From Candidatus Saccharimonadota bacterium (GTDB lineage: Bacteria > Patescibacteriota > Gracilibacteria > BD1-5 > UBA2023): a stretch of 32,000 bases of DNA. The notes under the pieces were generated by a model that worked only from the letters and a program-made list of their open reading frames with translations, was not told where the DNA came from and made no database searches. The stretch lies in assembly GCA_046350815.1 (NCBI GenBank), contig JAXLZO010000001.1, positions 810,001 through 842,000 on the forward strand. Direction: 5' to 3'. Position 1 is the stretch's first letter. Every line of letters starts with the position of its first letter. This document shows positions 1-32,000 of the stretch, one piece after another. Both the position numbers and the translations under genes were made by a program.

Positions 1-166
1 CAATTTTTGCTGTTGCTTTCAGTCGTCCCCAACCTTCTTCCTGCCATTTCAAATTTTCTCTAATTTCCGTTGATATTTCAATCGGAAGTGAAACGAAGTG
101 CCAACCGCTTGGCGATGAATATTGCCAAGTCTTTGCTGAAAATTCATATTTTATTTTTCCATTCAT
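1..166 (-). CDS. DUF1905-like domain protein, N-terminal part only (gene continues beyond the left edge)
   Basis: Reverse-strand ATG at 166, open to the window edge. Translation MNGKIKYEFSAKTWQYSSPSGWHFVSLPIEISTEIRENLKWQEEGWGRLKATAKI shows the 'GWHFV.LP' pattern typical of DUF1905/YdeI N-terminal domains. Confidence 0.5.
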   Translation of the reverse strand, partial: MNGKIKYEFSAKTWQYSSPSGWHFVSLPIEISTEIRENLKWQEEGWGRLKATAKI

Positions 167-284
167 TTGTCTGTTTTCTGTGTCCGTTCTACAATGACCG
201 CTAACATGTAAATTCACGCAATGATTATCTTGTTTTTCCTTGCAGAGTCTATATTATTCGTCTAATATATTTCTATATGAAGTT

Positions 285-1130
285 ATGCGAATATATAAGA
301 CTCAAAAAGAATCTGTATGAGCTTTTTGAGATTGGCTCACTCTCAAAAGATATTCTCCAAAAACACACAAAACATATTTGAGTGTACTCAATATGTTTCT
401 GAAAGAAATATCTATAACAATATCAAAGATACAAAGAAATGATATTGAGGAGTATTTGCAACATAAAATCCAAAATGGACTCTCAGTATCGAGGCATAAG
501 CAATTAACCTGAGTATTGAAGTTATTTTTTTCTCGTTTTTTAGAAAGACAAGATATTATCTGGGATGAAATGTATCCAGAAAAATGAGAAACCAAGCTCC
601 CAAATATTCTCTCAAAGTCAGAAGTAAAAAAACTTCTCGATACACTCAATAACGTCAAGCATAAAACTATCCTTACGCTGATATATGCCACATGAATGAG
701 ACTCTCTGAATGTGTGAATCTTCAAATTGGTGATATTGATTCAAAAAGAATGACCATCAAGATCCGACAAGCCAAAGGAAAGAAAGATCGATATGTGCCA
801 CTTTCCCCAAAGCTTCTCGATCTTCTGAGAGTGTATTATCGGGAATATCATCCAAAACAATATGTATTTGAATGATGAGAATGATGAATCTACTCGGAAC
901 GAAGTGTGCAACAAATTATGAGGCAAGCATTGAACCGAGCATTGATTACCAAAAAAGCATCGGTGCACACACTCCGTCATAGCTATGCGACACACCTTCT
1001 GGAGGATGGGGTAGACGTACGCATTATCCAAGAATTTCTGGGGCATAGCCATATACGAACGACCCAAATATACACCCATATTAGCACTCCAATTCTCTCA
1101 AAGATAAAAAGCCCACTGGATGATTTATAG
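285..1130 (+). CDS. tyrosine recombinase / phage-type integrase (Xer-like)
   Basis: ATG 285, TAG 1128-1130, one frame with nine in-frame TGA. These include TGA 693-695 in the box-I 'ATGMRLSE' motif and four within 873-887 ('FEGGEGGIY'). The C-terminus [12 protein letters not shown]...[14 protein letters not shown] supplies the R..HxxR..H..Y catalytic set. The track's 906-1130 ORF is only the tail. Confidence 0.85.
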
Positions 1131-1229
1131 ATGTTGTATGATAATTGATTTTCTAAAAAATAAATTCAATATACGTCAAGTATTATTATTTTCTAGAAAT
1201 GTGAGAATATGGTAGAGTAGAGAAAAAAT

Positions 1230-2198
1230 ATGAATCCTCCCAAACTCGAACATTATGTAAATGATGTCTCCAAAGTCCTCTCTGAGTCAGTGCGCCATGA
1301 GGCAAATGAACGACTCAAGAATCATGACACACAAACAACCGTTCAATCAGTTGTCTATCTCTTTCCTCACCGTCAAGGTCGGGATCTTCTTGATATTGGC
1401 CTCGAGATATTCAATGAAAATGGTATCGGACAAAAAGATACCAACAATGGACTCCTCCTTATCGTTGCAACGGAAGAAAAGAAACTCCGAATAATCACAG
1501 GAAAAGGAATGGAATTCGAATGGAACACTGAGAAATGCAAATATATCGTGGAGCAAATTCTCCGCCCGCTTCTGAATGCTGGAAAATATGATGAGATGGC
1601 GAAAGCTTGGTGTGATTGTGTTGAAAAATGAGATAAATTAGTAATAAAAAAGACGAAAATTATTAAATATGCGAAGCAGCCGAAAACACAAAAACAGTGA
1701 GAAAATTATCTTATGTTAACACTAATAGCGTGCTTTATAGAGATAGTTGCATCTTTCCTTATATGACTATTTTTATATCATGGAATTGCTATATATATAG
1801 TTGCATTATTTCCGACTGTGTTGTGGGGTATTATTTTTCTTTGGTATTTTGTAAGTCAAAAAGAATTTACCCGATTAAAAGTGCTTTGAATACTATATGT
1901 ATTGTTATCAGCTCCATGGGTTTATTTTTTATGATCAGAATATCTTGATTTCTCGGCACATTGCGTTCAAGAGGAAAAATGCTTGAACACGGATGGGATA
2001 ATTAAAAAATGGTGAAAGTTACAGGCAATCCATCAGGCGGAGGTGGATCTTTTAATTGAAGAAGATAAAAGGCTACATCCAGAAAAATACCAGTCATCTT
2101 CTAATAGTTCTGATGACTCAGACTCTTCATGGTCTTCTTCAGATTCAGATTTTGGTTGAGGTGGTGGATCGTCCAATGGTGGTGGTTATGGAGATTAA
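1230..2198 (+). CDS. TPM-domain (YgcG/TLP18.3-like) membrane protein with Gly/Ser-rich C-terminal tail
   Basis: The track ORF 1230-1631 reads through TGA 1629-1631 and six more TGA to TAA 2196-2198. The N-terminus VNDVSKVLSE...NNGLLLIVATEEKKLRIITGKGME is the TPM fold signature. It is followed by hydrophobic TM segments and the tail SSSNSSDDSDSSWSSSDSDFGGGGGSSNGGGYGD, typical of this family. Confidence 0.8.
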
Positions 2199-2214
2199 TT
2201 CCTAATAGTAATGT

Positions 2215-2958
2215 ATGATTGATGTAAATACGTTTTTGCTGACTAATACACAAAAAAATATACAAAAAATGTATGACGAAATTCGTTTTGTTCCAACAAG
2301 TGCCATCGATGATCCTTGGGGTGGAATTGTTTTGTTTTTCTCAATAATGGGATGAATTACGTTGATGTTTCTATTATTCATGATGATGCCAGATCTTCTC
2401 ATGTTATGGATACTTCTTTGCGTACTGTTTCTTCCACTTTGCATATGAGCATTTAACACATCAAATTACAAGCAAAATCAACTTACCATGGCAATGCAAC
2501 TATATAGTAGTGAGAAGATAGATTTACTCAGAATGTATTCCTCGGTAGTATCTGATATGAATGTTGATTTCGTGGATCAAGAAATAAATCCAGAAAAGAT
2601 AATCGATATCGAGCAGGGAATTCGCAATCTTGGTAGCAGTATTGCAAGTATCTATATTTTATACAGAGATATGCTACGATCGAAGGTTAATCTGTATACT
2701 TTTTCTGATCAAACAATTCGCGCCAACTATCAAAATTTTCTCACCCAAGAGTGACTCTGGCTCACAGAATGCATTGCTTCATTTTCTCGCGATCTTGATA
2801 CCTGGATGACTCGTCATCATAGCGAGTTGGTACAGCTCAAAGATAGCGTGAATACACAAATGAAAAGTACGAATATGGTCGAATGAAAAGCAGCTCTTGG
2901 GCTGACTGAGGAGCGAATTTCGAAACTCTCTGAAGAAATTCCTATTTGTGTAAAATAA
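2215..2958 (+). CDS. hypothetical membrane protein, paralog A (TM region plus coiled-coil C-terminus)
   Basis: ATG 2215, TAA 2956-2958, same frame as track ORF 2488-2754, with four in-frame TGA. Hydrophobic stretch IVLFFSIMGGITLMFLLFMMMPDLLMLWILLCVLFLPLCIG. The C-terminal half is homologous to the next gene. Confidence 0.6.
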
Positions 2959-3941
2959 TGAATATGTTTGAAAATGAACAGCAATATACCATCAAAACAG
3001 CGGATGATATCAGAAAAATTCAGGAAGGATTTGTTCAAATGAATCCTGTGAGTAGTTCAGTTATGGTATCAGATAGCCAGAACGAAAGTATCGATCATTT
3101 TATTACGAATGAATATACAACAAAGATGCCATTGTGGTGAATTTATATGCTTTTTGGTATTTTAACGATGACTTCATTTAATGAAGGGATGCGATGAATA
3201 ATTATATGGTGTTTATTATTCATTGTTGTGTCACTGTTCTGAGTTTTCACTAAATGAGAAAGTAGTGAGATGAAAAAGATTCAAATAAATTGGTTGCGAC
3301 TCTATATTATATTTGGATATTTCTTGATGCCAATAAGTTTTTTGTATGAACCACTTTGGTTTTGATTCCCACTTTGGTTGATTATTTCTGCTGCATGCTT
3401 TTCAGTATGGGTAGTAGTAACATTTCGAGTTGAGAAAAATGTTAGATACTACATAGATACTTTCAAATTTGGCGTACAAGATTTACAGCAATTTCACTCA
3501 TCAGCCATTTTTGATATGTCGCTTGATTTTTATAGTCCTACGATTTATCCACAGCAAGTCATAAAAATACGAGATTCTATTGAGCGAGTAACTGCTCAAA
3601 TTCAACAGCTTTTGGAATTACAACATCGTATCAGTAATTATTATCAGAGATGGTTTGCAACATTTTGGTCTGTATTTTTCTCAAAAAAATTAAAAGAACA
3701 AATGCAATCTTTTTTCCGAAATGAAAGCAATCAATTGCTCATCTATGTGAATACATTCTCACAAGACCTGAATTTTTGGACAGAGAGACACAAGATGGAG
3801 CTAAGCCAATTGGAAGAAAATATAGACCAACAGAGAGAAGAAACAATTCTCCCAGAATGAAAACTTTCCCTGGAGTTGTCACAAGATCGAATTTCAAGAT
3901 TGACCCAAGAGGCTGATATGATCAGAGTCGCACAGAAATAG
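2958..3941 (+). CDS. hypothetical membrane protein, paralog B
   Basis: ATG 2958 overlaps the preceding TAA by 1 nt; TAG 3939-3941. It joins track ORFs 2946-3140 and 3378-3860 in one frame through TGA. Shared blocks with paralog A: FDMSLDFYSP/SDMNVDFVDQ, FSQDLNFWTERHKMELSQL/FSRDLDTWMTRHHSELVQL, EGKLSLELSQDRISRL/EGKAALGLTEERISKL. The G in the last block is a TGA in both copies. Confidence 0.6.
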
Positions 3942-4019
3942 CAATTAAAAAACATTGAAAACATACAAACATCATTGCATAAAAGCTATTTTTTCCTAGA
4001 ATGTTTGCAAAATTTTTCT

Positions 4020-5453
4020 ATGCATTCTCAATTTGAAATTGTGATGGGACTTGAGACACATGTTCGAGTCGCCTCACATACCAAGCTTTTTTGTTCTTGT
4101 GAAAATCAGCTCGAACTCGCTGATGAGCCAAATATTCGCGTTTGTCCGGTATGTATGGGTATGCCTGGTGCGTTGCCGGTGCTTTCGAAATGAGTTGTTG
4201 ATCTCTCTCTTAAGGCGAGTCATGCGCTCCGAATGGAGATTCATCAGGTTTCACGATTTGATAGAAAATCCTATTCTTATCCCGATCTTCCATCGGGTTA
4301 TCAGATTACTCAGCTCTATGAGCCAATCGCTACAAATGGTGAAGTTCGTACCATTATCGATGGTGAAGTGAAGACATTTCGTGTAAATCGTCTTCATATT
4401 GAAGCAGATGCTGGTAAACTCGTACATACTGGATGACTTACGCTTTGTGACTACAATCGTAGCGGGGCACCTCTTATGGAGATTGTTACTGAGCCTGATT
4501 TTCGCTCAAAAGCTGAAGTAATCGCCTATCTCGAAGAGCTTCAGAAGCTCATGCGTTGGTGTGGTGCATCCGATGCTGATATGGACAAGGGACAACTTCG
4601 CTGCGATGTGAATATCTCTATCCGACCACACGGTGATACGAATCTCTATAGTCGAGTGGAACTTAAAAATATCAATAGTTTCTCGGCTATTGGTCGAGCC
4701 ATTGACGTGGAATTTGCTCGTCAGATCAAGATTGTGTCGAATGGTGAAACGATCGATCAGGAGACTCGAGGCTGGGATGATGAGAAGTGAGTTTCACATT
4801 CCATGCGTTCCAAGGAAAATGCGATGGACTATCGATACTTTCCCGAACCAGATCTCCTTCCTCTCGTACTGGAACAATCTGAAATTGATAGCACCAAGAT
4901 TATTGAGTTGCCGGTTGATCGCCGAGTTAAATATCTTGGTTATGGACTCCTTTCGGATGATGCGAGAATTCTCTCGGATCGTAGAGAATTGTCAGATTTT
5001 TATGATAGTCTTGTCTCGATGACGAATGATCCAAAAAAATCCGCAAGTCTTATTACAACTGTACTTTTCGCTCTTATGAGCGAGCATCATGATAGTGGAG
5101 ACTTCTCGAATCTGAAATTTCAACCAAAAGATCTTGCAAGACTCTATGATCTCTTGAGAGATGACGCAATATCGTCTACGAATAGCAAGAAAGTTGTAGA
5201 AGTCCTCTATCTTGAAGGTGGTGATGTAGATAATATTATTGCAAAATATAGCCTTGGACAAACCAATGACAGTGATGCACTCCAGGCTATCGCTCAGTCA
5301 GTAATTGTTTCCCATCCGACTCAAGTCTCGGAGCTCAAAGCAGGCAATGTAAAACTTCTTGGTTTCTTGGTTGGTCAATGCATGAAAGCATCATCTTGAT
5401 CTGGTAATCCAAAGATTTTTAATGAAATTCTACAAAAAGAGCTTATGCTTTAA
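4020..5453 (+). CDS. gatB: aspartyl/glutamyl-tRNA(Asn/Gln) amidotransferase subunit B
   Basis: Track fragments 3975-4193, 4233-4436, 4476-4790 and 4803-5399 share one frame and join through TGA at 4191, 4434, 4788 and 5397. Product: [74 protein letters not shown] 4020 fits the family N-terminus better than TTG 3975. TAA 5451-5453. Confidence 0.95.
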
Positions 5454-5471
5454 TACGTGTTCCATTTTTCT

Positions 5472-6059
5472 ATGAAGACTCCAAATTACATACATCAAAT
5501 CGAACAACTCAAATCAGATGGTAAATATAGTGATGCTCATGACTATGCAATTGATGCGCTCAAAAAAAACACAGATGACTATAGGCTTTATGAGGAGCTT
5601 TCTGATATAGCTCTCTTTGAATGAAGGGTGAAGGATGCATACAACTATGTACAACTCGCTCAAAAAATTCATGCCGAATCCATGACAGGCAAATACCTTC
5701 TTGGATCTGTTTATGTTGCGCTTGGTGAGTTTGATAGTGCAATCAAACTACTCTCTGAAGCAAATACGCTCGTTCCCAATAATCCTGAGATACTTCGTCA
5801 TCTTGGTTGGGCATATGCATGTCAGGGTGAATACCCAAGATGAATATCTCACCTTCGAAGGGCTCATATTCTCTCGCCCGATGATATAGGTGTGAAAGAG
5901 GATCTCTGAATTTCACTCATGTCTTATGCTATACTCCTTCGATGATCATGATCAGTAGATAGTGAAATGGTCGAAGATATGCTTTCCGAAGGGGAAAAGC
6001 TCTTGATTTCAACCGGTGCACATCAGAAACTCGCTGAATTTCGAAATCTCCACCTATAA
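5472..6059 (+). CDS. TPR-repeat protein
   Basis: ATG 5472, TAA 6057-6059, five in-frame TGA, same frame as track ORF 5628-5843. Repeated 34-aa-like helical units: YLLGSVYVALGEFDSAIKLLSEANTLVPNNPEILRHLGWAYACQGEYPRGISHLRRA. Confidence 0.7.
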
Positions 6060-7300
6060 TGTTCTCCTCTCAATCTCTCCTTAAATCGCTGGATTTTTTC
6101 GTTTTCGATATTGCTTGAAGCGTTGTACATATCCTCTATTGTCGTAAAGATAAGGGGAATTTCTCCATAGCATGAAATGCACGTGTCCGTCTTCCAAAGC
6201 GGAGTATTGATAGGGGGGTGATTGCTGATATGCGAAGTATTATATTGACCCTCGAGCGTGGTATGCGACAGGCTACAAAATGAGTAGATGAAATGCCACA
6301 AGATGTTATTTTTGGGGTTCAGTCAATTGAACTCTTTGCAGATCATATTGGTATGACCTATGCTCGTGAGGATATTGATGCACCGATAAGCATGAGCGAG
6401 CTAGATGAGATGATGCTTCATATCGAACGAAGAGCACTTGAACGATCCGAAGGGAAAATCATCGAACGTTGGTGAACACTACCGACGAGCCTCAAGCTCT
6501 CAGCATCACTTCTCACTCATATCACGCTTGATGGAGCAAATCTTTCGAATCCTCTTGGTTTTAGTGGGCATCTTCTTCGGTTGAACCTTCTGAATGTATT
6601 TGCTGGGGCAAAACATCTCAATGCACTCTCAACGATCGCACGCCACCTCAATCTCCGAGTGATTTCACATTTACCCGCTCCATTAGCACTCTCAAAATGG
6701 GAGCAACTGCTTGATTATGAATCACATGAGGGGATTATGTTTTTAGATCTTGGATCATTTGCAACACAGGTGACTCTCATGCGAGATGCACAGATTATGG
6801 ATATAGCAACTCTTCCTTTCGGAACAAATGCTATTGAGCAAGCATTAAAAAAACAGTTTCCAAAACTTGATACACTCACGATTGAGCGATCTATGATTTG
6901 ATCAAGCTGTTTATGAGACCCCGATCAACACAAAGCATTCTTGCATCACATATGATCTTTTTGTGATATTCTTTCTCGTTCGGTTGAGGATATCATGCTG
7001 AAAAACTTTGGATGACTCTCTGACGTTCGTATTTTTTTGAGTGGAGTTTCTATTGATACTCTCTTTCCAACAACTCTCGTATCTCATCTTCAGGAGATTA
7101 CCCCTCAAAAAATCTTATTGGATTCCATAACAAAACTCTACCCACTTATTGGTGATGCTTTTGACTATGACCATGAAATAATTACGGAGTGATGCTATGC
7201 AACTGCTATTTGATTAGCTCTTGCTGGTTGCGATCTTGTAGATTTTCGTGAAGATCCAATCACTTCAACACTTAGAAAGGTAATCTACCAGTATGCTTAG
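6059..7300 (+). CDS. ftsA: actin-fold ATPase, FtsA-like (PilM-like not excluded)
   Basis: ATG 6059 overlaps the upstream TAA (TAATG); TAG 7298-7300. It joins track ORFs 6293-6475 and 6581-6901 in one frame. Phosphate-binding-like motifs FVFDIAGSVVHIL and IMFLDLGSFATQVTL, in an FtsA/PilM-type order. Confidence 0.6.
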
Positions 7301-8927
7301 ACAGTCGATTCACATCACGTATGAAACCCAGCTGTTGGAGCTCTATGATATATTATCACATGAGACGAACAAGGGAATAACACTCATTGTTGAATATCCG
7401 TGATTTTTTTCGCACCCCATCGTGTTGGAAGTGATGGTAAAAAAATTTAATAGTATTGATACGATTGCAACTGATGATCGAGCACTGCAGCATGTAGCAG
7501 TGCGTCTTGGGCTGAAATCTCTTCCTCTAGATAGTTCCGTTGTAGGAGATCTCCCACCAGCATCCGAAATACTCAAGCATAATTTTACAATTTTTGAGTA
7601 TTTTCTCTACGAATGTCGTCGTGGTGTGTGGCATGTTGGACGATTTTTTGCACGGAGCAAAAAACATCTCACGTATCGTCGACCCCTCAAGAGCTCTAAC
7701 ACTCTTCTTTTGATATTTTCTTTGAGCTTCTCTTTTTTGATTCTCATTTTTGTATTTTATTTTTCTGCAACCAGCACTACAGTAGAAATATTTCCAGAAA
7801 CAACAGTAAAAACATTGACAAGAAATCTTATTTTTACCACAACACCCAATCAATCTGCCTTCGCAAAGTCGAATGAAGTAGCTATGCTACCGTTGGATGT
7901 AATGGTTCATCTTGCAACTCCATTTGAAGTGAATTCTCTTGATCCGAATTCTGTGCGAAATGCAAAATGAATGGTAGAAGTGATAAATGAGCTCCCAACA
8001 CCTTCTCAGCTGCGCCCCGGAACGCGATTTACTTCTGAGGATGGCGTCCTTTTTAAAAGTCCTGGTTGGATTAAAATACCATGAATGGTTACAAGAAATG
8101 GCGAAGTGATCCCTGGAAAGATACAAATCCCACTTGTTGCTGAGAATGTCGATGAAAAGTGACGCATTATTGGTATACGATGAAACCTTAAGAGTGGTGC
8201 ATTTCTCTCGATACCGGGCCTGAAATTTAATAAAAGCAAAGTCTATGCTCAGGTTATAGGAGATTTTAGTGGTGGCGCTGATCCTACGAAAAAAGTACTC
8301 ACTCCAGAAACACTTGACCGTTTTAAAACTCTTTTTACAGAAAAACTTAAAAGTACAGCAAAGGACGAACTTGATAACACTCTTCGAAAGCATCCTGGTT
8401 ATAATTCATCAGAAGCCTGGAATATTATTCCTCTTTTCGATGTGTGGAAATATGAATTTTCTCCCATTGAGACCATTGATAATATCCTTCCAGGCGCAAG
8501 CGTCAGCAGTATTACTCTTTCAGGTAGTCTCCATCTTCGTACGTACGCCTACTCTTCTTCAAAAACAAAAGCGTATTTTGAGCAACTCTTCGATGCAAGT
8601 CTTCTTCCAGAGACTCAGACAATTGCATCACTCAATAACACGAATATATCTATTGAATCACTCACGCCATTGAGTCAAACAGGTGTTGAAAGTTTTAAAG
8701 CAACGATGAAGATGAATGGGAATATTGTGTATAATTTTTCAAACCCAACGAATCCACTTCTGCGTCAGATACGCAATCTGATTGTTGGTAGATCGAGAGA
8801 GGAGGCACTCTCAATTCTCAAGAATGATCCAAATGTTGCTGATGCGAAAATTAGTATATCACCCTTCTTTATGAATAAAGTTTCATCGAGACCAGATGCT
8901 ATTGATTTTGTGATTCGCACCAAATAA
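7293..8927 (+). CDS. large single-pass membrane protein, CPR-type 'baseplate-J-like' family suspected
   Basis: ATG 7293 overlaps the ftsA-like end by 8 nt; TAA 8925-8927. It joins track ORFs 7422-7970 and 8442-8927 through TGA. One TM segment (LLLIFSLSFSFLILIFVFYF). The extracytoplasmic block GMVEVINELPTPSQLRPGTRFTSEDGVLFKSPGWIKIPG resembles the 'G.V.I.N....Q.L...TRF...DG..F' block I recall from baseplate-J-annotated CPR proteins. That assignment is tentative. Confidence 0.55.
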
Positions 8928-8938
8928 TCCTCCCTATT

Positions 8939-9529
8939 ATGAATCATTCATCAAAGCATTTTGACGGTCAATATTCGAACGAGCAGATCTTATTAAAAAG
9001 ACATGAACATATAGTTGCTTTCCTACTTTCTCATATATCGTCATTTATTTCAGTACTCTGCCTTTCGCTTATAGCAATGTGGATAGTGCAATTTATCAGT
9101 GACTCTTGGGTGATGGCTTGGATCACTCTTTGTTGCATGATCATTCTATATGGTGCTTATAGCTTTCATCATTATCACTCAACGGTATTCTATATAACAT
9201 CACGTCGCATTATCTTTTTTACTACCAAAGGATTGTTTGGAAATCATCGTCGAGAAATTCGGCTTGAGAATGTGACGAGTATTCGAGCTATGAGACCTGG
9301 ATTACTCGCAAAAATATGTAAATTTGGCGATCTCTTTTTCAGCCAGGGCGGCGAAGAATTTCGCGTAAGCGGACTTCACCTTCATGATGAAATCCGATCT
9401 TATATTGGCCGAATTGTCGAGTATATCAAATCACATGGATATCCTGAACAATTTAGTATTTTTCGTTCCCGAAAAGAACGCCGACAAGACAAAAATATAG
9501 ATACCCAACAGAACGAAATGGATATATAG
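8939..9529 (+). CDS. bacterial PH-domain (bPH_2/YdbT-like) membrane protein
   Basis: Intact ORF with no TGA, ending in TAG. Two TM helices followed by YITSRRIIFFTTKGLFGNHRREIRLENVTSIRAMRPGLLAKICKFGDLFF, which is typical of bPH_2. Confidence 0.7.
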   Translation: MNHSSKHFDGQYSNEQILLKRHEHIVAFLLSHISSFISVLCLSLIAMWIVQFISDSWVMAWITLCCMIILYGAYSFHHYHSTVFYITSRRIIFFTTKGLFGNHRREIRLENVTSIRAMRPGLLAKICKFGDLFFSQGGEEFRVSGLHLHDEIRSYIGRIVEYIKSHGYPEQFSIFRSRKERRQDKNIDTQQNEMDI

Positions 9530-9540
9530 CGAAATTTTCT

Positions 9541-10551
9541 ATGCAAGATACTGAAATATTTCTCGCTCTTGAATCGTCTTGCGATGATACCTCGATTGCA
9601 GTTTTTCAATGAACAAAATTGATTGCTATGAGAACTCATACGCAACTCGTTGAACATCAGGAGACACGTTGAGTGGTTCCTGAATCAGCAGCTCGTTTGC
9701 ACGCGGACAATATTTTTCCGCTTCTTTATGAAGTCTTGCAAGATGCAAGAATAACACTTGATCAACTTAGTTATATTGCGTGTACATTTGAACCATGACT
9801 CATTCCATCTCTCTTGGTGACCAAAAGTGTAGCAAAGGTTCTCTCGTCTCGACTTGGTATTCCGCTTATTCCAGTACATCATATTGAGGGACATTTGTTT
9901 GCTCTTCTTTTAGGGAGATCTCTTGAGGAAATCAAATTTCCAGTGCTTGCTATGACGGTATCATGAGGTCATAATGAGATATATCTCTGGAAAAGCCTCT
10001 CTGATTTTGAGCGAGTAGCTTTTACTCGTGACGATAGTGCTGGTGAAGCATTTGATAAGGTTTCAAAAATGCTCGGACTCCCTTTTCCATGAGGTCCTCA
10101 TATTGCGTATCACGCTTCCCTCTACCGAGAAAAATGATGAGAGTTACTCATTCCTTCTTTCCCACTTCCAAAATTTCATCTTCATAATGGAATTGGTGAA
10201 TTTTCATTTTCATGACTCAAATCAGCTGTGAAACGTGAAATCGATCTACGAATCGCGAAAAATAGTGGCCTTACTATAGCTGATCGATGTGAAATTGCTT
10301 ATGCTTTTGAAGAGATTGTCACTCATTATCTTGCCTGATCTTTTTATGCTATAGCTCAATGTTATCCTGAAGTTACATCTCTCTGACTTTGCGGTGGGGT
10401 GAGTGCGAATGATAGACTCCGTGAAGTGATAGTAAAAGATGAAAGATATAAGCAGTACCACCCGCTCATTACACCTCTTGAAAAAAGATTTTCTCTCGAT
10501 AATGCCGCAATGATTGGCATGAGAGCATATTACGATCGAAAACGATCATAG
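9541..10551 (+). CDS. tsaD: tRNA N6-adenosine threonylcarbamoyltransferase TsaD (Kae1/Gcp)
   Basis: ATG 9541, TAG 10549-10551. Translation [88 protein letters not shown] sits on invariant glycines (9670-9672, 9964-9966, 10090-10092). The standard-code track shows no long ORF here. Confidence 0.95.
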
Positions 10552-10659
10552 TATTGATATACAAGAATTCTCAAATCTTCTTTGTCGAGAGTGATTGTTT
10601 TGTAAATCTGATGATTTTCGTTACTATAGATAGCTATTTTACTTTTCAAATAATACGCT

Positions 10660-11625
10660 ATGAAAGATCATAATAGTCATCATGTTGATGAAGATACTAT
10701 TGATACATCATCAACATCAGAATGTTCATCGTCGAACTGTTGTTCACAAGGTTCAGTCTCAAAATGTTCTCATATTTGAACAGAGGTGACGATACCAGTA
10801 ATGGCAACGATAGCTCTTGCAACACTTATTATGTCTTTTGCTATTCCCGCAATGACACAGTACTATATGCAAAAAAATGAGACTGATCGTCGAGCATATG
10901 ATATGCAAAAAGAATATGCTCAAGTGGGTGGTCAGGAGAATTATGAAGCAATCCTCAAATATCGAGCTGATGAAACATCCAAGCAAGTAGCGCTACTCAA
11001 GCAATCACAAACAGGTTCTCCACTTGCTGATGATACTGGAACAGTGGCACAAGCAAGCACAACTTTTTCAAAGGAAGATATTGCTGCAATGATAAAAGAT
11101 CAAGTGATCCATGGTCCTGCTAATGCAGATATTCTTATGATCGAATACACTGATCCAGAGTGTCCATATTGCCAAAGACAGTATCAATATGGTAGTATTG
11201 ATCAAGCACTTAAGATGGAATGAGTTGGGACTATAGCTCATATTATCAAGCCGGTAACTGGAGTAGGGCATCCAAATACCGTACAAAAGGGAATTGCTCT
11301 TATTTGTGCTGGAAAGGTAGGTGGATATGAATCTCTCGCAAAACTTGAGAAAACACTCTTTAATGATCAGAAAATATCACTCGATATGGCTCTGAAGAAT
11401 TCTTGAGTAGATATTGCAAAAATCCAAACTTGTATCAAGGGAAGTGCTGCTTCACTTCAGTTTAGTCAAAACGATGCTGAATTTGCAAAGGTAACTGCTA
11501 ATACGCAAGGTGCAGGCACTCCAACAACTCTCATTATCAATACAAAAACAGGAAAATCAGATTTTATACTCGGATCACTCCCAGCAGCAACATTTCAGGA
11601 GAAAATTAAAGCTCTTGCAAAATAA
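10660..11625 (+). CDS. DsbA-family thiol:disulfide oxidoreductase, membrane-anchored, with Cys-rich N-terminal tail
   Basis: ATG 10660, TAA 11623-11625, includes track ORF 10786-11223. Thioredoxin-fold active site EYTDPECPYCQRQ, TM segment IPVMATIALATLIMSFAIPA, and cis-Pro-loop-like GAGTPTTLII near the C-terminus. Confidence 0.8.
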
Positions 11626-11641
11626 GTTTTGCTTTAAAGAG

Positions 11642-11675
11642 AAAAAACTCTTGTACAAGAGTTTTTTCTTTTTTT
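11642..11675 (+). terminator. rho-independent terminator after the DsbA-like gene
   Basis: Stem aaaaaactctt / aagagtttttt with a gtac loop, followed by a T-run (cttttttt). Confidence 0.7.
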
Positions 11676-11714
11676 CGTGAGAAAAATCATATAATAATTC
11701 CTTTTATTATTTTT

Positions 11715-11981
11715 ATGCAAATATTCTTTCAAGCTCTCCAGATTTTCTTTGAGATTCTTCAGTGGATTATTTTTATTGATGTGATTCTTTCGTGGTTTAC
11801 CCTCATAGGCTTACGTATTTATATCATGCCTATTCGTTGGGTACTTGATCCTCTCTACGCTCGTATTGATCGAATGCTTCCAACGACATTTCTTGGGGTT
11901 TCATTTACTCCTTTTTTACTCCTGATGGCTATTTATATACTTCAAACATGAGTATTCTTAAGTGCTCAATTTCTCTTGTAA
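11715..11981 (+). CDS. yggT: YggT-family integral membrane protein
   Basis: Track ORF 11715-11951 reads through TGA 11949 to TAA 11979-11981. Small two-TM protein with IDVILSWF..PIRWVLDPLYARIDRMLP, as in YggT/Ycf19. Confidence 0.75.
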
Positions 11982-11984
11982 ATT

Positions 11985-13229
11985 ATGATTTTACTGACGA
12001 AACAAATTGACTATACACTCTTCTTTCTCGTAATGGTGCTCCTCATTTTTTGATTGATCACTATTAGTTCTGTGAGTGTTTATCCAAGCTATGAGCTAAC
12101 CACGTCGCATGTACGACGATGACTTATCGATGAACCATACAACTGGTACTATCTCTTTGAGCATATCAAGAATCTTGTGGTAGCATGTATTGCTCTTTTT
12201 GTGATGAGTAAGATACCATATCAGATTCTTGAAAAATACGCTCGCTTTATATTTCTCTGATCACTCTTAGGGCTTCTTCTGGTTCTCATTATTGGAGATG
12301 TATATAATGGTGCAAAATGATGGCTCTCAATACCATGACTTCCATCAATACAACCTATGGAATTCGCAAAGATTGGATTTATTCTTTTTTCGGCATATTT
12401 TTTTAAGGTACGGTCAAAGTCGGTTCGAGATCTGAGTGAAGGATTTATACCGTATATGGTTTATCTCTGAATAGTACTTGGTCTTCTTGCATTGCAGCCT
12501 GACTTCTGATGAATTTTGCTCTTTGCACCACTCGCATTTTGTCTCTACTTCATAGCTGGATGACGCATTCGTTACCTCTTTACAACTCTTCTCGTAGGAT
12601 TTCTTGCTATGATCAGTGTGTATTGGATATGAGCAAATCCGGATAGCAAATTGTATTATATCAATCAACGCATTGATAATTATCTTGCTGACAGCAAAGA
12701 TCTTATTCAAAACGCAACGATTAACTATCAAACAGAACAATGACTGATAGCTATAGGTTCTGGATGATTTGGGGGCCTTGGTTTCGGTGAGTCTATACAA
12801 AAATTTGGATACCTTCCTGAAGTTCAGTGAGATTTTATCTTCTCTGTGATTGTAGAGGAGTGGTGACTTTTTGGTGCCATCGTTCTCATTGGAGTTTATC
12901 TTGCAATTACTTATCGACTCTTGCGTATAGCAAGTGAGGTTCAAGATCCTTTTGCACGTTATACAGTTATAGGAATAGCATGTTGGATATTTTTGCAGAC
13001 AGCAACAAATATGGGAGTAAATCTCAATGTTATCCCTCTGACTTGAGTGACGCTTCCATTTATCAGTCATGGTGGATCCTCGCTCCTTGCTCTCCTAACC
13101 GCGATTGGAATAGCGCTCAATATTTCACGTTCCAGAGTTATGCCGTCACTTGATACTTCGAGAAGATCATATTTTGGTATATATCCGCAAAAACTCTATG
13201 ATGATCGTATAAATACATCCCGTGACTAG
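11985..13229 (+). CDS. ftsW: SEDS-family peptidoglycan glycosyltransferase FtsW/RodA
   Basis: ATG 11985, TAG 13227-13229, about 17 in-frame TGA. The standard track sees only the last 60 aa (13047-13229). Motifs: [74 protein letters not shown]. Confidence 0.9.
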
Positions 13230-13235
13230 AGATAT

Positions 13236-13263
13236 TTGCTTTTCATATATTTTTTTTTATACT
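13236..13263 (+). promoter_or_regulatory. putative sigma70-type promoter for ndk
   Basis: TTGCTT (13236-13241), 16-nt spacer, TATACT (13258-13263), 33 nt upstream of the ndk ATG. Chance matches are common in AT-rich DNA. Confidence 0.3.
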
Positions 13264-13295
13264 CTCACCGTTCTAATTCTTCTTTTTTCTAGATT

Positions 13296-13817
13296 ATGGC
13301 ACTCCAAAAGACACTCGTTGTTCTCAAGCCTGATGCAGTTCGTCGTGGTTTATGTGGTGAGATTATTACTCGATTTGAGCGAGTTGGTCTCAAGATTTGT
13401 GCTTCAAAGGTGATAACTCCTTCAAAAGATTTCTTTCATCATCATTACGAGACGATTGGTCAACTTTTGACACGCCGTGGAGAAAAAGCTTTTGAAATCA
13501 CTCTTGAATCAATGATTTCTGGGCCGGTATTTGCTCTCGTTCTTGAGGGTGATGAGGCATGTGAAGTAGTTCGTAAGCTTGTATGACCTACTGAACCTCG
13601 TAGTGCACCTCCAGGAACTATTCGTGGAGATTACGCACATATGAGCTATGGATTTGCAGATGAATACGATCTAGGTATCCCGAATCTTGTTCATGCAAGT
13701 GGTAATCTTGAGGAGGCAAATCAAGAAATCGCTCATTGGTTTAAGAAAGAAGAAATCTTCGATTATGAAGAGTGTACTCGTCTTGGACTCAAAGAGCTTA
13801 AGGCAAAATTGGTCTAA
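13296..13817 (+). CDS. ndk: nucleoside-diphosphate kinase
   Basis: Track ORF 13296-13586 continues through TGA 13584-13586 (the LVGPTEP glycine) to TAA 13815-13817. Motifs TLVVLKPDAV, GTIRGDYA, NLVHASG (catalytic His). Confidence 0.92.
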
Positions 13818-13861
13818 TACATAATAAAACCCTCGTAATTACGAGGGTTTTATTATGTATT
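13816..13861. terminator. bidirectional terminator, 46-bp perfect palindrome between convergent ndk and the HD gene
   Basis: Positions 13816-13838 are the exact reverse complement of 13839-13861 (core aaaaccctcgtaa/ttacgagggtttt). The flanking A/T runs give U-tracts on both strands. Confidence 0.8.
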
Positions 13862-13862
13862 G

Positions 13863-14528
13863 TTATACGCTAAGAGCTCCTCGCAGAGGAATTGCTTCTG
13901 ATTCTGTTTCTCGATGGATTACTTCTTCAAGCATCTGAAGATTCTGATTTTTTTGAAAATTCCGCTCACTTTTAGCTGTTCGAGTGTGAAAATGAAATTG
14001 TGTAAATATATCACGATCCATTTTTAAATATTGAGAGAAGCTTACTTTTGAATGTCCAAATGTCCGAATTTCATCATAAATAGCGGCTGACAGCGTAAAT
14101 GAATTTTTACAACCAAGATTATCCATATCAGCATCTTGGATAATCTCTTCAAGAATATCAAAGGGTGTATGGAAGAGCCCATGCGAACTATCTGGAAACG
14201 TGGTTGCCATAATAATCCGCTCAATTCGTTTGATCCGGTCTTCATTATGATGCTTATTAGTGAGCCATGATCGCGCAATCTGAGCTCCTATAGGTTCATT
14301 TTTTTTGTATGATTGAGTGAATCCTGTATCATGAAAGAGAGCTGCGATGAGTACATCTTCTTTTTCATCTCAGGTAATACCTTCGCATTCACAGAGATAC
14401 TTGACACGTAAATAAACACTGAGCGTATGATCAATGTTATGATACATATGATCATGAACAGTTTCAAGCAGATCAAAAACATATGACTGTGCTGCAATAA
14501 CAAGAGGCGATATCTGATAGTTTTTCAT
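13863..14528 (-). CDS. HD-domain metal-dependent phosphohydrolase
   Basis: Reverse-strand ATG 14528, TAA 13865-13863, extending track ORF 13863-14210 through TGA. Motifs HMYHNIDHTLSV and AALFHDTGF (H..HD). The start lies 4 nt after the upstream gene's stop. Confidence 0.8.
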
Positions 14529-14532
14529 ACGA

Positions 14533-15060
14533 TTATCGGCTGATCATGTGTCGCTTTTCTCAGAAAGAGAAAAGCCCAAGAGTTGTCATATTTTGGAGTT
14601 TTCTTGCAAATTCATACTTTTCTGTGGCTATGTTGATCTCTTCTTTGAGATGATTAATGTAGGACTCATTTTTTGTGAATATTTCTCGAGCATGAATAAA
14701 TGCTCAAGATTGTTGGAGTGTAGTATATGGGAGGGAGATTCTCATGAGGATCTTAAGGGTACGAGTAACCTCTTCATTTTGTTTAAGAATAAGATAGGTT
14801 GATGATCTGGAGAAAATAATAGCATTACGATGAAAGATTCTCATTTGTGCAAGATCTTCATGATTGACTCAGGCATTCTCAAGTGATTCTATAATAGCAG
14901 GAAGAGTGTCAATTTTTTCAAGATATGCTGAAAGAAAGTGAATATCGAGTCAGTTGAGTGTATGTTGGCACACTCGAAAATAGAGATGACTTATGAGAGT
15001 AAGACAGCTCATGAGAGCGAGAAAAATGAGAATGAGTGTGAGCATAGAGATTTTGAACAT
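14533..15060 (-). CDS. hypothetical protein with N-terminal TM/signal anchor
   Basis: Reverse-strand ATG 15060, TAA 14535-14533, three in-frame TGA. N-terminus MFKISMLTLILIFLALMSCLTLISHLYF. No recognisable domain. Confidence 0.5.
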
Positions 15061-15124
15061 ACTAACCTACTTTTTTCATCTTGGCAAATTTTTGCTCCTG
15101 AGTATCTTTATATAAATCTCATCT

Positions 15125-16513
15125 ATGCTTCATCATCGCCCATTGAAGAAGAGTCTTATGCTTTCGATCATTGATATCTGTATTTTTCTCATTGCATTCT
15201 ACAGCGCATATCAGGTTCGTCTTCGTTGAGACTATATTCCATTTTTACAGCTTCCTATACAAGATCCGAACGTTAATCATTTATTTGTTTATTTATTGAC
15301 TTCTCTCCTCATTTTTTGTATCGTTATGCTTCTTTTTGGTGCTTATACGACTCACCGAATCACAGCAATAGAAGCAAGCAAACGAGCCATGAGTGGTTGG
15401 TTTTTCTCTCTCTTTCTTACTCTCTCATTCATTTACCTCTTTCATGATTTTATCATAGGTGGTGAGATACCACGACTCATTATCCTCTATACTTGGCTCT
15501 TTCTTTGAGTCTGAATGATAGGAATACGAATGTTTTTCGGGGGACAAGATGAGGATTTATCCTATTTGGAGACGGTCACTGTTGAAATAGTTGATGATCG
15601 ATTGATCGCTCATAAAAATCATCAAAAAACTTATACTCAAGAAGAGCTTCTATCTATTATTTGTGAACATCAGTCGCATATATACCTCATCGAGCCAAAT
15701 GTATTGTCCTCAAAATATTGCCAGAAAATACTTGATCATATGGATACGTATGGTGCAGAATATTTGCTCATACCTGGCTATCTTGATCGACGAATACAGC
15801 GTGCAAAGATGACCGATTTTCAGTGAGAAGTGTATCTGAGCTTCTCACCAACACAGATGTCACCGGCTGATGTCGCACTCAAGAGATTGCTGGACATCAT
15901 TATTGTATTACCAGCATTTATAGTACTTTCACCCATTTTTCTCCTTATCTGGATCGCACTGAAAATAGAAGATCCGAGCTGACCAATTATCTACAAGAAT
16001 ATACGAGTATGAAAGCATGGAAAGTTCTTCACACTCTACAAATTCCGATATATGTACTGGAAATATTGTGTAAAAGATGGTTATGGTATTGATGCACAAG
16101 ATGACGCAGCACTTGCCTATGAGGAGAAACTTAAGTCAAAAAATGACACTCGAAAAGATGCTCTCTATAAGATCAAGAATGATCCGAGAAAAATGAAAAT
16201 TGGAAAATGGATTGAAAAATTCTCACTCGATGAGCTCCCGCAGCTCTATAATATCCTTATCGGAGATATGTCTCTCGTCTGACCACGACCACATCAGCCA
16301 CGAGAAGTGGAAATGTACAACGAAGAATACAAGAGAGTATTGGTTATCTCACCGGGACTAACGTGAATGGCACAGACGCATGGTCGTCATCACAATTCAC
16401 TCTCCCAAGAGATAGCTCTTGATCTCTACTACATTGATAGATGGAGTATCGCATTTGACCTCTACATTATCGTGACAACCTTCTTTGTCGTTCTTAAAGG
16501 TAAAAAAGACTAA
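15125..16513 (+). CDS. polyprenyl-phosphate sugar-1-phosphate transferase (WbaP/EpsL-type bacterial sugar transferase)
   Basis: ATG 15125 (alternative ATG 15158), TAA 16511-16513. It joins track ORFs 15296-15508, 15515-15826 and 16052-16282 in one frame. C-terminal catalytic domain: [96 protein letters not shown]. Confidence 0.88.
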
Positions 16514-16514
16514 T

Positions 16515-16697
16515 ATGGCAGAATTTTCCGCACACTCATTCGCTCCACGTCGCCTCACCAAAGCTGAACTCGCGGCAAGAAAAAAAGCAATGGAAGAAGG
16601 ACGAAAACAACTTAAAATGGTCGCAGAGCTTGAAAAGCTTGATAAGGCTCAGAAAAAAGAGGATGATGATATTGATCTTTCTCTGTTTAATGTTTAG
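16515..16697 (+). CDS. small hypothetical protein (60 aa), Lys-rich helix with acidic C-terminal tail
   Basis: ATG 16515 lies 1 nt after the transferase stop; TAG 16695-16697. Sequence MAEFSAHSFAPRRLTKAELAARKKAMEEGRKQLKMVAELEKLDKAQKKEDDDIDLSLFNV. No family recognised. Confidence 0.45.
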   Translation: MAEFSAHSFAPRRLTKAELAARKKAMEEGRKQLKMVAELEKLDKAQKKEDDDIDLSLFNV

Positions 16698-16715
16698 TAT
16701 TGGTATTTAGTTCAC

Positions 16716-16750
16716 AAAAAATCATATTCTCTGAGGAGAATATGATTTTT
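16716..16750 (+). terminator. rho-independent terminator
   Basis: Stem aaaaatcatattctc / gagaatatgattttt with a tgag loop and a T-run. Confidence 0.75.
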
Positions 16751-16774
16751 CATATAATCCACGACTTCTATTTA

Positions 16775-16817
16775 TTGACATTAACAATATTTAATATATT
16801 ATATAAATATATTAAAT
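16775..16817 (+). promoter_or_regulatory. putative promoter of the helicase gene with an overlapping 12-bp inverted repeat
   Basis: TTGACA (16775-16780), 16-nt spacer, TATTAT (16797-16802). Perfect inverted repeat atttaatatatt (16789-16800) / aatatattaaat (16806-17) spans the -10 element. The helicase ATG is at 16834. Confidence 0.4.
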
Positions 16818-16833
16818 CAATAAGTCAAATTCT

Positions 16834-19599
16834 ATGACTCTTAACACCATTCCAGACGTCTCTCATGAGTGAGTACCAAAGAAACCAGGAAAGATAACAG
16901 ATAAATCATCCAAGATTACCACCACTCGCAATCGTTCTTCTATGATGATCCGTACCATGGATCATCTCCTCCAATCTCTCGACACACTCTCCATGGATCC
17001 CAACGAGCGAGAACTCCAGAGACAAACCTATACTGCCATACGAGAAAGCCTCAGAAGATGAGAAAAGAGCGGTATTATTAAACTCCCCACAGGTACTGGA
17101 AAGACCTGGGTCTTTGCCAATCTCCTCAATATCTTCCAAAGAAATGGCCTCATCCTCGTTCCAAGAACCGATCTCTACTCTTCCACTATCCGAGATCTTA
17201 GAGAAGTAGGATTTAAGGATTCTGAGATCAGACTCATCGCTGAGGAATCAGGAGCAAACAGTGAAGAGCGAATGCTCTCTATCCTCACGGATCCATCTAT
17301 CGACTGGTCATCATGAAGAAATGTTACTATCATGAGCTACCAGTCTCTCAACTCCATGTTCAAGACGAATCCTGAGATATGATCTTTCATGAGGTCTCAT
17401 TTCGACATGATCATCGAAGATGAAGCCCATAGAGCTCTTGGGAAGAAGACAAAGAATGCAGTAGGTACTCTCACAGAAGATTGAGAAGATCAGGAAGAAC
17501 AAAACTTAGAAGAATTCATTCAAACAGAAGAACTTGACATAGCAGAACAAAGCGAACTCGAAGCAGAGATTAACGTTGATCATATCCTCGGTCTCGATGG
17601 TGAAAGCTTTCAAAACGACGATCGCTTCAACTACAAATTCACTGCAACTCCAGATCTTCTCAAGCACAGTGTCTCTGATGAGAGTGAATACATTTTCTAC
17701 GCAACCTTCGAACAAGCGGTGCGAACAAGAGCCATCGTCCTTCCACAATACGTCAATATGGGATCTGCCTATCTACGCTCAGGAGATCTTGAGAAGTGGA
17801 AAGTCAAAGATATCGAAGCACTCTCTGATCAAGAGGATGATCAATTTATCGATGAGAATGGTCTCTCTATACGAGACAAGATCATCGATGCCTACATTGA
17901 GAAGAAACAACAACACAACAACTCTCTCCCAGCTGTTGCTTTTGCGAGTACCATCAAGCATGCAGCTATCCTCGTCGATGCTATGAGAGCAAAAGGTATT
18001 AAAGCACAGAGAGTCACGAGTGCAAGATGAGATATCTCTTCCGAACAAGCAACAGAGATGATGGATAGATGACAGCTCGATGTCATCATCACCGTTACCA
18101 AGGTATCTGAATGATTTGACTACGCACCCCTCTCCTGTGCTCTGTGGTTTGCCCCCGTTCTCTCTCCTGCGAAGATCACTCAATGAAATGGTCGTATCTC
18201 ACGAATCACGCCAGACAAGATGCCAGAACACATCGAAGATGAACAATGACGCATCATCCCTTCTCCATCGGCCTACATTATTGCTCCAAGTGAGTGGTAT
18301 AGTGGATCAAAGAGAGCGAGTGATTCAGAGAATCTAGAGGAGATCCATGAAGATACAAATTGAGATGATGTAGATGATAATAATGAAGATCAAAACCCTC
18401 AAGATCAGAAACCAAAGAAACTCTCTCGTATCTGAAACTTCTATGAACTTCTTGTTTCTCAAGGAGAATTCAACTACAACACTCTTCCAACTAATTTCCA
18501 AAACATCATCTCTCTCAAAGACTCAATCTTTTGTGAAGTATGAGATGAAGTACAAATCGATGGAGTGGTTTATATGGGAATAACCGGGACTCAAGAAGTT
18601 ATAGAACTAAGATGAGAGACTATCCTCAAGAATGCTAAAAAAGATTCAACTCTCACGATCCTCCAGGGAAGACAACAATCATGATATCCTATCCAACTCG
18701 TCCCGAAGAGCTTTATAGAATGACTCAAACAAAGTTGGCAATATACTTGTGAGGTATGAGATGAAGTACAAATCGATGGAGTGGTTTATATGGGAGTAAC
18801 CAATGCTCAAGAAGTCATGGGACTAAGATGAGGGACTATTCTCAAGAATGTCAAAAACGATCCAACTCTCACGATCCTCCAGAGAAAACAATCATCATGA
18901 CATCCTATCCAACTCGTCCCGAAGAGTTTTATAGAATGACTCCTCAATACCTGTGAAGCATGAGAAGAAAAAACAATCGATGGAGTGGTTTATATGGGAG
19001 TAACCAATACTCAAGAGGTCATGGAACTACAATGACAGACTATCCTCGCTAATGCTAAAAAAGATTCAGCTCTCACAATCCTCCAAGGAAGACAACAATC
19101 ATGATATCCTATCCAACTTGTCCCGAAGAGCTTTATAGAATGACTCAAACAAAGTCGGCAATACACTTGTGAGACATGAGAAGAAAAAACAATTGATGGT
19201 GTGGTTTATATGGGAGTAGTCACTGCTCAAGAAGTCATGGGACTACAAGGATTTACTATCCTCAAGAATGCCAAAAACGATCCAACTCTCACGATCCTCC
19301 AAGGAAGACAGAAAAATTGATTATCTATCCAACTTGTCCCGAAGAGTTTTATAGAATGACTCAAACAAAGTTGGCAATACACTTGTGAAGCATGAGAAGA
19401 AAAAACAATCGATGGAGTGGTTTATATGGGAGTAACCAGGACTCAAGAAGTCATGGGACTACAATGACAGACTATTCTTAGAAATGCTAAAAAAGATCCA
19501 ACTCTCACGATCCTCCAAGGAAGACAGAAAAATTGATTTCCTATCCAACTCATCCCGAAGAGTTTTATAGAATGACTTGTTGCAAAAAAGACAAAATAA
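16834..19599 (+). CDS. SF2 DEAH-box helicase (ResIII/DEAD-like N-terminal core plus helicase C domain) with five C-terminal tandem repeat domains
   Basis: ATG 16834, TAA 19597-19599, 921 aa in one frame with about 35 in-frame TGA. The track sees only 17719-18030. Motif I KLPTGTGKT (17080-17106), motif II EDEAH (17416-17430), FTATP, VSEGFDY, QGNGRISR. The C-terminal 345 aa are five 68-72 aa repeats. Confidence 0.85.
18532..19575 (+). repeat. coding tandem repeat, five units of 216/204/216/216/192+ bp
   Basis: Unit starts (TGT codon) at 18532, 18748, 18952, 19168 and 19384, all in the helicase frame, highly similar at DNA level. Consensus: CE.GEE.TIDGVVYMGVT..QEVMGLQG.TILKNAKKD.TLTILQGRQ..G.PIQLVPKSFIEGLKQSWQYT. 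Confidence 0.95.
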
Positions 19600-19640
19600 T
19601 AAAAATATCCACCAGATCTGGTGGATATTTTTATTATTTT
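19593..19640. terminator. bidirectional terminator, 48-bp perfect palindrome containing both convergent stop codons
   Basis: 19593-19616 is the exact reverse complement of 19617-19640 (core atatccaccag/ctggtggatat). The helicase TAA (19597-19599) and the murD TAA (19636-19634) lie in opposite arms. Confidence 0.8.
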
Positions 19641-20911
19641 TCTTGTTCCGCTAGTAGCTTCACAGCCTCTCGAAACTGCTCAGCTCGATCAAGATAGTCT
19701 CGAAACATCCCGAAACTGGCGCATCCAGGGGAGAGGAGAATTGTCTGTCATGGATGAGAGTGTGTATATGCTTGTTCTACGGCATCTTGCATGCTTATTG
19801 ATTCACTATAGTTTACTTCTGCTATCTGACACTTCTTTGTAAGGATTTCTCTGGTTGCACCGATGAGTACTGCATAATCTACGCTATCTCGGAGTGATAC
19901 TTCAAGGGTATCGAATGGATCTCATTTGTCACTACCACCTGCGATGAGTATCACCTTATTGTCTTTGTACCCTGAGAGCGCTGCTCTGAGACTCTGACAG
20001 GAGGTAGATTTGGAGTCATCGACCCAGATGCGACCGTGTGCATGAGAGATGACTTCGAGTCTGTGGGGGAGTCATGGGAGAGTTTTGAGTGTCTCGATTG
20101 CACGAGATCGATCATTCTCACTTTGTACCAATCACTCAATTATATGGAGTGCCCCGTCGATATTGAGAGCGTTGTGAGGACCGAGAAATTGGGTATCGTG
20201 AATATTGAGAGAACCAGTCGTAGATATGAGTGGAATATTTGGGTAGTTCTCAGCAATGTTGATCCCATAGAGTGATACATTTTCAGGAAATATGTATCCT
20301 ATATTTTGAAGTTTTTCATACGCTTGTTTGGTAATATATGATTCATCTTTTGCTCGTGTAATAAGATTGGCTTTTGAGAGAAAATATTCTGCAAGATTGC
20401 GATGCCAGTTGAGGTGATCACTCTCAAGATTGGTGATGATCGTGAGGTTCGGTGAGAATTCATGGAGACTGTACGCCATAAAGCTTGAAACTTCTACCAC
20501 GATGATATGATCTTCTCTCTCATTTGGAGAGAGCTTGAGAATCTGAGTGAGGGTGTCAGAGAGGGGATATTCAAAATTCCCAGAAATATGGACTTTTTCA
20601 GGGTTTTTGATGCTTTTTATGAGATTATATATCATCCAAGTGACAGTAGATTTGCCATCTGTGCCACTTATGGTTATAATAAAAGTACTTTGAGGGAGAT
20701 ATCGACTACAAAAATCAAGCTCACTTACGATTTTCCCACTTGAATAGATCTCATGCGTACAAGGAATTCATGGTGCTGGTATGATAATATCGTAGCTCTC
20801 ATAGCTTGAAGGCTTGTCACTGTCATCACAGATGTGATAGGGGAGTTCGAGATGGGTGAGGAGTTTCTCGAGTCAAGCACCTACTCGTCACTTTCAATAA
20901 ATAAGAATCAT
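19634..20911 (-). CDS. murD: UDP-N-acetylmuramoylalanine--D-glutamate ligase
   Basis: Reverse-strand ATG 20911, TAA 19636-19634, extending track ORF 20132-20635 both ways through TGA. Motifs: MILIYGKGRVGAG, ITISGTDGKSTV, VVEVSSFM, TNLESDHLNWH, LPHRLEVI, DDSKSTS, LIAGGSDKG, LLSPGCASFGMF. Confidence 0.9.
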
Positions 20912-20964
20912 AAGAGTATTATATGTGAATAAATAAACTTTCTCCATCATGAGATAAGTCATCA

Positions 20965-23595
20965 ATGCTTACATCCCTCCAAGACGGTGCAAAGGATGTT
21001 GTGAAGCGTATCTTTGGTCGTACTCATGCAATTCTAGAGCCATTTGCTCTTCCGCCTGAAGTGAATAAGCGGACAATGCAGATGCTTTCACAGTTCTATA
21101 TTGATAATGAGGTATATAATAGTGCCCTCTTTTGAGGACTGATTGACGATAAAAAACTCTGCTTTATTCTAGAGAAAAATCCACAATTTGCACAAGATTT
21201 TATTGTCAAATTTCTCGGGTATGCAAAACAAAGACAACAATGGGAACAAAAATTTGAGAAGGCAAAAGATGAAAAAAATCATTACCTCTCAGAAGAGTCA
21301 TTTTTTCATATTGAACAAGCAAATGAAGAATTCATCGAAAGTATTCGTGAATCAATGAGGGTAATTCCCATTGATTGTTACAAAGAAAAATTTGAAAATT
21401 TTGATGATGAAAGCGGTATGAGTAGAAAGAAATTTTTTGATGAGCTTCATTGATTGGAGTTATCTCTTGAGTCGTATAAAAAATCAATCGATCCACGATA
21501 TGTAGAACTCTATACTTTTCTCTATATTCGATATCTTTTTTACGCTAATATAACTCAAGATAAAGTAGATCAGTGAGATCAAGAATATTCTATTTATAAC
21601 ATAGAACGACTGAGAAATGTAGATTATATTTTGCAGGAGTTATCAAAACTTACGAATCATTCCAAGCAAAATAAAAAATGACCAACACTTGATATAAATC
21701 AAGAATTGAAATTTATTTTCTCATTGGATTCTCCTTATGATCCTTTTTCTCTGATAGAATCATCGAAACAGACAAAGTCTCTCTCATCATCCTTTGATCT
21801 TTTTTATCGTGATTATTTGTGACTCTGAGATATGATTCATACACAATCATCAATATCAGCAATTGCCACACCCTACCTTATTTCATCATATGATGATCTT
21901 GGCATCGCTGAAAATTATAATAGTCCACATGCATACTATCATCGCCCACTCCTTGATGATCCAATGAGGGCTGTAAAAATGATTGTCTACGGGAAACACA
22001 AGAAGACAAATACTCTAGCATACCGAGAACTGTATGAATTCCTCGAAAATCTTCATTATCAAAGTATTGTGGAAATGGATGTGTATAGCTTGCTAGCTCT
22101 TGAACAAAAGGATTTTGCATCTATTTTGAGTGCTGCTTTTCGCAAGCAAGCACCTGAGTCTAGAGAGGCAGCAGAGATATATTTTCAAGAATTTCAAAAT
22201 GATTTTTTTCAAGAATTTGAATCTATTATGGATGTAGATATTAAATCTATTTTTCCTTCATTTCCGAAAAATAAGCGATTTGCAACGATCAAGGATTATG
22301 CCGCATGGATTCATAGTGCCTATCCGGTCGGGAACCGTAAAAATGTTCATGATATATTGCTATCGGAAGCTGATATGTTGCGTGCAAATCTCATGAAAAA
22401 TACGATTGCATGGATCGATATACCAGTCATTCGTCGTCATCAAAATCTTGCTACAACACATCAAATGTTACTGATAGATTATCTCAAGAAATTCCATAAT
22501 AATTATTGATCATCATTTGAACAACAACATAGCTTGAATAAGTTTATCTTTCACACAAAGATTGCGTGAACATCGCCTGAAATAAGCGTTGATATACACT
22601 TTGAAATCAGTTCACGTATCAAGGATCTTGCCTCAGTTCTGGTGAAGATGCTTGGTGACCCAAAGTATAACTATGTTGATTCTCTGAGAGATCTCTCCGG
22701 TATGAGATGTATTATTGATGGTTATTACGGTGTTGGTGATCCGTTTGATGGTTGATTTATCCTCCTTAAGGATTCAAATAATTTTGCTCAGCAAGCATAT
22801 AATCAATTTGTGCTTGCTCTAGTATGATTTATCGAAAAAAATTCCTTGATTTATAAATTCAAGGGAACACCATCGAATCCTGCTGCACACAATGAACTTG
22901 TTCAAAAATTGAACATGATATTTCCACATCTTGAACTCAAGACGCGTTCTCTACGAGATTATACTGGCAAGACTGATAATGGATATACTGATGCCAGTAT
23001 CACTGGTAATCCCCTGATTATGGATGACTCACAAGAGAATGGTCATTCTCAAGTACGTACTGAAATACAAATAATGACCAGATCTATGAAGAGTGATCTT
23101 CGATGACCAGCATCCTGAGCATGTTATAATGCAAAAAAATTTATGACACTTTTGAGTCGTCAGAATCGAATATTTTCCCTGAAAGATTTTTATCGAATAT
23201 GCGCATCAAATGCGCTTCATCAAGATGGCATTGCTTCATCATGAATGGAACCGGAGGATTTTTTAAAATATCTTCTTTGCAAATGATATCTTTCTGCTTA
23301 CACGTATTGACCTGATCAAGAAGGAATTCTCTTGAACGCAAATGAATATGAATATCGATTGGATGAGATACGTGCAAATGGTAGCTCTATCCGTCAAAGC
23401 GCAAATTTAAAAAAGATGTCTATTTTTTGAATGAAGATGGACATTTCTGCAACTCTTTATCCGAAAAATCAAAATATACTTGATCAGTATGGCAATATTC
23501 GCAAATGAAAAAAATGGGAGGAGATTATAAAGGCTTTTTACCTGAATCCCAAACTGTGCAGTTGAGATCAAAATGTTTCTCTCGCCAAAAAATAA
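20965..23595 (+). CDS. large hypothetical protein (876 aa) with a divergent RelA/SpoT-like nucleotidyltransferase core in the C-terminal third
   Basis: ATG 20965, TAA 23593-23595. It joins track ORFs 21832-22509 and 22846-23106 in one frame through about 17 TGA. Candidate RSD motifs in canonical order: ISSRIKDLASVLVKM (about 22606), LRDLSGMRCII (about 22690), NGYTDASI, and VRTEIQIMT (23062-23079; the canonical form is ExQxRT). The N-terminal ~520 aa has no recognisable domain. Confidence 0.6.
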
Positions 23596-24250
23596 ATCAT
23601 TTGGCAGCCTCCATTCAAGGATCAATAATCGATGCTTGTTCAAGTTGAGGGAATTCATTTTTGATTTCTTCAAAAGTTCCTGTGATGATAGGGTAGTGAG
23701 TGCAACCAAGAATAATAGCATCTATGTCTCTGTTTTTATCTGGTATACGATGGAGCGCACCACGAATAAGATTTTGTTGCTCCGATGTATTATTGGATTC
23801 TATTGCCTGAACGAGTCATGGTATAGATATATTTATGACTCATACTTTGTTTCATGCAATCTGATGTATATAGTGCGTATAGATTCATGATTTTTTGGTA
23901 GCATCTGTTGATATTACAAGGACATTTTTAAAATTACCATCTCGCACTGCCTCGCACGCTGGATAGGTGACACCGAGAATTCGTTGATACTTTGGAAGAG
24001 TATTTTGTAAATGACGGAGTGCATGAACACTCGCTGTATTACATGCGAGTATCACAACATTACATCATTGATCAAAAAGATGACTGACTCATTTCTTCGT
24101 GAGAGCTATGATTTCCTCACATTCTCGATCTCAATAGGGACAATTTTCATAATCTGCATACACGATGGTCTCTATATCTGGATTATGAACAAGAAAACTG
24201 TCTCTCACATGATATGCTCAAGAGCCAGAATCAAAAAATCCTACTTTCAT
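23525..24250 (-). CDS. murI: glutamate racemase
   Basis: Reverse-strand ATG 24250, TAA 23527-23525, 241 aa, about 10 in-frame TGA, no standard-code ORF in the track. Motifs: MKVGFFDSGSGAY, YADYENCPYGDR, VILACNTASVHAL, ILGCTHYPI (the two catalytic Cys motifs). Confidence 0.9.
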
Positions 24251-24284
24251 AAAATCCTCACAATAATTATTGTGAGGATTTTAT
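24249..24284 (-). terminator. 36-bp perfect palindrome between secD stop and murI start (terminator-like hairpin that contains the murI SD and start)
   Basis: 24249-24266 is the exact reverse complement of 24267-24284. On the minus strand the 3' arm reads tgtGAGGAttttAT, then G of the murI ATG. The secD TAA is at 24289-24287. Confidence 0.65.
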
Positions 24285-24286
24285 TC

Positions 24287-26008
24287 TTATTTTTGTATTT
24301 TACCAAGAAATAAAGTTTCTCGTTTGGTAAAGTATTTTGTTGACGCTAGCAGAAGTATACGTGATATCCACATGGCAGTGAAGAGTGAGAGCACAATACC
24401 AATACCAAGCATTAAACCAAATCATTTGATAAGATTCACTCAAAATACGAACAGGATAACAGCTGATGTGAGTGAGGTGACATGAGAGTCCCATATAGCA
24501 CTCCACGATTTTTCAAATCCGATAATAGTTGCATCGATAAGGTTATGTTTTTCACGAACCGCTTCTTTCATTCGCTCGAAAATCAATATATTTGCATCGA
24601 TCGCAAGTCCTATAGAGAGAATCATACCAGCAATAGACGCAAGCGTAAGTACAATACCAAATGATTTAACAATAGCAGTTAAAATCAAAGCATATATAAT
24701 AAGTGCAACGCCAGCAATAAGTCAGGATACACGATAAATCATCACAAGAAAGATAATAATCGCAGCCAAGCCAATGGCTCCAGCCACAATAATTACATGA
24801 AGTGCATCTCGTCCAATTTTTGCATCAATGGTTCGCTCGCTTGAGAGGTAGATCGGTGCAGGGACAATACCAGTTTTGATATCTTGTGCAGTTCTTCTTG
24901 CTTCCTCTATGGTATATGAGCCAGTAATAACCGCTGAACCATCAGTTATGCGTGCCTGAATGGTTGGTGCAGTGATCAGCTGCCCTCAGACAAATATGGC
25001 AAGCTGTTGCCCAAGAAGACGTTCTGTAAGATCACTAAATATTTTCTTTCCTTCGTCATTGAAAATAAGTTGTATCTCTGGTTGGGATTGTTGATTGAAT
25101 ACCATCTGCGCGTTCTGGAGATATTGGTCATTGAGAACTGCACCACTTGCTGTTTTTGCAACCTGCCACTGACTTGGCTCTTGATTTACCCAGATGACAC
25201 TATAGTCATAGACTTTGGTGTCTTTTCCATCAATTTTTGTTCAAAGAATACTGTTCCATTTCACAACAGCATATCCTGTTGGTGCTGTATTCCCCGAGAG
25301 AGAAACGGTGTTTTGTAGTTTTGTTGTCACCACTTCACTGAGACTTGATCCACTCAGTGATTCGATGCCCGCATATTTTACATACTCTGGGAGATTTTCG
25401 AGAGTTCCAGTTCCATTTTCAAAGCTGATATTCTCATGAGTTGTAGAGTATTTGTCACCGAGATCTTTAAAAGATGTCCCAGAAAGTGCTTTTTGTCGGA
25501 TTTCTTGTGCTATCGCTTTTCTCTCTGCTTTATCCTCTTCGGTAATAGTTGTCTTCTTTTCCTTGAATTCGAGGGTAACTACTTTTCCAATAGTTTCTTT
25601 TGCTTGTTTAATATACTCATTATTCTTCTTTTGTTGTTCTTCTTTGGATGTATTTGCATCTCGGGCAATTGTTGGTATTTGAACAATAATATGACTCTCT
25701 CAACCATATTGCGCGCTGGTAATAGTTGGCTCAGTGGTTCCGAGACTATTGACGCGTTTTTCGATGATTTTCTTGAGACCATCAGATACTTCATTTTTAT
25801 TGAGTTTTGGATCTTGTTTGAGTTTTTCTTCCATATCGATACGGTAGTCGAGTTCAACTCATCCATTAAGATCAAGTCCAAGTTTATATTCCCCATGAGA
25901 TAGGCCTTCAGGAAGTGTGATTCCAAAATGTGACCATGGAATAACAAAAAAGAGTGATACGACTGAGACAATTCCAATAAAAATAAGCCTTCCGGTGAGT
26001 GATTTCAT
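24287..26008 (-). CDS. secD: protein translocase subunit SecD
   Basis: Reverse-strand ATG 26008, TAA 24289-24287, 573 aa. The track shows only 24440-24688. Indexed translation gives N-terminal TM, YKLGLDLNGGVELDY, LAIFVGGQLITAPTIQARITDGSAVITGSYTIEEARRTAQDIKTGIVPAPI, LTLASIAGMILSIGLAIDANILIFERMKE, and GVNLIKGFGLMLGIGIVLSLFTAM. Confidence 0.92.
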
Positions 26009-26043
26009 AGAAAAAAAGATACGAATGAGTACAAAGTGTTGGA

Positions 26044-26071
26044 ATTATAGATTGCAAAGAGAAAAAGGCAA
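26044..26071 (-). promoter_or_regulatory. putative secD promoter
   Basis: Minus strand: TTGCCT (26071-26066, the 3' arm of the upstream terminator), 16-nt spacer, TATAAT (26049-26044), about 35 nt upstream of the secD ATG. Confidence 0.3.
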
Positions 26072-26089
26072 GTTGATTGCCTTTTTCTC
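26059..26089 (-). terminator. rho-independent terminator after the antiporter gene
   Basis: gagaaaaaggcaa (26059-26071) pairs with ttgcctttttctc (26077-26089) around a 5-nt loop. A U-rich tract follows on the minus strand. Confidence 0.65.
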
Positions 26090-26094
26090 TTTCA

Positions 26095-27438
26095 TTACTT
26101 GATATGAAGTTTCTTCATAAGTGGTGTTATTGTGAGTGCTTTGATAAAGAGTGTGAAAACAACACAACCAACAGTGAGTCCAAGAATAAATTCTTGAATA
26201 CTGAGCGGAAATTGCCAGCCAGGGAAGCTCAGATCCACAGGAATAAGAAGTGCCATGATAATAGCAAGAGCACCACGAAGGCTTCACCAAGAGAGAAGGT
26301 GCTGCCAACTTTTTGGAATTTCCTCTTCTATATTGAGTGCATTAAACGGTGTAATAACACTATATACACTCAGTGCTCTCGCTATCATGACGGCAATAAT
26401 TGAAATAGCTACAGGAATGATGAGATAATCCCAATGAACTCAGAGCTTAATAATCATGATACCGAGGAGCAAGAAGATGATAGCGTTGGTAACAAAAGCC
26501 ATATAATCCCAAATACTATGCATGGTTGATTCAATTTCTGGTGACAAATGTTTGCGCCCTATGGATCCAAAAACAACAGCCGCAATGGTTGTAGCGATCA
26601 CTCCTGAAAGTGGCACAACAAAATGGGAAATTCCCTCAGCAAGGAGAAAAGTGACATGAGCAAGGAGTATGGATATGGTGATTTCGACAAGTGGGGCTCA
26701 TTTAATCTTTTTTACAAAATTGGAAGCAAGAAGTCCAACTATCGCACCGAATAATCCGCCGAGTAAGAGCATAGAGAGGAATGATAGAATTCCCTTGAGC
26801 GCTATCCATATCCCTCCGTGATGACTCGCAAAAAAGTGATCAAGTAAATTAGTACCGTGAGATCCATGATATCCGCTCACCTCTATGACTACCCCAAGGA
26901 TAACAAGAAAGAATGCAAGTGCTGTTCCATCGTTGAAGAGGCTTTCTCCTTCAAAAATGAGGGCTAGTCTTTTTGGTGCATTACATTCCTTGAAGAGTGC
27001 AAGTACCGCTACAGGATCCGTAGCAGATATGAGGGCACCGAAGAGAAAATAAATAATAAATGGTATCTGGATATCAAAAATATAGGTTAAAACTACATAC
27101 ATGATAGTACCAGTGATGAGTGCTGAAATAATGAGCGATAGAATAGCAAGTAATCCTATAGACCATTTATTCGCCATGAGATCCTTTATCCTCATGTTAT
27201 ACCCACTCTCAAAGAGGAGAATTGGTAGAAATACATAAAAAAGCATTTCTGGACCAAGTTCAAACGACAATAGGAAGGAAAGTCTCGGCTCATGACTTAT
27301 AATCCAACCAAGAATGAGTCCAAATGCAACAAGAAGTACTGTAAAAGGTATTCGTGTCTTCTTTGCAAGAAGATAGATGCCCATAGAGAGCGAGAGAAGC
27401 GCAAGACATGAAAATGTCTGTAAATAAAAATCGGTCAT
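26095..27438 (-). CDS. nhaP: CPA1-family Na+/H+ (cation/proton) antiporter
   Basis: Track ORF 26698-27438 continues through TGA 26700-26698 and three more to TAA 26097-26095 (447 aa). Polytopic membrane protein with LFGALISATDPVAVLALF and FEGESLFNDGTA, typical of NhaP/NHE exchangers. Confidence 0.8.
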
Positions 27439-27505
27439 ATTTTTGATAAAAACCGATATGTTGTAGGCAAAGTTGTATGGAAGTCAAAAATATGAGTATT
27501 GACAT

Positions 27506-27979
27506 CTAGTAGTGTTGTATCGAACTCAGGTAAGCTATCGCAATAGCATCAGCAGCATCATCAGGCTTTGGAGGGTTTGCTAGATTGAAGAGTGATTGTA
27601 TTGCTGATTGCACTTGTTGTTTGGTAGCTCTTCCATTTCCACAAATTCCTTTTTTTACTTGAAGCGGGGTAAATTCGGAGCGCGCAATATTATTTCTTGT
27701 GAGAAGTTCAACAACGACTCATCGACATTCTGCAACAGAAATCCCAGTGGTTATATTACTTCCAAAATAGAGCTTCTCGATACCAGCTCTCTCAATAGTT
27801 GGGTATTTTTGGAGAAGACTTTCAAGATCGTCACGAATTTCTCGTAGTTTCTCGCCGGCATTCATTTTGGGTGGAGTAGCAATTACTCCATAGTCAATCA
27901 GGACTATTTTCCCCTTATTTATTTCAACAAGAGCATATCAAAGTGTTGTTGTTCCTGGGTCGATTCAGAGTGTGAGCAT
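27506..27979 (-). CDS. ruvC: crossover junction endodeoxyribonuclease RuvC
   Basis: Reverse-strand ATG 27979, TAG 27508-27506, 157 aa. Translation [74 protein letters not shown] falls on the LGIDPG and LGY glycines. Confidence 0.9.
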
Positions 27980-27982
27980 GGT

Positions 27983-28522
27983 TTATGGATTAATCCTTGT
28001 TATTTGAATAGGAGTCATACTATCACCTATTGATCGAATTCGTAAATTTGCACCATAATCATTCCATGTTGATGGTGATGACCAAGTATAATAGGTAAAA
28101 AGCTGCGATGGATACTGTCACATATATCATGATAAATTTAGAAAATTTAAGTTTGTTAATGTGATTAATTGATTTGATGGAGCACTATTCATATGGTGTC
28201 AGTTAAGGTTCAAATATTCTAAATTAATAAGGTTTCCAAAAGTGTTTGGTAAGCTCGTAAAACTTCCGTATGCAATATCTAAATGTTTAAGGTTTACTAA
28301 GTTATCAATACTGCTCGGTATGTTATTTAGATAAGCTCATCAAGAGCTTGGTCATCAGATGGACAAACGTTCAAGCAGGTTAAGAGATGTTATGATTTCT
28401 GGAAAACTATTAAATCGAGTATCAGTGATGCGCAAATCTTTTAAGTTTGTCATTCACGATAGGGTAGTTGGAAGGGAGTTGAGTGGATATCAAGTGAGAT
28501 TTAAATATTCTAATTGGTCTAG
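27983..28522 (-). pseudogene. C-terminal LRR portion of the pilin-leader/FN3/LRR gene, separated from the upstream part by a compensating frameshift pair
   Basis: Same frame as 28547-29998, ending TAA 27985-27983. Translation NLTGYPLNSLPTTLSGMTNLKDLRITDTRFNSFPEIITSLNLLERLSIGG..NLVNLKHLDIAYGSFTSLPNTFGNLINLEYLNLNG..LTNLNFLNLSG. There is no own start until ATG 28453, and the LRR register continues from the upstream part. Confidence 0.6.
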
Positions 28523-28546
28523 ATTACCAACGCTATCAGGGAGCGA

Positions 28547-29998
28547 ATTAAACGCGCTCGCTATGGATGATCTCTGCAATTCGATAGTACGCAGCTTCCG
28601 TAGATTACCGAATTCTTCAGGAAGACTTGTGAAATTATTAGATCCTCAACTGAGATATTGAAGCTCTCGAAGTTTTGTTATAGCGATCGGAAAAGTACTT
28701 AAAGATTTATTAGAGATATTAATATTTGTTTGCGTACACCATGTTCATTTATCATATGTTACATTTGTAAGGTTGTTGAGTTGAATAACCTCTGCATCAC
28801 TGAGATCATCAATACATGGAATATGTGCATACGCTTGAATAATTCATGAATAAATACTTTCTCAATGACTATTTATTGCTTTTACCTTGTAAAAAGTAGT
28901 GACATCATTTGTTCTTCATGTGTGTGTGTATCCCGTATTTGATATGTTGATGATTTCTGTATATGTTCCTGATAGACTCGTTGACCACGCAAGAGTATAT
29001 TGTGTTGCTCATGTAACATAGTCCCATGTAAGCGAAATAGATCCGCTTCATCCAGTTGTCTGAAGATTTTCTGGTGTTTGAGGTACGCTCCCACCATTAC
29101 TCCCACTACTCCCACTATTCATCCCCAAAAGACTCTTCTCATCAAAGCTTCCATTCTTCAGAGCATTGAGTGATCCAGTAGAGATATCCGTGGATACATA
29201 TTCATCAGCTCACTGTGATCCTACTATGATATCAAGCGTACTTGCATCACTCAAAGAGATATCTCTACTTCCTGTACCACTCACTCCATTCTGAAGAGGT
29301 TGCTTACTTCCCTTGGAGAGAAAGATTCAAAGCCTATCTCCTGCAGAGTAGGGATATCTCTTGGAGAGATCAATAGAACTGCTATCGAGAGCATAGGCTG
29401 TATCAAATGGATACATGGTATCTCAGGCGTACGCCTGAGATACTCTCATTCCTTCCATTGTTCCTTCTGTTGCTTCGCGAAGTGAAGCAGAGAGTGTATC
29501 TCAAAAATTTGAGAAACTTCCAATGTTTGCAAGATCTCAGAGAGTGGATGGAAGAGATTGCTTCGCAATCTCAATACTCCTCTCAAATCTTGGATTCTCA
29601 AGGTATGCCATGAACTGTGCACTATCGTAGTGTTGATTGACTCGATAGGTATAGGGTATATTGTCTTTGGGATCAAAGATTTTATCTGATCCATACCCGA
29701 GAGGATTCACCAGAGTAGTATTCATGAATCCTTGGTATCCAATGAATGATCCACTCACACTCAGAGAGACACTATCTGCTATAGGTGTAGGAAGTAATCG
29801 AAGCTGTGCACTGGTAATTCTCGCACTCTCTGACAATGTCTTAATATCACTAATTCTCTTTCCATCTCTTGCCACTGATGACTCATGACTCATCACGACA
29901 AACCCTATCACGGAGAGTATAGAGAGTATGGTGATGACTACTATGAGTTCGGTGAGGGTGAAGGCGGAATGCTTTTTCACCGAAGAGAAGATTTGCAT
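28547..29998 (-). CDS. type IV pilin-like (prepilin N-terminal leader) surface protein with Gly/Ser linker, FN3 domain and leucine-rich repeats (5' portion up to the frame break)
   Basis: Track ORF 29537-29998 starts MQIFSSVKKHSAFTLTELIVVITILSILSVIGFVV, a class III prepilin leader plus hydrophobic helix. It reads through TGA to TAA 28549-28547. FN3-like segment PENLQTTGGSGSISLTWDYVTGATQYTLAWSTSLSGTYTEIINISNTGYTHTGRTNDVTTFYKVKAINSHGESIYS (about 29083-28847), then LRRs LRELQYLSGGSNNFTSLPEEFGNLRKLRTIEL. Confidence 0.75.
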
Positions 29999-30137
29999 AG
30001 TATACGATGATAATAAAATACAAGGTGTATGTGTATGGTAGTAAGAATATCACAGTTCTTATGAAAAGTAAAAAATACCCAATGAGAAGTTGAGTATTTT
30101 TTGTAGACAAACGGAGTTTTAGTTTTTGGTATAGGTT

Positions 30138-32000
30138 TTACTTTTTTATAGAACTACCCATTTGATTCTGGGTTGTTGTTTGTTGTGCTAACTTCTTTGC
30201 TCTTTCCTCATCTTTCTGAGCTTTGATCTTCTCTTTGTGTGCTTCCTGGTTTTGTTTGAATTTCTTTTCATCATCTGTCACTTTGTTGCCGTAGTCATTG
30301 ATTTTTTTCTCTACAAATTCTCGTGGTTTTGCGTATTTTTCTCGAGAAATAGCACGGATTTTTACTGGGTCTTGCTTTGGTACTGTCAGATGATCATTAA
30401 TCGGAGCAAAGGTTGTTGCGGAGAATACTGGTGATGGCATACCATCAATGAGAAGTTTTGTATAGATATCATATTTTCTCAGATTTTGGAGGTCTTGTGC
30501 GGATATAACATCTTCATCACCCATAACTTCCACCATTTTTGGGGCATCTTCTGGGCCGACTTGAAATGAAATTGTGGATCCTACGTTACCAAATACAGCT
30601 CACTGAACTACCTCAGACATCTGAGATATGTATTGATTTGCCATTACAAGTGAGAGTCGATATTTGCGTGCTTCTGAGAGGATGGTTGCAAAGGAATCAG
30701 TAGCAAAGTTCTGAAATTCGTCTACATAAAGGAAGAAGTCTTTACGATCTTTTTCAGGAATATCAGCACGAGTCATCGCGTCGATCTGGAATTTCGTTAC
30801 CATCATAGATCCGAGAAGAGCGGAAGTATCTTCACCAATACGACCTTTTGAGAGATTGATGATACAGATTTTTTGATTATCCATGATCCATCTGAGGCTG
30901 AATGGATTTTTTGGTTGTCCGAGGATATTGCGCATCAGGGGGCTGGAGAGGAATTGTCCAACCTTGTTGAGAATCGGCCCAGCCGCCTCGACCATTTGAT
31001 TCGGTGCCATAGCTTCATACTCTGAGAGCCAAAACTTTTTGAGGAGAGGATCTTTGACTTTATCGATGATTTTTCTCCTATACGACGCATGAGTGAGAAC
31101 CACGGGGATGGACATAATCGTCTCATCACCAACATCGAGAAGTGATAGTACCGTGTTTCTGAGGATGTGTTCCAGACGTGGTCACCAAGAATCTCAGAAA
31201 ATTCTTTTAAAGACACTCACAAGACCAGATGCTACAATAGGCTGCAGATCTCTATGGACACTCTCAAGCATGTTAAATCCGATAGGATAGTTGAGATCCG
31301 TCGGATCAAAAAGTACCACATCATTTGTTCTACTTTTTGGTATCGAAGCGAGTATCGTTTCGGCAAGATCTCCATGCGGATCAATAAGCCCAACGCCGCG
31401 TCATTTCACAATATCATCATAGATCATGTTCTCGAGGAGTGTTGATTTCCCCATACCTGTTTTTCCGATGATATAGACGTGACGACGACGATCGAGAAGT
31501 GGTGAGCCAAAACTTTTTTGAGTTCCTCGAAAATTGGTTTTTCCAATAGGTGTCAGAGTATCATCGTCTTCTATGAGTGGGAGATTCGCTGGTGGTTCGA
31601 ATTTTTTGGAAGTTACCCAATTGATACCGGGAGTTTTGACGTAGAGTGTAGGTAAATGAACGAGACCTGCTACTTCGGCACTACAAAAATACCATGGATG
31701 AAAATGTTCTCGTTTTGCTACTCGATCACCCGATATGGGTGCTATTTTATCTAAGACAAAGCCATTACGATCAGGAAGATTGAATATATTGAGCGCACCA
31801 ACCATTTCTCTGATATGACTCTTCGCTTGGATAGGATCATTCTCATAACTTACGACTGCGAGTGAGGTATAATAACCAAATCATGCGAGTTTTTGCTTGA
31901 TAGCGAGATCGAGATCCTTGTCTCCTTTATCTCATTCCGTATGACGTGTTTTCACATCCTCTGAGGTGGCAGGAGGACTAAAAATCATTCAAAATCACCG
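30138..32000 (-). CDS. TraD/VirD4-like type IV secretion coupling-protein ATPase (TrwB/TraG-D_C type); N-terminus beyond the right edge
   Basis: Track ORFs 30138-30536, 30600-31115 and 31401-31805 are one frame joined by TGA and open to 32000; TAA 30140-30138. Walker A RHVYIIGKTGMGKSTLL, Walker B FFLYVDEFQNFAT, then RKYRLSLVMANQYISQM..VFGNVGSTISFQVG. Lys/Glu-rich low-complexity C-terminal tail. Confidence 0.75.

Follow-up and report, generated by a model that had tools for sequence, protein, structure and literature searches.

Recoding of UGA to glycine in the Gracilibacteria group has been known since 2013. The resulting code, translation table 25, is that of Gracilibacteria (BD1-5) and Absconditabacteria (SR1), GTDB class JAEDAM01. 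A tRNA-Gly(UCA) is recognized by G1:C72, C2:G71, G3:C70 and U73 (PMC8629427), and a further variant, in which CGA and CGG are read as Trp, has been described in Absconditabacteria, with CGG also passing from Arg to Trp in some Gracilibacteria (Shulgina and Eddy 2021, PMC8629427).

The window analysed here, the whole 32,000-nucleotide stretch, comes, with a probability of roughly 0.97, from the chromosome of a Candidatus Gracilibacteria bacterium that uses table 25, with UGA encoding glycine and UAA and UAG alone as stops. Matching proteins carry the GenBank label "Candidatus Gracilibacteria bacterium" (Patescibacteria/CPR), and translations with UGA read as glycine are identical to MFO0764014.1 (gatB), MFO0764019.1, MFO0764023.1 and MFO0764034.1. 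Because of this identity, the use of UGA as Gly in the present genome is already known. A preliminary description of the window had proposed it, and every check it suggested that could be run agreed with its prediction.

Each frame contains 258-345 TGA, as against 122-172 TAA and 88-117 TAG. Once TGA was dropped as a stop, the longest ORF grew from 262 to 928 aa, and ORFs of at least 150 aa covered 98% of the window rather than the 30% obtained with table 11; dropping TAA or TAG instead gave a longest ORF of merely 262-350 aa. With TAA and TAG as the sole stops, a revised set of 27 genes occupies 95% of the window; antisense ORFs at 2202-2465, 5470-5928 and 14628-14888 were judged spurious and left out of it. 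The genes and the repeat array are as follows, with in-frame TGA codons and stop codons.

1-147, minus strand: 5' part of a gene running off the left edge, read from the sequence; 2 TGA.
285-1130, plus strand: tyrosine recombinase/integrase (Pfam Phage_integrase); 9 TGA, including 693-695 (AT-G-MR box) and those in 873-887; stop TAG.
1230-2198, plus strand: TPM-domain membrane protein (Pfam TPM_phosphatase); 7 TGA, one in the C-terminal FG-X-GGGSSNGGG tail; stop TAA.
2215-2958, plus strand: membrane paralogue A (BLASTP against paralogue B); 4 TGA; stop TAA.
2958-3941, plus strand: membrane paralogue B; TGA at PE-X-K; stop TAG.
4020-5453, plus strand: gatB (Pfam GatB_N and GatB_Yqey); TGA at 4191, 4434, 4788 and 5397; stop TAA.
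5472-6059, plus strand: TPR protein (TPR_11 match in Logan fragments of identical DNA); 5 TGA; stop TAA.
6059-7300, plus strand: gene without firm function; 10 TGA.
7293-8927, plus strand: gene without firm function; 5 TGA.
8939-9529, plus strand: gene without firm function, weak bPH domain; 0 TGA.
9541-10551, plus strand: tsaD (Pfam TsaD); 10 TGA, including 9670, 9964 and 10090; stop TAG.
10660-11625, plus strand: DsbA-like thioredoxin; 3 TGA.
11715-11981, plus strand: YggT; 1 TGA.
11985-13229, plus strand: ftsW/rodA family gene (Pfam FTSW_RODA_SPOVE); 15 TGA; stop TAG.
13296-13817, plus strand: ndk (Pfam NDK); TGA at 13584-13586 (LV-G-PT); stop TAA.
13863-14528, minus strand: HD-domain protein (profile match).
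14533-15060, minus strand: hypothetical membrane-anchored protein (ORF).
15125-16513, plus strand: Bac_transf sugar transferase (Pfam); 8 TGA; stop TAA.
16834-19599, plus strand: ResIII/DEAD helicase (profile match); 31 TGA; stop TAA.
18531-19577, plus strand: helicase repeat array of five tandem ~72-aa units (216-nt period); four TGA sites per unit.
19634-20911, minus strand: murD (Mur_ligase_M and Mur_ligase_C); 8 TGA, three in the N-terminal IY-X-K-X-RVGA-X motif; stop TAA.
20923-23595, plus strand: 890-aa protein with no assigned function and a weak RelA_SpoT match; 20 TGA.
23525-24250, minus strand: murI (Asp_Glu_race); 10 TGA; stop TAA.
24287-26008, minus strand: secD-type gene (profile match); 7 TGA; stop TAA.
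26095-27438, minus strand: Na+/H+ exchanger; 3 TGA; stop TAA.
27506-27979, minus strand: ruvC; 3 TGA, including 27965-27967 (L-G-IDPG); stop TAG.
27983-29998, minus strand: pilin-like protein with an N-terminal methylation motif and leucine-rich repeats; 21 TGA.
30138-31988, minus strand: type IV coupling-protein-like ATPase; 6 TGA.

The 27 genes contain 204 in-frame TGA codons and not a single in-frame TAA or TAG. Of the 26 complete genes, 19 stop at TAA, 7 at TAG and none at TGA, as had been claimed, although this result is partly one of construction, the gene models having been defined by those two stops. Every TGA coordinate quoted earlier for gatB, tsaD, ruvC, ndk and the integrase is in frame, and the four integrase TGA within five codons are confirmed by the reading TGA TGA GAA TGA TGA at 873-887. 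The Pfam alignments run through the TGA codons from one end of the profile to the other (GatB_N 2-276/277, TsaD 2-263/264, FtsW 3-354/356, RuvC 2-145/148, NDK 1-135/135), and profile C-termini are attained, for example in GatB_Yqey (1-148/148). Judged by sequence, then, UGA is a sense codon in the window. Table 11 yielded fragments and no full-length homologues, and public table-11 calls on identical DNA cut gatB into four. The remark that several genes are nearly invisible under that table holds for TsaD, FtsW and MurI, in which the longest run free of TGA is 55-66 aa, but is less apt for MurD (211 aa) and SecD (152 aa).

Among the five codons read as Gly in the window, TGA is the most frequent (204, followed by GGA with 178 and GGT with 166). 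GGN accounts for 4.4% of codons and TGA for 2.0%, and we take their sum of 6.4% to be an ordinary bacterial Gly content.

A substitution scan with all 20 residues, in which bits were summed over 28 TGA sites in TsaD, FtsW and RuvC, placed Gly first in each of the three domains and about 40 bits above the runner-up (G 612.4, A 571.9, S 569.6, T 567.6, C 562.1, R 551.0, W 531.9). Every TGA-spanning Pfam domain likewise scored higher with Gly than with Trp, by ~155 bits in total. With TGA read as X, G and W, respectively, the scores in bits were 141.7, 147.4 and 135.5 for Phage_integrase; 188.8, 215.1 and 182.7 for TsaD; 260.6, 280.4 and 246.8 for FTSW_RODA_SPOVE; 125.5, 131.7 and 125.0 for NDK; 177.8, 191.7 and 172.5 for Bac_transf; 56.3, 59.7 and 50.6 for Asp_Glu_race (murI); and 115.6, 128.1 and 113.6 for RuvC. 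The NDK gain of +6.2 bits bears out the reading of the LV-G-PT site as Gly.

Of the 24 TGA sites aligned to the best solved homologues of TsaD, RuvC, MurD and the integrase, 12 face Gly and none faces Trp. Three solved TsaD structures have Gly at the three sites proposed as invariant glycines and at two more, and solved RuvC structures have it at all three RuvC sites. The integrase AT-X-MR box aligns with YGAGLR and YGSGLR, its box I site being Gly in XerC-like and IntI4 structures, and for MurD, 3lk7 has Gly at three of the four TGA sites aligned with it. The idea that TGA falls on invariant glycines thus stands for the cited TsaD, RuvC and integrase sites but does not extend to all TGA codons, about half of which lie in variable columns where the residue is not callable site by site. 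In the N-terminal G-K-G-RVG-A-G motif of MurD, a region outside the phmmer alignment, we take the TGA residues to be Gly from knowledge of the motif. Overall, TGA columns aligned to Gly, neither to Trp nor to homologue C-termini.

The comparison was extended to gatB from 37 recoded genomes (the window included) and 43 standard-code outgroups. Opposite the 507 TGA codons of the recoded genes, the outgroups show Gly 56.8% of the time (background 6.8%) and Trp essentially never; at the column of position 5397, Gly is present in 43 of 43 outgroups. Where outgroup columns are at least 80% conserved, TGA faces Gly in 28 of 32 cases in the window's group and, for the low-GC group, in 192 of 234, and GGN codons follow the same pattern. 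TGA positions are either kept between relatives or replaced by GGN: ortholog codon pairs comprise 74 of TGA with GGN and none of TGA with TGG. Several ACN, AGY and TCC codons were also flagged in this gene; a Thr/Ser reassignment was rejected in favour of conservative lineage-specific substitutions in one gene. In a neighbour-joining tree of GatB, a single-gene distance tree, the 38 recoded sequences group together to the exclusion of the 43 outgroups, and the window's GatB lies within this clade, all 38 members of which use sense TGA. It is 62-66% identical to every other species representative except one. This placement and the GenBank lineage name both fit the earlier attribution of the window to the Gracilibacteria/Absconditabacteria code. 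One genome, L060, whose gatB lacks TGA, was considered as a standard-code close relative and rejected, as ORF coverage of its 21-kb locus rises from 0.51 with table 11 to 0.93 without TGA as a stop.

The same exchange is seen inside the window. Over five units and four sites, the helicase array holds 19 TGA and one GGA; the latter, at 19249-19251, is the repeat counterpart of the TGA at 19033, exactly as the preliminary description had it. The tandem membrane paralogues it had pointed out are 30% identical over 144 aa (BLASTP, E 7e-20), and their shared TGA is found where VE-X-K of paralogue A aligns with PE-X-K of paralogue B. At the level of sequence, TGA swaps with GGN, never with TGG, both within the five-unit repeat and between relatives.

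ARAGORN found no tRNA gene in the window, Rfam no RNA element, and its genes include no release-factor gene. The relative L022, whose GatB is 53% identical to that of the window, has, at 12686-12761, a class I tRNA whose anticodon is UCA and which shows G1:C72, C2:G71, G3:C70 and U73; this relative was the sole source of a tRNA(UCA) found. This relative and the literature suggest that a dedicated tRNA-Gly with anticodon UCA would decode UGA, that it would bear these same four features as its glycyl-tRNA synthetase identity set, and that release factor 2 (prfB) has probably been lost, because of which UGA would no longer compete as a stop. The window carries neither a tRNA nor a release-factor gene, and there is a slim chance that this moderately GC-rich (38%) lineage, with its rather divergent GatB, decodes UGA otherwise, for example with release factor 2 kept and context-dependent dual use of UGA; occasional UGA stops, or Gly/Trp ambiguity through U34 wobble, may also occur.

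Under table 4, as used by Mycoplasmatales and several insect endosymbionts, UGA would be Trp. This code shares a clearly sense UGA and TAA and TAG as the only terminators, and some public calls on identical DNA adopt it, such as the Logan/ENA proteins P0002 and P0016. Yet it is highly improbable here, being refuted by the sequence evidence: at TGA sites Trp ranks among the poorest of the 20 residues, 80 bits under Gly; no TGA column aligned to Trp, and the conserved gatB Trp column remains TGG in 37 of 37 recoded sequences; TGA-TGG ortholog pairs are absent; Trp content would rise from 0.9% to 2.9%; and tRNA-Trp genes in relatives still have the anticodon CCA.

Glycine at UGA could also be combined with the reported Arg-to-Trp change of CGA and CGG in the sister lineage, or of CGG alone. 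We give this very little credence, as CGA is the commonest Arg codon in the window (128, versus 14 for CGG), and in conserved gatB columns of 14 genomes of the window's group, one gene being covered, CGA faces Arg in 44 of 64 cases and CGG in 18 of 21, like CGT and CGC, with no Trp. Because CGA and CGG are still Arg, table 25 alone suffices for the window.

Finally, a standard code with TGA as real stops, arising from pseudogenes, sequencing errors or, at some sites, programmed readthrough or selenocysteine, would account for the fragments that table-11 pipelines do yield, such as the 57-aa GatB piece MCA9378237.1 ("hypothetical protein") and the four gatB pieces called in Logan, but its probability is practically negligible and it is refuted because no TAA or TAG lies inside the frames and TGA positions are conserved or GGN-replaced across 37 genomes, with profiles matched at full length and the frame kept on either side of every TGA, a sequence identical in three independent assemblies, no RNA element in the window by Rfam, and TGA columns of Gly, not Cys or Sec.

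Public versions of these genes coexist with Gly (GenBank), with Trp (Logan, ENA) and as TGA-truncated "hypothetical proteins" (several sources); the Logan contigs that carry the TGA-free gene 8939-9529 are identical to the window and span 176-13845. A table 11 reading of the window is wrong, and a table 4 reading places Trp in place of Gly at 204 sites. Further analysis of the window calls for ORFs bounded by TAA and TAG only, with TGA read as Gly. The value of the finding is practical rather than scientific, and it is essential for annotating the window.

Among known systems, the table 4 lineages (Mycoplasmatales, Entomoplasmatales and insect endosymbionts) share with the present genome a captured sense UGA and a small genome, here ~1.28 Mb in one contig, but differ in reading it as Trp, not Gly, and belong to another phylum. 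The Absconditabacteria variant shares the background of UGA as Gly and differs in its Trp reading of CGA and CGG, codons that are abundant and aligned to Arg in the window. The table 25 lineage of Gracilibacteria and Absconditabacteria matches in its sense UGA at Gly positions, in genes that stop only at TAA or TAG, in the agreeing GenBank lineage name, in the position of the window's GatB inside an all-recoded clade, and in a relative's tRNA(UCA) with Gly identity elements. No substantive difference from it was seen; the window has 38% GC versus 21-29% in the low-GC relatives, a value inside the range of 0.21-0.53 of the table 25 groups (PMC8629427).

Within the window (GC content 38%), TGA far outnumbers the other stop triplets in all six frames, with 258–345 occurrences per frame beside 122–172 for TAA and 88–117 for TAG. 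Once TGA leaves the set of stops, the longest open reading frame (ORF) grows from 262 to 928 aa; with TAA or TAG removed in its place, it does not exceed 350 aa. The preliminary description had proposed that UGA is read as glycine (translation table 25) and that complete coding sequences end in TAA or TAG, never TGA. Under table 11 (the standard code), ORFs of at least 150 aa occupy 30% of the window; with TGA as a sense codon they occupy 98%. The corrected set of 27 genes covers 95% of the length and holds 204 in-frame TGA codons and no internal TAA or TAG; all 26 complete genes terminate at TAA (19) or TAG (7). Each coordinate that had been quoted for a TGA codon is indeed an in-frame TGA.

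For a neutral Pfam search, TGA was written as X in the window proteins. The profiles spanned the TGA codons from end to end, and TsaD, FtsW and MurI contain no TGA-free piece longer than 55–66 aa. UGA is a sense codon in the window.

Pfam profiles matched across TGA codons in window proteins (X at TGA)
GatB_N: profile positions 2–276 of 277
GatB_Yqey: profile positions 1–148 of 148
TsaD: profile positions 2–263 of 264
FTSW_RODA_SPOVE: profile positions 3–354 of 356
RuvC: profile positions 2–145 of 148
NDK: profile positions 1–135 of 135
Bac_transf: profile positions 1–179 of 179

Internal repeats bear on the same codon. A 216-nt (72-aa) unit, present in 4.9 tandem copies that match at 84% of positions, makes up the C-terminal third of a ResIII/DEAD helicase (18531–19577), and no Pfam profile matches this region. 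Its five units of ~72 aa each contain four TGA sites; as had been noted for one of these sites, the codon is exchanged for a glycine codon, giving 19 TGA and one GGA in total. Two tandem membrane paralogues (2215–2958 and 2958–3941; 30% identity over 144 aa, E 7e-20) likewise share a TGA at the aligned E-X-K position.

A competing assignment, tryptophan (table 4), was weighed against glycine by profile scores. Glycine outscored tryptophan in each domain spanning TGA, with a summed gain of ~155 bits. We then joined TsaD, FtsW (residues 1–390) and RuvC, which together contain 28 TGA sites, and substituted every one of the 20 residues: glycine gave 612.4 bits, followed by A (571.9), S (569.6), T (567.6), C (562.1), N (560.0), R (551.0), W (531.9) and L (529.8), and it was also the top residue in each of the three proteins taken singly. 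In solved structures, glycine occupies TsaD sites 44, 86, 141, 184 and 225, the integrase box I site, all three RuvC TGA sites and three of the four MurD sites that align. Overall, 12 of 24 aligned TGA sites carry glycine in the solved homologues and none carries tryptophan; the sites without glycine are variable positions or loops. One TGA lies inside a glycine-rich tail, FG-X-GGGSSNGGG. GGN makes up 4.4% of window codons (6.4% together with TGA) and TGG 0.9%; tryptophan would reach 2.9% if TGA encoded it.

A GatB scan with one genome per GTDB species yielded 80 loci. The 36 closest (L001–L036) and a further locus, L060, belong to metagenome-assembled genomes labelled Candidatus Gracilibacteria, "Peribacteria" or Patescibacteria. 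Each of the 36 gatB genes has 1–28 in-frame TGA codons and no in-frame TAA or TAG, and none of the 43 standard-code outgroups has an in-frame TGA in gatB. In L060, gatB lacks TGA, yet TGA serves as a sense codon in other parts of the locus. Opposite the 507 gatB TGA codons of the window and the 36 relatives, the outgroup residue is glycine in 56.8% (background 6.8%). In columns at least 80% conserved among outgroups, glycine stands opposite TGA at 28 of 32 sites for the window's moderate-GC group (192 of 234 for the low-GC group), and GGN codons give the same alignment profile. The conserved tryptophan column is TGG in 37 of 37 recoded sequences. When orthologous codons of the window and the relatives are paired, TGA stands opposite TGA 54 times, opposite GGN 74 times and opposite TGG never. 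We consider the reading of UGA as glycine in the window nearly certain (probability about 0.97). TGA usage differs widely inside the window's group: in L004 (52% GC), gatB contains only two TGA codons and 89% of the locus still lies in table-11 ORFs. Coding-density heuristics would detect recoding poorly in genomes such as L004 and L060.

Neither a tRNA gene nor an Rfam match occurs in the window. In the 10-kb flanks read for the relatives, the L022 locus includes a 76-nt tRNA of class I whose anticodon is UCA (12686–12761; Rfam tRNA model, 44 bits) and which has G1:C72, C2:G71, G3:C70 and discriminator U73, the identity set used by Shulgina and Eddy to call tRNA-Gly(UCA) (PMC8629427). This tRNA is located 1.3 kb downstream of gatB, in a Gracilibacteria genome of low GC content (22%); its ARAGORN label, tRNA-SeC, rests purely on the anticodon. 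The relatives' tRNA-Trp genes retain anticodon CCA. RF2 loss is a reported companion of UGA-to-Gly recoding, and for the source organism we infer both a decoder tRNA and the loss of RF2.

In a neighbour-joining tree of GatB, the 38 recoded sequences group together as a single clade. The nearest species representative, L001, shows 92% GatB identity (the next nearest, 62–66%) and shares the gene order integrase, TPM gene, paralogues, gatB. Divergence between window 193–5530 and L001 4124–9525 is mosaic: DNA identity is 97.6% across the integrase and the first part of the TPM gene (integrase protein, 99.4%) and only 86.7% in gatB, and it falls to 74%, or alignment fails, in parts of the TPM gene and both membrane paralogues. 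Homology to L001 begins abruptly at window 193, and a Logan contig begins at 176. Possibly the integrase marks a segment that is mobile or was recently exchanged, beside fast-evolving surface genes.

Two other loci stand out in the window. One is a pair on the minus strand (27983–31988): a TrwB/TraD-like coupling-protein ATPase and, next to it, a protein of 671 aa that combines leucine-rich repeats with a type IV pilin N-terminal methylation motif; together they could form an apparatus with which an episymbiotic CPR bacterium attaches or transfers DNA. An 890-aa protein (20923–23595) has a sub-threshold RelA_SpoT match as its sole hit (22 bits, residues 661–728).

UGA recoding in the Gracilibacteria group has been in the literature since 2013. 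Glycine translations are exactly identical to the GenBank records for GatB (MFO0764014.1), TsaD (MFO0764019.1), NDK (MFO0764023.1) and RuvC (MFO0764034.1), labelled "Candidatus Gracilibacteria bacterium" (contig of 1,283,673 bp), so the recoding has already been applied to this very genome. Reading anything else in the window correctly depends on this recoding. The warning that automated table-11 annotation would report this locus as poor in genes or pseudogenised is borne out by Logan contigs 100% identical to window 176–13845, which call gatB as four fragments. Tryptophan translations of the same genes are present in Logan and ENA, and MCA9378237.1, a GatB piece of 57 aa truncated at TGA, is listed as a "hypothetical protein" from a Peregrinibacteria bacterium. 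For GatB, TsaD, NDK and RuvC, glycine forms (GenBank), tryptophan forms (Logan/ENA) and fragments cut at the first TGA occur together in every 90%-identity cluster. Window 13845 is the end point of two independent Logan assemblies made from different runs; it falls in the 45 nt that separate the convergent ndk and HD-domain genes, where a repeat, hairpin or strain junction could lie behind the break.

In Absconditabacteria, an additional reassignment of CGA/CGG from arginine to tryptophan has been reported (PMC8629427). CGA and CGG align to arginine in the conserved gatB columns, and that reassignment therefore does not apply here.

What the first reader, a model, noticed from the sequence alone, without database searches (positions are those of the whole stretch)
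18532..19575. Five near-identical 68-72 aa tandem repeats form the C-terminus of a stand-alone SF2 helicase
Seen: the units start at 18532, 18748, 18952, 19168 and 19384. All are multiples of 3 nt long and in the helicase frame. Conservation is very high at the DNA level, including synonymous positions, and four TGA(Gly) codons per unit sit at conserved positions. The second unit carries a 12-nt deletion. Such high nucleotide identity implies recent expansion or concerted evolution. The array may therefore vary in copy number between strains and is prone to assembly collapse.

Inference: the core of each unit (GVT..QEVMGL.G.TILKNAKKD.TLTILQGRQ..G.PIQLVPKSFIEGL) resembles the excisionase/MerR-type winged HTH pattern (T..EaA..LGvs..TiyR....G.lpa.kiG.r..i....l..wl). 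The protein could be a helicase tethered to DNA through five reiterated DNA-binding modules. I know of no described helicase family with this architecture.
Basis: partly seen in the sequence, partly recalled or inferred. Interest (0 to 1): 0.7.

Follow-up and report, generated by a model that had tools for sequence, protein, structure and literature searches.

The report
Helicase with five tandem HTH-like modules
A Gracilibacteria-specific DNA-motor protein (SF2 helicase) ends in five tandem copies of a small, unnamed ~70-residue module that looks like a divergent helix-turn-helix DNA-binding domain; the array is real and conserved across the lineage, but it is a new variant of a known design, not a new kind of machine.

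Summary
ORF 16834..19599 (+) encodes a 921-aa SF2 helicase (ResIII/DEAD + Helicase_C). TGA is confirmed as Gly (code 25). The C-terminus is five in-frame units (216/204/216/216/216 nt). The units are 80-89% identical in DNA and 72-86% in protein, so they are similar but not "near-identical".

The protein is already in NCBI (MFO0764028.1, Candidatus Gracilibacteria MAG), annotated only as a DEAD/DEAH helicase. At least six orthologues (48-76% identity) carry 4-5 copies of the same unit. Units are homogenised within each protein. Two orthologous arrays were assembled base-for-base identically in independent metagenomes, so this is not an artefact.

The unit has no Pfam, PDB or Foldseek match that reaches significance. 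A profile search of 1.84 billion proteins links it to arrays of clear HTH modules: an unnamed ~72-aa HTH repeat (hhalign 96%), I-TevI/NUMOD1-type (86%) and excisionase HTH_17-type (67%). AlphaFold (pLDDT 89) gives hairpin, helix, wing hairpin, helix, but does not model HTH helix 1.

Best reading: a RadD/XPB-like translocase tethered to DNA by a flexible acidic linker and five HTH-derived modules. DNA binding is inferred, not shown.

The parts
16775..16802 (+). Sigma-70-like promoter candidate (TTGACA, 16 nt spacer, TATTAT; 11 of 12 matches), about 30 nt upstream of the annotated ATG
   Evidence: Consensus scan only. The number of promoter-like sites in the region is not above the shuffle expectation, so this is suggestive only.
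16834..19599 (+). Complete helicase gene: 921 aa, 31 in-frame TGA = Gly, stop TAA at 19597-19599. Identical to NCBI MFO0764028.1.
   Evidence: ORF calling with TGA as a sense codon; exact match to P0001; code 25 verified on TsaD.
16954..18288 (+). SF2 motor core (residues ~41-485). Motifs: I PTGTGKT, II DEAH, III TATP, V TKVSEGFD, VI QGNGRISR. It carries an acidic low-confidence insertion (residues ~199-260) between motifs II and III.
   Evidence: Pfam ResIII 1.6e-20, DEAD 1.3e-10, Helicase_C 4.5e-4. The AF2 core is partly confident. Foldseek ranks RadD first at E 1.7e-11, then HsdR, FANCM/Hef and SauUSI.
18289..18531 (+). Acidic, predicted-disordered linker (residues ~486-566, net charge -10) between the motor and the repeat array
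   Evidence: pLDDT below 50 for residues 486-565; charge count.
18532..18747 (+). Repeat unit 1 (72 aa)
   Evidence: TRF; translation; unit HMM score 105 bits.
18748..18951 (+). Repeat unit 2 (68 aa; 12-nt shorter linker)
18952..19167 (+). Repeat unit 3 (72 aa). This unit was modelled by AlphaFold with pLDDT 89.4.
19168..19383 (+). Repeat unit 4 (72 aa; GGA instead of TGA at unit codon 28)
19384..19596 (+). Repeat unit 5 (71 aa, C-terminal, ends in a basic tail VAKKTK). Its closest relative outside the protein is the terminal unit of orthologue P0002.
19594..19639 (.). Perfect 20-bp-stem palindrome flanked by T runs on both strands. It is a candidate bidirectional terminator shared with the convergent murD gene (19634..20968, minus strand).
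   Evidence: Terminator scan; 7 sites found in the region against 2.6 expected.

Best explanation
The gene encodes a lineage-specific (Gracilibacteria, code 25) chromosomal SF2 DNA translocase/helicase of the DEAH/ResIII type, structurally closest to RadD, XPB/Hef and HsdR motors. A flexible acidic linker of about 80 residues joins the motor to a C-terminal array of five ~65-residue modules, separated by 3-7-residue linkers.

Each module is most likely a divergent helix-turn-helix-derived nucleic-acid-binding domain. Its layout is an N-terminal acidic beta-hairpin, a degenerate helix 1 and turn (EV[LM]G-x-x-G), a 'recognition' helix (xTILxNAKK), a basic beta-hairpin wing (GRQKNG) and a C-terminal helix (KSFIEGL).

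Proposed mechanism (inferred): the five modules bind side by side along duplex DNA, as tandem NUMOD modules of homing endonucleases or head-to-tail excisionase filaments do. This would anchor or load the motor on DNA and raise its local concentration, processivity or site preference. The acidic linker and the acidic hairpins may modulate binding.

What is shown: the array exists, is conserved at 4-5 copies, is kept homogeneous by concerted evolution, and has remote profile similarity to HTH arrays. What is inferred: DNA binding, and the tethering role.
For: - Array and frame. Code 25. SF2 core.
- Family conservation: orthologues P0002-P0007 (48-76% identity) all carry 4-5 units. After code-25 retranslation the unit consensus is IDGVxYxGVTxxxEVLGVKGxTILxNAKK...GRQKNGxxIxLVPKSFIEGL.
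- An exhaustive profile search of 1.84 billion representatives finds, beyond the family itself, only multi-HTH array proteins. P0046 is I-TevI_DNA-bd 3.9e-38 / NUMOD1 2.1e-28. P0042 is HTH_17 2.5e-19. P0040, P0041, P0044 and P0045 match HTH_36, HTH_10, HTH_17 and NUMOD1.
- Profile-profile comparison gives 96.3% (E 2e-9, 63 columns) to the P0040-type unit, 85.9% to the I-TevI/NUMOD1-type unit and 67% to the HTH_17-type unit, all in one consistent register.
- The P0040-type profile's best PDB hits are HTH motifs, led by a phage excisionase, 4j2n.
- Orthologue P0007 crosses the Pfam whole-protein cut-offs for HTH_29 (40.4 bits vs 28.1), HTH_Tnp_IS1 and HTH_10 in its repeat region.
- AF2 of the unit has pLDDT 89.4, with helix 28-37, hairpin 44-58 and helix 59-71, and this is reproduced in all five units of the full-length model.
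- Basic residues are conserved on the helix and wing: K36 and R47 are basic in 100% of 24 units, and segment 28-60 carries +3 to +5.
- The best-probability Foldseek matches in the viral library are phage regulatory, antirepressor-N and Bro-N DNA-binding proteins.
Against: - No search gives a statistically significant match of the unit itself to any named HTH family or solved structure. Pfam best is I-TevI_DNA-bd at 0.007 and HTH_29 at 0.011, both below cut-off. The PDB sequence search found nothing. Foldseek best E is 0.09 (PDB) and 0.16 (BFVD).
- The HMMER links to HTH arrays rest on summed scores over many non-independent repeats. Single units score 16 bits or less.
- The hhalign templates were chosen from those same hits, so they are not independent.
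- AlphaFold does not build HTH helix 1: residues 18-27 are modelled as short strands or turns in both runs.
- Each unit has a net charge of about zero and the whole protein is strongly acidic, at -31.
- No DNA target, conserved operon partner or experimental datum exists.
Confidence: 0.55

Rival explanations
1. The module descends from an HTH-type domain but no longer binds nucleic acid. The array would then be a protein-protein interaction or oligomerisation platform, or a flexible spacer, that recruits partners to the helicase.
For: - AF2 lacks HTH helix 1.
- The units are net-neutral and their N-terminal hairpins are acidic.
- There is no significant structural neighbour.
- dN/dS among units is 0.3-0.8, suggesting relaxed constraint at many surface positions.
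Against: - Basic positions on the helix and wing are invariant across orthologues.
- Every relative detectable by profile search is an HTH array.
- The module is fused to a DNA motor, which makes DNA the obvious ligand.
Confidence: 0.2
2. The module belongs to the phage Bro-N / antirepressor-N (P22_AR_N) / Rha-like class of alpha+beta DNA-binding domains, not to the excisionase/NUMOD1 HTH class. The function would still be DNA binding, but the family assignment would differ.
For: - The Foldseek BFVD hits with the highest probability (0.57-0.77, TM about 0.5) are phage 'regulatory protein', antirepressor N-terminal and Bro-N proteins.
- One unit gave a weak Pfam P22_AR_N hit at 0.0038.
- The AF2 topology is strand-rich.
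Against: - All of these matches are non-significant (E of 0.16 or worse).
- None of the sister HTH-array proteins hits Bro-N in Pfam.
- The profile-profile evidence points to HTH modules.
Confidence: 0.15
3. The five-copy array is an assembly or annotation artefact, either collapsed or inflated, or a pseudogene tail that is not translated.
For: Tandem repeats of 216 nt are in principle hard to assemble. This particular MAG locus is seen on only one contig.
Against: - The units differ at 11-20% of nucleotides, and the longest shared exact run is 55 nt.
- The frame stays open through 1068 nt with purifying selection.
- All orthologues have 4-5 units.
- The P0002 and P0006 arrays are base-for-base identical in independent metagenome assemblies, while the P0002 flanks differ at 5 sites.
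- The source contig is 1.28 Mb long.
Confidence: 0.03

Closest known systems
NUMOD1 / I-TevI-type HTH modules of homing endonucleases (Pfam PF07453, PF20987)
   Same: - It shares the 'xIDGVxY' strand followed by an HTH-like segment (hhalign 85.9% over unit columns 7-38; weak direct Pfam hit at 0.007).
- These modules also occur as tandem, linker-separated DNA-binding modules attached to a catalytic domain. The NUMOD1 context in GIY-YIG enzymes is mentioned in PMC1564403; the rest is from established knowledge.
   Different: - The match is sub-threshold.
- The helicase unit is longer, with an added wing hairpin and C-terminal helix.
- It is fused to a helicase, not a nuclease.
- AF2 does not model helix 1.
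Excisionase / MerR-type winged HTH (Pfam HTH_17, PF12728), including oligomeric Xis/RdfS filaments
   Same: - The order of elements is the same: short strand, helix, turn, helix, beta-hairpin wing, C-terminal helix. hhalign to HTH_17-type repeat units is 67% over columns 10-70.
- The sister family's best PDB hit is a phage excisionase, 4j2n.
- Excisionase-type wHTH proteins act as head-to-tail oligomers on DNA (RdfS, PMC11963761), which a covalent five-unit array could mimic.
   Different: - There is no significant HTH_17 or MerR hit for the unit.
- The units are covalently linked, not self-assembling.
- There is no recombinase partner.
- Membership is not established.
Unnamed ~72-aa HTH-repeat proteins from metagenomes (P0040, P0041, P0044, P0045)
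   Same: This is the closest detectable sister domain. hhalign gives 96.3% (E 2e-9) across 63 of 72 columns, the period is the same (~72 aa), the hairpin-HTH-wing-helix layout is the same, and the wing carries a conserved R-G-K...G.
   Different: - Those proteins consist only of 7-13 units with no helicase.
- They have a clear canonical HTH signature (ALARxLGISxxTI).
- They come from standard-code organisms.
- They are themselves uncharacterised 'hypothetical proteins'.
RadD (YejH) and related SF2 DNA-repair / restriction motors (XPB, Hef/FANCM, HsdR, SauUSI)
   Same: - The motor core is of the DEAH/ResIII type.
- The best structural matches are RadD 7r7j, 8h5y and 6jde (E 1.7e-11).
- There are weak sequence hits to XPB, Hef and SauUSI, and RadD is the top NCBIfam hit.
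   Different: - Identity is only 15-17%.
- The NCBIfam RadD score is 26.8 bits against a cut-off of 720.
- It has no zinc finger or RadD C-terminal domain.
- It has a different accessory array, so it is not an orthologue.
SF2 translocases with C-terminal HTH-type DNA anchors (ISWI/CHD1 SANT-SLIDE; FtsK gamma wHTH)
   Same: The design principle is the same: an ATP-driven DNA motor joined to HTH-type modules that hold or recognise DNA (established knowledge). ISW1 and Chd1 motors appear among the Foldseek hits for the core.
   Different: - There is no sequence relationship between the accessory domains.
- These proteins have one to two modules, not five homogenised repeats.
- This is an analogy only.

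Membership tests
SF2 helicase/translocase (ResIII / DEAD-like + Helicase_C) | N-terminal RecA-like domain with Walker A (motif I) and DExH (motif II) | tested here: met
   PTGTGKT and DEAH are present. Pfam ResIII 74.1 bits (cut-off 22.5) and DEAD 41.7 bits (cut-off 26).
SF2 helicase/translocase (ResIII / DEAD-like + Helicase_C) | Second RecA-like domain with motifs IV-VI | tested here: met
   TKVSEGFD (motif V) and QGNGRISR (motif VI) are present. Helicase_C scores 20.9 bits, just under its 23.5 cut-off. Foldseek aligns both RecA domains to RadD, HsdR and Hef with probability 1.00.
RadD (NCBIfam NF053632) | Whole-protein score above the equivalog cut-off (720 bits) | tested here: not met
   26.8 bits. 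It is therefore not a RadD orthologue, although RadD is the best structural neighbour.
Excisionase/MerR-type wHTH (Pfam HTH_17, MerR, MerR_1) | Significant profile match of the unit to the family model | tested here: not met
   No HTH_17 or MerR hit for any of 32 units at E of 1 or better. There is only an indirect 67% hhalign match to HTH_17-type units of P0042.
Excisionase/MerR-type wHTH (Pfam HTH_17, MerR, MerR_1) | Fold: strand, helix 1, turn, helix 2, beta-hairpin wing, C-terminal helix | tested here: inconclusive
   AF2 gives strand 12-17, helix 28-37, hairpin 44-58 and helix 59-71, but models residues 18-27 (the expected helix 1) as strands or turn. Foldseek finds no significant wHTH match.
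NUMOD1 / I-TevI DNA-binding HTH (PF07453, PF20987) | Significant profile match of the unit to the family model | tested here: not met
   I-TevI_DNA-bd scores 16.7 bits against a cut-off of 27 on the whole array. The link is indirect: hhalign 85.9% to P0046 units, which do match these families strongly.
Generic helix-turn-helix DNA-binding module | Homology to proteins whose equivalent segment is a recognised HTH | tested here: met
   hhalign gives 96.3% over 63 columns to P0040-type units. Their columns 14-40 match several Pfam HTH models above cut-off: HTH_36 44.5 bits (cut-off 25), HTH_10 and HTH_11. Orthologue P0007 exceeds the cut-offs of HTH_29, HTH_Tnp_IS1 and HTH_10. Caveat: these scores sum over repeated units.
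Generic helix-turn-helix DNA-binding module | Actual binding of DNA | not testable with these tools
   Needs EMSA, anisotropy or a structure with DNA. The only indirect support is the conserved basic helix and wing residues.
Known anti-phage defence helicases (PADLOC) | Match to a defence-system protein model plus the partner genes nearby | tested here: not met
   There are only partial motor-domain hits: PbeA 48 bits over about 150 residues, and type IV REase. The neighbours are housekeeping genes (FtsW, NDK, MurD, sugar transferase) and vary between orthologues.

The most novel reading that the evidence does not exclude
The ~70-residue unit is a previously undescribed small fold, derived from an HTH but with helix 1 replaced by a beta-hairpin, which would explain why nothing in PDB or BFVD matches a pLDDT-89 model. 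The homogenised five-unit array would then act as a new kind of polymeric DNA (or RNA) tracking device. It would read a periodic feature of the Gracilibacteria chromosome and so load a housekeeping translocase that substitutes for a repair or restart helicase missing from these reduced genomes.
Probability: 0.15. Interest if true: 0.7.

Novelty: new variant of a known kind. Interest (0 to 1): 0.45.

Why it matters
Gracilibacteria and other candidate-phyla-radiation bacteria have very small genomes and poorly understood DNA-maintenance machinery. A conserved, single-copy helicase whose whole C-terminal third is an unclassified, concertedly evolving repeat is a concrete, testable candidate for lineage-specific DNA transactions.

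The repeat unit deserves its own family model. With the P0040-type arrays, it defines a group of tandem HTH-like modules of ~72-aa period that current domain libraries miss.

There is also a practical lesson. Most public orthologues were deposited with TGA read as Trp, for example PTWTGKT for the Walker A motif. That corrupts exactly the glycine-rich turn positions that define this module, and it caused word-indexed and tblastn-based searches to miss it. The case is a useful warning for annotating code-25 genomes.

If DNA binding is confirmed, the array would be a natural example of covalently concatenated HTH modules on a motor protein.

Tried and rejected
1. The word-indexed search of the 355-aa array against 5.8 billion proteins returned nothing. 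This was a false negative, because the identical protein is in that database.
2. The search for related loci with the unit alignment found nothing in genome contigs or metagenome contigs. This is probably because TGA reads as a stop in tblastn and Gly was back-translated to GGN, so I do not treat it as evidence of absence.
This was solved by using substrings of P0001, which a protein search had returned.
4. Reading TGA as Trp (code 4) is rejected by the TsaD alignment and by helicase motifs I and V in the orthologues.
5. Pfam, PDB-sequence and Foldseek searches of the unit gave no significant hit.
6. A defence-system reading is rejected (PADLOC; housekeeping neighbours).
7. A conserved operon is rejected. 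Only the closest orthologue is syntenic.
8. I looked for candidate tandem DNA targets in the window and found none of note.
9. P0023 and P0043, a 34-repeat protein hit over unit columns 11-39 only, look like a translated satellite and were set aside.
10. Literature searches found nothing on this architecture.
Full report
OBSERVATION

Tandem Repeats Finder reports a single strong array at 18531..19577 (period 216, 4.9 copies, 84% matches, score 1392). Table 11 shatters the region into short ORFs. When TGA is read as a sense codon, one ORF runs from 16816 to 19599 with 31 in-frame TGA codons. They are 216, 204, 216, 216 and 216 nt long, and all are in frame. Unit 2 is 12 nt shorter in the inter-unit linker.

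I tested the genetic code independently on TsaD (9541..10551). Six of its ten TGA codons align with invariant glycines of PDB 8iey (GGVVPE, GPG, HxEGH, SGGH, GEAFDK, PGGP) and none aligns with tryptophan. So TGA = Gly (code 25). The window is a stretch of a cellular genome with GatB, TsaD, FtsW, Ndk, MurD, MurI, SecD and RuvC.

- Nucleotide identity is 80-89% and amino-acid identity 72-86%, with dS 0.13-0.36 and dN/dS 0.29-0.82.
- TGA occupies unit codons 4, 28, 51 and 64. Unit 4 has GGA at codon 28, a synonymous change under code 25.
- TGA use in this gene is ordinary for the window.

THE PROTEIN AND ITS FAMILY

The N-terminal 566 residues are an SF2 motor: ResIII 1.6e-20, DEAD 1.3e-10 and Helicase_C 4.5e-4, with motifs PTGTGKT, DEAH, TATP, SEGFD and QGNGRISR.

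A search with this core found the identical protein in NCBI. It is MFO0764028.1, 'MAG: DEAD/DEAH box helicase family protein [Candidatus Gracilibacteria bacterium]', on a 1.28-Mb contig. The same search found orthologues at 48-76% identity. Every orthologue with a complete C-terminus carries 4 or 5 copies of the same unit. Most were deposited with TGA translated as Trp, for example PTWTGKT. After I retranslated four of them from their DNA with code 25, the unit consensus became IDGVxYxGVTxxxEVLGVKGxTILxNAKK...GRQKNGxxIxLVPKSFIEGL.

Units resemble their neighbours within the same protein more than units in other proteins. The exception is that the terminal units of the window protein and of P0002 pair with each other. 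This is the signature of concerted evolution acting on an old architecture with a conserved copy number. In P0004 the units have diverged strongly, so the array is not simply a recent expansion.

The arrays of P0002 and P0006 are base-for-base identical in independently assembled metagenomes, while the P0002 flanks differ at five positions. The longest exact run shared by two units in the window is 55 nt. An assembly artefact is therefore very unlikely.

The gene is a separate transcription unit. It has an 11/12 promoter-like site at 16775-16802 and a perfect 20-bp-stem bidirectional terminator at 19594-19639, shared with the convergent murD. The closest orthologue is syntenic (TsaD, thioredoxin-like, FtsW, NDK, HD, Bac_transf, helicase, MurD). 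More distant orthologues sit in other housekeeping neighbourhoods. There is no conserved partner gene and no defence-island context.

WHAT THE UNIT IS

Direct searches fail:
- No Pfam family matches any unit at threshold. The best are I-TevI_DNA-bd at 0.007 on the array and HTH_29 at 0.011 on three units.
- No PDB sequence matches, even at E = 10.

AlphaFold2 with a 32-unit alignment gives a confident model (pLDDT 89.4, pTM 0.74). It has strands 6-9 and 12-17, two two-residue strand/bridge segments at 22-23 and 26-27, helix 28-37, a hairpin at 44-47/53-58, and helix 59-71. The full-length model repeats this pattern in all five units and shows residues 486-565 as a disordered acidic linker.

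Foldseek finds no significant neighbour:
- In PDB the best E is 0.09 and TM is 0.42 or less, with scattered winged-helix proteins such as PadR/LmrR, the topo II WHD and DnaD-N at low probability.
- In BFVD the best E is 0.16. The highest-probability hits, at TM about 0.5, are phage regulatory, antirepressor-N and Bro-N proteins.

The informative result came from the exhaustive profile search of 1.84 billion representatives. Apart from fragments of the same helicase family, the hits are proteins built from tandem HTH modules:
- P0046 is I-TevI_DNA-bd 3.9e-38 and NUMOD1 2.1e-28.
- P0042 is HTH_17 2.5e-19.
- P0040, P0041, P0044 and P0045 consist of 7-13 copies of an unnamed ~72-aa unit that matches many generic HTH models.

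Single-unit scores are weak, at 16 bits or less, so the whole-protein E-values are inflated by repetition. The register is nevertheless identical everywhere, and profile-profile comparison supports the link:
- 96.3% (E 2e-9, 63 of 72 columns) to the P0040-type unit.
- 85.9% to the I-TevI/NUMOD1-type unit, over the strand-plus-HTH part.
- 67% to the HTH_17-type unit, over columns 10-70.

The best PDB hits of the P0040-type profile are not significant, but they are HTH motifs in that register, led by a phage excisionase, 4j2n. Orthologue P0007 crosses the Pfam cut-offs for HTH_29, HTH_Tnp_IS1 and HTH_10 in its repeat region.

The unit is electrostatically bipolar. The first 27 residues are acidic. 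The helix-plus-wing segment 28-60 is basic, and K36 and R47 are basic in all 24 units examined.

Taken together, the unit is best described as a divergent HTH-derived module laid out as strand, degenerate helix 1, helix 2, wing, helix 3, preceded by an extra acidic hairpin. The conflict with AlphaFold over helix 1 is unresolved. No family membership (excisionase/MerR, NUMOD1 or Bro-N) is established.

THE MOTOR

By sequence, the core has only marginal similarity to XPB, Hef and SauUSI. It has sub-threshold matches to RadD, XPB, UvrB, type I R subunits and PbeA.

By structure, the best matches are RadD (E 1.7e-11, 17% identity), followed by HsdR, FANCM/Hef, SauUSI, RIG-I-like and SNF2 motors. 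It is a generic DEAH/ResIII DNA-translocase-type core, not an orthologue of a characterised enzyme.

MECHANISM (INFERRED)

An ATP-driven DNA translocase is joined by a flexible acidic tether to five DNA-binding-like modules that could lie side by side along the duplex. This would be comparable to the tandem NUMOD modules of homing endonucleases, or to head-to-tail filaments of excisionase-type wHTH proteins (RdfS, PMC11963761). It is analogous in design to ISWI/CHD1 SANT-SLIDE or the FtsK gamma domain. The conserved number of modules and the conserved basic helix and wing residues argue for function. The specificity, and even the ligand, remain untested.

COMPARISON AND NOVELTY

The design of a motor plus HTH-type anchors is known. 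Three things are not described in domain libraries or in the literature I could search: the particular module, its five-fold homogenised repetition on a RadD/XPB-like core, and its restriction to code-25 Gracilibacteria.

I rate it a new variant of a known kind, of moderate interest (0.45). Its winged-HTH interpretation is partly supported.

Noticed in passing
window 285..1130 (+): Tyrosine recombinase/integrase (Phage_integrase 4.5e-43 plus a SAM-like N-terminal domain) at the left edge of the window. It lies about 16 kb from the helicase, with housekeeping genes in between.
   Followed up: partly
window 30138..32000 (-): Type IV secretion coupling-protein-like ATPase (TrwB_AAD_bind 1.2e-10, TraG-D_C, T4SS-DNA_transf). 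It runs off the right end of the window. Next to the pilin-LRR protein, it may mark a conjugative or competence-type module.
   Followed up: partly
window 27983..30058 (-): A 671-aa protein with an N-terminal type IV pilin methylation motif (N_methyl), a central FN3-like region and C-terminal leucine-rich repeats (LRR_14 1.1e-21), with 22 in-frame TGA codons. A pilin fused to LRRs is unusual and could be a host or partner adhesion tip for an episymbiotic bacterium.
   Followed up: partly
window 20914..23595 (+): An 890-aa orphan protein with 20 TGA codons. Its only Pfam signal is a sub-threshold RelA_SpoT match (22 bits against a cut-off of 27) at residues 661-728. It could be a divergent nucleotidyltransferase or alarmone-synthetase-like protein.
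   Followed up: partly
window 19594..19639: A perfect 46-nt palindrome (20-bp stem, AT-rich arms with a GC core CCACCAGATCTGGTGG) sits between the convergent helicase and murD genes and overlaps both stop codons. It is a likely bidirectional terminator.
   Followed up: partly
window 2212..2958 and 2847..3941 (+): Two adjacent membrane-protein ORFs overlap by about 110 nt in different frames. They share a similar C-terminal motif (…W.T/ERH..EL.QL…) and look like tandem paralogues of unknown function. A 544-aa protein at 7284..8927 also has no Pfam hit.
   Followed up: no
orthologues P0002-P0007 (loci L001-L006): Public protein records for this family were mostly produced with TGA = Trp (code 4), giving sequences such as PTWTGKT and SEWFDY. 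Code-25 retranslation from the DNA restores the Gly motifs. The word-indexed search with the repeat array and both related-loci scans returned nothing; one search was a clear false negative, because the protein is in that database.
   Followed up: yes
P0023 (1929 aa) and P0043 (280 aa), hits: These proteins are made of up to 34 copies of a ~56-aa W/F/K-rich repeat. They match only columns 11-39 of the unit profile. They look like a translated satellite or spurious ORFs, not true relatives.
   Followed up: no
L002 7411..7806, upstream of orthologue P0006: In one orthologous locus the gene immediately upstream of the helicase encodes a Holliday-junction-resolvase-like endonuclease (PF10107, Endonuc_Holl). 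This is a single case and is not conserved in the other loci, but it fits a recombination or repair role.
   Followed up: no

What the first reader, a model, noticed from the sequence alone, without database searches (positions are those of the whole stretch)
27983..29998. Chimeric surface protein: type IV prepilin leader fused to a Gly/Ser linker, an FN3 domain and a leucine-rich-repeat array
Seen: the N-terminus KKHSAFTLTELIVVITILSILSVIGFVV is a class III (prepilin-peptidase type) signal with the conserved Glu at +5, although Ala replaces the canonical Gly at -1. It is followed by about 300 aa of low-complexity G/S/T-rich sequence and one clear FN3 module. At least seven LRR units of the 'L..L..L.L..N.F.SLP..fGNL' type come after that.

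Established knowledge: pilin-like leaders place a protein in or on a type IV filament, and LRR and FN3 domains are protein-protein adhesion modules.

Inference: this is a candidate tip or minor-pilin adhesin for attachment to a host or prey cell. That would fit the episymbiotic or predatory lifestyles proposed for code-25 CPR lineages. At 672 codons it is far larger than ordinary pilins.
Basis: partly seen in the sequence, partly recalled or inferred. Interest (0 to 1): 0.7.

Follow-up and report, generated by a model that had tools for sequence, protein, structure and literature searches.

The report
Modular type IV pilin carrying FN3-LRR
This gene of a UGA-recoded Gracilibacteria genome encodes a "modular" type IV pilin: a complete pilin carrier domain joined by a short linker to a fibronectin-III domain and a leucine-rich-repeat horseshoe, and it is one of several sister genes that share the carrier but carry different binding modules, probably for grabbing other cells.

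Summary
The gene is real: window 27983-29998, minus strand, 671 aa. It is intact only if TGA is read as a sense codon (21 in-frame TGA).

**Domains**
- The prepilin leader passes curated cut-offs (Pfam N_methyl, TIGR02532).
- There are nine LRR units. Their predicted fold matches Leptospira LRR proteins, SHOC2 and internalin A.
- The FN3 domain is present but divergent. It gets no direct Pfam hit and is recognised only by profile.
Residues 13-294 form a conserved pilin module: a long α1 helix, a β-sheet, a hypervariable loop and a second β subdomain. The true Gly/Ser linker is about 11 aa.

**Family and locus**
- At least four other proteins on the same 1.28-Mb contig share this carrier module. 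They carry BspA-type LRR or other C-terminal modules instead.
- At the same chromosomal slot in a related population, the FN3-LRR block is replaced by a BspA-LRR block. The left breakpoint lies in the linker.
- The N-modules are recombination mosaics.

**Pilus machinery**
- The source genome encodes PilT.
- Related genomes place PilB, PilC and PilT next to small pilins of the same family.

**Verdict**
This is a new member of the known "modular pilin" class (Raynaud et al. 2021). An adhesin role is inferred, not shown.

The parts
27983..29998 (-). Whole gene: 671 codons plus a TAA stop at 27983-27985. It contains 21 in-frame TGA (Gly) codons.
   Evidence: Translation under tables 11, 25 and 4. 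The identical protein is P0001, annotated by NCBI as a prepilin-type N-terminal cleavage/methylation domain protein of a Candidatus Gracilibacteria MAG. dN/dS against the L082 orthologue is 0.24.
29963..29998 (-). Class III (prepilin) leader peptide MQIFSSVKKHSA, aa 1-12. The predicted cleavage site lies after Ala12.
   Evidence: Read directly from the sequence. N_methyl and TIGR02532 pass their cut-offs. The -1 residue is Ala or Gly in all 147 leaders of this family in the fetched loci.
29564..29962 (-). Pilin module, part 1 (aa 13-145). It comprises Phe+1, Glu+5, the hydrophobic α1N segment, the long α1 helix (aa 15-66) and four β-strands carrying the conserved DPxDxxPYTY...Q...YLEN motif.
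   Evidence: Invariant columns F13, T14, L15, E17..., Y116, Y118, Q128 and E134 in A1. The profile matches solved pilins over α1: geopilin at 1.5e-11, PilE1 at 5.5e-8, GspG at 1.1e-4. The AlphaFold model has pLDDT 70-90 here.
29378..29563 (-). Hypervariable loop or insert inside the pilin module (aa 146-207). It varies by large indels between orthologues and paralogues.
   Evidence: Gapped block in A1. pLDDT is below 50. Window 29540-29408 is unaligned against 28 nt in L082. Paralogue comparison.
29117..29377 (-). Pilin module, part 2 (aa 208-294). A conserved β-rich subdomain that ends in ...NGSFDEKSLLGMN.
   Evidence: Conserved in A1. AlphaFold pLDDT is about 80, with strands at 215-271. No Pfam family matches.
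29084..29116 (-). Gly/Ser linker SGSSGSNGGSV (aa 295-305). It holds the left recombination breakpoint of the module swap.
   Evidence: Composition analysis. DNA similarity to L095 ends at window 29099, which is aa ~301.
28817..29083 (-). Divergent fibronectin type III domain (aa 306-394).
   Evidence: No direct Pfam hit. BLAST to the fn3 segments of P0019 and P0023. Profile A3 hits solved FN3 domains. The domain is not folded by AlphaFold.
28730..28816 (-). LRR N-terminal cap with a Cys pair (C395...C421; motif C-x-x-L-[ST]-x-x-E-[VI]-x-x-L-N...W-C).
   Evidence: Read directly from the sequence. The same motif precedes each LRR block in P0005, P0016, P0017 and P0019. Helices at 394-421 have pLDDT above 90.
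28079..28729 (-). Leucine-rich-repeat solenoid (aa 424-640). Eight regular units of 23-28 aa plus a terminal degenerate unit.
   Evidence: LRR_14 and LRR_8 exceed their cut-offs. Unit table. AlphaFold pLDDT is above 90. Foldseek matches LIC10831 at 2.4e-11, LIC12759, SHOC2 and InlA.
27986..28078 (-). C-terminal tail (aa 641-671). The last ~35 codons align to the intergenic DNA between the pilin gene and ruvC in haplotype C. This marks the right boundary of the swapped block.
   Evidence: blastn similarity to L095 resumes at window 28090 = L095 4546, which lies downstream of the L095 pilin stop at 4488.
30138..32000 (-). Upstream neighbour: a VirD4/TrwB-like coupling-protein ATPase, cut off by the window end. 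In the closest relative it is preceded by a cNMP-binding gene and pilT.
   Evidence: TrwB_AAD_bind at 1.2e-10 and T4SS-DNA_transf. 96% identical to the 836-aa L082 protein. L082 gene table.
27506..27979 (-). Downstream neighbour ruvC, starting 3 nt after the pilin stop codon. It serves as a syntenic anchor and is probably co-transcribed.
   Evidence: Pfam RuvC at 3.4e-37. Synteny with L082, L095 and L097.

Best explanation
The gene encodes a modular type IV pilin.

**Steps shown or inferred**
1. Shown: the protein has a 12-residue class III leader ending in Ala. This is followed by Phe+1, Glu+5 and a hydrophobic α1N segment.
2. Inferred from established type IV pilin biology: a prepilin peptidase cleaves the leader and methylates Phe+1. 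α1N holds the protein in the membrane. The PilB/PilC machinery then polymerises it into a filament through α1.
3. Shown: the first ~280 mature residues are a conserved pilin "carrier" module with a surface hypervariable loop. An 11-residue Gly/Ser linker then tethers an "effector" block of one FN3 domain and a nine-unit LRR horseshoe.
4. Inferred: the ~370-aa effector block is too bulky for the filament shaft. The protein is therefore most likely a low-abundance pilin at the pilus tip, or one dangling from the filament on its linker. FN3 would act as a spacer and the LRR surface would bind a protein ligand on another cell. PilT-driven retraction would then pull the cells together.
5. Shown: the genome carries several sister genes with the same carrier and different effector blocks. 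The carriers are recombination mosaics. The effector block has been exchanged at this very locus between related populations.
6. Inferred: the family works as an exchangeable repertoire of recognition modules.
For: **Pilin signature**
- N_methyl and TIGR02532 are above their curated cut-offs.
- The A1 profile matches solved pilins over α1.
- The AlphaFold model shows a 52-residue N-terminal helix followed by a β-sheet at pLDDT 70-90.
- All 147 leaders in the fetched loci have Gly or Ala at -1.

**Effector block**
- The LRR passes Pfam cut-offs. Its predicted structure matches known LRR proteins, including Leptospira LRR proteins and internalin A.
- FN3 is supported at profile level.

**Function retained**
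- dN/dS is 0.24, and the ORF is intact in the window and in three orthologues.

**Pilus machinery**
- PilT is encoded on the source contig. In the closest relative it lies three genes upstream.
- In related Gracilibacteria, PilB-like T2SSE (2e-116), PilC T2SSF (1.6e-44) and PilT sit next to ~200-aa pilins of the same family.

**Family pattern**
- 1,341 family representatives match at E<=1e-30. Among the 144 newly retrieved proteins of the top 150, the median length is 451 aa. Laminin_G_3 and other binding modules follow the carrier.

**Repertoire and exchange**
- Paralogues P0006, P0007, P0008 and P0019 lie on the same contig.
- FN3-LRR is swapped for BspA-LRR at the syntenic slot.
- The PHI test gives p<0.001. 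All three quartet splits are spatially clustered among the four same-contig paralogues.

**Precedent**
- Modular pilins such as S. sanguinis PilB are bona fide adhesins polymerised through their pilin module (PMC8179133).
Against: - No prepilin peptidase, PilB or PilC could be checked in the source genome itself. A PilD-motif scan of the fetched loci found nothing.
- Foldseek gave no significant match for the pilin module. The N-module model was poor, with pLDDT 55.8.
- FN3 has no direct Pfam hit and did not fold in the AlphaFold model.
- Substitutions between orthologues are not enriched on the LRR concave face: 0.29 against 0.37 elsewhere. There is therefore no signature of ligand-driven diversification.
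- The gene is not inside a pilus operon. Its neighbours are ruvC and a VirD4-like ATPase.
- There is no expression, localisation or binding evidence.
Confidence: 0.62

Rival explanations
1. The protein is a membrane-anchored surface receptor that uses the class III signal only as a processed anchor. It is never polymerised into a long pilus. The analogy is the Sulfolobus "bindosome" sugar-binding proteins, or a short pseudopilus. The FN3-LRR ectodomain would then project from the cell surface itself.
For: - The gene lies outside any pilus operon.
- The effector block is very large relative to the carrier.
- The family has many large members and relatively few small ones among the top hits: 106 of the 144 retrieved representatives are >=400 aa.
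- That class III signals occur on non-filament binding proteins in archaea is from my own knowledge.
Against: - The carrier is a complete pilin module with the conserved Glu+5 and a long α1, not just a signal.
- Small pilins of the same family sit beside PilB, PilC and PilT in relatives.
- Modular pilins with comparably bulky modules are assembled into pili in S. sanguinis (PMC8179133).
Confidence: 0.2
2. The protein is a minor pilin of a competence-type or secretion-type type IV filament. Its main role would be DNA uptake or priming of filament assembly. The FN3-LRR block would serve interactions inside the machinery or with the cell's own envelope, not host recognition.
For: - CPR type IV pili are widely proposed to serve DNA uptake (PMC6744442; PMC8080830).
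- The neighbours are DNA-related: ruvC and a VirD4-like DNA-translocase-type ATPase.
- There are weak NCBIfam similarities to ComGC and GspG over α1.
Against: - The ComGC, GspG and GspH matches are far below their cut-offs and cover only α1.
- LRR, BspA-LRR and LamG modules that vary between paralogues and strains suit variable external ligands better than a conserved internal partner.
- A VirD4-like gene lies within 10 kb in only 4 of 80 related loci, about what chance predicts.
Confidence: 0.1
3. The ORF is a decaying or spurious gene, such as an assembly chimera of a pilin gene and an LRR gene. It would make no functional product.
For: - Repeated N-modules could mislead metagenome assemblers.
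- The FN3 domain is divergent.
Against: - The same architecture occurs on four independent assemblies: the window, L082, L097 (= P0004) and P0003.
- dN/dS is 0.15-0.33 for the domains that show non-synonymous change. FN3 has no non-synonymous difference, so its ratio is undefined.
- There is no frameshift or stop under code 25.
- The source contig is 1.28 Mb.
Confidence: 0.03

Closest known systems
Modular type IV pilins, with Streptococcus sanguinis PilB (vWA module) and PilC (lectin module) as prototypes (Raynaud et al. 2021, PMC8179133; Shahin et al. 2023, PMC9934059)
   Same: - An N-terminal pilin module with an IPR012902/N_methyl leader, a short linker, and a C-terminal domain not specific to pili that binds ligands.
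- Many CPR examples.
- Pilin-BspA-LRR (IPR026906; 18+6 proteins) and pilin-FN3 (IPR003961; 12) are among the listed architectures.
   Different: - The carrier here is much larger (~280 aa, with a hypervariable loop and an extra β subdomain) than the small PilB pilin module.
- The FN3 + classical LRR combination was not matched in the searchable text of the paper's Dataset S1. Pilin + IPR001611 occurs there once.
- No structure or binding data exist for this protein.
R64 plasmid thin-pilus adhesin PilV and its shufflon
   Same: A type IV minor pilin with a constant N-terminal part and alternative C-terminal segments that set which cell surface is recognised (my own knowledge; Ishiwa & Komano 2003 is cited in PMC7739484).
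   Different: - The shufflon switches C-termini by Rci-mediated inversion between short inverted repeats within one locus.
- Here no such inverted repeats flank the gene. The alternatives are separate full-length paralogues. Exchange appears to occur by homologous recombination in the carrier and linker.
Neisseria pilE/pilS antigenic variation
   Same: A multi-copy pilin family in one genome with mosaic sequences produced by gene conversion (the Neisseria facts are from my own knowledge).
   Different: - In Neisseria the variable part is the pilin globular domain itself, and the donors are promoterless silent copies.
- Here the conserved part is the pilin module and whole downstream domains differ.
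- P0006 and P0019 are annotated without a leader.
Bacterial LRR adhesins: Leptospira LIC10831/LIC12759, Listeria internalin A, Tannerella BspA
   Same: The best structural matches of the C-terminal solenoid: E 2.4e-11 to 1e-7, 20-30% identity over ~230-270 columns. These are surface proteins that bind host proteins.
   Different: - Those proteins are anchored by lipoboxes, LPXTG or GW modules, not by a pilin module.
- This protein has no LPXTG motif (read from the sequence).
Large tip-located minor pilins CofB/TcpB, and the non-pilin tip adhesin PilY1/PilC
   Same: A bulky C-terminal domain presented at the pilus tip through a pilin or pilin-binding carrier (as discussed in PMC8179133).
   Different: No sequence or fold relationship of the effector block was found. 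Trimerisation or a tip complex was not tested.

Membership tests
Type IV pilin (class III signal peptide) | Short basic leader ending in Gly (or Ala) at -1, followed by Phe/Met at +1 and Glu at +5 | tested here: met
   KKHSA|FTLTE. N_methyl scores 24.8 bits against 21.2 and TIGR02532 scores 24.1 against 16.3. The -1 residue is Ala or Gly in all 147 family leaders.
Type IV pilin (class III signal peptide) | About 20 hydrophobic residues (α1N) at the start of a ~50-residue α1 helix packed on an antiparallel β-sheet | tested here: inconclusive
   The sequence and the AlphaFold model show helix 15-66 and then strands 77-133 at pLDDT 70-90. The profile matches solved pilins over α1 only. Foldseek on the N-module model gave no significant hit.
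Type IV pilin (class III signal peptide) | Prepilin peptidase (PilD, Peptidase_A24) encoded in the genome | not testable with these tools
   Only 32 kb of the 1.28-Mb source contig is available. A motif scan of the fetched loci found none. PilD is reported as widespread in CPR (PMC6744442).
Type IV pilin (class III signal peptide) | Type IV pilus ATPases and platform protein encoded in the genome | tested here: inconclusive
   PilT is present on the source contig (MFO0764038.1). PilB-like T2SSE and PilC T2SSF were demonstrated only in related Gracilibacteria loci.
Type IV pilin (class III signal peptide) | Incorporation into a filament | not testable with these tools
   This needs pilus purification, imaging or proteomics.
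Modular pilin (sensu Raynaud et al. 2021) | N-terminal pilin module, a short linker, and one or more extra domains not specific to pilus biology | tested here: met
   Pilin module at aa 13-294, linker at 295-305, FN3 at 306-394 and LRR at 395-640.
Fibronectin type III domain (PF00041) | Match to the family profile above threshold | tested here: not met
   No fn3 hit for the whole protein or for the isolated segment, even at E<=10.
Fibronectin type III domain (PF00041) | Homology to bona fide FN3 domains by transitive or profile search | tested here: met
   52% identity to the fn3 segment of P0019 (E 1.6e-19). Profile A3 hits 112 solved FN3-containing chains, with single-domain matches at 8.7e-18 (3mpc) and 2.9e-12 (FN3con). 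8 of 12 profile members hit PF00041.
Fibronectin type III domain (PF00041) | Seven-stranded β-sandwich fold | tested here: inconclusive
   AlphaFold gave pLDDT below 50 for aa 290-392, where the alignment is shallow.
Leucine-rich repeat (LRR_8 / LRR_14 type) | Tandem LxxLxLxxN-type units forming a curved solenoid | tested here: met
   LRR_14 at 77.5 bits against 40 and LRR_8 at 36.9 against 27. Nine units. pLDDT above 90 with alternating strand and helix. Foldseek E as low as 2.4e-11 to LRR structures.
Shufflon-type PilV adhesin (R64) | Alternative C-terminal segments bounded by short inverted repeats and inverted by a dedicated tyrosine recombinase | tested here: not met
   No flanking inverted repeats beyond chance-level short pairs in 26000-32000. 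The only integrase in the window is 27 kb away at 3-1130.
Internalin family | LRR followed by an Ig-like inter-repeat region and an LPXTG or GW anchor | tested here: not met
   The structural similarity is limited to the LRR. There is no LPXTG motif in the sequence, and anchoring is by the N-terminal pilin module.

The most novel reading that the evidence does not exclude
The gene is one cassette of a recombination-driven recognition repertoire. A conserved pilin carrier is kept similar among at least five paralogues by intragenomic gene conversion. It would serve as the homology arm through which whole binding modules (FN3-LRR, BspA-LRR, other LRR blocks, LamG in remoter relatives) are swapped between paralogues and strains. 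This would set or change which host or prey cell the code-25 episymbiont can seize with its pili. It would be a homologous-recombination counterpart of the R64 PilV shufflon.
Probability: 0.35. Interest if true: 0.7.

Novelty: new member of a known kind. Interest (0 to 1): 0.45.

Why it matters
Gracilibacteria and their relatives are uncultured, host-dependent bacteria. What determines their host specificity is unknown. Type IV pili are the one attachment device shown experimentally in CPR bacteria (Saccharibacteria).

A pilin that carries an LRR binding module, in a genome with several sister pilins carrying other modules, gives concrete candidates for host-recognition proteins. The FN3-LRR block can be expressed and used to fish for its ligand, and thereby for the host.

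The observed module swap at a fixed chromosomal slot, together with the mosaic carriers, suggests how such specificity could change quickly. In oral TM7, pilins and LRR proteins have been discussed as alternative adhesion systems (PMC7739484). Here they are joined in a single polypeptide.

Tried and rejected
1. **Exact-protein look-up of source-genome DNA.** P0001, P0007 and P0008 are not on record. The paralogues' DNA and the rest of the source genome could therefore not be read.
2. **Genome-contig scan.** The source genome is not among the species representatives. The best identity found was 39% over a long match, and up to 60% only over alpha1-only segments.
3. **Fold search of the pilin module.** The N-module-only AlphaFold model was poor (pLDDT 55.8). 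Foldseek returned nothing below E=2.9; a type II pseudopilus model appeared only at E=3.9. This was a dead end.
4. **Direct Pfam search for fn3 and for any family in aa 36-296.** No hits.
5. **PilD search by the GxGDxK motif in about 1.4 Mb of fetched loci.** No hit. This is uninformative about the source genome.
6. **Shufflon hypothesis.** No suitable inverted repeats. Rejected.
7. **Diversifying selection on the LRR concave face.** Substitutions are not enriched there. This gives no support.
8. **Functional link between the VirD4-like ATPase and pilin genes.** The ATPase lies within 10 kb in only 4 of 80 related loci, roughly what chance predicts. I treat it as lineage-local synteny only.
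9. **g7 as PilM.** PilM_2 scores E 0.021, below its cut-off. FtsA scores E 0.068. Unresolved.
10. **Promoter and terminator scans around the gene.** Counts were at shuffle level.
Full report
**1. The observation**

The finding sits on the minus strand at 27983-29998. Table 11 breaks the frame 22 times. Tables 25 and 4 give one 671-aa protein. Across the window, table-25 ORFs tile the sequence, whereas table-11 ORFs cover about a third of it.

TGA supplies 21 of the 55 Gly codons in this gene. An independent argument favours Gly (code 25) over Trp (code 4). In 147 distinct prepilin leaders of this family in the fetched loci, the residue before the cleavage site is always Ala (80) or Gly (67). 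Of those 67 Gly, 27 are TGA. The closest orthologue reads ...HPQ-TGA-TTC-ACC-CTC-ACC-GAA, which is G|FTLTE.

**2. Domain by domain**

*Leader and α1.* The sequence is MQIFSSVKKHSA|FTLTELIVVITILSILSVIGFVV.
- Pfam N_methyl scores 24.8 bits (cut-off 21.2). TIGR02532 scores 24.1 (cut-off 16.3).
- Ala at -1 is the family norm: 92 of 144 representatives.

*Residues 36-300.* This stretch is not low complexity.
- Entropy is 3.93 bits against 3.99 for the whole protein. G+S+T is 32% against 31%.
- A 20-sequence alignment (A1) shows invariant F13, T14, L15, E17..., P70, P72, G83, Q89, Y116, Y118, Q128 and E134. It also shows a GspG-like DPxDxxPYTY motif.
- The A1 profile matches solved pilins over α1: geopilin at 1.5e-11, PilE1 at 5.5e-8, PilA, and GspG at 1.1e-4.
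- AlphaFold with 52 sequences gives helix 15-66 and strands 77-133 at pLDDT 70-90. It gives a disordered 138-207 and a second β subdomain at 208-289 with pLDDT ~80.
- The disordered part coincides with a hypervariable indel region.
- A separate N-module model was poorer, and Foldseek found nothing significant. The pilin fold therefore rests on sequence and topology, not on a structural match.

*Linker.* The true linker is SGSSGSNGGSV (aa 295-305).

*FN3 (aa 306-394).*
- There is no direct Pfam hit, and AlphaFold did not fold it.
- It is 52% identical to the fn3 segment of paralogue P0019 (E 1.6e-19) and similar to repeated fn3 modules of P0023, P0039 and P0058.
- A profile containing it hits solved FN3 domains at up to 8.7e-18.
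- I accept it as a divergent FN3.

*LRR.*
- A Cys395...Cys421 cap is followed by eight 23-28-aa units and one degenerate unit.
- LRR_14 and LRR_8 are above their cut-offs, and pLDDT is above 90.
- The best structural matches are Leptospira LIC10831 and LIC12759, SHOC2 and internalin A.

**3. Family context**

The identical protein (P0001) is already annotated by NCBI as a prepilin-type domain protein of a Candidatus Gracilibacteria MAG, on a contig of 1,283,673 bp.

Orthologues with the same architecture are P0002 (86% identity), P0003 (72%) and P0004 (64%).

Four other proteins on the same contig share only the carrier or part of it:
- P0006, P0007 and P0008 share about 43% of the query at 67-73% identity. 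They carry BspA-type LRR_5/FNIP repeats.
- P0019 has fn3 plus LRR_4.

More distant carriers are followed by LamG or DUF1566/Lcl_C modules.

An exhaustive profile search gives the size of the family:
- 1,341 cluster representatives match at E<=1e-30.
- Among the 144 newly retrieved proteins of the top 150, the median length is 451 aa and 106 are >=400 aa.
- Of 103 representatives scanned, 89 hit N_methyl and 25 hit Laminin_G_3. A scatter hit Fib_succ_major, Fibrinogen_C, Lcl_C, Sialidase-N and others. None hit an LRR family.
- The carrier is therefore a widespread vehicle, and the LRR cargo is specific to this small clade.

**4. Locus comparison**

The closest relative, L082 (a JGI contig), shares 86-90% nucleotide identity with the window. 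Its gene order is: pilT (T2SSE, 351 aa), a cNMP-binding gene, a VirD4-like/DUF8128 gene (96% identical to the window's g28), an extra 812-aa pilin-LRR gene (P0016), the orthologue of our gene, ruvC, a Na/H exchanger and secDF.

Three haplotypes exist at this slot:

| Haplotype | Loci | Pilin genes between the VirD4-like gene and ruvC |
|---|---|---|
| A | window, L097 | pilin-FN3-LRR only |
| B | L082 | extra upstream pilin-LRR, then pilin-FN3-LRR |
| C | L094, L095, L100 | extra upstream pilin-LRR (821 aa), then a 493-aa pilin-BspA-LRR |

The 493-aa protein of haplotype C hits N_methyl at 8.7e-8 and LRR_5 at 2e-36.

Against haplotype C, DNA similarity stops at window 29099, inside the linker. 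It resumes at 28090, about 35 codons before the stop. That position aligns with intergenic DNA in haplotype C. The whole FN3-LRR block has therefore been exchanged.

**5. Recombination and selection**

- On 699 ungapped N-module nucleotides from 10 sequences, 41% of informative site pairs are incompatible. A PHI test (my own implementation) gives 0.328 against 0.4275 ± 0.007 for permutations, with 0 of 1000 permutations as low.
- Among the four paralogues of the single source contig, all three quartet splits are supported in spatially separate blocks: positions 84-96, 126-141 and 160-289. Large indels are shared in conflicting patterns.
- Window against L082 gives dN/dS 0.24 overall.
- dS differs sharply along the locus:

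| Region | dS |
|---|---|
| LRR | 0.04 |
| FN3 | 0.09 |
| ruvC | 0.20 |
| Na/H exchanger | 0.27 |
| N-module | 0.35-0.42 |
| g28 (VirD4-like) | 0.95 |
| secDF | 1.12 |

- This pattern suggests a recent recombination tract between strains.
- Caveat: the metagenome assemblies could contain chimeras among repeated carriers. The same-contig comparison is less exposed to this.

**6. Pilus machinery**

- The source genome encodes PilT (P0214 = MFO0764038.1, contig length 1,283,673).
- In related Gracilibacteria (L073, L049, L072, L056, L043), ~200-aa pilins of the same family sit beside several pilus genes. These are a PilB-like T2SSE (410 aa, 2.2e-116), a SpoIIE-type phosphatase, PilC (T2SSF, 1.6e-44) and PilT.
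- PilD, PilB and PilC could not be examined in the source genome. A motif scan of the fetched loci for PilD was empty.
- The literature reports the full set, including PilD and excluding PilQ, as widespread in CPR (PMC6744442). It also reports expressed type IV pili in Gracilibacteria (PMC11452946).

**7. Interpretation**

The protein meets the definition of a modular pilin (PMC8179133).
- That study counted more than 1,200 such proteins in 264 architectures.
- Pilin-BspA-LRR (18+6) and pilin-FN3 (12) are among the frequent architectures. Pilin plus classical LRR occurs once. Many representatives come from CPR, including a Gracilibacteria protein.

The most likely mechanism runs as follows:
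1. A prepilin peptidase processes the leader.
2. The protein is polymerised through α1 as a low-abundance, probably tip-exposed subunit.
3. The FN3-LRR block is displayed for protein binding on another cell.
4. PilT retracts the pilus.

The first three steps are inferred from family biology. Only the sequence features, the paralogue repertoire, the module swap and the presence of PilT are shown.

The rivals are an unpolymerised anchor, a competence- or secretion-type minor pilin, and a non-functional ORF. I rate them at 0.2, 0.1 and 0.03.

**8. Novelty**

This is a new member and a new domain combination of a known class, already generically annotated. The more novel reading is a recombination-driven repertoire of exchangeable recognition modules on a conserved pilin carrier. 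It is supported. It still needs the paralogues' DNA, proof against assembly artefacts, and functional data.

Noticed in passing
window 30138-32000 (-); L082 2684-7261: The gene upstream of the pilin is a VirD4/TrwB-like coupling-protein ATPase with a DUF8128 N-terminal region. In the closest relative it is preceded by a cNMP-binding protein and pilT. Published work notes that most Patescibacteria T4CP homologues lie far from virB4 and may have been co-opted (PMC12102498). A VirD4-like gene lies within 10 kb of family pilins in only 4 of 80 remoter loci, about the chance level.
   Followed up: partly
window 29999-30137 versus L082 7220-9931 and L095 338-3048: There is a presence/absence polymorphism of an entire second modular pilin gene (812-824 aa, pilin plus two LRR blocks; P0016-like) between the VirD4-like gene and this gene. 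It is absent in the window and L097, and present in L082, L095 and L100.
   Followed up: partly
window 23607-32000 versus L082: Synonymous divergence is very uneven along the syntenic region: LRR 0.04, FN3 0.09, ruvC 0.20, Na/H exchanger 0.27, against VirD4-like 0.95 and secDF 1.12. This suggests a recent inter-strain recombination tract centred on the effector block.
   Followed up: partly
147 prepilin leaders in the window and loci L001-L106: The -1 residue is only Ala or Gly, and 27 of the 67 Gly are TGA codons. This is a position-specific internal check that TGA means Gly (code 25) and not Trp (code 4). Several public translations (P0002-P0005) show W at these sites.
   Followed up: yes
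L073 6643-11018; L049 17210-20356; L072 1-3987: In related Gracilibacteria pilus operons, a ~630-aa SpoIIE/PP2C-type phosphatase (9e-31) sits between the PilB-like ATPase and PilC. This hints at phospho-regulation of the pilus machinery.
   Followed up: no
window 16834-19599 (+): A 921-aa ResIII/DEAD helicase has a C-terminal half made of five tandem ~70-aa repeats (CExG[DE]E..IDGVVYMG.T..QEV..L.G.TIL.N.K.D.TLTILQGRQ..G.PIQLVPKSFIEGL). No Pfam match covers the repeats.
   Followed up: no
window 10660-11625 (+): A membrane-anchored thioredoxin-fold protein (Thioredoxin_4, CPYC motif). CPR-enriched thiol-disulfide oxidoreductases have been proposed to help fold pilins (PMC6744442).
   Followed up: no
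window 6059-8927 (+): g7 (413 aa) has only sub-threshold similarity to PilM_2 (E 0.021) and FtsA (E 0.068). It is followed by a 544-aa membrane protein with no family match. Whether this pair is a divisome or a pilus alignment pair is unresolved.
   Followed up: partly
window 3-1130 (+) and 20923-23595 (+): A tyrosine recombinase (Phage_integrase, 1.3e-42) is cut by the window start. An 890-aa ORF has no Pfam match at all.
   Followed up: no
paralogues P0005-P0008, P0012, P0019; L083, L086, L087, L090: Directly after the Gly/Ser linker, most paralogues carry a conserved ~130-aa domain (…[HY][IV]LTMGEYS..G..YYGY[IV]GP…) with no family assignment. It sits where this gene has FN3. Some paralogues add further repeated β-domains (…SNI[ST]TPVPL[ST]VSGAEFRVNGG.WV…).
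   Followed up: no
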